A stretch of 53,022 bases of DNA, from positions 1-53,022 of IMG/VR virus record IMGVR_UViG_3300020452_000997. The stretch is one strand, 5' to 3'. The notes beneath the pieces are model-generated. The model had not been told where the DNA came from. It did no database searches and worked only from the letters and a program-made list of their open reading frames with translations. The position numbers were made by a program, and so were the translations under genes. Shown here piece after piece: positions 1 to 53,022 of this stretch. Origin of the DNA: a virus (Duplodnaviria; Caudoviricetes). How positions within the stretch are numbered: position 1 is the stretch's first letter; every line of letters begins with the position of its first letter.

Positions 1-538
1 TGGCCAAGCCTAGATATGTCCAATCGGATGTGGGGGCACTCGAAGAAGTAACATCGTCGTCATCATAAAAGCCAAAGACTAATGTAAATGGATCATAGGT
101 TAATGATGGGATTGCTTGATTGCTAAAATTGCTAGACGGGATTGTGGGGAATCCAGAGCTAGACTGGTTACCCGCGAAGGGTGTATCGAGAAGAGTGATT
201 GTATTTTTAGTGCTTCTTACTACTACAACAGCATAATTATCCGAATCAAAGACAGCCCAACTGCTTGGGATTGTAAAAGAAGTATCTATGATTGCCTTTC
301 TACAAGATACTTGAGCTTTAGGATTCGTATATCCAGAAGTTAACGATGCCCAACCGGGAATCGGTGGCTGATCTTCAATGAAATCAGTGCTGACAAAAAA
401 GACTAGATCGCCTACCTGTAAATTGCTAATGGTGTAGGGACTCTGTTCCGTGATAAAAGCTGAAAAAGGAACACTCCAGATTGATGTGGTGGGAGTTGGT
501 GATGGATAGCCGCCAATCAGGGCTTGATGTATTCCCAT
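1..538 (-). CDS. Partial virion/fibre-associated protein (runs off the window edge)
   Basis: ATG at 538 overlaps the upstream TAA (TAATG). The frame is open to the window edge: MGIHQALIGGYPSPTPT...VGDLVFFVS...PIPGWASL. It resembles the VGDLAVI...PSGWT domain of 11442..13703. Not in the ORF track. Confidence 0.75.
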   Translation of the reverse strand, partial: MGIHQALIGGYPSPTPTTSIWSVPFSAFITEQSPYTISNLQVGDLVFFVSTDFIEDQPPIPGWASLTSGYTNPKAQVSCRKAIIDTSFTIPSSWAVFDSDNYAVVVVRSTKNTITLLDTPFAGNQSSSGFPTIPSSNFSNQAIPSLTYDPFTLVFGFYDDDDVTSSSAPTSDWTYLGLA

Positions 539-2121
539 TAAGTTAAGCCTGCTCCACTAATTACAAATTCATTATTTGCTATGCAGAGCGCAGAGCACAA
601 ACCATATTGCGCCAATACTCTGTCACCCGTAGTCGCAGACCCTGCAAGCCTTAATGTTACGCTTCCACCTTGAGTTATTGTCTGATTGCTGCCGCTATCG
701 TTATAGATAGAGACCACATTGCCAGCACTAAATACACCACTCGGAACGGTAACTCCACCAGTAGTTATATTAATATGCTTGCCGCTATCCCCTGCGACAA
801 GGGTGTATGCGCTTGTTTGGCTGTTCTGTGGAATATCACTCGGACCTGCCGGGCCGACAGCTCCGTCAAGTTTAATTACTTGAATCGTAGATAAATTTGT
901 AACTAATGTTACAGATTCCGATGATGATCCACCAATTTTTTTAATCCTAAAATCAATTGTATCGTCAGAATCTGGCGTAGTAATGACCCGACTAATTGAA
1001 ACGTAGGTCTCCTCTGATCCACTAGAATTTCTAACGTAACCACCCTGGACCGATCCAAGTGTTGTTGAGTTTTGCCTGACTTCTAGTTCTCCAGTCCACC
1101 TATTGGTGCCACTCCCATCACCATTGACGACGATAGTACACATTGCCAGGTAAGTACCAGCGGCACCAAGAGTAATTAATCCATTGGTATTACTAAACCC
1201 CGTAGTTGAACCAACGGCTGTATCAATATCAAGAGTAGAGTAAGAAGTTGAATTAAGAGTTGTTGCAGAAGATGGTCCGGTGTAAACGGCGCTGCTTATT
1301 GCAGATCCACCACCGCCACCTCCAGAGATGGAAACGTTAGAAATACCAGTAATTCTTCCATTAGCATCTACAGCAATCTGAGCAACATTTGATCCATCGC
1401 CATAAGTAGCAGCAGAAGCTCCGGTTAGACCAGTCAATGAAGAACCAGAACCACTAAAGGTGGTTGCTGTTAACGTTCCATTAGAAGAATTGAAATTAAG
1501 ATTAGTTCCAGTTTTTGGTGCCTGATCTCCGGTGGCTGCTGTAGTAAATACTGGGAAACAAGTAGTGTCGCTAGATTCATCAGCAACTGTGACTTGCGTT
1601 GCAGTCCCGCTGCCGCCGGGAAGATTTGTCAATCCAGATCCATCGCCTGTGAATTTGGTTGCGGTTAAATTTCCGGTTGAACTGTTGTATTGGAGGTTAG
1701 AAAAATCAACTTTTGGGTCTTGCGCCCCGCCATCAGTTACAAAAACCGGGAAACAAGTTGTATCCGAAGTTTCATCCGCAGTTGTTAGCTGTATTCCTGT
1801 CAACCCAGATGCTGAACCAGTGAAAGATGTTGCCGCTAAGTTGCCAGTTGATGAGTTGTACTGCAAACTTCCAAAATCAACTTTTGGGGGAACAGTCCCT
1901 CCGTCAGTTACAAACACCGGGAAGCACGTTGTGTCGGTCGATTCGTCTGCAACCGTTATCTGAGTCGCAGTTCCACTACTCCCGCCGCCGATCTCTTTTA
2001 CAGACCCCCCATCATTCAAGTATAGTTTTTGCGCGGATTTGTCTATAGCAACTTCACCGTCAGCAATATCGCTTGTCGTTGGTGTGCTTGTCCCTCTTTT
2101 GATCTTAATTACGTTTGCCAT
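538..2121 (-). CDS. Fibre protein with Mtd_N-like N-terminus and three internal repeats
   Basis: N-terminus IKIKRG..P....DGEVAID..KLYL; Gly/Ser/Thr-rich; YG..VDANGRIT fibre repeat; C-terminal AYTLVAGDSGK...LAQYG domain common in phage fibres. Confidence 0.8.
   Translation of the reverse strand: MANVIKIKRGTSTPTTSDIADGEVAIDKSAQKLYLNDGGSVKEIGGGSSGTATQITVADESTDTTCFPVFVTDGGTVPPKVDFGSLQYNSSTGNLAATSFTGSASGLTGIQLTTADETSDTTCFPVFVTDGGAQDPKVDFSNLQYNSSTGNLTATKFTGDGSGLTNLPGGSGTATQVTVADESSDTTCFPVFTTAATGDQAPKTGTNLNFNSSNGTLTATTFSGSGSSLTGLTGASAATYGDGSNVAQIAVDANGRITGISNVSISGGGGGGSAISSAVYTGPSSATTLNSTSYSTLDIDTAVGSTTGFSNTNGLITLGAAGTYLAMCTIVVNGDGSGTNRWTGELEVRQNSTTLGSVQGGYVRNSSGSEETYVSISRVITTPDSDDTIDFRIKKIGGSSSESVTLVTNLSTIQVIKLDGAVGPAGPSDIPQNSQTSAYTLVAGDSGKHINITTGGVTVPSGVFSAGNVVSIYNDSGSNQTITQGGSVTLRLAGSATTGDRVLAQYGLCSALCIANNEFVISGAGLT
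1420..1970 (-). repeat. Three tandem ~58-65 aa intragenic repeats
   Basis: (T/V)ADE(S/T)xDTTCFPVF...PK....L.(Y/F)NSS.G.L.AT.F.G..S.LT occurs three times in the 527 aa ORF. Boundaries approximate. Confidence 0.85.
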
Positions 2122-2124
2122 TTA

Positions 2125-2172
2125 TCAGAACTTGCCTCCATCAGTTTTCAATGAATCAGGATAGTATTCCAT
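2125..2172 (-). CDS. Possible 15-aa micro-ORF or readthrough extension, MEYYPDSLKTDGGKF
   Basis: In frame with both flanking fibre genes and ends in the DGGxF motif found on neighbouring proteins. Confidence 0.35.
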   Translation of the reverse strand: MEYYPDSLKTDGGKF

Positions 2173-2181
2173 AACAGTATA

Positions 2182-3786
2182 TCAGAATGTTCCCCCATCA
2201 ATGGTTATTCCGTCTATGGATCCGCCTGTAATTGATACTGAAGAAGAATTTTGCGTACTCATGCTGCCCAATCCCAAAGTGGTTCGAGCTCCAGAGGCAT
2301 TCGCGTCATCAACAAGACTACGACCAAAACTTGTGAATGAGGTGGTATCAAAAGTGTCAGCACCCGTCGCGTAAATTAGCTCATTGGCGGCTACGGTAAC
2401 ACCGGCCAAAGCAGTTAGGGTTGCATCCAGAGGCTGGCCATTCGTAATTCCGTAACCCGCAAGCGTCGTAGGACTTGAGAATGCCGTAACTCGACCGTAG
2501 GCATCAACCGTAAGGCCGTTGTAAGTACCAGCCGATCCTGCTGTAGCCAGGTCAATGTTATTGGCATTGACTACGATTCTTGCGCTACTAGCTGTTTCTA
2601 CGTCTAAAGTGTTTCCGGTCTTAGTAAGGCCAGCGCCAGCTGAAACTTGACCAGCTCCAGAAAAATGTACAAAAACTAGGCTAGTAGTGCCAAGACTAAT
2701 CGGATTAGGAGTCTGTAGAACATAGCCTGCGTCGGCATTAGCAGTCCCTTCTTCAACGAAAGTAAACATTCCACTGGTGACTTCCCCGGCAGGACTATTG
2801 TCAGCATCGGAGGATCGAGACCAGGAACTAGCGGCTACGTCGTAAATGCCATTCTGAGTACCATTTGTCTGATTCTTGACCAGGACTCGATTACCGGCGG
2901 AGAGGGAGACGCCATCGATCGTTTGAGTGCCACTGAGAGTGATATTGGCAGTAGTTGCTGCTCTTACGCTGGCCTTGACATCAAGACCGTTAGCGAGCGC
3001 ATCTGCGTAGCTTTTGTTGACAGCATCCCCGTCATTAACTGGATCAGCTAGGCCAGTAATTCTCTTGCTGTTAAGAGCGACATTTGCTGCAGGAGCTGCC
3101 AGTGAGTCAAGAGTATTAGCCTGTACACCTGCATCGAAATCTGAAACTTGCGTATGGACGATATTGATCGCGGTGTTTGATGCAGCCGTTAAGCGCCCTT
3201 GTGCGTCAACCGTGTAGGTCGGCACATTGGCGCCTGAACCATAGGAGCCAGCGCTAACTGCCGTATCGTCAAGATTAACAGTAAGAGTATTAGATGTGCC
3301 AGCCGACGTTAGACCTGTACCTCCAGCAACCGTAACAGTTCCGCCTGAGAAAGCAGCCGTGCCGCTGTCGCCAGTTAGGGTCCCGCTACCATTTTCTAAA
3401 GCAGTCTCCAATTCCTGAAGCGCTGTTACCAGCACTGCATTGTCGGTAATAGTTGAGCCTGTAAATGTACCTAGGTCACCAACTTTATTGATTTCAGCGG
3501 CTGTCGCTGTTACAGCTGATCCACCGATTTGGAAGGTACCTGAGGCGTTTAAGGTGCCGCTAAAATTTTTAGTTCCAGAGGCCGTTTGAGTCCCCGTGAG
3601 GGCTAAAAAGCTGCCTTTGCCTCCAATCGATTCAATACTTGTGGCATTTCCTGAGCCGTCATCTCCACCGCCATAATATAGTACATCGTCAGCTTCATTA
3701 TAGGCTAACTCGGCATTTTTTAAAGAGGAAGGGGCGCCAGCTGATCCGCTAGAGGCTCTCCTTTTGATGCGAATCTCGTTGGCCAT
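2182..3786 (-). CDS. Fibre/head-decoration-type protein
   Basis: Mtd_N-like N-terminus (IRIKRR...LKNAELAYN..DVLYYG); DVKASVRAAT...RVLVKNQT..NGIY domain; VDAxGR.T repeats; ends IDGGTF*. Confidence 0.8.
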   Translation of the reverse strand: MANEIRIKRRASSGSAGAPSSLKNAELAYNEADDVLYYGGGDDGSGNATSIESIGGKGSFLALTGTQTASGTKNFSGTLNASGTFQIGGSAVTATAAEINKVGDLGTFTGSTITDNAVLVTALQELETALENGSGTLTGDSGTAAFSGGTVTVAGGTGLTSAGTSNTLTVNLDDTAVSAGSYGSGANVPTYTVDAQGRLTAASNTAINIVHTQVSDFDAGVQANTLDSLAAPAANVALNSKRITGLADPVNDGDAVNKSYADALANGLDVKASVRAATTANITLSGTQTIDGVSLSAGNRVLVKNQTNGTQNGIYDVAASSWSRSSDADNSPAGEVTSGMFTFVEEGTANADAGYVLQTPNPISLGTTSLVFVHFSGAGQVSAGAGLTKTGNTLDVETASSARIVVNANNIDLATAGSAGTYNGLTVDAYGRVTAFSSPTTLAGYGITNGQPLDATLTALAGVTVAANELIYATGADTFDTTSFTSFGRSLVDDANASGARTTLGLGSMSTQNSSSVSITGGSIDGITIDGGTF

Positions 3787-3823
3787 TTCTATCTAAAATT
3801 ATTGCACTTTAGGATACCTAGTT

Positions 3824-4102
3824 TTAAAATGCGCCACCATTTAGCATTCCGCCGTTTGACCAAGAGTTATTGTTGTACAGAAGAGCATCTCCATCAGACA
3901 AAGAAGATAGAGTGACATCACTTAAATTTGCAAGGCTTGAGCCACCCGTTGGTACAAGAGTACCGCTTTCGTTGACATAAAGAATATCTCTATCAACTGC
4001 GTAGCAAAGTTCACCATTTTTTAGAGAAGATATGGCAGCAGCTAAATCGTTAAAATTTCCCCTAGCTGGCAGTATGGGATTTCTGGGAGACGGAACTGAC
4101 AT
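3824..4102 (-). CDS. Small fibre adaptor protein
   Basis: Mtd_N-like module (ARG...LKNGELCYAVDRDILYV), one LxxLSDV...L.Y...W repeat, ends LNGGAF*. Confidence 0.75.
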   Translation of the reverse strand: MSVPSPRNPILPARGNFNDLAAAISSLKNGELCYAVDRDILYVNESGTLVPTGGSSLANLSDVTLSSLSDGDALLYNNNSWSNGGMLNGGAF

Positions 4103-4130
4103 TAATATCCTTTAGTCGTCTTAGTATTCC

Positions 4131-5039
4131 TTAGGGTGAAAAGTTGCCGCCGTCGTACACAGTGTTGTCTATAGAGCTAGATTGACCAGTAGTGAAGTTG
4201 CCTCCATCGAAGTCACGGTTATCCATGATGCCCATAGCAACTATGAGATTTATCCATTGACCGTTTTGTCTAACGTAAAAACCTCCATCCTGAGGAGCTT
4301 CTTCGACGTCACCGCCGCCACCACCTCCGCCTCCGCCGCCAGCAATAGCGGTAAGTTGCGGAACATGCAGATTGGTCCAACGGCCACTCCCATCGTATGT
4401 AAGGACCTGGCCTTTCTTAAGGGCCAGATTGATTTCGACGTCCTGAAGGTCTTCTAGGTTCGCCTCCGTAGCAATAAAGTCACTCCCACTATCCCCATCT
4501 TCTCCTTTTAATCCTGCTAAAGATTTAAGCCACTCTACCTTTGTGCCATTAAACCCCTCTTCTAAAGCAATATCGTAAGCACTCTTTCCGTCAATTCCGT
4601 CCCTACCAGGCTTTCCATCGCGAACGCTTTTCAGTTGCCCTTCTACTGCCTCAGAAAGCCCCTTAAAGTCTTTCTTGATGTTCTTGCGCTCTGATGCTAG
4701 TTGTTCAAGTTGATTAAGAACTTCCGGCTTTACAACAGTCTTAGCACTAGCAAGATCTGTTGTGGTGTAGTATTTGTTTTCTTTTTTAAAATTTGGCAAT
4801 ATTGAAGCGATTGCCTCTATAGCAAGTTCTGCTAATTCAGAACCCCCATCGAGTATCCAAATCTTCCAAGTGGCTTCAAAATCAGAGACAGTCGCATACT
4901 TATCAATATAAACGTAAAGATACTCACCAACATCAAATCCAGGTTTGCCTTCAACGACAACAAGCTTAGCACACTGGCTAATAATTGCATCGCTTCCAAG
5001 CTTGCGTAAAATGTCTGCACTGGAAAAGATCATAGCCAC
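4131..5039 (-). CDS. Putative fibre anchor protein
   Basis: Globular N-terminus, coiled coil, short collagen-like GKPGRDGIDGKSAY, LEDLQDV repeat, EAPQDGGFYVRQNGQW fibre repeat, two C-terminal DGGNF motifs. GTG start. Confidence 0.75.
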   Translation of the reverse strand: MAMIFSSADILRKLGSDAIISQCAKLVVVEGKPGFDVGEYLYVYIDKYATVSDFEATWKIWILDGGSELAELAIEAIASILPNFKKENKYYTTTDLASAKTVVKPEVLNQLEQLASERKNIKKDFKGLSEAVEGQLKSVRDGKPGRDGIDGKSAYDIALEEGFNGTKVEWLKSLAGLKGEDGDSGSDFIATEANLEDLQDVEINLALKKGQVLTYDGSGRWTNLHVPQLTAIAGGGGGGGGGGDVEEAPQDGGFYVRQNGQWINLIVAMGIMDNRDFDGGNFTTGQSSSIDNTVYDGGNFSP

Positions 5040-5050
5040 ACTGTCTCCCG

Positions 5051-5076
5051 CTAGGATTCCTACGTCGGAATAATAT
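5051..5076. promoter_or_regulatory. Back-to-back late promoter motifs
   Basis: GGAATCCTAG on the minus strand (5051-5060) and GGAATAATAT on the plus strand (5067-5076), facing the divergent genes at 5039 and 5100. Confidence 0.55.
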
Positions 5077-5099
5077 AGATGCCTACCAAATCGCTAAAA

Positions 5100-5249
5100 A
5101 TGGAACCTACACTTATTGTCGGCTTAGTTTTGTTCCTTGCTTCCGAGGTTCTGCCTTTTACGCCTTTGAAGGGTAACGGTTTACTTGATTCAATTATCAA
5201 AGCTTTACGCATAGCTTTTCCTCATCCCTCTGACACCGGTAAAAAATGA
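5100..5249 (+). CDS. Small membrane protein, holin-like
   Basis: MEPTLIVGLVLFLASEVLPFTPLKGNGLLDSIIKALRIAFPHPSDTGKK (49 aa): N-terminal hydrophobic helix, SE..P...K.NG motif, ATGA overlap with the next gene. Below the ORF-track cutoff. Confidence 0.6.
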   Translation: MEPTLIVGLVLFLASEVLPFTPLKGNGLLDSIIKALRIAFPHPSDTGKK

Positions 5250-5527
5250 TTTGGAAAGGTCTCACTGTTGAGATCATCAGAATAATCTGGAGTCATGGCT
5301 ATTTTGTCGATAACCAATGGCTCCAAATGATTCACAAAAACTTTTGGTGTTATTGGGTTGACTACAAAACAAGCATTACGCTAAAAGACGTGGACAAGCA
5401 GATAGAAAAGCTTTCGATAGAATCAACGATCGATCCACCTGTCTTCACAGAAGAAGTTAAAGGAGAAACACCATTAGGAGGTAAGATGAAACTAAAGGCA
5501 ACTTGGGTAGATGAAAAGATCGATTGA
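5246..5527 (+). CDS. Hypothetical protein
   Basis: 93 aa, overlaps both neighbouring genes. Confidence 0.6.
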   Translation: MIWKGLTVEIIRIIWSHGYFVDNQWLQMIHKNFWCYWVDYKTSITLKDVDKQIEKLSIESTIDPPVFTEEVKGETPLGGKMKLKATWVDEKID

Positions 5528-5705
5528 CGAAGCCTTGATTGTTCTTTTCAAAGGACAAACCAACGTTAAATTAATAGCCAATGAGGTCGACATCTCTCTG
5601 AGAGAAATGCAAGAATTGTTTCGCGATTACGTCGCCAAGACTCCCGTAGATGAAAATGCATGGAAAGGAGATGTCGAGGTTTCTTGGCCTTACTCAGGGA
5701 ATTAA
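5511..5705 (+). CDS. Small HTH-like protein
   Basis: NVKLIANEVDISLREMQELF resembles a helix-turn-helix. Confidence 0.55.
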   Translation: MKRSIDEALIVLFKGQTNVKLIANEVDISLREMQELFRDYVAKTPVDENAWKGDVEVSWPYSGN

Positions 5706-5726
5706 AGTAAAGCCAGGATCGCTTCT

Positions 5727-5843
5727 CTATTTCTTTTTCATTGACTTCTTTTTCATGAAAGCAGGCATTTCTTTTTTAGCAGCTTTCTTTTTTGCGGGTG
5801 GGCGTCCTTTTTTTGATCCGTAAGTACCTTTTCCGTATGGCAT
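5727..5843 (-). CDS. Very basic small protein
   Basis: MPYGKGTYGSKKGRPPAKKKAAKKEMPAFMKKKSMKKK (38 aa); late motif at 5881-5890. Not in the ORF track. Confidence 0.65.
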   Translation of the reverse strand: MPYGKGTYGSKKGRPPAKKKAAKKEMPAFMKKKSMKKK

Positions 5844-5894
5844 AGATTTTGACGCTTTCGCGGTTATAAGTGGTAACGGCATAGATTTCCTAAA

Positions 5895-6197
5895 TTACCA
5901 CTTAGCCCTGTCAGCCCAGTAGGCTGCTGACATCTTGCCCTTGGCAATGTTCTTAGCGTGACGGGCCTTAAAACTCGCACGTTTCTTTTTCATGCGAGAC
6001 GACTCTCCGGCCTTGGGTTTGCCTGCGGTTTTCGCGCCCTGCTCTCCGAAGCGAATGGTTTTGATTTTGTCGCCTTCCTTGGCAACAACAATGTGAGATT
6101 TCTTGGGGTGATTGGGTGTCCGCTTAGGCTTGTTGTAACTAGATACGCCAGCCCTTCCAAGACGCGGATCTTTCTTACGTGGTTTCTTTGTTGCCAT
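5895..6197 (-). CDS. Basic conserved phage protein
   Basis: K/R-rich; IRFG.QG...RASFKARH...SAAYWA motif pattern recalled from marine phages. Confidence 0.75.
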   Translation of the reverse strand: MATKKPRKKDPRLGRAGVSSYNKPKRTPNHPKKSHIVVAKEGDKIKTIRFGEQGAKTAGKPKAGESSRMKKKRASFKARHAKNIAKGKMSAAYWADRAKW

Positions 6198-6199
6198 AG

Positions 6200-6586
6200 T
6201 TAGCTCCGGGCTCGCTTGCCTGCTCTTTTAGCTTTCCGTGTATTAGCAACTACTCCCTTGCCTTTGCGACTTCCAGCACGTTTCTTTTGATCCGTTGCTC
6301 TTGCCTCGGCCTTGCTCATCGACTTCCATGCGGCGTCGGGCAAATATCGGGCTGTGCCGCCTTTGCGTTTTGCCTTTTTGCCGTCACGAGTGCGCCAACT
6401 TTCCTTTGTCCACTTTGTAAGCTTATTGTCAGATCTCTTGGGACCAGAATAGCTTCCGCCAGACTTTTTGTAGTAGTTTACAGCCAGCTGCGCTGCCCTC
6501 GCGCTCCATTTGCCACCCATCTTGCGCTTGGCTCTAGCTTTGGCCGCTGCCCACTTTTCAGGATCACGCTTGGTTGCAGTACTCAT
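6200..6586 (-). CDS. Basic conserved phage protein (DUF5872-like)
   Basis: WSARAAQL, LTKWTKESWRT and RYLPDAAW motifs; K/R-rich. Confidence 0.7.
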   Translation of the reverse strand: MSTATKRDPEKWAAAKARAKRKMGGKWSARAAQLAVNYYKKSGGSYSGPKRSDNKLTKWTKESWRTRDGKKAKRKGGTARYLPDAAWKSMSKAEARATDQKKRAGSRKGKGVVANTRKAKRAGKRARS

Positions 6587-6588
6587 GA

Positions 6589-6852
6589 TTACTTCTTGGT
6601 TGATTTTTTGTTGGCGCCTTGGCGAGCACGGTTCTTTGAAGCGGGCTCCCTAACTAGACCTCCTGTCTTGGTGTGGGAAAGATCTCCGCCCCCTTTGCCA
6701 TATATTTTGCGTTTTTGCCTAGCAGCGTTTAGTTTTGCACGATACCTTTTACGTTCTTCGGTACTGTGATATTCTGTGTCATACGCTTTTTTCTTGGCTC
6801 TTCCTTTTGAGCTATTTGCGTAATACTTAGCAGTGCGTGATTTAGCAGTCAT
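6589..6852 (-). CDS. Basic protein with degenerate HNH-like DLSH...NRAR motif
   Basis: K/R-rich; GGGDLSHTK...KNRARQG. ATG at 6852 preferred over the track start. Confidence 0.7.
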   Translation of the reverse strand: MTAKSRTAKYYANSSKGRAKKKAYDTEYHSTEERKRYRAKLNAARQKRKIYGKGGGDLSHTKTGGLVREPASKNRARQGANKKSTKK

Positions 6853-6853
6853 T

Positions 6854-7168
6854 CTAGTAATCCTCAAATCCTTTTAATTTACGTCGAAGCTCCTTCGATT
6901 CATTAGTCTGTTCAATGACGTGATAATCGACACGTTCCGTCAAGTACCTTATGTTGTCTTTCATATCACCCAGTACGCCAAAAAGCCTGTCCATCGACTT
7001 TTCAAACTCTTGTTTTGTTAAGTACTGCTCTGCCATTTTTAGCTCAACTTGATCAATTTTGTCAGCCGCTTCTCTAGACTGAGTAAGAGCCTCTTCTGAT
7101 TTCCTCCATGTGAATCCACCCCAGCCAAGCATGACAGCCATCACAAGCGGAAATAAGTGTTCTGGCAT
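6854..7168 (-). CDS. Membrane-anchored coiled-coil protein (lysis-associated?)
   Basis: N-terminal hydrophobic segment followed by a heptad-like region (YLTKQEF). Confidence 0.65.
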   Translation of the reverse strand: MPEHLFPLVMAVMLGWGGFTWRKSEEALTQSREAADKIDQVELKMAEQYLTKQEFEKSMDRLFGVLGDMKDNIRYLTERVDYHVIEQTNESKELRRKLKGFEDY

Positions 7169-7335
7169 GAAGTCAGTCCGCCTGTAGATAGTTTACCGCT
7201 GCATTCCACAGAATAAAAGACAGCCACACCGGAGATGCAACCAGTAAGAAAACAAAAGGCACCCCAACTTGCTAAGGTTTTTCTAACCGTTAAGCGATAA
7301 GAATTCTTACCGGCCTCGGTAGTAATTGTTTTCAC
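7141..7335 (-). CDS. Small membrane protein
   Basis: One hydrophobic segment; GTGA overlap with the upstream ORF. Confidence 0.5.
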   Translation of the reverse strand: MKTITTEAGKNSYRLTVRKTLASWGAFCFLTGCISGVAVFYSVECSGKLSTGGLTSCQNTYFRL

Positions 7336-7508
7336 AGTTCGGTTCCGTCTCGGTTCTCTTGTCCAGGGAGGTAACCTGTTCCAGCTAAGCCGGTAACTGG
7401 ATCGTCTATTTGTTGCTCTTTAATAGTTACAGGAATCGCAGAATTTGAATCAATGTCAATATTGACACCGTTAATGTATCTGGGGCCTGTTGAGTAATTA
7501 ACTTCCAT
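7332..7508 (-). CDS. Hypothetical 58-aa protein
   Basis: MEVNYSTGPRYINGVNID...ENRDGTEL*; fills the gap between 7513 and 7335. Not in the ORF track. Confidence 0.6.
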   Translation of the reverse strand: MEVNYSTGPRYINGVNIDIDSNSAIPVTIKEQQIDDPVTGLAGTGYLPGQENRDGTEL

Positions 7509-7512
7509 AACA

Positions 7513-7869
7513 TTAAGAGTCTTGAATTTTCTTGCAGCGTTTTAAGATTTCAGCTTTTAGCAATAAACTGTTTAATTCTTCGCCTTGATCCGCAGCCCAA
7601 GCAATTAACTCAGCTTTCGTCATTGCATCGAGATCGCCGTCTTCAGCAAGAGGCTCCTGAGTGGCATCGGTAGAGTCATAAGCCGTAGTACCCGCCTCGA
7701 CTAAAATTTCAGGCTGTCTTTCGATAGGCTTGCGAACTTCAGCTTTTTTTTCTTCAGACTCTTCTTTAAAGCCCATTTCAAGAAACTCCCTAGCTTGAAT
7801 CGTAAAGTAAGCCGCTCTGCGTTCTTTACCTTTTACGAACCATGTAGGCAGCCTGCTGAGATGAGCCAT
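7513..7869 (-). CDS. Head-module protein with C-terminal HeH/Rho_N-like motif
   Basis: LDAMTKAELIAWAADQG...KAEIL; lies downstream of the capsid genes; late motif at 7892-7901. Confidence 0.7.
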   Translation of the reverse strand: MAHLSRLPTWFVKGKERRAAYFTIQAREFLEMGFKEESEEKKAEVRKPIERQPEILVEAGTTAYDSTDATQEPLAEDGDLDAMTKAELIAWAADQGEELNSLLLKAEILKRCKKIQDS

Positions 7870-7908
7870 CTTCTAGTGAATCAATTCTTCGTTAGTCTTC
7901 CAAGGTAT

Positions 7909-7930
7909 AAAAAAAGGGCCTAAGCCCTTA
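7909..7930 (-). terminator. Rho-independent terminator
   Basis: AAGGGC-TTAG-GCCCTT hairpin followed by a T-run on the minus strand. Confidence 0.75.
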
Positions 7931-7959
7931 TGCATTTTTATTTTCCGAAGCCTATGAAA

Positions 7960-8313
7960 TTAACGACGAGGGCCGTCAACTAGCTCATAGAATACGCCGG
8001 AAACAGTAGCGGTGCCGCCAAGGACGTACTGAACATTGTTGTCAGCGTCACAGAGAGCTCCACGGATGTGAGCGATTCCGACACCGTTTCGATCAAGGTC
8101 GGCAAGGTTGAAAACAACGTCTTGACCGCCAAGGGTTACGGTAATCTTGTTAGTACCAGCGTCGTCGATGCTACCAGCGTTTACTGCGATAACGCGGATT
8201 GTCTTAGCGTTAGCCAAGGTTGTATTTGCAGCAACAGCAGAGGCGGTAATTTCTGCTTCAGAGTCGAGGTTAAAACCTTCGCGAGGAAATACACCAGTTG
8301 AACGTGCAGCCAT
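7960..8313 (-). CDS. Capsid cement/decoration protein
   Basis: Directly downstream of the major capsid gene; beta-rich; AGGAG RBS before the ATG at 8313 (MAARSTGVFPREG). Confidence 0.7.
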   Translation of the reverse strand: MAARSTGVFPREGFNLDSEAEITASAVAANTTLANAKTIRVIAVNAGSIDDAGTNKITVTLGGQDVVFNLADLDRNGVGIAHIRGALCDADNNVQYVLGGTATVSGVFYELVDGPRR

Positions 8314-8413
8314 AGTTAAACTCCTAAATTGTAGAGAGGTAGGAAAATGCGACCTTACCAGAGCGAGGTCGTTACATACTATGCTACCAAAGAACATGAG
8401 CGATACGCCCTTA

Positions 8414-8440
8414 CAAGAAAAGGGGCTCGACGGCCCCTTG
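8414..8440 (-). terminator. Terminator after the major capsid gene
   Basis: AAGGGGC-CGTCGA-GCCCCTT then TTCTT on the minus strand. Confidence 0.7.
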
Positions 8441-8465
8441 TCTTTATTCAGTTGTCTAGGGTAGC

Positions 8466-9350
8466 TTAGAGAGTTGCGTTGATACCGCTCAAGCGAGAAG
8501 CTGCGCGTCCGTTAACCAGAGCCAAGCCGCAATACCATTCAACGCGGGTGATCATCTGTGGCTGTGTGAAGGACTCACCAAGCTCACGGACAGAAACACC
8601 ACCGTTCTGAATGCCTGTCAAGTGATCATTGCCAAAAGAAACGACATACACATCTTGAGCAGCAGGATTGCTGTCAAGAATAGCAACGTTCAGATTGTCG
8701 CGATCAAGCTCAAGGACGCGGACACCACCATAAGAAAGCTGCTGGTATCCAAACTCGTTGCGTGAGATCTCGATCTGACCGTTAGCACGAGCAAGCCTGC
8801 TAAGCTGACGACGTGCAGACTTCGACATTACGAGATACTTGTCACCGCCACTTGCGTCGCATGCATCGATAGCTTCGTCAAGCTTGCCAAGGTCAAGAGC
8901 GCCACCGCCGTTAGCGAAGAACTGGGAAGAGCCTGTAGCAATACGAGCAGCAAGGCCGTCGAACTCAGAAGGGGACTGGTTAGAGTCGCCATTGATGAAC
9001 TGTGATTCCCAGGCGAGTCGCATTGCACGAACACGGGACTGGATCTGATAAGCTTTAGCTGAAGCTCCTTCCATCTCGATGATGGCACGGTCAACCTTGA
9101 TGTCGCCGCCAAAAAGCTTCAAAGATTCAGACTGCTGACTTACTTCGCCATAGCTTTCAGCAAGAGTTCCGTTGTAATTGCGGAATCCTACATCAGGAAG
9201 ACTCTCTTCGCGCTTCCAGAAAAGGCCATTGCCTTCGATTTCGCGGAAAGGGAGGGCTGAAAGCAAAGGACCAGCTGCCAGCTCAGATACTACCGCCAGC
9301 TCCTGAGGAGTAGTAGCGTGTTTTTGGGCTTCTAATAGAGTAAGAGCCAT
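8466..9350 (-). CDS. Major capsid protein (HK97-like fold)
   Basis: 294 aa; LTLLEA, LPF..I.GN, FINGD....EFDGL, LDEAID, TRVEWYCGLA..RLSGI; scaffold upstream, terminator downstream. Confidence 0.85.
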   Translation of the reverse strand: MALTLLEAQKHATTPQELAVVSELAAGPLLSALPFREIEGNGLFWKREESLPDVGFRNYNGTLAESYGEVSQQSESLKLFGGDIKVDRAIIEMEGASAKAYQIQSRVRAMRLAWESQFINGDSNQSPSEFDGLAARIATGSSQFFANGGGALDLGKLDEAIDACDASGGDKYLVMSKSARRQLSRLARANGQIEISRNEFGYQQLSYGGVRVLELDRDNLNVAILDSNPAAQDVYVVSFGNDHLTGIQNGGVSVRELGESFTQPQMITRVEWYCGLALVNGRAASRLSGINATL

Positions 9351-9398
9351 AATAAATACCTAAAACGAATAATGAATGATTTGGGTGTTTAGGTTTTC

Positions 9399-9455
9399 AA
9401 CGATCATCACGATCGTTTCAACAAATGCACCCTTTCAGTCTTCTTCGTCACGAAG
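9399..9455 (-). promoter_or_regulatory. Two C-GUGAY-G hairpins in the capsid 5' UTR
   Basis: AACGATC-GTGAT-GATCGTT (9399-9417) and CTTC-GTGAC-GAAG (9443-9455) on the mRNA strand. Confidence 0.55.
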
Positions 9456-9605
9456 TTGCCCTACAGGGTTGCCTTAACTATTATTCCAAAGGGGTTTATA
9501 CTACAACAATGAGCTTTATAAAAGCTGATCTGTAGTTACGACAAGCAGCCCTATCAGTAAAACACATAAAAAAACTGCTAAAACAACGTAAATCAAAACT
9601 CAGCC

Positions 9606-10334
9606 TTAGGGATTTGCCGGAAAAGCATTTAAGAATTTTTCTTCACGAGTCATAGAAGAGAAGTCTTCTATTACCATCCCGTTGGCGTCTGTTCCGCCGT
9701 ATCCAATACCGGCGCCTCCAGTCTTGGTTCCTTTAAAGAAAGTTCCATAGATTGGATGAGTTTTATAGGCTCCAATATAATCTTGAGCTGTAATGCGCTT
9801 GCCAGATTCCTTGTCAAGAACAGGATCTCCACCGGAATCAAGGACCGTCAAAGATCCGTCAGGCTCTAGGCGAAAATTCCCACCAACCTGTTGAGCTATC
9901 ATGTCAAAGAAACTTACTCCATCAGCGCTATCCGTTCTTCCTCCGGCCTCGTTAAAAACTTTTTCTAAGGCATATTTCTTTTGATATTCCTGAAGAGCTG
10001 TTTTAGATGCCGCCGCCTCTTTAGCAGATGCCTCCGCCTGCTGGCTGTATTTAAGCTCAATAGCATCGCGAGACTCAGAAAACTGTTGCTGAAGTTGAGA
10101 GGCTTTTGCCAACTCTGCTTGCATTGAGCTCCACTCATCTGGATTTACGTCAGCAAAGCGCTCTAGCTGAGCCGCTTGTTCTTTTACTTGTTTTTCATAC
10201 TGCTTTCGTGATTCGCGTTCAGCTTTAAGAGCTTTAAGAAGATTCTCGGCATCAGCGCGAGGCATCATGTTTTCCGATCCTGATGCTTGAGGAGTGTTGA
10301 CTTCTGTCTCAGGAGTCATGTTCTCGTCAGCCAT
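9606..10334 (-). CDS. Capsid scaffolding protein
   Basis: Acidic N-terminus, long coiled coil (LKALKAERESRK), FFKG..TGGAG..GG...MTREEK tail; immediately upstream of the capsid gene. Confidence 0.8.
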   Translation of the reverse strand: MADENMTPETEVNTPQASGSENMMPRADAENLLKALKAERESRKQYEKQVKEQAAQLERFADVNPDEWSSMQAELAKASQLQQQFSESRDAIELKYSQQAEASAKEAAASKTALQEYQKKYALEKVFNEAGGRTDSADGVSFFDMIAQQVGGNFRLEPDGSLTVLDSGGDPVLDKESGKRITAQDYIGAYKTHPIYGTFFKGTKTGGAGIGYGGTDANGMVIEDFSSMTREEKFLNAFPANP

Positions 10335-10421
10335 ATAGAAAGCCAGGCGTCACGCCTGGTTGAGTAGTTCGACGTAGTATGCCAATCAGTCGCTCAAGTT
10401 GCTAAAAAATAGTACAAATGC

Positions 10422-11045
10422 CTAGCTGCCAACCAGCTGATCAACTTGTGCTCGCCTGCTGATCCCTGCTTCCCTTAGGGTGGGCCCGTACCCGACGATC
10501 TGTATCAATCCTCCACCTTTGTAAGTACATACGTTTGGCGATGTATTGTTTTTATAAGTGTAAATTCCTGAAAAAGGGAAGCGACCCCCACCCCTTGGAG
10601 GAACAGTACCATCTGATCTTATTAGGGATTCGTATATAAAGCCGCTTTCAAAACAGCCAAGCGCAGGGATGCAGAAGCGAGCAATATTGCAAAAGGCCCA
10701 AGGACCAGCAGTACCACCTTGTACCACAGAATATCCTAACCCAGCATCGTTTATGCCATTTACTATTCCATTCCAGATATAAGCTACGCTGTAAACATCT
10801 CTTATAGGGAAGATTTCACATGGAAGACCGCAGCACTGGACGGCACATGATAGTTGGTATTGAAAAACAACTGCTGTGCTGTAATATACTATATCGCAAT
10901 CGCAGTAGTCTGGCCTAAACGCATACCCGGCAGGGCAATAATCAGCAGGGTTGGATGGCAGACTTTGCCCCTCGTATTCGCCCCAAGCGCATTTTGGCTT
11001 AGGCTTGCACTCGTTTTGGTTACTAGGATTTGGAGCAATGGGCAT
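10422..11045 (-). CDS. Cys-rich putative virion protein
   Basis: 207 aa with 13 Cys by manual count (CPAG, CDC, CC motifs). Confidence 0.65.
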   Translation of the reverse strand: MPIAPNPSNQNECKPKPKCAWGEYEGQSLPSNPADYCPAGYAFRPDYCDCDIVYYSTAVVFQYQLSCAVQCCGLPCEIFPIRDVYSVAYIWNGIVNGINDAGLGYSVVQGGTAGPWAFCNIARFCIPALGCFESGFIYESLIRSDGTVPPRGGGRFPFSGIYTYKNNTSPNVCTYKGGGLIQIVGYGPTLREAGISRRAQVDQLVGS

Positions 11046-11411
11046 TTATTTTTTCCACTTTTTCTGAGGACAAAGCATGTCGGGATCACCGCCGACCCAC
11101 GTTTTTGCTTCCATAAAGCAACCGCAATCATTGCATCTCTTCGATTCTGGATTAAAAGAATCGCAAGCCTTGCACACAGAGTATCGCTCCTCTCGGATTT
11201 TAACAGAGACCTTGCCATTTTTAATGGCTTGCATGCCAGTACGAACTAAGCCTTTGGCCATCTTCCCTATGCCGGGAGAAGTCTTGGAATACTTGAGGTT
11301 GACATTACTCGTAAACATATTATTCAGCTCTTCATTCCTCTCTTTAGGCCACGCAGAAACAGGGCCTATAGGATAAACTCCTGCCGACTTAAGCTCATCC
11401 TTTAGAATCAT
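11046..11411 (-). CDS. Zinc-binding protein (DUF6171-like)
   Basis: R..VCKAC...CNDCGCF..AK.....CP..KW motif; late motif at 11430-11439. Confidence 0.7.
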   Translation of the reverse strand: MILKDELKSAGVYPIGPVSAWPKERNEELNNMFTSNVNLKYSKTSPGIGKMAKGLVRTGMQAIKNGKVSVKIREERYSVCKACDSFNPESKRCNDCGCFMEAKTWVGGDPDMLCPQKKWKK

Positions 11412-11441
11412 ATTTAAGGCAAGACTGGGCTAGGGTACCTA

Positions 11442-13703
11442 TCAAGACTTAAGCACATAACTAGAAGATCCAGTGTTGTAATACAAAGATCCAGAGGCAA
11501 CTCCGCCTGTACCAGCAGCTGCATCGTCGGCATATTCTGCAATGCCAAGAGCAACCCTGGGGCTTGACCATGACAATACTCCGCTACCATTAGTTACCAG
11601 TACATAATCTGAAGAGCCGTCCACTAAAGGCAGTGTGTAAGTCTGATCGACGCTGTATGATGAAGGAAGTTTAAAGCCTAGATAGTTACCTGTAGGGGTA
11701 GGTAATCGTGAGCTGCCGGTTTCAAATCGCACTTCAGGAGTATTGTCAGTGGCCGAAACGTCACCCTCTAGTCGCAAGGTGACCCCATTATCAGTCCTTA
11801 CTCCGGCTCCTTTCGTAGGATGCACATTAAAAGCAGTGGTGCCCAAGGTACTACTTGCGAAAACCCCAGCTCCAAACGCAGCGTTAACGTAAAACTTCCA
11901 TGTATCTCCCGATGGGACGTCCGCACTAGAGAAAGGAATTTGATCTAAGCCAGTAATTTCAAGAGATCCCGAAGAATAACTTGTACCCTCAAGTACGCTA
12001 TAAGCAAGACTTCCACTAGCTGGAGGATAATAGCTTGGCCATCCAGGTGTCCATTTGCTCCCATTGTATACTAGCCCCATAAGTGGGACAAGATCTATTT
12101 GGGTTGCGTCGACAGCTGCATCATAATCCGCTTCTACGATTGTTGAAGTAGTCATCGAAGTAATCGGAGTGTCTGTCTGGCAAACCCTTAAGTCGTCATA
12201 ATATTTGTTGTGACTCGTGCCTGCGCTTGATGAGGCCCAAGCAAACTCCAAAACCTCAGACTCTACTGAATAGGCAGCTAATGCTTGAGGCCACGTCTCA
12301 TTATTCACAGCAATACTACCATCAACCCAAACAGATACCGAGGCTGGAGCTCTAGTTAATCCACTCGATGACCCAAAGTCAACTTGCACTGCAAAATGAT
12401 GCCACTGGTTTGCTGCTATGGTAGGGAGAGTTCCGACTTCACTAAAAGCACTGTTACTGTATAGACCAAAGCCAGTATCTCTAGTATAAATGGCGTAACC
12501 AGTACCGCTGCCGAGCGCTTGCAACGTGCCACCTAGGGCAACTCTATAGGTTGAATTAAGAGTATTGGTGTTATAGAGCCAAAAAGACCAACAGTCATAG
12601 CGTTTCGTAGTGGACTGAAGAACTGTTCCAAAATCTAGGGACCCATAACTATCGGTTCCTTTAAATGAAGTTGTACCGGTTTTAGCTTGCTCTGTGCTTG
12701 GGGCACCCGCTTGGGTCACATACGGGTAAGGTCCCTCGAAATCAACAGAAAAAGCCGGTGAAGGATTTGTTGTGTTGACGTCGTTTAAAGCGCTTAGAGT
12801 GGCAGCGCCTTCAGGAGGCTTAGGGATAACAGGTGCGGATACGATATGATAGCCGTCAGTCAGTGCTACGGGACTTCCAGTATTATTGAGGGCTAAGATG
12901 TTAAAGGAATTGATCCCTGTTCCAAGAAACGAAGACACTCTTCTAACAACGCCCGACTCGTAACCACTTCCGTCTGTAGCCGGATTAAGCCAGGCGACAT
13001 CAGCCCCTGAGAGGGGAGTCATCCGTACACCACTGGTCGTATTGAAAGCGTATACGGATGTGGCTACTGAAATAGTAAAGCCGCCTGCAGGCGCCGCAGG
13101 CCCTGTGAAGTCGTAGCCCCCGACAGGCAACGAGCCTGTAGAGGTTGTGTCAACAATCGTGACGGCGCCGAGAGTCGCATTACTGAAAGAGGCGATCTGA
13201 ACGAACCAGTCATCCCCAGCGGATGAAGTAGTAAGCGATAAGCTCACGCTTCCAGCGCTTATATCAGAGGCATCGAGCTCCTTATGCAAAACAAAACTCA
13301 GGAGATCGGCAACGGTGCTGCTTGAGCTAGTGTATCCCTGGCTACTGGCTAGCGTCCATCCAGAGGGGACTGCGATTGGCACTACGGAGTTTGGATCTCC
13401 CCCAGCCCTGACTGACCCTGATATCACAGCGAGGTCACCAACCGCTGCGTTAGAGGGGATGCTGACCGGGAAGCTCGATAAATTGAAGCCCCCTACCGCA
13501 TCAGAGGACGCGCCAGTAAGTCCAGTACCAGCATCACCGCCACCGCCAGAAATTGTTACGATACTTCCGTCCGTATGCTTCGTAAACAGCTTCCCGTCTG
13601 CAGTATTAACCGCTAGCTCAGCAACCTCCAGGTCTGCCGCCAACGGCTCCTCGGAAGCGGTCCCAGATGCTTTGGCGACAATACGTGCGTTCAGTTCAGC
13701 CAT
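11442..13703 (-). CDS. Receptor-binding fibre protein with LamG/concanavalin-like domain
   Basis: Mtd_N-like N-terminus (LEVAELAVNTADGKLF); WSFWLY...NQWHHFAV...VWVDG...YYDDLRV LamG pattern; YTLP..DG...VLVTNGSGVLSW repeat. Confidence 0.8.
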   Translation of the reverse strand: MAELNARIVAKASGTASEEPLAADLEVAELAVNTADGKLFTKHTDGSIVTISGGGGDAGTGLTGASSDAVGGFNLSSFPVSIPSNAAVGDLAVISGSVRAGGDPNSVVPIAVPSGWTLASSQGYTSSSSTVADLLSFVLHKELDASDISAGSVSLSLTTSSAGDDWFVQIASFSNATLGAVTIVDTTSTGSLPVGGYDFTGPAAPAGGFTISVATSVYAFNTTSGVRMTPLSGADVAWLNPATDGSGYESGVVRRVSSFLGTGINSFNILALNNTGSPVALTDGYHIVSAPVIPKPPEGAATLSALNDVNTTNPSPAFSVDFEGPYPYVTQAGAPSTEQAKTGTTSFKGTDSYGSLDFGTVLQSTTKRYDCWSFWLYNTNTLNSTYRVALGGTLQALGSGTGYAIYTRDTGFGLYSNSAFSEVGTLPTIAANQWHHFAVQVDFGSSSGLTRAPASVSVWVDGSIAVNNETWPQALAAYSVESEVLEFAWASSSAGTSHNKYYDDLRVCQTDTPITSMTTSTIVEADYDAAVDATQIDLVPLMGLVYNGSKWTPGWPSYYPPASGSLAYSVLEGTSYSSGSLEITGLDQIPFSSADVPSGDTWKFYVNAAFGAGVFASSTLGTTAFNVHPTKGAGVRTDNGVTLRLEGDVSATDNTPEVRFETGSSRLPTPTGNYLGFKLPSSYSVDQTYTLPLVDGSSDYVLVTNGSGVLSWSSPRVALGIAEYADDAAAGTGGVASGSLYYNTGSSSYVLKS

Positions 13704-13731
13704 CTGGAAGATTCAGTCTTCGCTAGTATTC

Positions 13732-14898
13732 CTAGACCCCGCTGCCAAAGGTTCCCCCAGAGACAGAAGTGATGGCTTGATTTCCGTAAGCTGTAATTGT
13801 TACCTGCGAATTAACGTTAGCACCCGCTTGGCTTCTAACCGCTGCGTAAATAGCCTCAGTAGCGGAAGTGTCATTGTTAAAATAAGAAGTGCCTGGAGTT
13901 GCTGTTAAAGTGGTTCCAGCAGTAATGTAAAATTCTGCTAAAACGCCAGAACCTGTAGAAGGATCAGTAGCATAGGTTCTGCTAGCGTCTGACGTTCTTT
14001 CCGCCGCAGAGCCGTAAAGAACAATCCAAGCATCCAAAGAGGATGTGATTTTTGCGATAATTCCAGAAGTTCCAATTCCGCTAAAAGTTGCTGCACCAGA
14101 AGAAGCGGTTTTGTTTTCTGTCAGCCGAGCAATAGTAGATCCTCCTCCACCTCCACCTCCACCAGTCGCATTAGCCCAAATAGGAAGTCCGCTAGACACA
14201 GTAAGAACTTGAGATTCGTTTCCGATTCCTAGTCTTGTCGTAGAACCTCCAGACCTTATTATAACATCTCCGTTAGTGGTCAGTGGGTCAGTAAAACCCC
14301 CAGAAGAGTTCAATGGTTGCCACTCCGAATCGGCATTAACCCATGTCAAAACTTGCCCGTCCGTGGGTGGATTTGTTGTTGTATCTACATCGGACAGGTC
14401 GCCAATAGACCCAACAGTGCTTGGAGTAGCCCATGTCAACACTCCACTGCCATTTGTCGTAAGAGCCTGGCCACTTGTTCCAGTGTCGTCAGGAAGTACA
14501 AGCGTATAAGTCGCAGCCGCACTGTGAGGCGGCGATTTAATCTTTACTCCATGGCTATTAGTTTCGCAATTTAGCTGTATAGCTGCGTCATTACCTGTGT
14601 TTCCTTTTATTTCAACAACGCCTGTAGTATTAGGAGCTAATTTTAAGTTTGCTGCACTAACGGTAACAATTTCAAAGCCATTTGTGTCTAGATTGCCGCC
14701 AAGTTGAGGGCTTGTATCACCAACTACAAGAACGTCAGTTACTGTTGCGGTTAAAACTCCACCTTCTATAATATAAAGTACATCAATATCCGTTGCGTAA
14801 CACAGCTCACCTTCTTGTAGGTCCGATATTCCAGCCGTTAGCGCAGTCAGTGTGCCACGAGCTACTCTTACGGGCACACGGTAAGAAGGGACTGGCAT
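13732..14898 (-). CDS. Fibre protein
   Basis: Mtd_N-like module (VARG...LQEGELCYATD); DTSPQLGGNLD, LVLPDD.G..GQ.L and DLSDV repeats; ends SGGTFGSGV*. Confidence 0.8.
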   Translation of the reverse strand: MPVPSYRVPVRVARGTLTALTAGISDLQEGELCYATDIDVLYIIEGGVLTATVTDVLVVGDTSPQLGGNLDTNGFEIVTVSAANLKLAPNTTGVVEIKGNTGNDAAIQLNCETNSHGVKIKSPPHSAAATYTLVLPDDTGTSGQALTTNGSGVLTWATPSTVGSIGDLSDVDTTTNPPTDGQVLTWVNADSEWQPLNSSGGFTDPLTTNGDVIIRSGGSTTRLGIGNESQVLTVSSGLPIWANATGGGGGGGGSTIARLTENKTASSGAATFSGIGTSGIIAKITSSLDAWIVLYGSAAERTSDASRTYATDPSTGSGVLAEFYITAGTTLTATPGTSYFNNDTSATEAIYAAVRSQAGANVNSQVTITAYGNQAITSVSGGTFGSGV

Positions 14899-14932
14899 AA
14901 CACGATTCTGTCTGGACTAGAATGCCGAATAC

Positions 14933-15217
14933 TTAAGTGAACTCACCTCCATCAGGTACCTCTCCGTCAGAAGCTCCAGTAGTGAAGTCACCTCCACCCC
15001 AAAAAACCAAACCACCACTTCCTCCGCCGCTTCCGCTGATAGTAACGATACTACCGGCAGAATTCTTAGTAAATAGCGTAGCAGCCCCGGCAGTAAGACC
15101 TAGAACGAGTTCCCCTTGAGTAATCGCATCCGTGCCACCTGTCTCGATAGCGGCAATGATAGTCGCACTAGAATCCGTAGAGTTTTTAAGGACTATTCGA
15201 TCAGGAAAAACCGCCAC
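14933..15217 (-). CDS. Small fibre adaptor protein
   Basis: RIVLKNS...QGELVLG...LFTK module followed by GGGDF and DGGEF motifs. GTG start. Confidence 0.75.
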   Translation of the reverse strand: MAVFPDRIVLKNSTDSSATIIAAIETGGTDAITQGELVLGLTAGAATLFTKNSAGSIVTISGSGGGSGGLVFWGGGDFTTGASDGEVPDGGEFT

Positions 15218-15248
15218 AGGAGGATGAAGCTAGACTAGGCTATGATTC

Positions 15249-16826
15249 CTAAATATTGCAACAGACACTTTGAATTAGTCTACTGGAGACTAAAACAGGC
15301 GCACCGAAGCCTGGCTGGGGCGCGTTAGCGCAGGTTCCATCATCATAACTTGCACATCGTATGTAGCCTTTTGGGTATGAACATCCGCTGTAAAACGAGG
15401 TGTTAATGAAATTAGAAATACGCCACCAAGGTCGAGCGTTTGGGAGATTACAGCCTATAGATTGCCCGGTACAATTCTTTGCGTTGATTCCGTTGCAAAC
15501 ACAGGGCGCAACAACACTTGACATCGCAGGACCTCCGACAGATTTCAAAGTTATCGTCGAAAATGAGTTAAACCCCGTTTGGAACACATTTTCGTAAATG
15601 TCTATTATTTTTCCGCCGCAGCAACGGCGTTCCTCGTCGTCGGCATCTGGCTGGTAACAGATTTCGCCCGGCTCGCAACACTCATCACCGGGCGAGTTGG
15701 GGCATATTACGCCATCATTACAACTAGGACAATCCGGGTCTGGATAGCACTTGCCATTAGATCCACACAGCTGACAACTGGGGCAGTCGTCATCACAATT
15801 GCAGTCGCAAAAGCCGCATTCCGCAGGAACTCCTGACTTGTCGCATTGCTCAAAAAGTCTGCAGGTTCGGCTGCCAACTGTGATAGTTCCTGACTGACGG
15901 CAACTACTTTTTGGAGGACATGGAGGATCAGGCTCCGAATCGCACACTGTGAGTGTCGTGCAAACACCAGCACATGGGTCTGCCTCGGGAGTCCCTTCGT
16001 CTTCAACAATAGGAGGTAAAGGAGTGGGAACACAGTTAGCAAAATCGCTGGAACATGTCCCGTCTTCGTCGCACTTCTCGCAAGTAGTACAAGACCTGCC
16101 GATCCCGTCGCCACACCAGCAAGGACCTGAACCGCTCTTTGGAATGCAAGCAGTGCCAGCAAAGCCGCCCAGATCAGTACAGGAAGAGCATTCATCACAA
16201 GTGTTTTCACCAGTGCATCCAGGAGCAGAAGTCCCATTGGCAGAAAGATAGGAAGTACAAAACTTGCTACACCGTTGAGGAGGAGGAGGACATTCTCCGC
16301 AGAAACATTGCACTCCAAAGCCTGTAAAGCGGCAACAGCGTCCTGCACCACAACAGGCATCATTGGTGCCCAAGGTCGTAGCGAGTCCAGAGCAACCCGT
16401 CTTCAAGCATTTGCCGTTAAGACTTAGCCCGATCAAGCCGTTTCCTATAGTGCCACCGTCTAAAGCTGTTCTCAGCAAAACGTCCCCAGGCTTGAGATTG
16501 TCCAGAGCTTTCTGATAAACTTTTGCGAGATCTTTGTCCAGCGTTAAATAAGAAGTAGTACCGGCTCCGCATTGACCAGGTAAAGACCCGTCAGCACCTC
16601 CGTTACCACACCCTGAAGTATTGCCAGATCCGTCAGCAGAGCCAGATTCCTCTTTTACGCAACCCCCGCCAATACAAGCCCATCCAGACGCGCAATCGCT
16701 ACTGTCGTAACATCCCGTTATATTGCTTCCCGCGACGGGTAAAGGGTTGTATTTCAAACTGCCGGTCGCCAAGAAACTCTGCGCCTGGCTTGATCTTTTT
16801 CTGAAAAAGTCGCTATATCCGGCCAC
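15249..16826 (-). CDS. Extremely Cys-rich virion protein
   Basis: About 61 Cys in 525 aa by manual count; CxxC, CC, CxCxC and C-x5-C-x5-C-x4-C patterns; late motif at 16846-16855. Confidence 0.75.
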   Translation of the reverse strand: MAGYSDFFRKRSSQAQSFLATGSLKYNPLPVAGSNITGCYDSSDCASGWACIGGGCVKEESGSADGSGNTSGCGNGGADGSLPGQCGAGTTSYLTLDKDLAKVYQKALDNLKPGDVLLRTALDGGTIGNGLIGLSLNGKCLKTGCSGLATTLGTNDACCGAGRCCRFTGFGVQCFCGECPPPPQRCSKFCTSYLSANGTSAPGCTGENTCDECSSCTDLGGFAGTACIPKSGSGPCWCGDGIGRSCTTCEKCDEDGTCSSDFANCVPTPLPPIVEDEGTPEADPCAGVCTTLTVCDSEPDPPCPPKSSCRQSGTITVGSRTCRLFEQCDKSGVPAECGFCDCNCDDDCPSCQLCGSNGKCYPDPDCPSCNDGVICPNSPGDECCEPGEICYQPDADDEERRCCGGKIIDIYENVFQTGFNSFSTITLKSVGGPAMSSVVAPCVCNGINAKNCTGQSIGCNLPNARPWWRISNFINTSFYSGCSYPKGYIRCASYDDGTCANAPQPGFGAPVLVSSRLIQSVCCNI

Positions 16827-16845
16827 TGCTGTTGAACTAACTGCG

Positions 16846-17184
16846 CTAGGTTGCCAAGGTTGAATAGAAAGATAGGTTCGGATCTTTTTTTAATCCTGTC
16901 CTAGGATCTATTACAACGCCCCAGTTTTTTACCGGCTTCCACAGAAGAAAGCCTTCGGAATCTTTAATAACAACATACATGGTCCCAGTTAGATCCGTGC
17001 CATTTCTGTATATAATAATCTGCCCCTCTCTCTCAGGACGCTGATTGATGGCTGTAATTACTCCATCTACAACTACATACTCATCCTGAGGTGGCGGTAT
17101 AGAAGTGATCTTAGCCGCAACAGTTTTGGCATTAGCCCTTGCTGTGGTTTTGATACCGGCTATGAGGGGATCGTTTATAGGCAT
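16846..17184 (-). CDS. Small tail-tip associated protein
   Basis: Position and TAATG coupling; EGQIIIY....MYVV...W motif. Confidence 0.65.
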   Translation of the reverse strand: MPINDPLIAGIKTTARANAKTVAAKITSIPPPQDEYVVVDGVITAINQRPEREGQIIIYRNGTDLTGTMYVVIKDSEGFLLWKPVKNWGVVIDPRTGLKKDPNLSFYSTLAT

Positions 17185-17393
17185 TACAAAGCAAGCAACC
17201 TAAGCCCTGTGCTGTCAACAATATAAAGCCTTACCGTATCAAAATTTCCATCATAGTATGCGATTAATTTGTTAGGCACTTCTGGAGGGTTAAGGACTGC
17301 CCCTAAAGGAGGCTCTGTATATCTTACCTCAAGAACGACGTCTGTATTCTCCGTAATTGACTGCGAAGATATCGAAAGGCGATTAATTGCCAT
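17184..17393 (-). CDS. Small tail-tip associated protein
   Basis: Tightly packed in the tail operon. Confidence 0.6.
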   Translation of the reverse strand: MAINRLSISSQSITENTDVVLEVRYTEPPLGAVLNPPEVPNKLIAYYDGNFDTVRLYIVDSTGLRLLAL

Positions 17394-17395
17394 AA

Positions 17396-17659
17396 CTAAA
17401 ATTTGCTGTAGTAAACGCCATTAGCGTAACTTAATTCCACCTCTGTGCCTGCTGGAATAGACACAAATCCAATAGGCTTTGTAGGGTAATTTTTATTGTT
17501 ATAGCTAACAACTCCTTCTCCACGACTGCCAAGCCTTACCCACTTGCCAGTAACACTGCCAACAAAGTCCCCTTGAATACTAATATCCGAAGCCCGAAAC
17601 TCTAAATCTACAAGCCTGTTGGCGACGCTAATGTTTATGAGTGTGTCTAAGATCATCAT
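17396..17659 (-). CDS. Small tail-tip protein (OB-fold-like)
   Basis: GKWVRL...GVVSYNNK.Y...SIPAGTEVEL; ATGA overlap with the upstream gene. Confidence 0.6.
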   Translation of the reverse strand: MMILDTLINISVANRLVDLEFRASDISIQGDFVGSVTGKWVRLGSRGEGVVSYNNKNYPTKPIGFVSIPAGTEVELSYANGVYYSKF

Positions 17660-18393
17660 ACAGAGTAATAGCCAAATTGCTTTAAATTCCAGTAGAAAAC
17701 AGCTTCGTTGCCACCAGAGAGAACAACACTTGAGGTTGTCTGGGCAACAGAAAGAACCTGCCCTGCGTTTGATGGTGTGTTTACCGTTCCCACAGAAAAT
17801 GTAAGATTGCCATCCCCCGCTGTAATAGCTCCAATACCAGCTAAGGTTCCGTCAAGAATTATCAAGGTATCAACAGCAGCATAATCATAGCCTGCACTAT
17901 TAATAGTCAAGGCGTAGTCGCCACTGGCAGCCCCACTGTTTGTGATCGTGAGATCAACCGTCAAGCCAACGCCGCTGCCGCTTGTTGTATCGATCGGAAT
18001 ATTTGTATAGGTACCATTTACGCCTGCCGAAGGAACTGATCCATTCGCTCCAAGAGTTAAAGCGTTTCCAGTGCTCCAGACGAGTGCTGCGTGAGAGAAG
18101 TCAATCGATGTAGCTCCTCCGTCATGAGGGAAAACAGTTGCCTTGGTAGTAAGAGCTACGCCATCGTCTGTATAGGTTGTCACGTCTGCAGAAACATAGC
18201 TAATAACCTTACGCTGATAGCCGCCTGTCCCTAAAGGAACCTCGAAGCCAAGGAAAGTGGTGTCGTTCGTAATGCCAGGTTGGTAGGAAGTGCCAGTCGC
18301 GCTAATCAAGCGAGCCTCAAAGGAATTGCCCACAAACCTATTTGTAACCTGAGCTGTTAACTCAGAACTAGATATTTTAGCAGCAATCGCCAT
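17656..18393 (-). CDS. Tail/baseplate structural protein
   Basis: FEV..GTGGYQR motif; Gly/Thr-rich beta insert; late motif at 18414-18423. Confidence 0.7.
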   Translation of the reverse strand: MAIAAKISSSELTAQVTNRFVGNSFEARLISATGTSYQPGITNDTTFLGFEVPLGTGGYQRKVISYVSADVTTYTDDGVALTTKATVFPHDGGATSIDFSHAALVWSTGNALTLGANGSVPSAGVNGTYTNIPIDTTSGSGVGLTVDLTITNSGAASGDYALTINSAGYDYAAVDTLIILDGTLAGIGAITAGDGNLTFSVGTVNTPSNAGQVLSVAQTTSSVVLSGGNEAVFYWNLKQFGYYSV

Positions 18394-18425
18394 GTGAACT
18401 TAGTCGAATCGACGTAGTCTTCCTA

Positions 18426-20684
18426 TCAAGAGAACAAGTCGGCATCTACAACAGTTGCGCCTACGACCACAAGTGATCCAGCCAGGCTTAAAGGAATACT
18501 TCCTCCAGACGTGGTAGCCAGGAGTTCTCCAGGGCCAACGATCAGCCCTTCAGTAAAAACCGTGAGGGTTTGATATGCTTGAAGCGTGAGAGCCGAAGGC
18601 GGCGGCGGTAGAACTCCATCGTTGCCATAGTTGATCATTCCCAGGCTAGTGCTCAAAAATACATCGACATTCCAGACGAAGGAGCCGCTGTCTACGCTGG
18701 TCTCACCAGAAATGGAGGGAGGCACTACCGGGGTAGGGGGTACAGTACCAGAACCCATGTCGGGTCTTGAGTTTCCGAGCACGTTAGAAGGAACAGTTAC
18801 AGTTCCGTTAGAGAATCCAATCCACACTCCGTTGGTAACAAACGCTGACTCGGTACGGCTAACGCCCCAGCTTGTCGCATCCATTCTCAATGCAATCACC
18901 TTACTCTTTTTGGGGTCGTTGTATCTGAAAGGCATGCCAGGGAACCAGCCTGTAGCTACTTCCGTTCTCATTGCCTCTGCGACCTGGATTCCAAATACAT
19001 CGCCTTTAGCGAATCTAGTGATATAGTTTGCGTAAGACGTCACAGCTGCGTCTATATCAGCACGATTGGTAAAAAGAAGTGGAACGGGAATCTGCTCTTC
19101 CAGTATGTAAGGGCCAACTTCCTCTGGTAAGCTTGTATACCGTCCAGTAAATAGGGAAAGCTTTTGTTTTTCTTCTTTAGTATCGGTAGTTGATGAATTA
19201 ACAATATCGGGTGTAATGTCTACAGTAGTGTTAGAAGATGACCGTCTAATAGTTACAGTTTTTATCCCGCTCAAGGCATCAAGCCGCCCACCGATACCGA
19301 CACCCCTATTCGAAATACTGTTGTAGTTCGTAGTTTTTTGCACATTGGCATTTCCTTCCTGATAATACTCATTATCAGCTCTGCTAGACCTGTACATAGA
19401 GGTTGTAGAGAGAGTCTGATTGAAGTCTTGAGGCACTCCATTTACGATACCGGAGCGCCAATCACTGGGTTGAGCTGCGGCCAACGTTGGACTGTAAACA
19501 TCTTGAATCGTTCTGACTAACTCGTTAGCTTCGCCGTAATAATTAATAGTATCACTGTAGCCCAGCAAGACCTCTTGCATTCCATCAAAGTCGCAACTGC
19601 CGTTAGGATTGCACTTTGTTGCCCAAGTATTGCGACAGTAGGCAAATTTATCTGCGTAATACTGGGAATTTGCTTCTACAGCAGGCCCATAGACAGCATT
19701 GTAACGGCGAGAGAGCTGAGCTCCAGGGCCATCGTAGTAAGATATGTTTACTTCACGCCTAAAAGCCGGTAAAAACACTGGTTCTGAGTTTAACTCATAG
19801 CCCTCGTTGCAAGAGGCTGGAGCTTCCGCTCCGTCTGGAGCGCTTGGAGTGTTCCCACAGGGGCTACTGTTAGCTCCAGTTGGCGAAGAACTTGCAGTGC
19901 TCTTAACGTTGCCAAGAGTCCCAGTTGGATTAGTAGGGCTAGCGTCAGAGTTCTTTCTGATAAAAACGGTCGCAGGGTAAGAAGTAAAGTAGTAAGACTC
20001 TGTTTCTACAGTCTCGACAAGCCCTTTATTGTCTCCAGGAATTCCATTAGAGGGGACCTGATAGGAAAGTGCTATTTCATCAGGAATAGCTCCGGCCCCT
20101 TGCAACAGAGAAGCTGAAATGGCAGTCTTGCCGAGAATCGATATCCATTGACCAGCACTTACTGCATCGTAAGAATCACCGTCAAAGAAGGTCCCGATTT
20201 GCAAGACTCCAGCATTGTCTTGATAGACGTATTTACCAACAGAAGCAAAGGAAGCAGAGCAGTTTTGGAAACTGGTTTGAGAGACGTCGAGAGGGATTGG
20301 TAATATTGCTATTAGACTGTCGATTTCTTCGGTCAGGGCCATCATAGTCAGCCTGCAACCAAGTTCTACTACTAGCTGCTCTGCTTCGACGTCATAAGAA
20401 GAACTGACCACATAGAGAAAACCTCTAGGATGACGATAGGAAGCTCCTCCTGGCTCGGTAAGATCTAGGAGTACTTTCACTCCTCTCTTGAAGTTATCCC
20501 TGTCGTAGTCCTCTATCAGTGGGCCTCCTGGGTAGGTCCCAAGCGTCAACGTGCCAGTAGTTTGAATGCAGCCATTCTTGTAAGCGCTTTGGTCGGATAC
20601 AACCCATTCCAGAAAAGCTGAAGTGTAGTCAGTTCCGCCAATCGTTAAAGAGGATACTCTGGTTTTATTTGCTAAATAAGACAT
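18426..20684 (-). CDS. Tail tip/hub protein
   Basis: 752 aa, downstream of the tape measure and Dit-like genes; SLTIGGTDYT N-terminus. Confidence 0.65.
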   Translation of the reverse strand: MSYLANKTRVSSLTIGGTDYTSAFLEWVVSDQSAYKNGCIQTTGTLTLGTYPGGPLIEDYDRDNFKRGVKVLLDLTEPGGASYRHPRGFLYVVSSSYDVEAEQLVVELGCRLTMMALTEEIDSLIAILPIPLDVSQTSFQNCSASFASVGKYVYQDNAGVLQIGTFFDGDSYDAVSAGQWISILGKTAISASLLQGAGAIPDEIALSYQVPSNGIPGDNKGLVETVETESYYFTSYPATVFIRKNSDASPTNPTGTLGNVKSTASSSPTGANSSPCGNTPSAPDGAEAPASCNEGYELNSEPVFLPAFRREVNISYYDGPGAQLSRRYNAVYGPAVEANSQYYADKFAYCRNTWATKCNPNGSCDFDGMQEVLLGYSDTINYYGEANELVRTIQDVYSPTLAAAQPSDWRSGIVNGVPQDFNQTLSTTSMYRSSRADNEYYQEGNANVQKTTNYNSISNRGVGIGGRLDALSGIKTVTIRRSSSNTTVDITPDIVNSSTTDTKEEKQKLSLFTGRYTSLPEEVGPYILEEQIPVPLLFTNRADIDAAVTSYANYITRFAKGDVFGIQVAEAMRTEVATGWFPGMPFRYNDPKKSKVIALRMDATSWGVSRTESAFVTNGVWIGFSNGTVTVPSNVLGNSRPDMGSGTVPPTPVVPPSISGETSVDSGSFVWNVDVFLSTSLGMINYGNDGVLPPPPSALTLQAYQTLTVFTEGLIVGPGELLATTSGGSIPLSLAGSLVVVGATVVDADLFS

Positions 20685-20685
20685 A

Positions 20686-21087
20686 TTAGATTTGCGTCAA
20701 ACCGAAAGCGACCATCGTAAACTTTGGTCCCATGCGAACATACGTGGGAGGAGTAGAGAAGACAGCGTCAGAAGTAATTGTAGGCCCGAAAGTTTCATCA
20801 ACGACCCCGCAAGCAACAGGAAGACCATTGGACCTGTCCAAGTCCCAAGCTTTAAACATCGTATCCAACTCAAGAGCGGTTGTGTAAGGCACGAGAGAGG
20901 ATAACACCCAAATATACTTCTGACGATAGGCAGGCCCGTCTAGGATTGTTGTTCCATTAGCTGACTGAGAGAATGAAGCTTCTAGTTGATAACTTCGAGG
21001 TAGAGCATTATCTCCAAAATTGTCGAATACTATACTATAAACAGGAGACCCTGTTGATGGCGTAAACGATACTCCGATTTGCGACAT
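20686..21087 (-). CDS. Distal tail (Dit-like) protein
   Basis: 133 aa with SANGT..LDGP.Y.QKYIW; position downstream of the tape measure gene. Confidence 0.6.
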   Translation of the reverse strand: MSQIGVSFTPSTGSPVYSIVFDNFGDNALPRSYQLEASFSQSANGTTILDGPAYRQKYIWVLSSLVPYTTALELDTMFKAWDLDRSNGLPVACGVVDETFGPTITSDAVFSTPPTYVRMGPKFTMVAFGLTQI

Positions 21088-21119
21088 CTGATGGACCTAT
21101 CTCGGCTAGTTTTCCGAAG

Positions 21120-21461
21120 TCAAAGATCAGCAAGTTTGCTGTATTTTTTAACGCTATCTGGATCCGAGCCAGTCGCGGGAAAATGTCGGTTAGACTGTAC
21201 TGCCTCCCTGAAGTCTTGAGAGATACCTGCGAGAAGATAGAACACATTATCGTAGTGTGATACGAGTATATCTACCACGTCTTCATCCGCACCGTCCTCC
21301 AGGCTATTTCCGATAGCAATGTGCAGGTAAGCGAGTGCATTTCGCAACTCTTCCTCTTCAAGCTCGTCATAAGGAACAGTAGGAATTTCCGGCCCACTCT
21401 CTCTTAGAGCCTCATCCAAAAAAAGCTTAGCCGTATCTTCAGGATTGCCAAAGTTAAACAT
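21120..21461 (-). CDS. Acidic hypothetical protein
   Basis: 113 aa, D/E-rich. Confidence 0.65.
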   Translation of the reverse strand: MFNFGNPEDTAKLFLDEALRESGPEIPTVPYDELEEEELRNALAYLHIAIGNSLEDGADEDVVDILVSHYDNVFYLLAGISQDFREAVQSNRHFPATGSDPDSVKKYSKLADL

Positions 21462-21479
21462 CGAGCTATTTACTTACGA

Positions 21480-24320
21480 TTAATTATACCGAAGCCTCTT
21501 TATCTTGGCCAGTTGCACCATTATGTCACTAGCTGTCTGTGTGGTGTTATCGGCCTGGATTGTGACATTGTTGGTTACGTTGTCACCTGACACGCTATTC
21601 AGGATGGCGCTAGCAAGCTTGTTGAAGTTCATTCCGCCAGCCGCAGAAGAAGTAGAGTTGACCGCCGCTCTGTTTACATTCACCCCACCTGAGGGAACGT
21701 TGAGCTGTTTTGTAAGGTGTGCAGGAATGACCGTGCCCTTTGAGGGGGCTTTCCATTTTCCGAAGGATGGAGCGTTAATCATACTCAACCGACCAGAAGC
21801 GGACAGGAAGGCTTCCTTACCAAGTTCGTTGACGGTATAATTGCCACCGCCTGAGACAGGTCCCCCAGCAAAACGGAATCTTTCGGAACCGGGTCCAAAC
21901 AAAGGATCAAAAAAACCTCTTCTTGGTCTGTTGTCAACGCCAGAAGTGTTAGCACCAGCATTGTTATCAGCTCTTGCTTGATTATTTGCCGCAATAGCAG
22001 CTTTCCTGGCTGCAGTTTCTAAGTTTTGGTATTTAGTGATCAGATTATTAACAGACCCTATCTGCGTCCTGAGAGCTGCATCACCTTCGTAGACTGCCCT
22101 GGTTACGCCATTAGCACTATCGATTGTCTCTTTGATCTCTTCATTGATCTCTTTCTGAAGCCTTTTGCTTTTTTTTAGTCCTTCTTCTTCTTTTTTCTTC
22201 TGACTCTCCAGCAACCTAATTTTTTCCTCGTACTTTTTCGTAATGGTATCTAAGTCAGCTTTTTCTTCACCTAACAAGTTTTGCTTTTGAATGTCAAGGC
22301 TTTCCTCCTCCCGTTTCTGCTCTAAGCGAAGCTTTTCGATCTTCTCGATCCTTTCCATCCTTTCTAGCCGAGCTTCCGCTTGAAGCTGTGCTTCCCTGTC
22401 TAGGCTTCTGCTTGCGATCTTGTTCTTAAGTTCGTTCTTCTGAAAATTATAAAGAGCTTGTTCTGCTCTGCCTTTTTTCTGAAGATCTCCAATTTCTAGA
22501 TCATAACGCTCTCTGACCTTAGCAAGGATGGCATCAAGATCACTTTTTTCTTGAGAATAGCGATCTTTTAGGGCAGTTTTGGCTTTTTGGTAAGAATCGT
22601 TTTCTATCTGAATGGCTTCCGACTTCTTGTCGATAATCTCTTGGATGTCATTCTGCTCATCTTTATACCTTTTGTCAGAAGCTCTCTTTTGAGCTTTTAA
22701 CGCATCGACTCCAAGCTCCATAGCAGTTTTAGCATTATCAGCTTCTTCCCTTATTTTTTCAAAATTTTCAATAAGTTTTTGGTTTCCTCCCATCCTGAGT
22801 TGTTTTTTAACGCTGTCAGTGAGAGAACCAACAGAAGCCGCAGCTTTATTTGAAGTCTCGTCAACGTCCTCTAGATCTTCGTTAAGACCTTTCGATTGGT
22901 TGGCTAAGAAGAGAGCTGCACCCGCAGCGGCTGCTGTAGCAAGAGCAATTGCAGCGTAACCACCGGTAAGACCCGCCAGGAAAGTGGTAACAACAGAAAG
23001 AATTTTTTTAGCCGCAATCCATGCCTTAACTGCTATTATAATTTTTTTAATACCTGTTGCGATTGCACCTAAGTTCATGAGAACCATTGCAGCCGTAAAC
23101 GTAGCTAAGCCTGCAACCAAAGAGGCTAAAGCAATAGTTACAGCCTGTATATTGTCTGATATGCTCATAAGGAAATCAGAAAATAATTTCATGCTTCCGC
23201 TAATCAAGCCGCCAAATGCTTTGTCAGTTTGGTTTAGAGCGTTAACTGCTTCTAACGCAAGCTTCTGAAAAGATGCTTCGATTTTAGCAAAACGGCCTTG
23301 AAAAGTTTCCTGCATCCTGACTGCGATTTTCTGATAATCAGAACCCTCCTTTGTCATATTGGCAAACGCCGCAGCCACTTCAACTCCAGTGATCCTGCCT
23401 TCTGTAGCCATCTGTTTTAGGGCTGACGTGCTTTCTCCTGTGACAATAGAAAGCTGTTGCCAAATAGGAACACCCTGGATAGCAAATTGCGTCAAGTCAC
23501 GAGTGTAGGCACGGCCTTGAGCGGAAATCTGACCCAGGTTTCTGGCCATCAAATTAATGTCCCCACCAGTTGCGGCAGCGACAATGCCAAGCTGTTCTGT
23601 CGCTTTAATCGATTTGTCGGTATCAACGCCAAAAGCCATCATAATCTTGGCAGCGCTAGCAACTTGCTCCAAGTTAAAAGGACTGTTTCCCGCAATTCTT
23701 ACGAACTCGTCAAAAGCTGCTGAAGCCTCTGCAGCTCCGCCAGTGAATCCCTCAAGCTGTAGCTGAAGGGTTTCCATTCTCATTGCGGTATTAGCAAGAT
23801 CGCCAATAGCGGCAATCATTTTAAAAACACCAGTAGTTGCTAAGTTGGCCGCTGTTTGTAATCCAATAAACTTAGCACCAATCGATTCTAAGAAGTTGCC
23901 TTGCTGCCCAAAACGCTTCATCTCTTTGTTAATCAGTTTTACTCTTTCGTTTAAGGTCTTCCATTCTTTAGTAACCTCATTAGTGCCGTCTTTAAATTTC
24001 TTAGTATCTCCTATCAGACCCTTTATTGCTGCCTGTTGCTTTTTAAGCTGATTAGGGGTCTTACCTAGCTGGCCATTGACGGCTTTATGTATCGTCTCAA
24101 GCCTTTTTGACTCTTGACCTACTTTTTGAATCTGTTTAGCGACAAGTTCGCCATTTTTGAATTCTACTTTAACTGCTGTCTCGAACTTTTGATTAAAAGC
24201 CTTATTCAGTTTGTTTTTAGCCCTGGTCGCCCCCGAATCAACAGTATCAAAGAACCTGTTTATAGAATCGACAGCATTAGAGTTGTCAACATTAACATTA
24301 AAGGTTAGGTTCTCTGCCAC
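21480..24320 (-). CDS. Tail tape measure protein
   Basis: 946 aa; tape-measure domain (A..SPF.L..V...GQI.AQG.....DL.Q....GVP); hydrophobic segment, long coiled coil, FAGGPV..G..Y.VNE.G.E motif. Confidence 0.9.
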   Translation of the reverse strand: MAENLTFNVNVDNSNAVDSINRFFDTVDSGATRAKNKLNKAFNQKFETAVKVEFKNGELVAKQIQKVGQESKRLETIHKAVNGQLGKTPNQLKKQQAAIKGLIGDTKKFKDGTNEVTKEWKTLNERVKLINKEMKRFGQQGNFLESIGAKFIGLQTAANLATTGVFKMIAAIGDLANTAMRMETLQLQLEGFTGGAAEASAAFDEFVRIAGNSPFNLEQVASAAKIMMAFGVDTDKSIKATEQLGIVAAATGGDINLMARNLGQISAQGRAYTRDLTQFAIQGVPIWQQLSIVTGESTSALKQMATEGRITGVEVAAAFANMTKEGSDYQKIAVRMQETFQGRFAKIEASFQKLALEAVNALNQTDKAFGGLISGSMKLFSDFLMSISDNIQAVTIALASLVAGLATFTAAMVLMNLGAIATGIKKIIIAVKAWIAAKKILSVVTTFLAGLTGGYAAIALATAAAAGAALFLANQSKGLNEDLEDVDETSNKAAASVGSLTDSVKKQLRMGGNQKLIENFEKIREEADNAKTAMELGVDALKAQKRASDKRYKDEQNDIQEIIDKKSEAIQIENDSYQKAKTALKDRYSQEKSDLDAILAKVRERYDLEIGDLQKKGRAEQALYNFQKNELKNKIASRSLDREAQLQAEARLERMERIEKIEKLRLEQKREEESLDIQKQNLLGEEKADLDTITKKYEEKIRLLESQKKKEEEGLKKSKRLQKEINEEIKETIDSANGVTRAVYEGDAALRTQIGSVNNLITKYQNLETAARKAAIAANNQARADNNAGANTSGVDNRPRRGFFDPLFGPGSERFRFAGGPVSGGGNYTVNELGKEAFLSASGRLSMINAPSFGKWKAPSKGTVIPAHLTKQLNVPSGGVNVNRAAVNSTSSAAGGMNFNKLASAILNSVSGDNVTNNVTIQADNTTQTASDIMVQLAKIKRLRYN

Positions 24321-24351
24321 GTCAAATCCAAATCTGGTCTAGGTTTCCATT

Positions 24352-24375
24352 AAAAAAAGGCCCCGTGAAGGGCCT
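24352..24375 (-). terminator. Terminator after the tail tube gene
   Basis: AGGCCC-TTCAC-GGGGCCT hairpin plus T-run on the minus strand. Confidence 0.7.
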
Positions 24376-24393
24376 GTATTTATAATGAGTAAA

Positions 24394-24987
24394 TCAATTT
24401 GGATCAAGATCAAGCTTGTAAGAACCATACCCACCAACGGTGCATTCCCAGGAAACAATTGAAGTCACTTCATTGCTTTCGGTATAACCCATTAAGGTTC
24501 CATAACCATAGACGGCTTCAACAGTTCCAGTAGGTCCAACACGGACCAACTTCACTCTAAGGCTATCGGCAACAGTATTCGCTTCAGCAAGCCTAAGGAT
24601 TTGATAGCCAGTATCTCTGAAGTCGGCAATACCGGAAAGCGTAATGCTGAAACTCTTAGTAGTAGCTACGGCCTGGTTGAAGCCCTTGGTTGAGTTGTCG
24701 TAGGTATAGATGTCTTCAGCACCAGTGTCAGTCTCAAGAGAGGCGGCAGTCAAGCCAGCTAACCTGACAGGATTATCGGTTCCATCCATCGCATATGTAA
24801 CGCCACCAACAGTAAACACGCCAGCAGAATAGCTTACTGCTCCAGAAGCAAGTGTGGAGATGTCAATGAAGCCACCTGGAGCTGTGCCGGTAGCAGCGGT
24901 TACACTGGTGAACGCTACATCAACAGAAGTGGAAGCCAGAGGTAAAATGTAAAAGTCGTACCCGAAGGCCGCAGAGAAATTTGCCAT
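24394..24987 (-). CDS. Major tail tube protein
   Basis: 197 aa; GLT.ASL.......TYD...GF...VAT.KS.SI.LSG...D.GYQ.L pattern; has its own promoter motif and terminator. Confidence 0.8.
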   Translation of the reverse strand: MANFSAAFGYDFYILPLASTSVDVAFTSVTAATGTAPGGFIDISTLASGAVSYSAGVFTVGGVTYAMDGTDNPVRLAGLTAASLETDTGAEDIYTYDNSTKGFNQAVATTKSFSITLSGIADFRDTGYQILRLAEANTVADSLRVKLVRVGPTGTVEAVYGYGTLMGYTESNEVTSIVSWECTVGGYGSYKLDLDPN

Positions 24988-25065
24988 GTATGGAAACGGG
25001 CGTGACCCGCATGAAGGTACCTCGGACCTTCGAGGCCCGTTATATTATATTTCCAATAAGTTGTT

Positions 25066-25503
25066 TTACACAGGTCTGATTGGCATATTTGACTTAATAA
25101 ATATTTTAGATTGAACCAAAGCTCCCAATCCGTCAGTAGTTGCCACTGTCTGCACCGCCTGTGCTCCTACGAATCGCTTCAAGAGATAATCGACAGCAGA
25201 TTGCATGTCACTACCTTTGGAAGGCTCCCAAGCCACCAGGAAAACGCTCCAGGTTGTGACGATATAGGGATCATCCGTTAGATAATCCTGAGAGACCGCG
25301 TCTCCGGCGTCTTGAACTATGCATTCAACTCCCTGCACGTTTCTAATAGATGGCATGTCCTGGCCAGCGCTTACAATAGAAAGGGCAGTTACCGCTCCAC
25401 TGCTGCTTCTAAAGTTATAAGTACCCAGAAGGTTTGTAAAGGTTACGTCTGCTGATATGGTTTCATAAATGACCTGAGCTGAAGTAGGAAATAGTTGCGT
25501 CAT
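25066..25503 (-). CDS. Tail terminator/completion protein
   Basis: 145 aa immediately upstream of the tail tube gene. Confidence 0.6.
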   Translation of the reverse strand: MTQLFPTSAQVIYETISADVTFTNLLGTYNFRSSSGAVTALSIVSAGQDMPSIRNVQGVECIVQDAGDAVSQDYLTDDPYIVTTWSVFLVAWEPSKGSDMQSAVDYLLKRFVGAQAVQTVATTDGLGALVQSKIFIKSNMPIRPV

Positions 25504-25631
25504 GAGTCTTGCAGCCTTCGTTTTTAGTATTCCGCTACGGTAGCCTTAAGCATCAGACATACCACAGGAGGCATTATGCACCCGAAGTTTAGAGGTTTTT
25601 CTCTTTTTGGTATTGTTTTGAATAAAATTTG

Positions 25632-26081
25632 ATGCTTGTCTCGCGGGACTCTGGTCCAGTTTACGAAAGAATTTCAGATTATTTGTTCAACATGTCTGCC
25701 CTAAATCGTAGAGAAGCTCGTCAGCAATGGCGAGACGCTATTAAATCTTCCTGGAACAATCGTTGTGCTTACTGTGGTCGTCCACCCATTGATGATAACA
25801 GTCTAACAATGGATCATGTAAGGCCAAAGTCTGCTGGCGGAGAAGACCGCACAAGCAACTGCATACCAGCCTGCCAGGAATGTAATCAGAAAAAATCAAG
25901 CCAGGAGTGGGTGTTTTGGTTCAGGATGCAACCCTTTTACACTATCGAGGCAGAGTGGCGCATCCGTCAATGGCTCTCTCGGGGGCTTTCTGATTTTGGC
26001 GCGTATGACGAAGAAGACGCTAAAGTACTGGATGACTACATTAATTCCATAGGCATCGAATGGCCTATGGGAAAAGAGTAA
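25632..26081 (+). CDS. HNH endonuclease
   Basis: CAYCG...LTMDHVRPKSAGG...NCIPACQECNQKK; opposite strand within the tail operon. Start codon uncertain. Confidence 0.9.
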   Translation: MLVSRDSGPVYERISDYLFNMSALNRREARQQWRDAIKSSWNNRCAYCGRPPIDDNSLTMDHVRPKSAGGEDRTSNCIPACQECNQKKSSQEWVFWFRMQPFYTIEAEWRIRQWLSRGLSDFGAYDEEDAKVLDDYINSIGIEWPMGKE

Positions 26082-26640
26082 CGCCTTCTTCTGCGATTAC
26101 TTTTGTGACTACTGGAGGCATTGTCAAGATAACAGTACTTCCGTCTGGGTGTTTAAATTCAACAAGTTGATTGCTGGCGGCTTCTCTTGCTATAAGCATA
26201 CCCCTGTACCCCCCTTCAATCTTGCTTGGATGAAGTAGAATGGCATCAGGAGAAACCAAAGCCGTAACAAAAGGCTTGTAGGACTCGTCAGCGATGGCCA
26301 AAAGTTCCTTGAAACAGAACAAAGCCCAAGAAGGGAAAGTTCCATTCTCGACCATCGCGATCGCTGCTGAGCCGTACACAGAGGAGGGAGCATCGCTTCT
26401 TTCTGCTGGTTTGTACAGGCAGAAGTCTTTAGCACTGTAAGGCTCAATTTTTCTTTTCTTGTCCCTATTCTGGTTGGCAATGATAGCCGACTGTTGAGCG
26501 ATAGGCAGTTCGTTCTGGTACAACGTCTCCTGGCGAGCTTTAGAGCCTATGGAAATAGCCTGCAAAACATAGCCATAAGAAAGATCCCCGTAGCGACCTA
26601 CAGTAAAATCGGGATCTCCAGGGAAGAACTCTTTGAGCAT
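26065..26640 (-). CDS. Tail assembly chaperone, gpT-like part (reached by -1 frameshift)
   Basis: The -1 frame is open from the GGGAAAG at the end of the upstream gene into this ORF. Confidence 0.7.
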   Translation of the reverse strand: MLKEFFPGDPDFTVGRYGDLSYGYVLQAISIGSKARQETLYQNELPIAQQSAIIANQNRDKKRKIEPYSAKDFCLYKPAERSDAPSSVYGSAAIAMVENGTFPSWALFCFKELLAIADESYKPFVTALVSPDAILLHPSKIEGGYRGMLIAREAASNQLVEFKHPDGSTVILTMPPVVTKVIAEEGVTLFP

Positions 26641-26681
26641 CCAAAAAAAGCGCTCAAACGGAATAGTTTTCTCCCCTAATT

Positions 26682-27209
26682 CTACTTTCCCCCAGGAGCA
26701 TCGTCCTCCTTTTCCTTCTCAAATGCCTCTAAGGAACGAGCGTCTTCTTCTGTAAACAACTCGTACAAACCATCCAGGATGTCAGGATGCAAATCCATCG
26801 TCTGTTCAATACCCCAGCTTTCGGAAATTCTAAACAAGATCAAACAAGTAACGGCGATAATTTTGCGGCGGTTCTCAAATGTAGACATTGTTGAGATCAC
26901 TTCACTAATCTCCTCTTCGTGCCCTACTAGGCGCTTATCCTGAAAATCTCCACTTGACAGAAGTTCGACGACCTCTTGCATCTGAATGCCTTGCTCTTTC
27001 GAAACCTTTAAGGCTAGACGCTGCAGGATGACCATCGATTGATCGCCACTCATTGCTTGCTGCATGAAAGTCTTCTCTGAGACAGTAAGATACCCCAAGC
27101 GCTTGATTTCAAACTTACCCGATTCCTCGGAACCGATCATCTCAACAATGGGCTCTCTCCTTGGAGCCACAACGAAAGGAAGTATGATTTTTTTCTTGGC
27201 CATTGCCAT
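26682..27209 (-). CDS. Tail assembly chaperone, gpG-like
   Basis: Acidic helical protein ending ...PGGK*, encoded by GGG GGA AAG TAG. Confidence 0.7.
   Translation of the reverse strand: MAMAKKKIILPFVVAPRREPIVEMIGSEESGKFEIKRLGYLTVSEKTFMQQAMSGDQSMVILQRLALKVSKEQGIQMQEVVELLSSGDFQDKRLVGHEEEISEVISTMSTFENRRKIIAVTCLILFRISESWGIEQTMDLHPDILDGLYELFTEEDARSLEAFEKEKEDDAPGGK
26685..26691 (-). other. -1 programmed frameshift site GGGAAAG
   Basis: Same heptamer as the lambda G/GT slippery site; the -1 frame reads GKVELGEKTIPFERFFW-MLKE with no stop. Confidence 0.8.
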
Positions 27210-27233
27210 GTTTTAGCTGACGTATAGTACCGA

Positions 27234-27758
27234 TCAGCCAAACTTCTTTGACCATACCTCGTTAAATCCTTGGTTCATTGGCTTTGACATGTTGAACTTA
27301 GTGACCCCACTATGACCTCTTAGGGTCGCATCGATCCATGGTCGTGCTGGAATTAGTACAGAATTGGCATTCCTATTGCCATAAGGCTGTACAACTCCAC
27401 CGTAATGAACAAGAGCGGCATAAGGAGACTTGTATTTGATCTGAAGAATCGTCTTCGTCTTGAGATACTTCTCTGCTATAGTCAAAGACTTCTTAAGGGA
27501 ACCAGTATCGACAATATTTCTTGGGGTGTTAACTGTTTGACCGTTTTCCCTAAGAGTCATGCCATTCCAATTCCAAATAGAAGAGTCCATGGTCTTGTCA
27601 AGCGCTAACTTCAAGTCTCTCTGAACATAGGCAGTTGCTTTTACTGTGCCAGAGACAATGGCTGATCTCATCGCCCTTTTCATTTTAGGCGTATTGTCCT
27701 TCATTTCGATCTTGGGAGGTAAGATCTCTAGTTTGGTTGAGAAAGAAAAGTCTGACAT
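27234..27758 (-). CDS. Neck/tail completion protein (HK97 gp10-like)
   Basis: PRNIVDTGSLKKS...YAALVHYG...PARPW motifs. Confidence 0.8.
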   Translation of the reverse strand: MSDFSFSTKLEILPPKIEMKDNTPKMKRAMRSAIVSGTVKATAYVQRDLKLALDKTMDSSIWNWNGMTLRENGQTVNTPRNIVDTGSLKKSLTIAEKYLKTKTILQIKYKSPYAALVHYGGVVQPYGNRNANSVLIPARPWIDATLRGHSGVTKFNMSKPMNQGFNEVWSKKFG

Positions 27759-28267
27759 TAATTCTGTATTTCGCCACCAGTCAGTTGAATCTCAACACCA
27801 CCTATCTCCTTGTAAATGATTTCATCAATTCCTTGGCCACCAAAAACACCACTAGAACGCTGAATCTTGGCTGCTGGCATGATTGGGTCTTGGCCAAAGC
27901 GAAACTTGCACTCTTTCCCTGGATCAAGCCATGTGAATTGTGTGGTAACCTGATTCCAAGTTAAACCAGTTTCATCTGAGCTTTCCAGATCCCAGTTTCC
28001 AGCGACTAAAACATACTCAAGAGCATATCCACGATAATAAAATTGATCCCCACTCGCCCCTGGTAACATATTGCCATCAAGTTGAGACTCAAGAGGTAAC
28101 TTCTTGCTACCAGAAGAGACTCCAGCATATTGCGATCGTTTTACCCATAATTTGACCAAGTAGGCATTCGCTTGAGAAGTCACCCATCGGCCATTAACTT
28201 GCGTAACCGTGCCCTCATCTGGGACCAGCAGCCGCCCGTTTTCATAACCCAATAACGGGGAAGTCAT
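27758..28267 (-). CDS. Head closure-like protein
   Basis: Lies between the adaptor-like and gp10-like genes; beta-rich. Confidence 0.55.
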   Translation of the reverse strand: MTSPLLGYENGRLLVPDEGTVTQVNGRWVTSQANAYLVKLWVKRSQYAGVSSGSKKLPLESQLDGNMLPGASGDQFYYRGYALEYVLVAGNWDLESSDETGLTWNQVTTQFTWLDPGKECKFRFGQDPIMPAAKIQRSSGVFGGQGIDEIIYKEIGGVEIQLTGGEIQN

Positions 28268-28316
28268 GCGTCTCTAACTTAGTCCAACTAGGTTTCCATT
28301 GTTTCGCGCTTTGCGC

Positions 28317-28556
28317 TCAACGGCACTTAGAACAACTCTCTACTTCACCCTGAAGATACTTGGCATAATTAGCATTCATTTTGGTCCATGTATTGCAACC
28401 TGTACACCAAACATCAACTGTTTCATGACTCTCGATCTCTCTCATGATCTCTCCGAGAAAACCTTCGTTCATTTCAGGATGGATAGCCATGAGTTGTTTT
28501 TTAGCTTGACACAGGTTACCACAAAAAAACTTAGGATCTAATAAGTTGTGTGCCAT
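28317..28556 (-). CDS. Small zinc-finger protein
   Basis: CTGC...CSKC; likely start MAHNLL at 28556. Confidence 0.6.
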   Translation of the reverse strand: MAHNLLDPKFFCGNLCQAKKQLMAIHPEMNEGFLGEIMREIESHETVDVWCTGCNTWTKMNANYAKYLQGEVESCSKCR

Positions 28557-28935
28557 GACCGTATCCGCTAATATAACCGCCGAGGCAAACACAAAAACTA
28601 AAAATTTTAATCAATTCATCCTTTACTCGATTTTTCTCGGCTTGAGGGCCAGACATTCCACCATTACTCACCTCCCATTTTAATACGTCAGCCTCTATTA
28701 GTGTTTTGCCTTCAGTATTTGCTAGGTTTTGGGTCACTTGGGCCGTATCTGCGGCATTATAGTCAGTCAAAAGGTCTAAAACGTCTTGCTGTGCCACTAC
28801 AGACATCGTCTGCAAGTCATTCATGCAGGTAATCACACAATCTTGCGTATAAGTACCAAAAGGCAGGCTCATTGCCCTGATGACACGATAATCATCTCCA
28901 GAAGACCAGAGTCCAGAAGTGTTTAAAACAGCCAT
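28531..28935 (-). CDS. Head-tail adaptor-like protein
   Basis: 134 aa helical protein with LIEADVLKWE, ends LIRS*; late motif at 28957-28966. Confidence 0.55.
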   Translation of the reverse strand: MAVLNTSGLWSSGDDYRVIRAMSLPFGTYTQDCVITCMNDLQTMSVVAQQDVLDLLTDYNAADTAQVTQNLANTEGKTLIEADVLKWEVSNGGMSGPQAEKNRVKDELIKIFSFCVCLGGYISGYGHGTQLIRS

Positions 28936-28976
28936 TTGGCATCATATCAGGTCCCAGTAGGGTTCCAGGAGGTAGA

Positions 28977-29192
28977 ATGAGGCAGACTCGACCGCCTTTG
29001 AACTCTAAGATGGTATTAAATCTCTCATTAGCACTACTGCTAGCCATCAGATGTCGACAATCCGATGCATGCTTGCAAATCTTGGGCTTGATATACCATT
29101 CGATGGAAGAAGATCAAGCTAAAAATACCATGAATAGACTTATTTATCTCCTTGAACCACAAGAACGAGACTGGCTAAGAGATTTGGCTTGA
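28977..29192 (+). CDS. Hypothetical protein
   Basis: AGGAGG immediately upstream; fills an intergenic gap. Confidence 0.5.
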   Translation: MRQTRPPLNSKMVLNLSLALLLAIRCRQSDACLQILGLIYHSMEEDQAKNTMNRLIYLLEPQERDWLRDLA

Positions 29193-29198
29193 TTTTAT

Positions 29199-29408
29199 TT
29201 ATCCCTGCCCCCTTGGATACAAAAATCCAGCACTCGGTCTACTAGATCCTCCACCTCCGCCGCCAGGACCAGGACTCCATGCCTCCTGACTGATACCCGT
29301 AAGCTTAATCGCAGTACCTCCCCACGCAGATACAGTAAAAGCAGTCTCATCCATATTCTCGCTCGTAAGCGAAATGTTCGTAAAAGTCAGAGTGTTATCA
29401 GCTGCCAT
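29199..29408 (-). CDS. Small virion-type protein ending LYPRGQG
   Basis: Likely start MAADNTL at 29408, next to the upstream stop; Gly linker. Confidence 0.6.
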   Translation of the reverse strand: MAADNTLTFTNISLTSENMDETAFTVSAWGGTAIKLTGISQEAWSPGPGGGGGGSSRPSAGFLYPRGQG

Positions 29409-29409
29409 A

Positions 29410-30315
29410 TCAAGTAAAAACAGGTTCAGTAGTGCCGAAATCAAGCACAAATGTCGTAGCACTAAGATCACTTCCCATATAATAATAATATTTATTGTTA
29501 GTAGTATTCTGAATTAACTGCGCATTGGTTAAATCTACTCTCGCAGGCTGATTCGTGCCAGCCGATGGCATAAACACCCCTTGATCACTTCCACCACCAG
29601 GAATACAAGGCGTTGAACGTGCAGTTCCAGTACTTGAAGAAAACGTACCTTCACTATAGTTAAATCCAACACCCTCAAATACAAAAGCAGCCTCTAAACC
29701 TCCATATGTAATATCAATATTAGAAATACTAGGATTCAACTTATACTCGCCACTACCACCAGCGCTACCAATTGGTGCATTGCAAAAAGGTACACCAAAT
29801 CCCCCTTGAGTCGCTAACCCCACACTCGTATTCGGATTATCACTCCCACTAGCCCACGGCAATCCCCTATATAAATTCCACTTACCTCCACTCCCTAATC
29901 CAGGCCAAAACCATTGACCAACCTTCCCCTTCGTAACAAGAAATGCATCAGTCTTCTCATCACTCTCCCATATCCTCCAACTACCTCCCGCTGGCGGTTG
30001 AATTAAACCTATCGGATTACCAGCACTTAAACTACCATTGTCACCCGGTGTTGTACTATATCGCTCGTTCTCATACTGCGTACAATTCGTATTGCTAGCA
30101 GACGTCCAGTTATACCATAAATAACTACTACTCGTACTACCCTTGATATCATCAAACGTCATCGTCATTACTCTCTCAAATGAATCACTCCCCGCTCCAA
30201 CCGTAAATCCACTCTTCCCACTTAAGTATGTATCGAAAAAATGCGTCAGAAATCCATCCACATACGACCCGTTCGTTGCATTCGCAGCCAGTGTGTACAC
30301 TAAACTCCAGGTCAT
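29410..30315 (-). CDS. Putative virion protein with strongly skewed codon usage
   Basis: 301 aa, G/S/T-rich; late motif at 30342-30351. Confidence 0.7.
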   Translation of the reverse strand: MTWSLVYTLAANATNGSYVDGFLTHFFDTYLSGKSGFTVGAGSDSFERVMTMTFDDIKGSTSSSYLWYNWTSASNTNCTQYENERYSTTPGDNGSLSAGNPIGLIQPPAGGSWRIWESDEKTDAFLVTKGKVGQWFWPGLGSGGKWNLYRGLPWASGSDNPNTSVGLATQGGFGVPFCNAPIGSAGGSGEYKLNPSISNIDITYGGLEAAFVFEGVGFNYSEGTFSSSTGTARSTPCIPGGGSDQGVFMPSAGTNQPARVDLTNAQLIQNTTNNKYYYYMGSDLSATTFVLDFGTTEPVFT

Positions 30316-30428
30316 TTGAAACCACTAATATCTATGTCCAGCTAGTATGCCAAGAACCTGTTTTGCTTTTTTCTGCAGATTTTCTGAGGGGGCTGCCTGA
30401 GCAGTGCGTCTGTACTATCGGGGGTGGG

Positions 30429-30617
30429 GGGTATTTATACTTAGGTATATATACTCAGGTACAGGTGTACTGCCGTTTCGTTGGTGTCTGAAGCCGTAGG
30501 TACTTATACCTAGTTGCCTTCCTAGGTATTTATACTTAGGCACTTATACCTAAGTGTGCTCACTCCTGCCCTCGTAAGTAAAAATACTTATTCGAGAAAC
30601 AATGAGCACTTATACCT
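30429..30617. repeat. Left array of 14-bp quasi-palindromes AGGYA-N4-TRCYT
   Basis: Copies at 30429, 30443, 30498, 30524, 30538, 30576 and 30604; preceded by GGGGGTGGGGGG. Confidence 0.85.
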
Positions 30618-30669
30618 ATTGGCACTGGTGGTCGCGTCGCTATGCTGTAAAGGTAAAGGAAAAAAATCC

Positions 30670-30981
30670 GTGATCAAATTTCAATTCTATCTCGGCACTG
30701 ATACCCGCGGCAGGATGACCGAGCAGGCAGCGATTAAGCTGGCCTATGATTTGGCCGCTCGTCACTTTCCTAGCGGTCATAGCATCCGTGAGGAGGAGGG
30801 CCGATGGACTGGCCAGCAGGGACCAGTGGATGAGGTTACCGTCGTTGTCACGTGGCTCGCTGAGGCTGACCACAGCATGCACGATCACCAAGCCAGCTGC
30901 TTCGCGAAAGCTTACAAAGATGCCGCCTATCAAGAGGCCGTGCTAATTGAAAGACAAACCGTCGAAGCTTTTACAGTCTAG
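30670..30981 (+). CDS. SAM-lyase-like / DUF3574-like protein
   Basis: GTG start after AAAGGA; HFPSG.....GRW......E.T...AKAYK....QEAVL matches the G-x-[WY]...E-x-[TS]...Q-[ED]-x-V-L pattern of the T3 SAMase family as recalled. Confidence 0.6.
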   Translation: MIKFQFYLGTDTRGRMTEQAAIKLAYDLAARHFPSGHSIREEEGRWTGQQGPVDEVTVVVTWLAEADHSMHDHQASCFAKAYKDAAYQEAVLIERQTVEAFTV

Positions 30982-31079
30982 GACCTCTCAGCCAATTGTT
31001 AAGAGATATAGTTGGCTTTGCTCCTTCCTTCTTATCTCCCCTATATTAGGGGAGCCAACAAACACTAACGGATCAATCC

Positions 31080-31247
31080 ATGCCTTCTTCAAACTCCGAC
31101 CATTGGACTACCATGCTCAGAATCAATAACGAGCATCGCGCATGGATGGCACATTGGAACTTTAAAGTTTGCGCCGATACTGACGACAGAGCTCGCCAAT
31201 ACCTAAACGGCGCTATGCATCATCGCTCACACCAAGCCGAGTATTAA
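31080..31247 (+). CDS. Hypothetical 55-aa early protein
   Basis: MPSSNSDHWTTMLRINNEHRAW...HQAEY*; has its own promoter module upstream. Not in the ORF track. Confidence 0.55.
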   Translation: MPSSNSDHWTTMLRINNEHRAWMAHWNFKVCADTDDRARQYLNGAMHHRSHQAEY

Positions 31248-31316
31248 GTTTTGATAAAGGAGCCGCCATCCGGCTCCAATTCGACTAAATTAAGGAAGAC
31301 AACAAAGGGGCCACCC

Positions 31317-31466
31317 ATGAACAAGATCCAAGCCATCCGCCTACTTGAAGAGCTTACCTACGGCGAGATTCGTGAGCAATTAGACCTAGCAGGTGTCGAC
31401 GGTACAAGCGAGCTCGACAATGAGCAGGTTTACTCACTAGCTCTTGAGTGCTTGATCGATTATTGA
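31317..31466 (+). CDS. Small acidic early protein
   Basis: MNKIQAIRLLEELTYGEIREQLD...; AAAGGGG RBS before the ATG at 31317. Confidence 0.6.
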   Translation: MNKIQAIRLLEELTYGEIREQLDLAGVDGTSELDNEQVYSLALECLIDY

Positions 31467-31535
31467 GAAATGTTAAAGGGACCCGCTAAGGGTCCTTTTT
31501 AATTCTAGAATCCAATCAAACAAAGGGATTACCCC

Positions 31536-32135
31536 ATGAGCTCCAAAAACGTACGAAACATTAAGGCAATCCACGCGCTGGCCAGTCTCTCAGAAATCGC
31601 CGACGGCATGGCATGGTACGGCATCGCTAAGTGTGTCGCGATACAACTGGCAGGTGATCACAGTATCTCAGCTAATCAATCCATCGGCGTAATCGCTGCT
31701 TTGTCGCCCCGCAATAAGTGGTCACGTAACTGCCACGATGCAGCCAGCATCATCGCCGCATACAAAGCAGGAGGAGCCGAGCAGGCAAGACTGACCAAGG
31801 TCTGCACCTTCGGGGCTAACAAAGACAAGGCAATCAGGATCTTAGAGTCTGGTTACGAAACGTTACCAAGCATCTCAGATATTCTCAGCGGTCCTAAGCT
31901 GCGCGAGTTCGCATCATGCATCGCTGGACTGGATGACGTCTGCATCGACGGGCACGCGTTCTGCATCTGGAATGGTGGCCGCACTAGCCTGAAAGAGGTT
32001 CCAGCCATCGGCGTGAGACTGCGGCAACAGATTAAAGCTGACTACGCTCAGGCCGCGGCGGATCTCAGGATCACCGGATACGAGTTACAAGCCATTACTT
32101 GGGTGACATGGCGCCGTATCCATAATGTGGGCTGA
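31536..32135 (+). CDS. HhH DNA-glycosylase-like phage protein (DUF7178-like)
   Basis: G..WY, IAALSP...W..N, LSGPK...F, VCIDGHA and QAITW motifs. Confidence 0.65.
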   Translation: MSSKNVRNIKAIHALASLSEIADGMAWYGIAKCVAIQLAGDHSISANQSIGVIAALSPRNKWSRNCHDAASIIAAYKAGGAEQARLTKVCTFGANKDKAIRILESGYETLPSISDILSGPKLREFASCIAGLDDVCIDGHAFCIWNGGRTSLKEVPAIGVRLRQQIKADYAQAAADLRITGYELQAITWVTWRRIHNVG

Positions 32136-32138
32136 TAC

Positions 32139-32390
32139 GTGATCGAATTAATTCTCGCGGGAGTCCTGTTCTGCATCTCAACCGGTAAGCGATACGTATT
32201 CAGATCAAAGCCTAAGCCGTATCAGCATCCGTCTTTAAAACCTCAACAATGCGAAATCGTATCACGGGCAACCTGGGATAAGCATGACAGACCCTTCCTA
32301 GGCCCAAAACGAAAACGTAACGCTGAATTTTACCGATCAAGATACGTATCAAAGAAAGTAAAGAAACTTCCGAAGTCGTTACCATTCTAA
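32139..32390 (+). CDS. Small basic protein with hydrophobic N-terminus
   Basis: GTG start 3 nt after the upstream stop. Confidence 0.5.
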   Translation: MIELILAGVLFCISTGKRYVFRSKPKPYQHPSLKPQQCEIVSRATWDKHDRPFLGPKRKRNAEFYRSRYVSKKVKKLPKSLPF

Positions 32391-32497
32391 ACATTAAGAA
32401 ATATCAACAATCCGGTGTTTTCGCCGGATTTCTTTCTATATTGGAATCAAGCGGGAGATATCCTGCTAAATGTTACTAACTCACTCACTCCAAACTA

Positions 32498-32797
32498 ATG
32501 AGAACTTTCTTCCAAATCTGCTCACTAATTCACACTTTCAATCTTGCCACTATCTTACGCTCAATCGCGTTTCCGTTCGTATTATTTTTCGTCCTTTACT
32601 TTGAGACCATTGATTCACTTTCAAGTTTCGCCACTGATTTAAACTTTCCGCCCGCGCCTAAACCTTACATAAGCCCGATGTCAGAACTTTATAAACAACT
32701 CGAAACGTTAACTGTAAAGAATCTCCGAGAAATCACAGGCATTAAAAAGAGGCTAACTAAACCGGCACTAATTGAGGCTTACCTGACCACCCACTAA
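32498..32797 (+). CDS. Membrane protein with C-terminal HeH/SAP-like motif
   Basis: Hydrophobic segment, then LETLTVKNLREITG...TKPALIEAY. Confidence 0.6.
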   Translation: MRTFFQICSLIHTFNLATILRSIAFPFVLFFVLYFETIDSLSSFATDLNFPPAPKPYISPMSELYKQLETLTVKNLREITGIKKRLTKPALIEAYLTTH

Positions 32798-32805
32798 ATG
32801 ATACA

Positions 32806-32964
32806 TAGTATAAATGCCTAGTTGTTAATCAACTGGGCTTTTTTTTGCGCTATTTGACTAGTACATTTGTTCTAGGTATTTATGCCTATGACACTTCTGA
32901 ACTGGCATAGGTATATTTGCCTAGGTATATTTGCCTAGGTATTTATGCCTAATACATTTGTACT
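32806..32964. repeat. Right array of the same 14-bp quasi-palindrome
   Basis: Copies at 32806, 32874, 32909, 32923 and 32937 (AGGTATWTWTGCCT), then a perfect AACAGCCCC/GGGGCTGTT hairpin. Confidence 0.85.
32816..32846 (+). terminator. Terminator closing the plus-strand island
   Basis: GCCTAGTTG-TTAAT-CAACTGGGC followed by 8 T. Confidence 0.8.
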
Positions 32965-33378
32965 ACCGCAAAACAGCCCCGTGGGGCTGTTCACTATCAT
33001 AGCTGCATGCCACCAAATTTTTACGCCAACCCTCCGCCGCCGAATCTTAACCAACTGTAATGTTGCAGATTGTTACAGAAACTTGACAAATCGCAAGGGC
33101 GAAGCCCATCCCCCCGACGCAACGACTAACCTATCGAGCCCTCTCAGAATGGCCTACAACCAGCGTGTACTTATATATGGGTTACATTCTAAGTCAAAAG
33201 CAGTAAAAGGACCCTGAAGAGCCTCAGGAAGACCTCATAGAGGCGTTACCAGATATATGGCCTACGGAGCAACCCATAACCATCGAGATATAGAAGCAGA
33301 TGAAGTCAAAGCAAAGCAATCTAAGCAAAGCTCTCTGTATTGGATTTTGTATTAAAGGTCTTTATATATAAGTATAGT

Positions 33379-33551
33379 TGTGCATGGTGTACATCGATGT
33401 TGTGCGTCTTGTCCACACTGGCTGTGCATCTCGTCCATGTTAGTCCTGTGCATGGTGTACATGATTTGATTGACAGAGATAGATCTTATGAGTCGATTGA
33501 CTAAAAAGAAAAAAATAAAAAAATAAAAAAATAATTTTTGACACAAAAAAA
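33379..33551. repeat. Four iteron-like 16-mers plus A-tract (candidate replication origin)
   Basis: TGTGCRT-N3-GTMCAY at 33379, 33401, 33423 and 33447, followed by a long A-rich tract. Confidence 0.6.
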
Positions 33552-33577
33552 GCTCCCGATTCCACAGCAGGAGCTTG
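33545..33577 (-). terminator. Terminator for the minus-strand early genes
   Basis: AAGCTCC...GGAGCTT hairpin plus T-run. Confidence 0.65.
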
Positions 33578-33626
33578 GCGTTCATGCATTCAAATCAAGT
33601 CGATGAGTTTAGAATTTAATGGCACC

Positions 33627-33932
33627 TCAATGTAACTGCCCTTCAGTATACCTTGGCTTCCTTACCCTAAGGGAAAAGAAGCCTTCAAGATCTGGGTGTT
33701 TATCCATCAAATCACGAGCTACCAAACTACTGTAGTTATTGTTGATCTTTACGGCAATACCATCTGATTCTGTATGGTAGGATGACTCCCACCTCAATAC
33801 ATGAAACATAGCATCTGCTGACCAACGTTTGATGCCCTTCGAGCGAGCCTGAAGACATAGCTGATAGCATTCATCCAAAAGCGATGGATTAGCATCCTTG
33901 ACGGCGTTCCACTGAGATTGTAGTTTGTCCAT
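33627..33932 (-). CDS. Conserved hypothetical phage protein
   Basis: WSAD..FHVLRW...KINNNY...AR.LM...P.L.GFF.LR motif. Confidence 0.7.
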   Translation of the reverse strand: MDKLQSQWNAVKDANPSLLDECYQLCLQARSKGIKRWSADAMFHVLRWESSYHTESDGIAVKINNNYSSLVARDLMDKHPDLEGFFSLRVRKPRYTEGQLH

Positions 33933-33935
33933 GTT

Positions 33936-34190
33936 TTAGCTTAAAGAAAATAGTGTTCTTGTGGATTCTATGTCACCGTCTTTGTATTCAGTGAGATAGA
34001 TACCCGGACAATCATGATCAATGGCGCCAAATTCAATAGATTTCTCCCTAAAATTGAACGAACAATAACCTTCCATGCGTAGGTCATCGAAAAAAGGATC
34101 TACGCTGTTTCCCCATGAAATACTAAAAGCACTCAAAGAAAAGAAACCTCCTTCTGAGTCTAGGCTGACTTCAATCATGATCCACTCCAA
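33936..34190 (-). CDS. Hypothetical protein
   Basis: Tightly packed early operon. Confidence 0.55.
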   Translation of the reverse strand: MEWIMIEVSLDSEGGFFSLSAFSISWGNSVDPFFDDLRMEGYCSFNFREKSIEFGAIDHDCPGIYLTEYKDGDIESTRTLFSLS

Positions 34191-34450
34191 AGTCTAGGCT
34201 TAATGATTCCAAGTCCGTTCGTTATCGAGACAATGCTAAAAGTGTTGATTTCTTGGTCAACCGCTTTTTTCGATAATTGGTCATGATAAAAATCAAAAAC
34301 ATCAGCCTTACTGTAGGCCCTAACAGCATCAGCCAAAAGAACGTTATCTTCAATATACTCGATAAGATGAGTATCGCTAGGAAGCTCTTTATCTAAAGCC
34401 CACACCTCTTCGGAAGTTGTCCTTTCAAAAAGAGTGACAATGTCTTTCAT
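34175..34450 (-). CDS. Hypothetical protein
   Basis: LPSDTHLIEY...DAVR...DVFD.YHD; ATGA overlap. Confidence 0.65.
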   Translation of the reverse strand: MKDIVTLFERTTSEEVWALDKELPSDTHLIEYIEDNVLLADAVRAYSKADVFDFYHDQLSKKAVDQEINTFSIVSITNGLGIIKPRLWSGS

Positions 34451-34626
34451 GTTTTTTGCTCCATTGTGACACGGTAAATGCGGTTTGGATGAAGGCTAAG
34501 TGCAGGGACCTCTTCCATTGCTAAGATCATAGCATGTGTACAAGACCTTGCTCTAACCTTTACTGAATGTTCTCTGTTTTTCTCGTCTTTAAAACAGACG
34601 GAAAAGTCAGACTCTTTCGTCTGCAT
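34447..34626 (-). CDS. Hypothetical protein
   Basis: Likely start MQTKES at 34626. Confidence 0.55.
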   Translation of the reverse strand: MQTKESDFSVCFKDEKNREHSVKVRARSCTHAMILAMEEVPALSLHPNRIYRVTMEQKT

Positions 34627-34628
34627 TT

Positions 34629-35081
34629 TTAAATTCGAAACTCTCCATATTGTCCCAGTATTTTGACTTTGCTGGTTTCCACACAAGTCCCGATGGTTTG
34701 TCTGAGGCGCACTGCATCATTGTTAAGAAGTCTAATCTCTTCGCGCACCTTCATTCCACCGTACTCAGTGCGGAGCACAATACAGTCATCGTCAAGCACT
34801 TCTACTATACTGGAATGGTTCTCTTCTCCAAAATAGTCCCTTGACCTGTCCAGCACGTTACCATTTAGTTCTACTTCCATTATGCCTGAAGTCTGGCCTT
34901 GCCATTCGATAACAAACTGATTGCTCCTCAGACCTTCCTTTACTGAGAAAAAAGTTTTCATATTTACAGGCTCTAGAGTCGGTGCAAATAAGTACCTGCG
35001 CTCACTGCTCCATTTGCCGAGAGACCTGCGAAACCATTGCAATGCTTTTGGATTGTTTCTTTTAGTCATGTTGATAGACAA
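34629..35081 (-). CDS. CpcS/CpeS-family (CpcV-like) phycobiliprotein lyase-like protein
   Basis: WFRRSLGKWSSERRY N-terminus and EEIRLL....RLRQT...GQY.E.R C-terminus fit the S/U/V-type beta-barrel lyases. Confidence 0.65.
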   Translation of the reverse strand: MSINMTKRNNPKALQWFRRSLGKWSSERRYLFAPTLEPVNMKTFFSVKEGLRSNQFVIEWQGQTSGIMEVELNGNVLDRSRDYFGEENHSSIVEVLDDDCIVLRTEYGGMKVREEIRLLNNDAVRLRQTIGTCVETSKVKILGQYGEFRI

Positions 35082-35184
35082 AATCGATTACTATTTTGTT
35101 GATTTGGCGTAATGTTACCGGTTTGAATTAACACTGTTACGGTTAAAACAAAAGAAGCTAAAATGATAACAGGAAATGGATTGC

Positions 35185-35409
35185 TCATACTTGTTTTCCG
35201 TAGAGGCTACGCAAATAATCGCAGCCATTAATTTGTTTAGCTGGTGATAGGACTTCAGTGCGTCCAGCTAATAATCCAGCTTTTAATCCGGCCTTGTATC
35301 CATAGTCGAATGCTTCATCGAGCATGTCGTAATCAGCAGTCTCGGGCTCAGGAAGACAACCGCAATAACGTAGATAGACATGTTCTATCGTTTCTTTTTT
35401 GATTAACAT
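35185..35409 (-). CDS. Hypothetical protein
   Basis: 74 aa ORF in the early region. Confidence 0.55.
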   Translation of the reverse strand: MLIKKETIEHVYLRYCGCLPEPETADYDMLDEAFDYGYKAGLKAGLLAGRTEVLSPAKQINGCDYLRSLYGKQV

Positions 35410-35440
35410 GTCGAGGCCCCAGTATGGTTGGTTGGTTTAG

Positions 35441-35578
35441 TCATGAGTCCTCCATGGAATTGATTAACGCAAGAAGTCTATCATGGTCTTCGTCGTTTTC
35501 AAACGCATAAAGCATTTTCTGCTTCAAGCTTTGAGGTTCCCTAAGCGTTGCAGCCTTCATTTCCATCTCTGTATCCAT
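35441..35578 (-). CDS. Hypothetical small protein
   Basis: Likely start within MDTEMEMK. Confidence 0.45.
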   Translation of the reverse strand: MDTEMEMKAATLREPQSLKQKMLYAFENDEDHDRLLALINSMEDS

Positions 35579-36053
35579 GATTAATAAAAAAATCGACCTC
35601 AACCTGATTGGTGTTAAAATAATACGGAGTATAAAAAGCAGGTTCCCAAATAACTTTAGGGTTGAATTCTTTTCGCTCATCGTACTTATTATCTCTTATA
35701 GCATGGTTAACAAGAAGACTTCCTGATAAACCACTAAGAGATCGATGATAGCAGCCAACAGGAATCCGTAAAGCGCCAACTTTATCGTTTAGAAATACAT
35801 ACCAATGAGGTCTTTCCCAAGAAAGATTAAAAAGCTCAAATAAGCGGCTGCCACGAAGGACTCGATTATTATCCGTCTGATGCTTGTGACAATACCATTG
35901 CTTAAATCCGCGAATATTGGGAGGACTTGTTGAACGACCAGAATGTTCAACTAGGTCAGTCCCGTTGGAATCTTCAACGTATATGTCAAAGAATTTGACA
36001 TTCTTGGTTGTACGAAAAACTCTTGCTTCCGTAATCCGTATTGGGGTAATCAT
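35541..36053 (-). CDS. RmlC-like cupin protein
   Basis: WYCHKHQTD...G.R.FEL...L.IP.GCYHRS cupin motifs; cyanobacterial-type family. Confidence 0.7.
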   Translation of the reverse strand: MITPIRITEARVFRTTKNVKFFDIYVEDSNGTDLVEHSGRSTSPPNIRGFKQWYCHKHQTDNNRVLRGSRLFELFNLSWERPHWYVFLNDKVGALRIPVGCYHRSLSGLSGSLLVNHAIRDNKYDERKEFNPKVIWEPAFYTPYYFNTNQVEVDFFINHGYRDGNEGCNA

Positions 36054-36325
36054 AAAGAATCCTTTACTATTGTGGTTTGACCAGCAACTTTGATCTTGAT
36101 TACTCGGTCTGCTCTAAAAGATCTCCATTGATTTAACTTGATGTCCATCACTTTGAATACATTTGGGTCTTGACATTTAACCCCGTTACCTTTAACAGGA
36201 CCTACATGTATTGGATTAAAAGTTAACTGGCGTTTTTCTCCATTCGCTTTAGTAAAAGAAACGCTAACAAACTGAGATCCAGCTGTTTTGATGATTTGGT
36301 TTAATAGCTGAGCGTGAGTGGCCAT
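36050..36325 (-). CDS. SH3/WYL-like protein (DUF2693-like)
   Basis: VSFTKANGEKR...MDIKLNQWRSFR; AAAGGAG RBS before the ATG at 36325. Confidence 0.7.
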   Translation of the reverse strand: MATHAQLLNQIIKTAGSQFVSVSFTKANGEKRQLTFNPIHVGPVKGNGVKCQDPNVFKVMDIKLNQWRSFRADRVIKIKVAGQTTIVKDSL

Positions 36326-36351
36326 TGGAAACTCCTTTGATGTATGCACTT

Positions 36352-36400
36352 ATACTAAACGCAATACTGCGATCAGTCAAGGCTTTTAACAATTGTTCAT
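36352..36400 (-). promoter_or_regulatory. Sigma70-type early promoter with upstream box
   Basis: TTGACT-17 nt-TAGTAT preceded by ATGAACAATTGTTAAA. Confidence 0.7.
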
Positions 36401-36426
36401 AAACCATTCGAAGAAGCTTGTTGTGC

Positions 36427-36597
36427 TTACGAGATGTTATAACTGTTTCTTATCTTTTGGATATTTTGATAAGCGTTTCTAAACCTTCGTATAGCAAGTA
36501 ATACTTCAGGATGGTCCCACCCCAATTCTTTTACAAGTTTAATTTCTTGTCGACCTAAAAGAGTTAACCAACTGACTTTAGCTGCAGTGTTTGTCAT
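36427..36597 (-). CDS. Hypothetical 56-aa protein
   Basis: MTNTAAKVSW...ELGWDHPEV...YNIS*. Not in the ORF track. Confidence 0.5.
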   Translation of the reverse strand: MTNTAAKVSWLTLLGRQEIKLVKELGWDHPEVLLAIRRFRNAYQNIQKIRNSYNIS

Positions 36598-36599
36598 GA

Positions 36600-36854
36600 T
36601 CAATCCTCTGGATAAGTGGTGTAGATGTCGCTAGGAAGGCAATTAAGTATCTCACAAATGTAACTTAATCCTTCTGAATCGTAACGACCAAAGTCTACCT
36701 CCAATGTTGTCTGGATGTAGTTACGATAAATTCGACCACCACGAGGCCGGAGTGCGTAACCCTCTTCAAGAATCCACAGCTCTTCTGCGGCTTCGATCCC
36801 TTGCTGAACGCGGCGGTTGTGAACGGCTTCAATTGTGACAAGACAGGTGTTCAT
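36600..36854 (-). CDS. Early protein
   Basis: TGATACAAT extended -10 plus CAACCAAAGGAG leader before the ATG at 36854. Confidence 0.65.
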   Translation of the reverse strand: MNTCLVTIEAVHNRRVQQGIEAAEELWILEEGYALRPRGGRIYRNYIQTTLEVDFGRYDSEGLSYICEILNCLPSDIYTTYPED

Positions 36855-36885
36855 GTGTTCTCCTTTGGTTGATGGGTTAATTGTA

Positions 36886-37041
36886 TCACAAGTAAGGATG
36901 GATGTAAAGGATGTCAAAAATTGAGATCCCTTCTATCTCAAAGATGGGCTTGCCTTTCGGAATAAAAGCTTTTTCATCTACCAGCTTGTAGCTTGTCGTC
37001 CCTTCCTGGTTCTTGTACTTGACTAGATAGGGTCTTTCCAT
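36886..37041 (-). CDS. Early protein
   Basis: TGCTACAAT plus CAACCAAAGGAG leader before the ATG at 37041. Confidence 0.6.
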   Translation of the reverse strand: MERPYLVKYKNQEGTTSYKLVDEKAFIPKGKPIFEIEGISIFDILYIHPYL

Positions 37042-37089
37042 GGTTGTCTCCTTTGGTTGTTGAATGAATTGTAGCACAGGTCAAAGCGT

Positions 37090-37608
37090 TTACTGCTTTT
37101 TGACAAAGTAACCTTCTAAGACACAAGAGCGGTCACCCCTGCTGTCATAGCTATCAAGCACCACATGATCCTCAACCGCTACTGCGTGACGGGTGGTGAT
37201 GGCCACGCAAGGTTGCTTAGGCAGGTTGTCAGCCTTAAACAGGGCATTAACACGTTTGGCGGATCTGATTGTACCGAAGCAGCGCTTCTCTTCTGTCGAA
37301 ACGAGCTCTCCCTTGGCCTCAACCCATGACCATCCGCGTTTGCGGTAAAATTCCTTGATAACACTAAAAGGAGTACCTGCCTTAAGGATGCTTGCAGGGC
37401 GACTCCTGACAATGTCTGCACGATCCTGCAGCTCCTTAAAGATAGCCTCATAGCTTTCCCCAGTAGCCCAGCAGGCAGATCGAACAGCGCAATCGCCACC
37501 GCTGGATACGCTGTCGGGGCGTGGCTGGTAGTGCTCAATCTTAAGACCAGTGCGTTTAGTCCGCTTAGCGTCAAGCTCGGCGGTCAGATTACTGATGCGT
37601 GTAGTCAT
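37090..37608 (-). CDS. Papain/C39-like fold early protein
   Basis: GDCAVRS...ATG.SY...HAVAV.....DSYDS (Cys-His-Asp); TGCTATAAT plus CAACCAAAGGAG leader. Confidence 0.65.
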   Translation of the reverse strand: MTTRISNLTAELDAKRTKRTGLKIEHYQPRPDSVSSGGDCAVRSACWATGESYEAIFKELQDRADIVRSRPASILKAGTPFSVIKEFYRKRGWSWVEAKGELVSTEEKRCFGTIRSAKRVNALFKADNLPKQPCVAITTRHAVAVEDHVVLDSYDSRGDRSCVLEGYFVKKQ

Positions 37609-37645
37609 GGATTTCTCCTTTGGTTGTTGGTTGAATTATAGCAGA

Positions 37646-37816
37646 TCACCAGAGAGATGAAATTCTTCCGTGATCAATCATAGCATTAGGCTTTTTTTCA
37701 CACCAAGTGTAAACACCTGTTTGGGACTGCAGAAAAGTTGGATAGGTCTGCAGTACTACTGGCTCGCCATCGGGGTCGAAGTAGTAAACGCAGTAAGCAT
37801 GGATGGGATCCTTCAT
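37646..37816 (-). CDS. Hypothetical 56-aa protein
   Basis: MKDPIHAYCVYYFDPDGEPVVL...; directly downstream of a near-consensus promoter. Not in the ORF track. Confidence 0.6.
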   Translation of the reverse strand: MKDPIHAYCVYYFDPDGEPVVLQTYPTFLQSQTGVYTWCEKKPNAMIDHGRISSLW

Positions 37817-37842
37817 CTAGAGTTTTTCCTGCTGACAAGTTA

Positions 37843-37871
37843 AGCATACCAGGCCCAATGACCCTTGTCAA
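37843..37871 (-). promoter_or_regulatory. Sigma70 promoter
   Basis: TTGACA-17 nt-TATGCT. Confidence 0.8.
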
Positions 37872-38027
37872 CTATTCACTATTTTTTAATAATTCCAAAG
37901 ATGAAAAGCAAAATCAAAGAAGACATAACAAAAGCAATCGCCATGACTAAGACGCATAGTTACGCTTGATTTTACCTTTTTAAGCAACCAAATTACACGT
38001 AAATATAATTAATGTGTTGAGCATAAC

Positions 38028-38051
38028 AAAAACCCCTCTTGTGAGGGGTTG
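38028..38051 (-). terminator. Terminator after the DUF4278 gene
   Basis: AACCCCTC-ACAA-GAGGGGTT plus TTTGTT. Confidence 0.75.
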
Positions 38052-38065
38052 AAGCGAGTAATCAG

Positions 38066-38239
38066 CTACTTAATATAACCAACCCCTCGATAGTTGCATT
38101 CTAGAGGTCTGTCAAGGGTTGGAGGTTGATGAGCAGAAATGTATGCAGAACCCCTGTAAGTCTTGCTCATAAGAAATTGAGCTTTGCTTAAGCTGGTTTG
38201 ACGCTTATGCTGTTCTTTAATGATTTGTAGCACGTTCAT
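38066..38239 (-). CDS. DUF4278-family small protein
   Basis: MNVLQIIKEQHKRQTSLSKAQFLMSKTYRGSAY...NYRGVGYIK (57 aa) with two YRGxxY motifs. Not in the ORF track. Confidence 0.8.
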   Translation of the reverse strand: MNVLQIIKEQHKRQTSLSKAQFLMSKTYRGSAYISAHQPPTLDRPLECNYRGVGYIK

Positions 38240-38257
38240 GGCTTCTCTCCATGAAAG

Positions 38258-38313
38258 CCTAGGTCCCCGTCGTATGGCCTAGGTCGGACTGCACTCCCAA
38301 AGAGTCGACGATT
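38258..38313 (-). ncRNA. Downstream-peptide (glutamine-II) riboswitch, variant P1
   Basis: CGUCG-ACUC-UUUGG-GAGU-GCAGUCCGA-CCUAGG-CCAUA-CGACG-GGGA-CCUAGG: P1, P2 and pseudoknot pairings all present; TGgTAAAAT promoter at 38320-38328; DUF4278 gene downstream. Confidence 0.8.
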
Positions 38314-38331
38314 CTATTTATTTTACCATGG

Positions 38332-38778
38332 TCAGAACAACAGCAACTGAAGATGGTTCCTGACGATCACTCTATCATGGATCTGGCTGTCAAGTAAGGC
38401 AACAGTAGCGCCCTTGCCGACGAAACAAGTATCCTTCTGGCCATTGTGGCCAAGGAAAAGGCGCACACCCTCGGGGATAAGGTCTAGAGCTCCTGCAGCA
38501 TCCAAGAGACCATTCAGTCGCTCTCTAGTGGTCCTTGACGGCCTTCCCTTCGAGTCAAAAAAGCCTCCGTTGCGAAGTGTCAAGCATTGAGAGGAAAGCT
38601 CAAAAATCGAGATCCCGAACAGAAGGACCTCGAAGGTTAGCTCTTGAGTAAGCCTGTTCTTCTTGACCGAGACTGTGGTGTTCCCCTTTGTTTCGCTAAG
38701 AAGGGTAGAGGGGTTTCTAATAAAGTCCGATAAGCGATCGGCTGCGAACTGGGTAAGTGTGCGGTTTGATCTAGTCAT
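38332..38778 (-). CDS. Conserved hypothetical phage protein
   Basis: GNTTV...V.L.G..I...SRTTRERLNGLL motif. Confidence 0.7.
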   Translation of the reverse strand: MTRSNRTLTQFAADRLSDFIRNPSTLLSETKGNTTVSVKKNRLTQELTFEVLLFGISIFELSSQCLTLRNGGFFDSKGRPSRTTRERLNGLLDAAGALDLIPEGVRLFLGHNGQKDTCFVGKGATVALLDSQIHDRVIVRNHLQLLLF

Positions 38779-38779
38779 T

Positions 38780-38995
38780 TTAAAATCCTTGGTTGTTTTG
38801 AAGCTCGGCTTCAGACTCGAAGTCTACATAAAGGTCTTCTTGAATTGCCTCGCACGAAAGAAAGTCTATCATATTAAAACGAATAAATTTCATTTCTTCG
38901 TACAAGTCTTCATCTATTTCAACCTTGCGAACGTGCTCAGCTATTAAATGGCAAGCATTCTTAAACTTTAACGATTTGTCATAAATCTTTCCCAT
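38780..38995 (-). CDS. Hypothetical acidic protein
   Basis: Operon packing. Confidence 0.6.
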   Translation of the reverse strand: MGKIYDKSLKFKNACHLIAEHVRKVEIDEDLYEEMKFIRFNMIDFLSCEAIQEDLYVDFESEAELQNNQGF

Positions 38996-39119
38996 TAGTT
39001 TTCTCCTTTTGAATTAGTTGAAAAAGTTTGTCATAGCCAGGAGGATTAAGGTCTGGCCTTGCCTTAAAGATAGCTCGCCAATCAGTTCCTCTGACGTGTT
39101 CGTTAAGTTTCTTCATAAT
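38979..39119 (-). CDS. Hypothetical small protein
   Basis: DW.AIF..RPDL.PPGY motif; likely start MKKLN. Confidence 0.55.
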   Translation of the reverse strand: MMKKLNEHVRGTDWRAIFKARPDLNPPGYDKLFQLIQKEKTNGKDL

Positions 39120-39447
39120 TGGGAGGCAATTGAGACGCTGGTCCTTTCCAGTACCAGAATCGCTTCTCTCTTTTACTAAGCCTTTGGTCATAGAACACCA
39201 AGACCTGTGTCCAAGTAGCGCCCCATAAATCTTGAGCAAAAACAGCGTAAGCACCACAACGAGAAGCAGCTATGTCAGGCACAAAACGTTTGCCATTTCT
39301 GTTCCAAGAAGGCTGCTTGCCTTTCCATTGCAGGGAGCAGGAAGGCCATGGAAGTTCTTCTCTGTCGTAGAGAACGCAAACAGGGCCTACTATTTCATAG
39401 ATAAAATTGCCGCCGTAAGACCTGATTTTTTTTCCATTTTCAAGCAT
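39103..39447 (-). CDS. Conserved cyanobacterial/cyanophage hypothetical protein
   Basis: YEIVGPVC.LYDREELPWPSCSLQWKGKQPSW. Confidence 0.7.
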   Translation of the reverse strand: MLENGKKIRSYGGNFIYEIVGPVCVLYDREELPWPSCSLQWKGKQPSWNRNGKRFVPDIAASRCGAYAVFAQDLWGATWTQVLVFYDQRLSKREKRFWYWKGPASQLPPNYEET

Positions 39448-39453
39448 CGTACT

Positions 39454-39699
39454 TTAGCTCTCATATCTGTAGTCAGATAAATTTATCACTACTCCTTCAA
39501 AAATTACGCTCACGTCAATTAAAGAGTTTTCAAATTCAGAAGCAAACTCTTTGGCTTCTTGTACCGTTTCAAAAGCTATTTCAACAATTTGATTGCCTTC
39601 TGCCGAAAAGTCAGCAGCATATTCAGGCTTAAAGGTGTAGCGAGCAACTACAGCCACTTGGTCAGCGGCTCCAGAACCTAGCCAGTAAGAGAGGGTCAT
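39454..39699 (-). CDS. Hypothetical protein
   Basis: Likely start MTLSYW; acidic C-terminal half. Confidence 0.6.
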   Translation of the reverse strand: MTLSYWLGSGAADQVAVVARYTFKPEYAADFSAEGNQIVEIAFETVQEAKEFASEFENSLIDVSVIFEGVVINLSDYRYES

Positions 39700-39749
39700 T
39701 GCAATAGCCTTTGAGCTCGGTTCTTGAAGTATACCATATAGACGCACCT

Positions 39750-41246
39750 TTAAAGGGTAGAGTCGTCTAATCCTGCTAGGCTTGCTGGCTTGACCTCTGC
39801 GTCATCTTGCTCGATCACAGGCTCTGGATCGATGGTTTTGGCTTCTTCTTCGATCCTGGTCAACTCTTCTTCAATTACCAGATCAGGATCAAGAACTCCA
39901 CCCCTCTGCAGCTCGTCCAAAAGCGTCCTTTTAGACATTGCCGCGTTTCTCATCAGGTTGATCAGCTGGGCCACCTCTGAAGCCTCTAGTGGCTTGCTTA
40001 TCAAGGAATCGTTTACGGCTAAGCCTGACTCGCTCGTAACAGATTCCTTTTCTCCTGAGTACCAAGCCCATAACCGAAGCAAGGTCTTAAACATTGAGGT
40101 TTTGTTGCGAATCAAAGCAGCGACGCTAGACGTTACCTGAGAAGCTCTCAAGGATGCCTCTGTAGCTGTTTTGACGTTTGCCCCATAAAGAAAATTTAAA
40201 GAGCTTCGATCCATCAACTCTTCTATATGTTTGATTTCGGATTGATGGCGCTCTAGGGACTTGCCTGTCGGTTCGGCAAAGCGGAACTCACCTCCTTCTC
40301 CAAGATCTACAGCAGTGTTTGGTCCCAATACAAGCCGATCGGGGAGGCCGTCAGGTCCGAGCGGAGCACCTCTTCTTACAGGTACCGGCATGGCACACTT
40401 GTGAAGAAGCTCAGCCAGGTCAGAACGCATTTGAAAGTGTTGAATACTGAGATCGGCTAATCCGTCCATAGGCAGGTCTCCTTGGGCGAAACGGCTGGTA
40501 GTAGCCCCATACCAAACCAGAGGTACGATCGGCATACCTGTTCCAGCTTCATCAATTTTTTGGTTCTCCCAGCGTTTTGAATTTGTTTTAATCAAGCGAT
40601 ATGTCTCAACTTTTCCTGGCGTAAGGACGTAATAAACAGGCTCTACCGAGGATCCAAAGCCAGCGCCAGGACTAGGAACGCTTCTTAATTGACGAACGGT
40701 CACTTTCTCCACTGTTTCTACCCCTCGCTCGTAACTCACTTGCCAGTTTATAACATCTGATCGTCGAATAGAAATCAAATACGGATGTCGACCATCGTTC
40801 ATTTGATCAAAAAAGTTATCCGCTCCATTATCAGGCATCATGTCAACCATGAGAAAAGAACCGCCATCACGAAGAACGGTTTCGTCAACCATTGTCAAGA
40901 AGCTCTGCATGCTAGAGCCCTGCAGATCCACATTGTATTGGCTGTTCTCCATGCTCGGAGGAGCGTCAATAATCTGAAAACGACTAAGCAGTCCAGCGTA
41001 AGATCGAATCGAGTCGCGATAAATAGGAGTGTAAGTAGACCTTTCTAACCGAGCAGAATATGCATTACTTGGCTCTGCTGGCTCACGATGCAAGTATTTG
41101 CTTTTTGCCGTACCAAGGCCGTCTGAGTTAAATAGCGCCCAACAGTCTTCAGCTCGCTCTAGCTGAGGAAGCAACTTAAAAATTTCTGGACGATGGTAAC
41201 TGACCAGATTTGGATCGTTCGTGGGGTGCTGAATTTTTTGAGACAT
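39750..41246 (-). CDS. Portal protein (DUF4055-like)
   Basis: YL.REP.E...Y..RL, VDLQG, G..F..VD, HPY, INW, KTATEA and S..T...ELQRGG motifs; 498 aa. Confidence 0.85.
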   Translation of the reverse strand: MSQKIQHPTNDPNLVSYHRPEIFKLLPQLERAEDCWALFNSDGLGTAKSKYLHREPAEPSNAYSARLERSTYTPIYRDSIRSYAGLLSRFQIIDAPPSMENSQYNVDLQGSSMQSFLTMVDETVLRDGGSFLMVDMMPDNGADNFFDQMNDGRHPYLISIRRSDVINWQVSYERGVETVEKVTVRQLRSVPSPGAGFGSSVEPVYYVLTPGKVETYRLIKTNSKRWENQKIDEAGTGMPIVPLVWYGATTSRFAQGDLPMDGLADLSIQHFQMRSDLAELLHKCAMPVPVRRGAPLGPDGLPDRLVLGPNTAVDLGEGGEFRFAEPTGKSLERHQSEIKHIEELMDRSSLNFLYGANVKTATEASLRASQVTSSVAALIRNKTSMFKTLLRLWAWYSGEKESVTSESGLAVNDSLISKPLEASEVAQLINLMRNAAMSKRTLLDELQRGGVLDPDLVIEEELTRIEEEAKTIDPEPVIEQDDAEVKPASLAGLDDSTL

Positions 41247-41345
41247 AGCAATCGCTGCGATGGTAGGCGTCGCGCCATAATAGATGGATACTTAGAAGCA
41301 TCTCGCCTCCATGCTGTTAGTTTGCCTGAAACTCAAATAGTTAAT

Positions 41346-41846
41346 TCAACCTTTGCTTATTTGGACAGTAGAGTCTCTGTGATATCGACCTGTAACAGAA
41401 TAAGGACGCAAAGGAGTGCTTTCTAGCCTAATAAAACGCAACTGCCCTATTCTGAGCCCGGCTCGCAAAGGTAACTCACTAAAACGTCTTAAGTTGCTGA
41501 GCTCAAGAGTGATTACCCCATGAAAGCCAGGATCGATATATGCAGAAAGAGCATGTTGATAGCCTTCCCTACCCCGTGATGATTTAAGCTGAAATACACA
41601 TTCTGTTGAAATAGGCACTCTTATCCATTCGGCGGTTCTAGCTAACACGAAAGACCCTGGAGGCATGTAAAAATCTTGATCTTTTATGTTTACTTCAACA
41701 AAACCACCGTGATCATTTTCTACTAAAATTTCATTACCAAGAGTTACATCGATCGAAGCTGGATTAATCATGTTGGGATCAAAAGGTTCGACTATGCCTT
41801 GGCTGCGGCAAAGTCTTCTGAGTTGATGGTCTACTAATGTTGACAT
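41346..41846 (-). CDS. dcd: dCTP deaminase
   Basis: INPASIDVTLG, KSSRGREG, IDPGFHG.ITLEL, RIGQL; start MSTLVD at 41846. Confidence 0.9.
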   Translation of the reverse strand: MSTLVDHQLRRLCRSQGIVEPFDPNMINPASIDVTLGNEILVENDHGGFVEVNIKDQDFYMPPGSFVLARTAEWIRVPISTECVFQLKSSRGREGYQHALSAYIDPGFHGVITLELSNLRRFSELPLRAGLRIGQLRFIRLESTPLRPYSVTGRYHRDSTVQISKG

Positions 41847-41853
41847 GCTTTTT

Positions 41854-42057
41854 TCAGTAAGAGAAATACTTTTTACGAAGCCTAAGGAAAGAAGCCCAAG
41901 CGGTTTCGACAGGATTTGTGTCAATTCCCGAAGTTTTGCGATACTTTAATTGTTGCTGGTACCAACTAAACTGTTGGCGAAAATTGCCTAAAGATTGTTC
42001 CAAATCAGGATGGTCTGGATATTCAACTTTGTTGATGTGCTCTTTATTCCAAGTCAT
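41854..42057 (-). CDS. Hypothetical protein
   Basis: Fills the gap between nrdJ and dcd; start uncertain. Confidence 0.5.
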   Translation of the reverse strand: MTWNKEHINKVEYPDHPDLEQSLGNFRQQFSWYQQQLKYRKTSGIDTNPVETAWASFLRLRKKYFSY

Positions 42058-42124
42058 GTCCTTGAAAAGTAAGGCAAGAGACCCCGAAGCGTTTTTCTCG
42101 CCTCGGGTGAAAAACGATCGTTGC

Positions 42125-44476
42125 TCATACTCCTTTCTCTCTTTCGTCAGCGTCGGCTTTAGCGATACAGGCAGCACTTGAACATGAAGTCACTGATTCC
42201 AAAGAGTACTCCTCACTGTCGAAACGATTCAGTATATCAAGAAAGTCTTCGCCAGAGTCGGAAATCAACTGAATCGTAACTAACTTGTCATAAGTAGCTT
42301 TATCAATTGGTTCAAAAGGAAGACGGGGGAATGTTCCACCATCAACATCAAATCGAGCCAATAAAGCCGCAGAAATGTAGCCAGTACCTTCCTCAATGCT
42401 TTCATGAATCAATCCAGATAAAGACTCAATTTCGTTTTCACGAAGCTCGATAGTAGCCGAGGTATTGTGGTCTGTATAGAAACTTTGAACATTCATGTAA
42501 AGACCCCACTGAGCCTCCACGGGGAGCTGAGCTAAATCAAATTCATCACAGCCAGGAATGTTGGCCCAACTTACTTCGGTCGGGATTTCCACCAAGACTT
42601 CTTGGACACGAGGGTCGTTAATATCGTCAAGGAGGTTGCCTTCATTGTCTCGTGCCGACTGAGCGGGGATGACGGAGAAGCCTTTTTCGAGGAGAGTTGG
42701 TACCAAAGGATCATTGATTCCGAGAGTGATACGACGAATGAAGCGTTGAGCCTTGGGAGGATGCCAGCCAGAGGAAGCTCCTGTCAAGAGACTCTTAGTG
42801 CCAGCAGGTTGAACGGTAGTGATCCGATTAGGTACGCGGAGCTCGTGCTTGGCGCAATAGTCTTCAACGCCCTTGTGAGCGGCATTACGCCACCGGCTAA
42901 GGTGCGACTGCTCCAGGCCGTTAAAAAGATCCGACGCCTTGCGGCCCTTACGACCTTCCATCATCCACTTCAACCACTCGTAGCCGCCAGAATGCACCAA
43001 GAAATCAAACAAGCCAGTGAAAGAGACACCAACGATTGGATCGATCTCCCGACTGTACTGGTATCTTTCGTGGACGAATTCATGCTGTAGTAGCGCAGCG
43101 ACCTGGAGTCCAGCAGCATAAAATGCGGCTTCTTGTGCTTCATAGTCTTTAGGGTCAATGTTATTGAGGTGGACCTCTGCCAGGTTGCAGTGAAAGTCAC
43201 GGCCGATGATTTCGCCGCAAGGGTTGAGGCCATAGCGATCCATGCGGTGCTGGAGTTCTCGTTTCGAGAATGGCACCTCGTATGCACGAGAGAGGAACTT
43301 GAGGTAGTTCTTGGCGGCTTCGCGACCATTGTTGACATAAGTGTTCAAGAAGTGACTCCGCTTTCTGCACGTCTTGAGTAAATCTGCGTTAGCACGAGCC
43401 ACTGCCTCAGGGACGTACTGGATCGCACCTTCGCCTGACTCAAATTGCAAACGCACAGCACTCTTCACTTCTTCCAGAGAAGGCTTGGTATGATAGCAGC
43501 GAGTGTGGTTAGCCATACGAAGAGCTTCTTTCTTCGGGTCTACACGCCAGTTCCCTGCCTCGTCTTGGGAGTACAGGCCCAGCTTGGCCGTGGTCGCTTC
43601 CTGGTTATCCTGAGAAAACTGACGCATGCCAGCAGAGCGACGGATGTTACCAGCTACGATGGCAGTAGCAGCTTCATCGATAAGCAGGCAGGCTTCAACT
43701 GGAGTCAGTTGACGTCCAACCGCACCATTAAGAATATCGATGACTCTTACAAAAGTTTCTTCTAGCTTGACAGGGTTAGACGTGCCCCCAAAGCCCTTAA
43801 GTTTTTCTCCTGCTGGGCGAACGTTCCCAAAGTCAATGCGTACAGACTCAGTGTTACGCTTATTCAGGTGAGGCTGCTTATAAAAACAGGCCAAATTAAT
43901 CAACGCTTGATAAGCGTCTCTCCATCCCTTCCTAGAGTCTCCAACAGCTATCGTAACCCATTCGTATGGGCCGCCTGCGTAAAGGGGAGTTCCGCCCTCT
44001 CTTATTATCTGAGTGTTTTCGGTGCGCTTACTCTCTGGGACACTGCCCGGAGATCTTCCAGGGAATTGAAGAATCCTTGTCTGCACCGGAGGTAATTGAG
44101 CTACGATAGAGTCCTCTAGCACCGCGCCTGTCCCTGAGCCCTGCATAGCAAGGTCTACAAGCAACCCAAAGGCATCCAAGTCGCCAATATGAGTCGAGGT
44201 GCAGTTGTAATAGCCAGAAAAGTTTTCCTGCTTCTTGCTCCATGGAGTGCCAGCGACCCAGAAAGCACGACCAGAAGGAAAAGCTCGTTGCTTTAGAGCC
44301 TGCTCGCGAACAATGCTGTACTCGTCCTGAGTGTATTGGCCTACCAGTGCCAGATCATTGACTGTGCGGAGCATTGCTTGCTCGAAGTTCTCGCGGGTTC
44401 CGTCTTCTTTTCTGCGGCTATATGTGCGGTAAAACACGGTTTCAGCTGATGGAGCATTGCAATTAAACTCGTTCAT
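42125..44476 (-). CDS. nrdJ: Class II (adenosylcobalamin-dependent) ribonucleotide reductase
   Basis: PSGR..W, YNC, AGNIRRSA, NPCGEI, CNLAE, TTVQPAGTKS, HNTSAT and a C-terminal CxxxxC. Confidence 0.95.
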   Translation of the reverse strand: MNEFNCNAPSAETVFYRTYSRRKEDGTRENFEQAMLRTVNDLALVGQYTQDEYSIVREQALKQRAFPSGRAFWVAGTPWSKKQENFSGYYNCTSTHIGDLDAFGLLVDLAMQGSGTGAVLEDSIVAQLPPVQTRILQFPGRSPGSVPESKRTENTQIIREGGTPLYAGGPYEWVTIAVGDSRKGWRDAYQALINLACFYKQPHLNKRNTESVRIDFGNVRPAGEKLKGFGGTSNPVKLEETFVRVIDILNGAVGRQLTPVEACLLIDEAATAIVAGNIRRSAGMRQFSQDNQEATTAKLGLYSQDEAGNWRVDPKKEALRMANHTRCYHTKPSLEEVKSAVRLQFESGEGAIQYVPEAVARANADLLKTCRKRSHFLNTYVNNGREAAKNYLKFLSRAYEVPFSKRELQHRMDRYGLNPCGEIIGRDFHCNLAEVHLNNIDPKDYEAQEAAFYAAGLQVAALLQHEFVHERYQYSREIDPIVGVSFTGLFDFLVHSGGYEWLKWMMEGRKGRKASDLFNGLEQSHLSRWRNAAHKGVEDYCAKHELRVPNRITTVQPAGTKSLLTGASSGWHPPKAQRFIRRITLGINDPLVPTLLEKGFSVIPAQSARDNEGNLLDDINDPRVQEVLVEIPTEVSWANIPGCDEFDLAQLPVEAQWGLYMNVQSFYTDHNTSATIELRENEIESLSGLIHESIEEGTGYISAALLARFDVDGGTFPRLPFEPIDKATYDKLVTIQLISDSGEDFLDILNRFDSEEYSLESVTSCSSAACIAKADADEREKGV

Positions 44477-44603
44477 AAAAAAAAATCGCGTGAGAGTAGT
44501 TTACCTGATCGAAATGCATGAGCAAGCTTCAATCAGGACCTTAGCATCAACCTGACGTATCTTGGTTAATTATATTGTTTGTGTTATTTTTTTTACATTT
44601 TTG

Positions 44604-44801
44604 TTAATTCTTTTTTTTAAAATTTTCCTGAGCGTAAGCAGCGATAGATCTCTTCTGCTCTCTTAATTGTTCGATCTCGGAAATCGTCAGATCTAGAAAG
44701 GCAAAGGTACCGTCTTCGATTTCGACGTACAGATCTTCGTCGATGGCTAGGTGTCCGCAGGGGGTACACTTGCAGTCCTCGCATGGCTTCTTACAGGTCA
44801 T
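44604..44801 (-). CDS. Small protein with Cys-rich N-terminus
   Basis: MTCKKPCEDCKCTPC. Confidence 0.55.
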   Translation of the reverse strand: MTCKKPCEDCKCTPCGHLAIDEDLYVEIEDGTFAFLDLTISEIEQLREQKRSIAAYAQENFKKKN

Positions 44802-44836
44802 TGTTGTAATAATTTTATTTAATTAAACAAAAAACA

Positions 44837-44968
44837 TTATTTCCCTTGTCCACGATATGCCTTGCAATTTTGTTGCTTAAAGCTTCCGCGCTTGCGAAGT
44901 CCATTTCCCTGAGAAGTCCTTTTTTTAGGACTGCTTTTTGGGGTTGTGGTTTTCGTGAAGAGTACCAT
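44837..44968 (-). CDS. Small basic YRGQG-motif protein
   Basis: MVLFTK...KKRTSQGNG...KAYRGQGK* (43 aa). Not in the ORF track. Confidence 0.65.
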   Translation of the reverse strand: MVLFTKTTTPKSSPKKRTSQGNGLRKRGSFKQQNCKAYRGQGK

Positions 44969-45041
44969 AGTTTTTTGTTTCGGACTTGTTCAGTTTAACA
45001 CAGGGGCGACAAAGGACCCTGCATGTAATGCAACATACCGG

Positions 45042-45668
45042 CTAAAGACCAATATGCCAATCTTCTTTAATTTCTTTTAATACTTTTTCCAGGGCAACGC
45101 GAGAAATATTGGCACGATTACCTCCAATTCCGTCATAGTATCCACGACCATTTCGAAACTCTACAGAAGCCCATTCTCTGGCCGTTTCGTCCATGGCCAA
45201 CTTTACCGAGTTGTGATCACCTTTGAGGTAGCCGCCGATAGCAGGTCGCTTATGCAAAACCAAAGCCGCCATCAACTTATCTTGAGTTTCAGGCGTAAAC
45301 ATATCTAGTTTTTGCACTTTAGAGTGAGTTACCGCAAATCGCAAAGTTGATGGGATGAGCTGATAGCGGCCAACAGCATAAAGCCATCGCCGCTGGTAAG
45401 CCATGATTTGACCTACCGTGTAATTGCCAAATGTTTTACCTGTAAGGCTCTGAATGCCCCCAGGGGTGTCTCCAGCGTAGCCTCTATTCACGGAGTTGTA
45501 ATTACCTTCTCCCTTTGAGACTAAGTCTCCTAAAGGCTTTAATCGTTGGTAGTCTTCATAGTAATAAGGGTTTACACAAAGCAGTAGCAACTTTTGCGAC
45601 TGAACAGGAAGGGAGCCCAGGCTTCCCAACAGCAAGAGGGCTGAGCCTATCGTAGCTTTAAAATTCAT
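45042..45668 (-). CDS. Lysozyme-like endolysin/transglycosylase with signal-like N-terminus
   Basis: GEG.YN..N, AVGRYQ.IP.TL, F.PETQD, EWAS. Confidence 0.85.
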   Translation of the reverse strand: MNFKATIGSALLLLGSLGSLPVQSQKLLLLCVNPYYYEDYQRLKPLGDLVSKGEGNYNSVNRGYAGDTPGGIQSLTGKTFGNYTVGQIMAYQRRWLYAVGRYQLIPSTLRFAVTHSKVQKLDMFTPETQDKLMAALVLHKRPAIGGYLKGDHNSVKLAMDETAREWASVEFRNGRGYYDGIGGNRANISRVALEKVLKEIKEDWHIGL

Positions 45669-45671
45669 AGA

Positions 45672-45872
45672 TTAGAGATGATCGCGACAGTAAGCAGTAA
45701 ATTCGGTAAAGCCACCTATGCCCTTACCGTCAACAATAATATACGGAACAGTGGGGCAGTTGTCAAACTTTCCATTGACTTCCGTATAGCTGATATCAAA
45801 AGCGTCCATAAGCTTTTTAGCTCGAACACACCAAGAGCAATTTTCAAGAGTGTGAATGATAACGTTTTTCAT
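45672..45872 (-). CDS. Glutaredoxin
   Basis: CSWC, TVP, IGGF. Confidence 0.9.
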   Translation of the reverse strand: MKNVIIHTLENCSWCVRAKKLMDAFDISYTEVNGKFDNCPTVPYIIVDGKGIGGFTEFTAYCRDHL

Positions 45873-47161
45873 TAGATTACCACTCGGACAATAGTTTCAG
45901 GATCCCGAAGGCTTTCGTCCGCCTTTTGGGCTGAACGAGCGTTGTAAACAGCAAGACGCTCAATAATCTCGTAGCCTTCAACACCGTCAACGTTTTGTAA
46001 ATCGCATTTGACGCCATCAAGTCCTTGAGGGGTGACAATGTGGACGTTCTGCGCTGCTTTTGAGACAAAGCCCAGTGCTTCCTCAGAGTAGGCGTTAGAA
46101 CCCACGAGACTGGCGTTTCGAGAAACATAATCAGAAACCATGCTGCTGTGAATGTGTCCGCAAAGAATATGGTTAATTTTTACACCTTTAGCTGCGTACT
46201 TGCCGATCATAGCTTGGACTTTTTTTTGGTCGGTAGCATTAATCTGATGACCATGAATACCAAGAAAAGTCTGACCATGAACCTTGAAGACCACGTCATT
46301 AGCCTGAAATTCATGAAAAGTAAAACCATCGTCTTCGGTCGCTTCAAACACCGCCTGAAGCATTGCATAGATAGTAAAGTCGTAACTGTCTGTAGCGACA
46401 AGGTCCACCCAACCCAAGTTGTCTTTGACTCGCGACTCGTTCCCTGTCACTCCAAAGCAGTCAATAAAGAAATCTAAACGCAAGTCGACTAGGAACTGCT
46501 TGTACAAGTGAACAGCTAATAGCGTTGCGCGAGCTCTGTTGGTGCTCATGGAAAGCAATTCATCTAGACGACGATCGCTGTTCAGCAGGTCCCCACCAAA
46601 GAAAACTACTACACGTTCTACACCGTAAGCTTTGCCTAACAACTTAGTTTTTTGAGCCAAAAGTGCCAAGCGCTTTGAGGCCACCTCAAAGTCAAAGCGA
46701 TTGGTCGGAAGATTAACCAACTCATTAAAATGGTTATCGCTAATGTGAATTACTAAAGAAGCAGATTCAGGGTCAAGTGGAATAGTTTTGCGCCGAAGCC
46801 ACTCTTCATGGTTGCAGTCGCGAAGAGAGGATCCCAGCTGTTTAAGTTCCGAGACAATGGCTTCGTTGTACGAAGCGATAGCGTTTTCAATTCGAGCATA
46901 TTCTCGAAACGATTTGTTTTTAATGCGATTTTGATCTTGAAGCCTTTGATGGCTTTTTGCTAGTCGAACTGTTTCTTCTAGAACTTCATAATCAGGTTCA
47001 ACAAATTTTACCTCTGTCTTGATATAGCTCCTTAGCTGATTAGGCTTTGCTAGATAGCTATATCTTTCGTATAGCTCGACAGCGGCTCCAAGGTAAGAGC
47101 CGTGAGCCTCATACAGGCTGATGGCTTCATCTCTTAGATGGCTGATAGGAGTGAGACTCAT
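45872..47161 (-). CDS. Calcineurin-like metallophosphoesterase
   Basis: ISDNH, GGD, GNE, HGH and GHIH motifs; N-terminal coiled coil. Confidence 0.85.
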   Translation of the reverse strand: MSLTPISHLRDEAISLYEAHGSYLGAAVELYERYSYLAKPNQLRSYIKTEVKFVEPDYEVLEETVRLAKSHQRLQDQNRIKNKSFREYARIENAIASYNEAIVSELKQLGSSLRDCNHEEWLRRKTIPLDPESASLVIHISDNHFNELVNLPTNRFDFEVASKRLALLAQKTKLLGKAYGVERVVVFFGGDLLNSDRRLDELLSMSTNRARATLLAVHLYKQFLVDLRLDFFIDCFGVTGNESRVKDNLGWVDLVATDSYDFTIYAMLQAVFEATEDDGFTFHEFQANDVVFKVHGQTFLGIHGHQINATDQKKVQAMIGKYAAKGVKINHILCGHIHSSMVSDYVSRNASLVGSNAYSEEALGFVSKAAQNVHIVTPQGLDGVKCDLQNVDGVEGYEIIERLAVYNARSAQKADESLRDPETIVRVVI

Positions 47162-47176
47162 AAATATTTCAAAGAA

Positions 47177-48733
47177 TCATTCTCCCTCAAGTATACCACG
47201 TAAATGACACAGAACCCCCTCATCATCATCGATCGGCACGTTTGGCCTGATTAAAGTTCTAAGCTGTTGCATATAATGAGGCTCCGAAACGGCCACAACT
47301 GCCATAACGCTATGAGGAGTAAGATCTATACTTGAACAAAATTCCAAATCTTTCAATCTTTCCCATAGCCAAATCAAAGCCGGATTGGAAATATTTTCAA
47401 CCAAAGGTCTCAACTCTTCTCTCTTGTCAGGTCTGTGAACATAGATGCGGATCAACCGCCGCTCTGCGGCCAGTCTTACCTCATGAGGGCTGCGAGGATT
47501 CCAGTTTTCAGCTTTTTGTTGAATGCTAGCGTTTCCCCATTGCTTGCTAATCTTTTCTGCTTCTTTGTCGCTCTTAGCAAGAACTCTTGATGCTTTATCT
47601 ATGTAATGAGCTCGCAATGCCTTAGATTGAAGCTTATCAATTAAGTCCCTAAGCCGTTTCTCAACCTCAGTAATCATAGAAGTATTGTCTTTGTCTAGAG
47701 CAGAAGCCCAAGTGTCTATGACCCAATCCAACCAGGAAGGAGCCCCAGCAATATAGCTGTAAAGGTCTTCACCGTCTTTGATGACTTCATCAGGATCTTT
47801 CTTATCGGGCAGAGTAACAACATTAATGTTGATTTCACCGGCAGAAGCCATTGATCCCGCAGCCGAGATGAACTGCTCGGCGCCTTTCCTTCCTCCAGCG
47901 TCTCCGTCAAAGCATAAAACAAAACTTTTTGCGCTACGTGAAAGCCTCTTCAAAGTAGAGACGTCCGGCGCACCCGTCCCCTGCATTGCTACAACGTTGC
48001 GTATTCCCGCTTGCCACATGCTCACAACGTCTAAATGACCCTCTACAAAAATCAAAGAACCGGCCTCACGGGCTGCCTCCAGACCGCGAGGTTCATTAAA
48101 CACTAACATCTTTTTATGAAAGATGTTGCTGTCAGCACTGTTTTTGTACTTAGCTATTTGATCTTTCCTTGTAGCACGACCTGTCCATCCCACAAGCCTG
48201 CCTTTGTAATCTCGAATGGGAATTGTTATACGAGAAGCAAACTCTCCGCTAAACGAATACCCTATCTCAAACTCTCTTGAAGCCTCTGTAGTAAGTCCCC
48301 TTCCTGTCCATATTTTACGAAAGGATGCGGCTTCTGGGCTTTTCCAGCCATTTCTGAAAACCTCTTGTGTCTTCTCGGCCTGAGCCAAGCTTCTTGAAAT
48401 TTCGATTCTTCGTAATTTTGCTTGCTCGGAGTCCTCGTCGTCAGTTTCTAAAACAATGCCGTGAATACCTGCCACTACCTCAGCAGCGTCACGCATGTTC
48501 ATCCCATTGCGCTTTTGAACATAGTCTAAAATGTCGCCACCACCACGACAGACATGACAAAAACAAAAACCTTTTTGATCGTTGATCGTCAAAGAAGGAT
48601 TGGTGTCTTCGTGCCAAAGGCATTGCGTAACAAACTCGTGACCGACTTTTTTAAGCTTCCCTCCTAGTGACTCGACAACTGTCGACAAGGGAGCTGCTTT
48701 TATAGCCTGAAGGCTTGCTTGTGTGATTGCCAT
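47177..48733 (-). CDS. dnaG: DnaG-type DNA primase
   Basis: CLWH..TNPS...CHVC zinc finger, KYKNS, EGHLD, FDGDAGG TOPRIM, KDPDE. Confidence 0.95.
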   Translation of the reverse strand: MAITQASLQAIKAAPLSTVVESLGGKLKKVGHEFVTQCLWHEDTNPSLTINDQKGFCFCHVCRGGGDILDYVQKRNGMNMRDAAEVVAGIHGIVLETDDEDSEQAKLRRIEISRSLAQAEKTQEVFRNGWKSPEAASFRKIWTGRGLTTEASREFEIGYSFSGEFASRITIPIRDYKGRLVGWTGRATRKDQIAKYKNSADSNIFHKKMLVFNEPRGLEAAREAGSLIFVEGHLDVVSMWQAGIRNVVAMQGTGAPDVSTLKRLSRSAKSFVLCFDGDAGGRKGAEQFISAAGSMASAGEININVVTLPDKKDPDEVIKDGEDLYSYIAGAPSWLDWVIDTWASALDKDNTSMITEVEKRLRDLIDKLQSKALRAHYIDKASRVLAKSDKEAEKISKQWGNASIQQKAENWNPRSPHEVRLAAERRLIRIYVHRPDKREELRPLVENISNPALIWLWERLKDLEFCSSIDLTPHSVMAVVAVSEPHYMQQLRTLIRPNVPIDDDEGVLCHLRGILEGE

Positions 48734-48748
48734 GCTTTTAGTATAGCA

Positions 48749-49480
48749 TCAAAACAAGCTGGGCTGGCTTCTCCCGTTAGACAATTTGTCAGCGCCTTCA
48801 ATAAGCTCATCACTAATGCTTTCCCAATAAGTACCGCGGCATCCTGAAAGCTTCAACAGTTTGTCAACCGCCGAGACGGGCAATCGTGAACCCGTACCAC
48901 TTAGGTAAATCTCTAATTGATTCAATACCTCGACATTCTCTCCTAGATTGTCAATGGTTTCTTTTGCCATCTGCATATAAACTGAACCAAAATCGATCTC
49001 GTGAGGCTCTAAAGCTTCTGTAGGTTTAGCTTGTTCCTTTAATTCAAGAGGCGGACCTGAACACACTTTGCGAATCTCTTGCCATTCCTGACAATCAATG
49101 TTCAACTCCTTCGCAATCTCGATGTCGCTAGACCCACGATAAAGCAGTTTTCGTCCCTTGACCCAGCGCTCTCTCATTTTGTGAGATAGTCTCATAGCAT
49201 AAGTTCGATCCCTAACCCAGTGAAGTAGCTCACCGCGTATTGTAGGTATGGCTAAGCTAGAAAATCTCATACTTTTACCCGTTACGGGATGAGGCTTGGA
49301 AGGATCATAGCGGTAAGCCGCCTTACACAGCCCTTCAAATGCGACTGATTCTAAAGTGTGATATTCAATACCAGTCGTCCTTTGTAGACGCCAAGCCTCT
49401 CTTCTTGCCAAGTTGAGGTTGTCCGAAGCAAGCTTCTGCTGCTCCTTGCTCATTTTGAATTTAGCGGTACGACGAGCCAT
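48749..49480 (-). CDS. Phage RNA polymerase sigma factor (group 3, SigF/SigB-like)
   Basis: EGLCKAA.RYDP...FSS.A.PTIRGELLHW.RD region 2; EIAKELNI region 3. Confidence 0.9.
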   Translation of the reverse strand: MARRTAKFKMSKEQQKLASDNLNLARREAWRLQRTTGIEYHTLESVAFEGLCKAAYRYDPSKPHPVTGKSMRFSSLAIPTIRGELLHWVRDRTYAMRLSHKMRERWVKGRKLLYRGSSDIEIAKELNIDCQEWQEIRKVCSGPPLELKEQAKPTEALEPHEIDFGSVYMQMAKETIDNLGENVEVLNQLEIYLSGTGSRLPVSAVDKLLKLSGCRGTYWESISDELIEGADKLSNGRSQPSLF

Positions 49481-49535
49481 TACTTAATCTTCTTTAAGTT
49501 ATTATATCTTTTTTTTGTTTTTAGTGTTTTTTGTG

Positions 49536-51059
49536 CTACCAAAAAGAATTCCTTGCCACTTCAGGCAGTATTCTGTCCCCTCTGCCCCAAACAACTTCCG
49601 TCATTCGTGGAGCAGACCTCTGAGAGCAATAATTTATAGCCATTGTAACGGCATCAACCATGTCGTCGTTTTTTGATGCCGGAAACAAAGAAAACTCATT
49701 GATGAAAGCATCCAGCCATGTAGAGCTCGCTGGAAGATAAACGTTACCGGCCTCGACTAAAGGCACTATTCCAGCAGCTCTTGCCTGCTTGCTCTTCTCA
49801 GGTGTAAATCCAATCATTCCTGGAATCTTCTTTTGCATCATCTGATAAACTGCGTAACCTGATGCGGCAAGCTCAATAACGCAGCCAGATATAGAATGCT
49901 TACCTCTATAAAAGTTTAAAATCATATTCATAGTCCCGACGACATCAAGCTTGGATCGAACAAGATCAAGGACATAGAAAGAATTACCGGCTTGTCCCAC
50001 AAGAGCGCCTACGACGTAATCACTTTTTTTAGTGTTTGTAAAGGTGCAGTCGACCGATAGCATTATACGCTGAAATTCTGGCATTTCTGTATCGTGACTG
50101 TAATACTGCCACCATTCAGGGGCAAACATGTTTCCTCCTTCAGGCGCTGGTCTTTGTTGATACAAAGAAGCAAAGTCTCTTGAGCCAACCGTCTCCCTTA
50201 TCTTCTTTAGAGCTTTTGTATCAAAACGCTGTGGGCATAAAGGTTCCTCAACCTTCTCCCTCCAGTCAGGAATAGTGGGACAGTGTTCTGGCAATTTAGG
50301 ACGATCTCCGTCATCTTCGTAAAAAGCCGGGAGATCAACAATGGTCCAATTCTCTCTTCCGTCTTCAGAAGCATTGCTTTCTTTTTCTAGTAGTTGGCCA
50401 ATCAAATCGTTCTCAGACCATCTGGTTTGAATTACGACGATCGCTCCTACATGAGGTTCAAGCCGTGTGTAAAGGGCCGAGGTGTACCAGTTGTCCAGCT
50501 TTTCCATCATTTTTGCTGACTCTGCGTCTTCCCTACCCTTTACCGGATCATCGATCACAAGAAGGTGTCCAGACCGACCAGTCACAGCACCGTCCACTCC
50601 AGCGGCCCATAACCCTCCTCCGTTTTCCGTACCCCAAGCGTTAACAGCTTTGCTTGTTTTATTTAGGAGCCCTCCGCCTTCCGAGAAATAGTCTCTGGCC
50701 TTGCGGGAGAACCCTTCGGCAAGCTCTGCGGAATAAGAACATATACCCACATAACGGTCGGGATGAGCAAGTAGGTAAGCAGCAGGCAGAAACTGCGAAG
50801 CAAGCAGACTCTTTCCATGTCTCGGCGGCACTTGAAGTATGAGTCTAGTGCATTCTCCGTCAATAACTTTTTGGAGCTGTTCAATGACTTTTGCATGAAA
50901 CTTGTAAAATTTGTAACTTGGCATCACCTTGCGTATAAATTTCCACAAGACAATATCTCTTCCAGGCCCTTTAATAGCTTTTTTGTTTTTGACTTCTTTT
51001 ACTAGACCTTGGCCAGAAGCCGCTCTTTCTAGGAAGTCGTTACCCGTTTTAGCTGCCAT
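49536..51059 (-). CDS. terL: Terminase large subunit
   Basis: PPRHGKS Walker A, LLVIDDP Walker B, QTRW, SLYQQRP, DDMVDA. Confidence 0.95.
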   Translation of the reverse strand: MAAKTGNDFLERAASGQGLVKEVKNKKAIKGPGRDIVLWKFIRKVMPSYKFYKFHAKVIEQLQKVIDGECTRLILQVPPRHGKSLLASQFLPAAYLLAHPDRYVGICSYSAELAEGFSRKARDYFSEGGGLLNKTSKAVNAWGTENGGGLWAAGVDGAVTGRSGHLLVIDDPVKGREDAESAKMMEKLDNWYTSALYTRLEPHVGAIVVIQTRWSENDLIGQLLEKESNASEDGRENWTIVDLPAFYEDDGDRPKLPEHCPTIPDWREKVEEPLCPQRFDTKALKKIRETVGSRDFASLYQQRPAPEGGNMFAPEWWQYYSHDTEMPEFQRIMLSVDCTFTNTKKSDYVVGALVGQAGNSFYVLDLVRSKLDVVGTMNMILNFYRGKHSISGCVIELAASGYAVYQMMQKKIPGMIGFTPEKSKQARAAGIVPLVEAGNVYLPASSTWLDAFINEFSLFPASKNDDMVDAVTMAINYCSQRSAPRMTEVVWGRGDRILPEVARNSFW

Positions 51060-51061
51060 TG

Positions 51062-51676
51062 TTATTCATCCAAAGGTATGTCATAAATGTCAACCTCTTC
51101 TACGGCCGCAATCTCTTCAAGCTCCTGGTCTACGACTTGCATTAATTCGGTAACTCCTAAAGATGTTGCCCAAGCCTGCCTCCCGCTGTCCGAAATGTTT
51201 GAGGCTGCTCTCATTAAACCAGACAGCAGGCCCATCGGAATATCTTCTTCCTCTTCTTCTGCTTTTTTGATTCGTTTTTGTACGATGTTCATTAGCTCTG
51301 AGCTGACGTCCATCATCATTCGTGCCTGGTCCTCGTTGGATTGGCGAAATTCTTGAATGTTTTGACGATGACGCTTGCGCTCTACAGCGTTAGCTTCCTT
51401 GAAAGTAATTGCCATTTGCTGTTTATCATGTGCTGCACAGCGCTTACCCCAGCCGTATAGGTCGTACCATTTCGCTACAGTCGCGGCACTATGGCCGCAT
51501 GCTTCAGCGGCATTTGAGAGTGTCCTGCTGGCTCCAGAGTTTAAGTAAAACTGAAAAGCCCTGTAAGCTTTTTCATCTTCATGCCTGCCTGCTTGATTTA
51601 CTCTGTAGCCTCGTTGATAGTTCCATATTGGTCCAGGGTTTACTTTTGCTTTGGCCTCACGCCATTCTTGAGTCAT
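51062..51676 (-). CDS. terS: Terminase small subunit
   Basis: E..KAY.AF..YL..G..R HTH with W...W..R..AHD; immediately upstream of terL. Confidence 0.75.
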   Translation of the reverse strand: MTQEWREAKAKVNPGPIWNYQRGYRVNQAGRHEDEKAYRAFQFYLNSGASRTLSNAAEACGHSAATVAKWYDLYGWGKRCAAHDKQQMAITFKEANAVERKRHRQNIQEFRQSNEDQARMMMDVSSELMNIVQKRIKKAEEEEEDIPMGLLSGLMRAASNISDSGRQAWATSLGVTELMQVVDQELEEIAAVEEVDIYDIPLDE

Positions 51677-51724
51677 AGCCTGAAATCTGGTCTGACTAGT
51701 ATGCCAACCGAATATTTATGCCTG

Positions 51725-51913
51725 CTATTCATCTATGTTTTCCAAAAATACTACTTCTAACAAGAGTCTGTCCAAGTTTGCTTTTGTTTCCATTAAGGCT
51801 ACTTGTTCGGACGAATCACCGCCAGCCCAAGTCTCCAGGTGTCTCGACACAGACTTGTGGACCAAACGTATCCAGTCGTCGGTGACTCTCAGTTCATAAT
51901 ATCCCATAAACAA
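51725..51913 (-). CDS. Conserved small cyanophage protein
   Basis: SV...LE.W.GGD..EQ..L motif. Confidence 0.65.
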   Translation of the reverse strand: MFMGYYELRVTDDWIRLVHKSVSRHLETWAGGDSSEQVALMETKANLDRLLLEVVFLENIDE

Positions 51914-51937
51914 GGTTACCTGGAAACAGGCATAACA

Positions 51938-51963
51938 ATAGCACCCTCGGAAGAGAGTGCTAT
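51938..51963 (-). terminator. Hairpin downstream of hli
   Basis: ATAGCAC...GTGCTAT inverted repeat. Confidence 0.5.
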
Positions 51964-51987
51964 CATGGCAATTTACTAAAGCTTGCT

Positions 51988-52176
51988 TTAGAACACTCCT
52001 GGAATGATCTGACCAGTAAGAGCATAGGCTCCAATGGCTGCAATAAATCCTAGCATTGCAAGTCGTCCATTAAGGCGTTCAGCTGTTTCGTTGTGATTCA
52101 TGGGTTCAGTTAAATAAATTTCTGGTTCGATGGCATACATGTTTATGCGTCCACCGTCTTCTTTTACTACAGTCAT
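51988..52176 (-). CDS. hli: High-light inducible protein
   Basis: AERLNGRLAMLGF...TGQIIPGVF. Confidence 0.95.
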   Translation of the reverse strand: MTVVKEDGGRINMYAIEPEIYLTEPMNHNETAERLNGRLAMLGFIAAIGAYALTGQIIPGVF

Positions 52177-52181
52177 TGTGT

Positions 52182-52433
52182 TTAAGATTTGTTTTTGTAG
52201 TTTGCAGAATTGTCAGTAGGAGGAGAGCCTGCGTTAACAGTCATGTGTTGTTGATAGCTCAGTCTTTTGTACCGATTAGTGAAAATATCAGGTAGCCAGT
52301 AGGTTACTTGCCATTGTATCTCGCTATTTAGCCTGAGGTGCTCCTCCAGTGAATGATGGAAAACCCCGAGCTGCATGTAACCATCATGAGTTATTAGATG
52401 GTTACCGCAGTCGACTATAAAGTGATCAGCCAA
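52182..52433 (-). CDS. Hypothetical protein between psbA and hli
   Basis: 83 aa, overlaps the psbA stop. Confidence 0.6.
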
Positions 52434-53022
52434 TTGAAGGCGCCACTAAGGCCACAGGCGTGGAGCTAGCTGTTGCAAGATCAAGCGGAAAGTTGTGGGC
52501 ATTACGCTCGTGCATGACTTCCATTCCGAGTCCTGCTCGGTTGAGGATGTCTGCCCAGGTGTTGACGACGTGGCCGTCACTGGATTGGATGGATTGATTG
52601 AAGTTGAAGCCGTTCAGATTGAAAGCCATAGTTGACACACCTAATGCTGTAAACCAGATGCCGACAACAGGCCAAGCAGCAAGGAAGAAGTGAAGACTCC
52701 GGCTATTGTTAAAGCTGGCGTACTGGAAGATAAGCCGACCAAAGTAGCCGTGAGCAGCAACAATGTTGTAAGTCTCTTCTTCTTGTCCAAATTTGTAACC
52801 GTAGTTCTGGCTGACTGTTTCTGAGGTTTCACGAATCAATGAAGATGTAACCAAGGAGCCATGCATTGCAGAGAACAACGCACCTCCGAACACTCCTGCA
52901 ACTCCCAACATGTGGAAGGGGTGCATCAGGATGTTGTGCTCAGCTTGGAACACCAACATGTAGTTGAAGGTTCCAGAGATGCCCAGGGGCATTGCATCAG
53001 AGAACGAACCCTGACCGAAGGG
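52426..53022 (-). CDS. psbA: Photosystem II D1 protein (C-terminal part; 5' end outside window)
   Basis: [14 protein letters not shown]...HNILMHPFH...[10 protein letters not shown]...[14 protein letters not shown]. Confidence 0.99.

Follow-up and report, generated by a model that had tools for sequence, protein, structure and literature searches.

Results

Two fibre gene clusters in a cyanophage

The window, i.e. the whole stretch of 53,022 nucleotides that was analysed, belongs to an S-CBS2-like Synechococcus siphovirus (a cyanophage). It contains two clusters of fibre genes, A and B, all of which were found in an ORF check to lie on the minus strand at the coordinates given in Table 1. The terms socket and plug are used below for a short N-terminal module and a C-terminal GGxF peptide, respectively.

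Table 1. Fibre genes of the window and the features of their products.
Feature	Position	Strand	Description
4131	4131..5039	-	First protein of cluster A; 300 aa counted from ATG 5033
4131 N-terminal domain	4704..5033	-	Residues 1-110; presumed virion attachment
4131 foldon-like motif	4242..4316	-	GGDVEEAPQDGGFYVRQNGQWINLI; translation checked
4131 tandem plug	4134..4214	-	DFDGGNFTTGQSSSIDNTVYDGGNFSP
3824	3824..4102	-	92-aa adaptor; type-a socket 3938-4102, one beta-hairpin motif
3824 plug	3827-3856	-	NGGMLNGGAF
2182	2182..3786	-	534-aa extender; type-b socket 3622-3786, then shaft
2182 plug	2185-2232	-	...ITGGSIDGITIDGGTF
538	538..2121	-	527-aa terminal unit of cluster A; type-c1 socket 1957-2121; no plug
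14933	14933..15217	-	94-aa first unit of cluster B; type-d N-module 15038-15217, Gly/Ser linker
14933 tandem plug	14936-15001	-	WGGGDFTTGASDGEVPDGGEFT
13732	13732..14898	-	388-aa extender of cluster B; type-a socket 14734-14898
13732 plug	13735-13764	-	VSGGTFGSGV
11442	11442..13703	-	753-aa terminal unit of cluster B; type-c2 socket 13539-13703; no plug
15249	15249..16826	-	Cys-rich, 525 aa, 61 Cys; directly upstream of cluster B

Protein 4131 lacks a socket and has, besides a conserved globular N-terminal domain and a tandem plug at the C-terminus, a collagen-like and a foldon-like segment; its true start is likely ATG 5033 rather than GTG 5039, because its orthologues begin with MILSSADIL. 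Protein 11442 also has a large central domain and a conserved C-terminal stretch of 40 aa. Protein 13732 matches phrog_677, annotated as 'baseplate wedge tail fiber protein connector' (E 1e-11).

C-terminal plugs and N-terminal sockets

Translation placed the plugs of Table 1 directly before the stop codons of 2182, 3824, 4131, 13732 and 14933, and showed that a terminal GGxF is absent from 538 and 11442. Among the 88 non-overlapping ORFs of the window (16,391 aa), GGxF occurs 15 times. Seven of these occurrences belong to the five plug proteins, where the distance to the C-terminus is 0 to 20 residues and the motif always falls inside the last 24 residues, while the remaining eight are at least 51 residues away from any C-terminus. 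Two copies, 10-13 residues apart, are present in both 4131 and 14933. The five GGxF-ended fibre proteins of the preliminary description are thus borne out by translation and by the ORF-wide motif count, and the translated ends and domain layout agree with its reading of 538 and 11442 as socket-only and of 4131 as plugs-only proteins.

The same description had assigned one N-terminal module to six proteins. A leave-one-out HMM run against the 88 window ORFs found 538, 2182, 3824 and 13732 (E 5.5e-6 to 1e-12), missed 11442, and found 14933 only at E 0.0068, ranked below one unrelated ORF. In profile-profile comparisons, the 538/2182-type was matched by the 11442-type at 98.6% (E 6e-16) and by the 3824/13732-type at 86% (E 5e-6); the 14933-type reached 33% against the 538/2182-type and 5% against the 3824-type. 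Therefore, five of the six N-modules are one module, and 14933, which is weakly similar, shares the pattern only.

The starts of the two clusters

The N-terminal domain of 4131 is conserved (63% mean column identity across 16 orthologues) and was modelled with a mean pLDDT of 80.7. It matched no PHROG family, and when the model was compared with the PDB in Foldseek, nothing was matched at E <= 0.001. The weak matches included the phage Mu terminator (9khy_1, prob 0.85, TMq 0.55), 9lj8_A and lambda gpU; a tail terminator or neck fold was rejected, as there was no significant structural match to a solved terminator. Residues 242-266 of the same protein matched Pfam Fibritin_C (PF07921) at 17.5 bits (E 0.0048), which is below the membership cut-off of 21 and suggests a likeness to the fibritin foldon, and the protein also matched phrog_1056, a fibritin neck whisker (E 0.0056).

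As for cluster B, it had been proposed that LDGGTI, at residue 124 of the Cys-rich protein 15249, might act as its plug. The position of this gene is kept in relatives; its sequence and LDGGTI are not. The motif is absent from S-CBS2 gp029 and S-CRES2 gp91, and 15 upstream proteins of related loci show GGx-hydrophobic motifs at unrelated positions, or none. Moreover, the type-d (14933-type) module has no plug upstream in 18 of 21 non-identical cases, the other three being chance GGx within Cys-rich tails. The proposal is therefore not supported; 15249 itself may be a candidate attachment site for 14933.

Plugs precede socket genes in related loci

Three surveys of IMG/VR loci were performed. 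Set 1 consisted of 80 loci around capsid homologues (plug criterion: GGx-hydrophobic in the last 25 aa); sets 2 and 3, seeded by the socket alone, consisted of 79 loci found via the type-a socket only and of 80 loci found via the type-c1 socket only. In set 1, the motif was present in 41/44 socket proteins with a socket gene next and in 5/58 without. The corresponding figures were 16/17 and 0/69 in set 2, and 52/57 and 8/67 in set 3, and non-socket proteins upstream of a socket carried the motif in 70 of 79 cases (set 2) and 63 of 76 (set 3). All socket matches (118, 98 and 140 in sets 1-3) were on the coding strand. When the sets were pooled and identical tails removed inside each set, terminal GGx[F/Y] gave 193 cases of plug followed by socket, 19 of plug only, 77 of socket only and 1970 of neither. 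It should be noted that the survey counts, like the Fisher p-value, overstate independence, because the loci are mutually related and some contigs are in more than one set.

The 77 plug-less sockets, among them every 14933-type module and 17 sockets of type a, imply that a socket can join something else. As regards the 19 plug-only cases, several precede N-modules missed by the HMM or are ORF-calling artefacts, six come from one unrelated family ending ...GGFY, and those in L008 and L026 are real exceptions. Further exceptions are the socket proteins L055 4858-6870 and those of L072 and L073, which have no plug although a socket gene is next. With these exceptions, a socket gene almost always follows a terminal GGx[F/Y]. 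The rule is obeyed in other lineages: L109 and the Autographiviridae record AP013546 conform to it at a T7-type tail fibre (phrog_32829, E 8e-81), and it also applies to fibres with bona fide Mtd_N in L096 (51.1 bits) and L173 (28.2 bits).

Plug form follows socket subtype

Type-b sockets are preceded by a terminal ...GGx(x)GGxF in 11/11 cases, type-c1 sockets by a terminal [IV]DGG[TV][FY] in 11/11, and type-c2 (11442-type) sockets by GGT[FY]GSG in 11 of 12 non-identical cases. For type-a sockets, 93 non-identical adjacencies comprised 62 tandem plugs, 14 single plugs and 17 without a plug. In the 4131 family the plug form shifts with the type of the downstream socket, S-CBS2 gp050 ending in ...GGDFSGGSF before a type-b socket. 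Since every socket subtype is paired with a plug form of its own, the term 'combinatorial' used in the preliminary description is not supported.

The adaptor is present, absent or fused among related phages. In the L055 and L070 fusions, residues 1-53 match residues 1-53 of 3824 (72% and 68% identity) and the rest matches 2182 from residue 61/65 on (65% and 62%); the plug half of 3824 and the socket of 2182, i.e. one plug and one socket, are missing together. Over 2145 locus pairs, the identical-codon fraction at identical residues was 0.43 for the plug and 0.43 for the socket, compared with 0.37 expected from codon usage, indicating that both are under protein-level selection.

Predicted complex of 3824 and 2182

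The complex of three chains of 3824 with three of 2182 (residues 1-100), one of the five joints, was modelled from our own alignments. Its score was 0.91, and the best of three controls, which include neither a non-cognate socket nor a plug-deleted version, gave 0.23; the score mark was reached by 58/80 solved complexes and by 2/110 mismatched pairs. The partner pLDDT was 97, and contacts agreed between runs by at least 96%. The predicted interface comprises, on the 3824 side, residues 67-75 and 83-92, the latter being the plug, which in the model is faced by residues 1-11, 19-20, 23, 25, 28 and 46 of 2182. In-register pairs among those listed (3824/2182: 85-3/4, 87-5/6, 89-7/8 and 91-9/10) are read as a parallel pairing of the plug with the first strand of 2182, and both GGx motifs of 3824 (NGGML and NGGAF) contact one socket trimer. 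Recall of a solved complex is unlikely because the module resembles no PDB sequence: a sequence profile search of the PDB gave nothing significant, the best hit (E 0.03) being an unrelated protein. From the model, run for this one pair, we infer a physical contact between plug and socket.

Discussion

The T4 long tail fibre, gp34-gp35-gp36-gp37, is encoded and assembled in order. In hhalign, A1 (12 modules) matched residues 1-80 of T4 gp37 at 96.3% (E 1.8e-9, 50 columns), and the N-terminus of phrog_1699 matched residues 11-52 of 11442 (E 0.0012); on this sequence evidence, the module is homologous to the gp37 N-terminus. Trimeric gp36, the product of the upstream gene, is described as binding the N-terminal region of gp37 (PMC3004832). 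The partner proposed here is likewise the product of the adjacent upstream gene, and structural order would again be gene order. Unlike the plugs of the window, however, T4 gp36 ends in ...DSVQDFGYY, without GGxF. The upstream partners were rejected as members of the gp36 family, since, in addition, 4131, 3824, 2182, 13732 and 14933 had no match to the Pfam family Phage_T4_gp36 at E <= 0.1. Also unlike T4, the present phage is a siphovirus, in which as many as three joints, each of a distinct subtype, would follow one another and adaptors can be as short as 92-94 aa. The joint appears to be a new variation on the gp36-gp37 type. In the parts of the literature searched, no residue-level description of a gp36-gp37 or Mtd_N-type interface was found.

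Mtd, whose solved structure shows a trimeric beta-prism at the N-terminus, is a terminal C-type-lectin receptor binder that is diversified by a retroelement, and nothing resembling this diversification is present here. The only window protein matched by Mtd_N (PF18454) was 538, at 12.8 bits (E 0.11) against a gathering cut-off of 26.3 bits, and a full-length Pfam scan of the window proteins found no Mtd_N at E <= 0.1. The matches of Mtd_N to 538 and to one type-a socket protein are end-to-end and sub-threshold, and hhalign of the module profile with a true Mtd_N sequence gave a probability of 3.8%. Bona fide Mtd_N proteins directly follow DGGTF-ended genes in L173 and L222. The 'Mtd_N-like' of the preliminary description can therefore be kept as a distant likeness, with no window protein at the Pfam cut-off. 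In BPP-1, Mtd is placed at the tail fibre ends (PMC2408619); the mtd gene follows the fibre gene bbp9, which ends in ...DLGGIA.

Branched tailspike or fibre assemblies are found in CBA120, G7C and K1-5, where N-terminal anchor domains are combined with T4 gp10-like adaptor domains; docking there takes place on a folded internal domain and yields a branched product. As in these phages, several receptor-binding proteins would here be hung together by N-terminal attachment modules, but the partner would be the free C-terminal end of a chain, and the arrangement agrees with linear assembly. A Pfam scan of the window fibre proteins found no gp10-like domain.

The surveys, the co-variation, the fusions, the predicted complex and the gp37 homology all support, computationally, the docking of a C-terminal peptide on an N-terminal module, as originally suggested. 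Separate trimeric fibre proteins are probably joined end to end in gene order by such joints. The chains would be 4131 > 3824 > 2182 > 538 for cluster A and (virion) > 14933 > 13732 > 11442 for cluster B. In every joint, the proximal protein would contribute its final 6 to 27 residues as a Gly-Gly-x-aromatic plug, whose aromatic residue stands at the free C-terminus or a few residues before it. This plug would rest on the first beta-strand of the next socket and on residues near that strand, and the threefold fibre would run on through the joint. Plugs and sockets come in at least four cognate forms, which would set the assembly order and prevent the two fibres from mixing. The chain starts would attach to the virion otherwise, 4131 by its globular N-domain and 14933 by its divergent N-module; the terminal proteins 538 and 11442, which have no plug, are presumably host-binding.

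The preliminary description had instead envisaged a branched appendage; on such a reading the joint is real, and 4131 and 14933, with two plugs per chain, would hold two socket trimers each. Two GGxF per chain indeed make six per trimer for the three chains of a socket trimer, BPP-1, whose Mtd_N is distantly related to the module, is reported to have two Mtd trimers per fibre (PMC2408619), and a fork made of two copies of one downstream protein is compatible with the data. We nevertheless consider branching unlikely. The plug-bearing C-termini equal the downstream sockets in number in both clusters, therefore no plug is left over, and linear chains fit. Tandem plugs are no evidence of splitting, because they are the usual partner of one socket subtype even before a single socket gene whose product has no plug: in set 2 (type-a sockets), GGxF was found in 68/79 upstream proteins and a plug in 0/69 downstream socket proteins. 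Moreover, NGGML and NGGAF of 3824 meet one socket trimer in the model, and the BPP-1 fibre gene upstream of mtd has a single ...DLGGIA end.

The motifs might also mark non-terminal segments without touching each other, e.g. as the site of an assembly chaperone or as a beta-helix cap. Chaperones are often required in fibre assembly, both motifs are short and Gly-rich, and the contact is one predicted by a model. Against this, the plug subtype follows the subtype of the next socket even inside one upstream family, the L055 and L070 fusions lose plug and socket jointly, terminal proteins have no plugs, and no chaperone-like gene lies beside each joint, all of which makes an explanation without contact improbable. 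Still less credible is a reading of the conserved gene ends not as protein contacts but as seams at which recombination of the DNA swaps fibre modules. Such modules have clearly been exchanged between phages, as the varying state of the adaptor shows, but the codon fractions reported above reveal no codon lock, synonymous-site conservation at the joints is not above that of the flanking sequence (set 2), and the intergenic spacers are unlike each other. Recombination inside the conserved ends may nevertheless occur as a by-product.

If the plug docks on the product of the next gene, the order in which a fibre is built can probably be read from the genome. A more far-reaching idea, which we regard as doubtful, is a sequence-readable docking code of orthogonal plug/socket pairs across siphoviruses, T7-like podoviruses and T4-like phages, in which a tandem plug forks the fibre; the two distal trimers of such a fork would account for the pair of Mtd trimers reported on each BPP-1 fibre. 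If the joints are true, the order and composition of multi-protein fibres would be legible from gene ends alone, the distal, host-binding unit could be identified, and many 'hypothetical' small genes of marine phages would become annotated adaptors. Short, modular and apparently specific joints would explain how fibre segments are added, dropped or fused, and would offer natural connectors for chimeric fibres in laboratory phages. The finding also hints at the partner of the T4 gp37 or Mtd_N type of N-terminus.

Organization of the fibre genes

All the genes considered here lie on the minus strand, in two clusters (see the table of coordinates), and their proteins are named by the lower coordinate of the gene. 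The major capsid protein encoded on the same record shares 80-83% identity with its counterparts in the Synechococcus siphoviruses S-CRES1-3 and S-CBS2. A Pfam scan of ten window proteins gave no match above cut-off; the PHROG matches of the fibre-cluster proteins are tail-fibre families, and their S-CBS2 orthologues (gp030-032 and gp050) are structural proteins according to the deposited annotation. Three neighbouring small proteins, very basic and rich in K/R, are encoded between the head genes and cluster A, and are possibly DNA-binding or internal proteins.

Coordinates of genes and features in the window and in related IMG/VR loci (L-numbers)
Feature	Coordinates	Strand	Remarks
Cluster A, 4131	4131-5039	-	downstream of head genes
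Cluster A, 3824	3824-4102	-
Cluster A, 2182	2182-3786	-
Cluster A, 538	538-2121	-
Cluster B, 14933	14933-15217	-	cluster flanked by Cys-rich gene 15249-16826 and scaffold gene
Cluster B, 13732	13732-14898	-
Cluster B, 11442	11442-13703	-
Major capsid protein	8466-9350	-
Small protein after capsid gene	7960-8397	-	conserved end ...GGVFYELVDGPxR
Three basic proteins	5895-6867	-	100, 128, 92 aa
Foldon-like motif of 4131	4242-4316	-	immediately precedes tandem plug
Last 40 residues of 11442	11445-11564	-	...LGIAEYADDAAAGTGGVASGSLYYNTGSSSYVLKS
Cys-rich protein 15249	15249-16826	-	525 aa, 61 Cys
Second Cys-rich protein	10422-11045	-
Gene following 538	2-538	-	ATG at 538, overlaps stop of 538-2121, continues beyond window edge
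Minimal proteins (95-98 aa)	L050:7663-7959; L129:6004-6291
Large proteins of set 2	L109:6708-9602; L096:6521-8914; L143:6531-11738; others		797-1735 aa

The N-terminal socket

The preliminary description had treated the N-terminal modules (sockets) of six of these proteins as one. Four of the six were recovered by a leave-one-out HMM, and 11442 was added by profile comparison, in which its type joined the 538/2182 type at 98.6%, while the 3824/13732 type did so at 86%; the module of 14933 shows no more than a weak similarity (33% to the 538/2182 type, 5% to the 3824 type). On these results five socket types were set apart. The further claim that the sockets are Mtd_N-like holds as a distant likeness and not as membership, because every window protein falls below the Pfam Mtd_N cut-off (the best, 538, at 12.8 bits), whereas proteins sharing the arrangement in related loci reach it (L096, 51 bits; L173, 28.2 bits). 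Compared by hhalign with a bona fide Mtd_N sequence, the module profile scored 3.8%, and when PDB sequences were searched with the profile nothing significant came up. With the N-terminus of T4 gp37 the module does align (hhalign 96%, E 1.8e-9). In T4, according to a review of its tail (PMC3004832), four fibre proteins join in order, and trimeric gp36 binds gp37 at its N-terminal region; a 2026 preprint models the distal rod as (gp36)3-(gp37)3, the residue-level joint not being given in its accessible part.

Plugs and gene order

The C-terminal peptides of the fibre proteins (plugs, of the form GGx-aromatic) proved on translation to be exactly as first described. The 88 non-overlapping ORFs of the window contain 15 GGxF motifs, seven of them in the five fibre proteins at 0-20 residues from the C-terminus, and the remaining eight no closer than 51 residues to an end. 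The ends are kept in the S-CBS2 orthologues (gp051, ...EIDGGTF; gp031, ...VSGGTFGSG; gp050, ...GGDFSGGSF; gp030, ...NVDGGEIT) despite large differences in protein length, and there is no plug in the orthologue of either 538 or 11442. The foldon-like motif of 4131 scores below the Pfam Fibritin_C cut-off; the S-CRES2 counterpart of 4131, gp113, annotated as fibritin, likewise ends in a tandem plug and is followed by a 1317-aa socket protein.

A socket HMM built from the six window modules was run on ORFs, read stop to stop, from three groups of IMG/VR loci. Set 1 consists of 80 loci that surround capsid homologues, and set 2 of 79 new loci sought by the type-a socket alignment alone. For set 3 the type-c1 alignment alone gave at least 600 pattern matches, of which 559 were confirmed and 80 loci kept. 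There were 118 socket matches in the 7,323 ORFs of set 1, 98 in set 2 and 140 in set 3, every one on the coding strand.

ORFs with GGx-hydrophobic within the final 25 residues (complete ORFs having a downstream neighbour)
Class	Set 1	Set 2	Set 3
Socket protein, socket gene next	41/44	16/17	52/57
Non-socket protein, socket gene next	34/72	70/79	63/76
Socket protein, no socket gene next	5/58	0/69	8/67
Remaining ORFs	64/1082	27/554	49/697

With a stricter plug (GGx[F/Y] followed by at most four residues), identical tails dropped within each set and the sets pooled, the survey of co-occurrence proposed in the preliminary description gave 193 cases of plug then socket, 19 of plug only, 77 of socket only and 1970 of neither, an odds ratio of about 260 that, given the kinship among loci and the contigs shared between sets, is not to be read as a probability. 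Several of the 19 plug-only cases precede N-terminal modules under the HMM threshold (L204, L230, L225, L173, L222), some are ORF-calling artefacts, one (L206) has an extra ORF and then a socket, and six are a single unrelated family ending in ...GGFY; the true exceptions are L008 and L026.

The extra ORF of L206, of 146 aa, separates a gene ending in ...TDGGNF from its type-b socket gene and may represent mobile DNA inserted there. In the ...GGFY family (L099, L143, L147, L157, L158, L160) a 169-aa ORF precedes one of 580-635 aa, the stop touching or overlapping the start of the next protein, which begins MPRK... and has no socket; this end may be another type of C-terminal docking peptide, or chance. 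The 31 GGxF matches among the set-1 ORFs of the 'neither' class were rejected as plugs, nearly all belonging to the unrelated ...GGVFYELVDGPxR family, orthologues of the small protein after the capsid gene being found in 31 set-1 ORFs.

Plug and socket genes of set 2 overlap by one base, shared between the stop codon of the former and the start of the latter. In the same set, what always comes after the small socket protein without a plug (169-236 aa) is a large protein starting MS.IGSNALAGASG...SLRFNS, an order that may point to an additional joint of another type.

Plug form and socket type

Sets 1 and 2 together supply 153 non-identical adjacencies, and in these the plug form varies with the socket type of the downstream gene.

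Socket types and the protein ends that precede them
Type	Window proteins	N-terminal sequence	Preceding end	Occurrence
a	3824, 13732	MPxPSxRxxxxxARG...GE(L/I)CYA	tandem GGGDFxTG...DGGxF	tandem 62, single 14, none 17 (n=93)
b	2182	MANxIRIKRR	...GGx(x)GGxF, Phe last residue	11/11
c1	538	MANxIKxKR...LGEL	[IV]DGG[TV][FY] as final residues	11/11
c2	11442	MAELNARI...VAELAVNTADGKLF	GGT[FY]GSG	11/12, one row taken from 'other' class
d	14933	MAVFPDRIVLKN	no plug	18/21; other 3 GGx within Cys-rich tails

Members of the 4131 family have a tandem end when a type-a socket is next (window, L004, L055, L070, L074), and end in ...GGDFSGGSF or ...TDGGNF when a type-b socket is next (S-CBS2 gp050, i.e. L048; L069). 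As judged from these sequences, the plug goes with the downstream socket and not with the family of the upstream protein.

A DNA-level 'codon lock' at the joints was discarded: among identical degenerate residues in 2145 set-2 locus pairs, the fraction of identical codons was 0.43 in both socket and plug, where pooled codon usage predicts 0.37, and conservation therefore acts at the protein level.

Fusion proteins and the predicted joint

In L055 and L070 a single protein corresponds in residues 1-53 to residues 1-53 of 3824 (72% and 68% identity) and in its remainder to the part of 2182 that begins at residue 65 or 61 and runs to the end (65% and 62% identity). What these proteins lack, compared with the window, is exactly the plug half of 3824 together with the 2182 socket, as would be expected if both pieces meet in the assembled fibre. 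In S-CBS2 the 92-aa adaptor is wholly absent.

For the joint between 3824 and 2182, a multimer prediction of the kind suggested in the preliminary description was run on a 3+3 assembly of 3824, with 8 sequences in its alignment, and residues 1-100 of 2182 (13 sequences aligned, 11 rows used). The score was 0.91 (runs 0.91, 0.91 and 0.90), the top of three controls being 0.23; the score mark was reached in calibration by 58 of 80 solved complexes as against 2 of 110 mismatched pairs, a calibration only approximate for custom alignments and a 3+3 job. Partner pLDDT reached 97, and the runs agreed in at least 96% of their contacts. The plug lies at the predicted interface, which comprises residues 67-75 and 83-92 (NGGMLNGGAF) of 3824 and residues 1-11, 19-20, 23, 25, 28 and 46 of 2182, the lowest-error residue pairs being in register (85-3/4, 87-5/6, 89-7/8, 91-9/10). 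Each plug touches more than one socket chain, and both GGx motifs of 3824 contact a single socket trimer. The predicted arrangement may be read as parallel strand addition around a threefold axis; the model supports binding of 3824 to 2182 and is not a demonstration of it.

Linear chain or fork

The idea of a branched, combinatorial appendage is not supported by a count of the parts. Cluster A has three plug-bearing C-termini (4131, 3824, 2182) followed by one socket each of types a, b and c1, and cluster B has two (14933, 13732) followed by types a and c2; plugs thus match sockets in number, with none spare for a branch. Each plug/socket pair of the window has the cognate form seen at other loci, and cross-cluster pairing is unneeded. 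Nor does the tandem plug indicate a split between two different partners: elsewhere, in T7-like and other lineages, it precedes a single socket gene whose product is plug-less. A fork bearing the same downstream trimer twice is less probable than a linear chain. BPP-1 is reported to carry two Mtd trimers per fibre (PMC2408619), although the BPP-1 fibre gene has a single ...DLGGIA at its end.

Ends of the chains

The N-terminus of 4131 is a domain of 100 residues conserved in 16 orthologues and modelled with a pLDDT of 80.7; its fold had no significant match in the PDB, the weak ones including tail-terminator and neck proteins. In front of the type-d module of 14933 there is always a protein that is Cys-rich or otherwise variable and has no plug. 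The internal LDGGTI of 15249, put forward as a possible anchor of cluster B, is not conserved in relatives and was dropped as a plug. Counterparts of this protein, one of two Cys-rich proteins in the window, keep their place ahead of cluster B in related loci and differ greatly from one another in length and sequence, with 14-69 Cys.

The C-terminal 40 residues of 11442 recur in minimal proteins consisting of a socket and this tail, i.e. 11442 minus its 650-residue middle, and might serve as a conserved cap at the distal end or as an additional docking element. The gene following 538, homologous at its N-terminus to S-CBS2 gp053, has no socket, so that what comes after the terminal unit 538 is a non-socket protein.

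Distribution of the arrangement

Attachment of one fibre to another through the N-terminus is textbook knowledge (PMC12143355). For a GGx-aromatic C-terminal partner, and for the cognate classes that the sequences suggest, our search of the literature (main texts) found no published description in phage fibres. The arrangement also occurs on contigs with a bona fide Mtd_N at the fibre start (L096, L124), and in a record of the Autographiviridae: there the gene next to that of a T7-type fibre with the end ...IDGGNFNSGGSLVTTTQTIDGGSFN codes downstream for a socket protein of 212 aa. Many unrelated contigs of set 3 carry three-gene chains, in which a small protein ending in ...DGGNF precedes a type-b protein ending in ...DGGTF and this, in turn, a type-c1 protein.

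Follow-up and report, generated by a model that had tools for sequence, protein, structure and literature searches.

A presumably functional Glutamine-II riboswitch cassette in an S-CBS2-like cyanosiphovirus

A 53-kb S-CBS2-like cyanosiphovirus carries on its minus strand, at positions 38328–38026, a complete small unit composed of an extended -10 box, a Glutamine-II riboswitch aptamer (type 2, formerly Downstream-peptide), a hairpin at the Shine-Dalgarno sequence and start codon (SD/AUG hairpin), a 57-codon DUF4278/phrog_545 gene, and a terminator, in this order from 5' to 3'. Positions refer to the window, that is, the whole stretch of 53,022 nucleotides analysed here, which also contains the cyanosiphovirus genes psbA, hli, terminase, portal, capsid, and tape-measure. 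Judging from its sequence, the unit is probably a cassette of the picocyanobacterial kind, and we presume that it works. Elements of this kind have been described before; the window copy represents a variant whose sequence is specific to phages. Riboswitches are considered rare among phages. The type 2 switch, together with its peptide gene, promoter, and terminator, is a stable, selected part of a cyanosiphovirus group that includes the cultured phages S-CBS2, S-CRES1, S-CRES2, and PSS2. These cultured phages make it testable what the virus gains from reading glutamine and what role the widespread DUF4278 micro-proteins play.

Architecture of the aptamer and the unit

The features of the unit are listed below; the nucleotide numbering within the aptamer follows PMC6698751.

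38320..38328, minus strand: extended -10 box TGgTAAAAT, read from the sequence and conserved in the clade
38258..38313, minus strand: Glutamine-II riboswitch aptamer (RF01704), 44.6 bits, E 1.1e-7
38306..38310, minus strand: 5' strand of the pseudoknot (PK), C1–G5, CGUCG (consensus CGUUC)
38293..38305, minus strand: P1 hairpin ACUCUUUGGGAGU, short, with 4–5 pairs; A6 pairs with U17
38284..38292, minus strand: linker strand GCAGUCCGA, containing G18 and C19
38258..38283, minus strand: P2 hairpin CCUAGGCC / GG-A-CCUAGG, with the 9-nt loop AUACGACGG
38268..38273, minus strand: A35 and the 3' strand of the PK, C36–G40, A-CGACG (consensus G-GAACG)
38235..38255, minus strand: predicted hairpin UUCAUGG / CCAUGAA (centroid fold)
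38066..38239, minus strand: DUF4278-like / phrog_545 peptide gene, 57 aa, two YRG motifs
38024..38050, minus strand: intrinsic terminator with an 8-pair stem, a 4-nt loop, and a U-rich tail (hairpin 38050–38031 followed by a T run)

The covariance-model score of the aptamer exceeds the RF01704 gathering score of 33 bits, and typical host copies score 60–75 bits. It is the only Rfam match at the gathering threshold in the window, in which no match to RF01739 (type 1) was found, and a search of the virus's own genome returned the same RF01704 match at 38313–38258. With 18 nt between its end and the AUG of the 57-codon ORF, the aptamer is part of this small ORF's 5' leader. A first reading, made from the sequence alone, had proposed a self-contained unit with an extended -10, a Downstream-peptide-type RNA, a 57-aa protein with two YRGxxY motifs, and a terminator, and all four parts were found on the minus strand at the coordinates given there; the two motifs are TYRGSAY and NYRGVGY. 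That reading had also described CGUCG/CGACG as a variant P1. The pairing is real, its five pairs joining the 5' strand to the P2 loop, but the helix is the Glutamine-II PK, which is the equivalent of P1 in Glutamine-I (PMC6698751, Discussion). The CCUAGG strands, which had been taken for the pseudoknot, instead form the P2 stem; their palindromic look is not conserved because relatives have CCCAGG/CCUGGG and other pairs.

The type 2 glutamine riboswitch (Glutamine-II, RF01704) precedes DUF4278 genes of marine picocyanobacteria, for example in the Yfr6/PMM1846 leader of Prochlorococcus MED4 (PMC2864571, PMC6212724, PMC6698751). The window unit shares with the host units the 5' strand, P1, the linker, P2 with the PK to its loop, the invariant pocket bases, a downstream gene for a YRG-repeat peptide of ~55–60 aa, and a promoter and a terminator of its own. 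It differs from them in being encoded by a siphovirus, in the PK (CGUCG/A-CGACG instead of CGUUC/G-GAACG), in the short P1, in the sequence between P2 and the start codon, where the SD/AUG hairpin lies, and in a promoter box discussed below. The type 1 riboswitch (glnA RNA, RF01739) is found in the gifB/IF17 leader of Synechocystis (PMC6212724). It has the same ligand pocket, its P1 corresponds to the type 2 PK (PMC6698751, Discussion), and it is likewise tied to DUF4278 proteins; unlike the window aptamer, it is a three-way junction without a pseudoknot. Switches of the glnA type have been reported in T4-like cyanophages, pelagiphages, and phage Melnitz (PMC9004378, PMC9964418), and these reports are a precedent for phage-encoded glutamine switches. 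For cyanophage genomes, PMC5473149 gives only two glutamine aptamers. The supplement of PMC6212724 contains phage-type domains, such as T4_Gp59_N and Phage_T7_tail, among the genes downstream of environmental aptamers, and therefore some phage copies are present, though undiscussed, in that data set.

Covariation and the pseudoknot allele

Covariation was analysed with 67 distinct sequences. Because the sequences of this set had been selected by their pairing in P1, in P2, and at positions 4 and 5 of the PK, its overall pairing figures lean towards structure: 97.2% of the cells were paired, and 13 of the 18 pairs changed on both sides, including all four P1 pairs and seven of the eight P2 pairs. 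None of 500 shuffles reached the observed covariation score, and slid controls scored far lower. The PK was also examined in an unbiased manner, using 20 host loci for which the 3' strand allele had been the sole selection criterion. All 20 had the matching 5' strand, and the compensatory nature of the helix change, as proposed in the sequence-only reading, was borne out.

Nucleotide 35 follows the neighboring pair strictly. In 49 sequences U4:A37 is accompanied by G at this position, in the other 18 C4:G37 is accompanied by A, and all 67 conform to this rule. This covariation fits the G35>A37:U4 base triple described for the crystal structure (PMC6698751), and the four natural PK alleles with the perfectly covarying nucleotide 35 constitute an independent confirmation of the triple. 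The allele series is also a ready set for measuring the switching threshold against PK strength.

The window allele has C4:G37, G5:C36, and A35. Pairs 4:37 and 5:36 are, according to Huang et al., the only PK positions that are not >97% conserved (PMC6698751). The same source assigns the glutamine contacts to C1, G18, C39, and G40 and the floor of the glutamine pocket to G18 and C19. The window contains the contact bases and also G2, U3, C19, A33, A38, G41, and G42, and none of these varies among the 67 aligned sequences; the same holds for the linker bases G, C, A, and G. The double change with the covarying nucleotide 35 thus appears as a lineage-specific, structure-preserving allele that leaves the ligand pocket untouched. 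Its carriers are the window, the units L022 and L031, and 13 metagenome contigs, and in 12 of these 13 a phage gene for a 148-aa protein lies just upstream. The double change was not found in 401 host-family genomes, and each of the single PK changes is common among host copies. A looser allele pattern gave 14 matches in the 401 host genomes and about 29 in a reversed control; the six inspected matches had neither the 5' strand nor P2.

Related phage units, promoter elements, and alternative readings

The unit is syntenic in S-CBS2-like phages, and the cassette is carried by four of five related viral contigs and by all three genome-collection contigs. Among the cultured phages, the aptamer of S-CBS2 scored 66 bits against RF01704 and those of S-CRES1 and S-CRES2 scored 47 bits each, and PSS2 has a divergent aptamer-plus-peptide unit with 30.8 bits, below the cut-off. 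All of them carry the same cassette with a peptide of the same family, showing 46% (S-CBS2 gp099 locus), 33–37% (S-CRES1 and S-CRES2), and 42% (PSS2 gp038) identity to the window peptide. In S-CBS2 and S-CRES2 the cassette lies downstream of the portal gene, in the same region as in the window. The double PK change of the window is absent from these four phages: in S-CBS2 the PK matches the consensus and a GTA-N8-TAC box is present, and the PK of the S-CRES phages and PSS2 is CGUUG/CAACG. The RNA is unannotated in their records, and the units are unannotated or misannotated; the S-CRES2 record has an opposite-strand CDS at the place of the unit, and the S-CRES1 record has no CDS there.

Several searches for relatives retrieved little. 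With blastn, the unit had no related match among phage records, and a consensus-type viral aptamer as the query found S-CBS2 only. Scanning the viral contigs with a single protein yielded no more than two matches, both short and partial. A strict aptamer pattern hit 14 stretches of these contigs, one of which was a real RF01704. A loose CGUCG allele pattern hit at least 117 stretches; among the matches listed, two passed a crude structure filter and one was real, located on the same contig as L022.

The extended -10 box was not called by a consensus promoter scan because it has no -35, and the window shows no enrichment of TGGTANANT, with 3 matches where 5.15 would be expected. Support for the box is comparative and comes from the clade-wide conservation of TGNTANNNT, which lies 18–20 nt 5' of the first aptamer base in all nine distinct clade sequences, in which its flanks differ. 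The transcript is predicted to start ~2–4 nt before the first paired base of the aptamer. GTA-N8-TAC, which we take to be an NtcA-type box, is absent from the 45 nt upstream in the window unit. All 27 consensus-type host units have the box, compared with one of nine units of the window's clade, and other phage copies (S-CBS2, S-CRES2, L011, L211, L222, and L274) have kept it. An NtcA site in the MED4 unit is stated in PMC6212724. In metatranscriptome X14, two contigs fell on the upstream gene alone and none on the unit, and two other RNA runs gave nothing; these data speak neither for nor against transcription of the unit.

We consider it very improbable that the unit is a decaying, functionless fragment taken from a host. 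The score below those of the hosts and the short P1 would be in line with decay, but the compensatory changes in P1, P2, and the PK occur inside the phage clade, the ORF has a strong codon-position bias, the promoter box and the terminator are conserved, and the synteny is maintained; moreover, the relatives show neither frameshifts or stops in the ORF nor unpaired substitutions in the helices. Hardly more credible is a ligand other than glutamine, a suggestion of the sequence-only reading to which the non-consensus state of two PK pairs and nucleotide 35 and the modest Rfam score might lend themselves. The changes hit the only PK positions that lack conservation, and these lie at a distance from the pocket (PMC6698751); each of the changes alone occurs in many host copies before ordinary DUF4278 genes. 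C1, G2, U3, G18, C19, A38, C39, G40, and G41 are all kept, and since these include every glutamine-contacting base, a new ligand is unlikely.

A retuning by the phage is a possible, though doubtful, extension, in which the double G-C PK allele and the lost NtcA-type operator would allow switching at lower glutamine and escape from NtcA repression by the host. This would represent adaptation of the phage copy to the physiology of the infected cell and is compatible with our preferred reading. The distribution of the allele and the box frequencies given above favor it, as does the nearest-neighbor energy of the 5-bp PK duplex, which is -5.3 kcal/mol for the window, whereas the consensus reaches -3.8 and the CGUUG allele of sibling phages -3.5; ligand-induced stabilisation of the PK is argued by Huang et al. 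to be the key event (PMC6698751, Discussion). These energies of isolated duplexes, however, leave out the triplex and the remaining fold, and the host allele CGUCC/GGACG is more stable still (-6.2 kcal/mol), so that a stronger PK is not specific to phages. In addition, six phage copies retain the GTA-N8-TAC box, and the apparent absence of the allele from hosts applies to a sample of 401 species genomes of one family. An altered glutamine threshold of the variant is possible. A more far-reaching proposal would be that the S-CBS2-like lineage evolved its own allele, combining a strengthened PK, the triple change, loss of the NtcA operator, and a new start-codon hairpin, and acquired a glutamine-only response whose threshold is unlike that of every host copy and which times, during infection, the production of a micro-protein acting on host nitrogen metabolism; we regard this as somewhat less likely than retuning itself.

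The leader and the encoded peptide

Our preferred reading, a working glutamine-sensing cassette, would operate as follows. Host RNA polymerase would start at the extended -10 promoter, and the transcript would therefore begin almost directly with the aptamer. Glutamine would stabilise the PK helix between the 5' strand CGUCG and CGACG of the P2 loop, and this would alter how translation of the 57-aa DUF4278 micro-protein starts; its ribosome site and AUG are part of the predicted hairpin. By analogy with the type 2 element of MED4, for which PMC6212724 describes an increase of reporter output after ammonium addition, the change would most likely be an increase. The terminator would close the unit; terminators were found 3' of the ORF in all four units checked (the window, L022, S-CBS2, and L031), and their sequences differ. 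Peptide production would thus depend on how much glutamine (nitrogen) the infected cell contains. With its own copy of a glutamine-sensing switch before the peptide gene, the virus can probably read the nitrogen state of its host.

In the centroid fold, the leader hairpin covers the first two bases of the Shine-Dalgarno sequence GGAG (38250–38247) and the AUG (38239–38237). The hairpin is also predicted in clade members, in which changes preserve the pairing to the AUG. The minimum free energy of the leader was no better than that of shuffles (z -0.06). In secondary-structure modelling, P1, P2, and the SD/AUG hairpin coexist, and the predicted access to the SD/AUG was unchanged in the window's clade whether the PK bases were blocked or free, with a probability of 0.00 for an unpaired AUG in both states. 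As the modelling gave no ligand-dependent change, the coupling of the aptamer to the ribosome site and the ON direction are not derived from the window sequence. Other possible helices were discarded by eye as too short or unconserved, namely GGCUUU/GAAGCC, a pairing of AUGG to the CCAU loop, and one of the 5' strand to AACG in the ORF.

The window peptide matches Pfam DUF4278 (PF14105) with 18.7 bits (E 0.0023), below the cut-off of 25.3. In all 17 close relatives the match has E <= 0.01 (best 4.2e-6), in agreement with the DUF4278-type gene proposed at the outset, and phrog_545 matches the peptide over its full length with E 2.1e-11. Repeated YRG motifs in a protein of ~55–60 aa behind a glutamine aptamer are present.

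In an alternative reading, the peptide would be an IF17-like inhibitor with which the phage shuts down host glutamine synthetase (GS) at high glutamine. In its favor, IF17 includes the DUF4278 domain that the peptide family matches, and in Synechocystis this GS inactivating factor is controlled by type 1 riboswitches (PMC6212724); Klähn et al. describe the short proteins as IF17-like and keep open whether they bind GS. DUF4278 is, however, the N-terminal part of IF17, described as dispensable for GS inactivation, and the short DUF4278 proteins are without the IF7-like C-terminal part, which bears the critical residues; control of GS by inactivating factors had earlier been ruled out in marine picocyanobacteria (PMC6316151, PMC6212724). 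The phage peptide of 57 aa matches DUF4278 alone, the N-terminal part in the terms of PMC6316151, and thus appears to lack the GS-binding C-terminal part of the type 1-controlled IF17. No other Pfam family matched the peptide, and searching the PDB with a profile built from its family gave no chain at E <= 10. We consider a GS inhibitor unlikely, and the modulation of GS suggested in the sequence-only reading is unsupported.

An AlphaFold2 model of the peptide (mean pLDDT 64) has a helix at residues 3–26, and the rest is of low confidence. The ORF is under coding constraint. Among 12 distinct ORFs, the differences at the first, second, and third codon positions number 945, 644, and 1993, respectively, and the peptide core shows 504 synonymous versus 135 non-synonymous changes.

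The riboswitch unit and its place in the genome

A Glutamine-II aptamer with all of its binding pocket in place forms the 5' end of a small gene; aptamer and gene are both under selection, and a terminator bounds the unit. The self-contained unit with a Downstream-peptide-type RNA that the sequence-only reading had proposed was confirmed: the covariance model of Glutamine-II (RF01704, formerly the Downstream-peptide motif) matched positions 38313-38258 with 44.6 bits (gathering score 33, E 1.1e-7), and this was the only Rfam family in the whole window at the gathering threshold. The features, with nucleotides (nt) of the pseudoknot helix (PK) numbered after PMC6698751, are as follows.

38778-38332, minus strand: 148-aa gene, stop codon 18 nt from the aptamer
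38328-38320, minus strand: putative extended -10, TGgTAAAAT (from the sequence)
38313-38258, minus strand: structured leader of 56 nt, RF01704 match (Rfam model)
38310-38306, minus strand: PK 5' strand C1-G5, CGUCG
38273-38268, minus strand: nt 35-40, A-CGACG
38250-38247, minus strand: GGAG ribosome site (from the sequence)
38239-38066, minus strand: 57-codon ORF, ATG at 38239 (from the sequence)
38050-38024, minus strand: G+C-rich hairpin and T run, terminator-like (from the sequence)

The linear IMG/VR virus record (53,022 bases, estimated completeness 76%) shows DNA-level likeness only to the cyanosiphoviruses S-CBS2, S-CRES1-3, and PSS2 (8 records, all at 60-80% identity). PHROG matches include a sigma factor (phrog_36098, window 48749-49480), hli (51988-52176), and psbA (52426-52992, cut by the window end), all encoded by the phage, as well as small and large terminase, primase, exonuclease, ribonucleotide reductase, and dCTP deaminase. 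The structural matches are portal, scaffold, major head protein, tape measure, and tail proteins; an HNH endonuclease gene (25629-26081) lies within the tail gene block on the opposite strand. The portal gene lies upstream at a distance of about 1.4 kb, and the unit follows immediately on the 148-aa gene, on which two short contigs of the marine metatranscriptome run X14 fall (38357-38509 and 38636-38790), possibly through DNA carry-over.

Pseudoknot anatomy and alleles

In the crystal structure of Glutamine-II (Huang et al., PMC6698751), three helices, P1-PK-P2, are coaxial. PK pairs C1-C5 with G36-G40, G18 forms a triple with G2:C39 and G35 with A37:U4, C19:G41 is a long-range pair, and glutamine contacts C1, G40, C39, and G18; U4:A37 and C5:G36 are the only PK nucleotides without >97% conservation (PMC6698751). 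The CGUCG/CGACG helix of the window, previously read as a variant P1, is in fact PK, the counterpart of P1 in the type 1 switch (glnA RNA, RF01739), and the CCUAGG strands taken for the pseudoknot form the P2 stem, whose palindromic look is lost in relatives. The two changed pairs of the window PK coincide with the two variable pairs, and all pocket bases are kept in the window and do not vary across the 67 sequences aligned; the altered ligand suggested earlier is therefore unlikely.

The alignment drew on phage, viral, metagenome, and host sources and comprised 67 distinct sequences. Over P1, PK, C19:G41, and P2, 97.2% of the cells were paired, 13 of the 18 pairs had changes on both sides, and the covariation score was 0.536, compared with 0.198 in shuffles (0 of 500 reached 0.536) and at most 0.123 with partners slid; these figures lean towards structure, because a sequence was admitted only if it paired in P1, in P2, and at PK positions 4 and 5. 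Nucleotide 35, which was outside every filter, is always G where pair 4:37 is U4:A37 (49 sequences) and always A where it is C4:G37 (18 sequences), in agreement with the base triple seen crystallographically.

RF01704 was present in 74 of 121 genomes of the host family, which was reached via one cyanobacterial bin. A host pattern search leaving nt 34-37 free hit 139 of 301 genomes; of its 196 matches, 150 were listed. Among the 150 matches listed (counted from the listing), G-GA occurred 102 times, A-GG 34 times, and G-CA 14 times, and A-CG did not occur. Twenty host loci were retrieved from the matches and chosen by the 3' strand alone, and the bias of the 67-sequence set is absent from this test. 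The 5' strand was CGUCC in all ten A-GG loci and CGUUG in all ten G-CA loci, indicating that both single PK changes are ordinary compensated host alleles. The compensatory nature of the change in the window, where CGUCG pairs with CGACG, is thereby supported.

The window PK joins both single changes (CGUCG with A-CG), as do the viral contig L022 and the genome-collection contig L031. A search for this allele gave one match in viral contigs (once more the contig of L022; the search excluded the record of the window itself), 57 stretches in metagenomes, of which 13 were real by eye, and none in 401 host-family genomes; a looser pattern gave 14 matches in host genomes versus about 29 in the reversed control, and none of the six inspected was a riboswitch. 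A ribosome site followed by an MNVL/MSVL peptide ORF was found in all 13 real stretches, and in 12 of the 13 contigs the sequence just upstream encodes the C-terminal end of the phage 148-aa protein, suggesting that, as far as these samples go, the CGUCG/A-CG allele marks a phage lineage. Since contig L023, of the same peptide subfamily as the window, carries CGUUG, the change from U4:A37 to C4:G37 probably arose within phages. The host allele CGUCC/A-GGACG (L067-L076) occurs with another small protein of 33 aa (MVNMYFNG...LTYRG), and thus the riboswitch allele classes appear to track peptide families.

Expression platform, promoter, and peptide

By analogy with published structural and reporter work on the family, glutamine would stabilise PK and thereby raise translation (PMC6698751, PMC6212724). 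In the lineage carrying the window's allele, the first two Shine-Dalgarno bases and the AUG lie inside a hairpin of 6-7 pairs (38255-38235), the 5' strand of which varies only in ways that keep the pairing to the fixed AUG. In thermodynamic models, P1, P2, and this hairpin coexist, and blocking the PK bases produced no change in the models of this clade, which thus show no coupling to the aptamer from which a direction of control could be read; we regard ON control as the likelier mode by a fair margin. In CGUUG-type phage and host units (L025, L032, L077-L086, L002, and L004), CACUGUGGAG follows just after P2, and its ACUGU can pair with the linker GCAGU, which holds the ligand-contacting G18 and C19. 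This element, which the window lacks, is a candidate expression platform that would compete with the ligand-bound fold more obviously than the window's hairpin. In four units (window, L022, S-CBS2, and L031), a terminator-like hairpin comes after the ORF, and the hairpins differ in sequence.

The extended -10 noticed earlier gains support from TGNTANNNT, which all nine distinct sequences of the CGUCG clade have 18-20 nt ahead of C1 despite varying surrounding bases. Within the window by itself, the motif occurs no more often than expected by chance, and a consensus promoter scan of the window misses it. GTA-N8-TAC, which we take to be the consensus of an NtcA-type box, starts 17-20 nt before C1 in 27 of 27 consensus-type host units and 17-20 nt before the aptamer in 7 of 9 CGUCC host units, and is found further upstream (-34 to -37) in 7 of 9 CGUUG host units. 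Within the 45 nt upstream of the aptamers in the host loci (L037-L086), the CGUUG units have a TAGATT-like -10 box between GTA-N8-TAC and the aptamer. From their sequences, the host units have two different promoter layouts, CGUUG versus consensus-type and CGUCC. The GTA-N8-TAC box is kept in S-CBS2, S-CRES2, and some viral contigs; it is missing from the window unit and present in only one of nine sequences of the window clade, from which we infer a loss of NtcA control in this clade. In the MED4 unit, a perfect NtcA site covers the transcript start, and repression was inferred (Klähn et al., PMC6212724).

The peptide family is tight: its 17 clusters are nearly all 57 aa long with an invariant AQFLMSKTYRG...YRG. 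Pfam DUF4278 matched all 17 clusters at E <= 0.01 (best 4.2e-6), the window peptide itself scoring 18.7 bits, below the 25.3 cut-off; phrog_545 (function unknown) matched it over the full length (E 2.1e-11), and a profile run against 1.84 billion representative proteins retrieved 84 clusters at E <= 0.001. Among 12 distinct clade ORFs, differences at codon positions 1, 2, and 3 numbered 945, 644, and 1993, and codon changes in the core (aa 19-37) were synonymous in 504 cases versus 135 non-synonymous; judging from this codon-position bias and synonymous excess, the ORF is under protein-level selection. An AlphaFold2 model showed a helix at residues 3-26 with low confidence elsewhere (mean pLDDT 64), and a sequence search of the peptide against solved structures gave no match.

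The earlier proposal that the peptide acts on glutamine synthetase (GS) can be weighed against what is reported for the inactivating factors (PMC6316151, PMC6212724). Co-evolved GS binding is conceivable; however, DUF4278 corresponds to the N-terminal part of IF17, reported to be dispensable for GS inactivation, the short DUF4278 proteins have no IF7-like part, and earlier work had excluded IF-type GS control for marine picocyanobacteria. For these reasons, we consider GS inhibition by the 57-aa peptide improbable.

Relatives in phages and published records

The element itself would not surprise a specialist. Publications already cover the class of RNA as well as its ligand, structure, and link to DUF4278 genes (PMC2864571, PMC6212724, PMC6698751). 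Klähn et al. described glutamine riboswitches as exclusive to cyanobacterial genomes, and the word "phage" is absent from the available main text, although the supplement lists phage-type genes behind environmental aptamers (PMC6212724). McCown et al. counted two glutamine aptamers in two cyanophage genomes, the available text giving no type (PMC5473149), and glnA-type switches are mentioned for T4-like cyanophages and phage Melnitz (PMC9004378, PMC9964418). Literature searches on glutamine switches and cyanophages turned up no account of a type 2 switch (Glutamine-II) in siphoviruses, and neither the four PK alleles nor the covariation of nt 35 was described in what they returned. Together, the allele of the phage lineage, the absent NtcA box, and the occurrence of the unit in phages that can be cultured offer a modest story open to testing.

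A tblastn search with the peptide found seven phage records representing four distinct phages, S-CBS2, PSS2, S-CRES2, and S-CRES1, all with RF01704 directly upstream of the peptide gene. The aptamers scored 66 bits in S-CBS2, 47 bits each in S-CRES2 and S-CRES1, and 30.8 bits, below the cut-off, in PSS2 (E 1.6e-5). The riboswitch is unannotated in the records of all four phages. S-CBS2 gp099 and PSS2 gp038 are annotated as "hypothetical protein", in S-CRES2 (L002:3326-3778) an annotated CDS, gp45, spans the locus antisense to the aptamer and 55-aa ORF, and the S-CRES1 aptamer and 55-aa ORF (L005:1420-1665) carry no annotation. In S-CBS2, a homologue of the 148-aa gene (L001:2695-3204; tblastn 41% identity over 154 aa) is antisense to the annotated gp094, which may have been placed on the wrong strand.

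Five further viral contigs encode the peptide. RF01704 matched four of them at E <= 0.01, three over the cut-off, and the fifth has a degenerate aptamer by eye. The aptamer and peptide also occur in three genome-collection contigs, two of them from Proteobacteria-labelled bins and with phage-type neighbours. L031 (82 kb, bin labelled Proteobacteria) carries a cyanophage-type riboswitch-peptide unit and the phage 148-aa gene, and L033 (11.8 kb, bin labelled Gammaproteobacteria) carries a cyanophage-type unit; both have the appearance of phage contigs that were placed in bins of unrelated bacteria.
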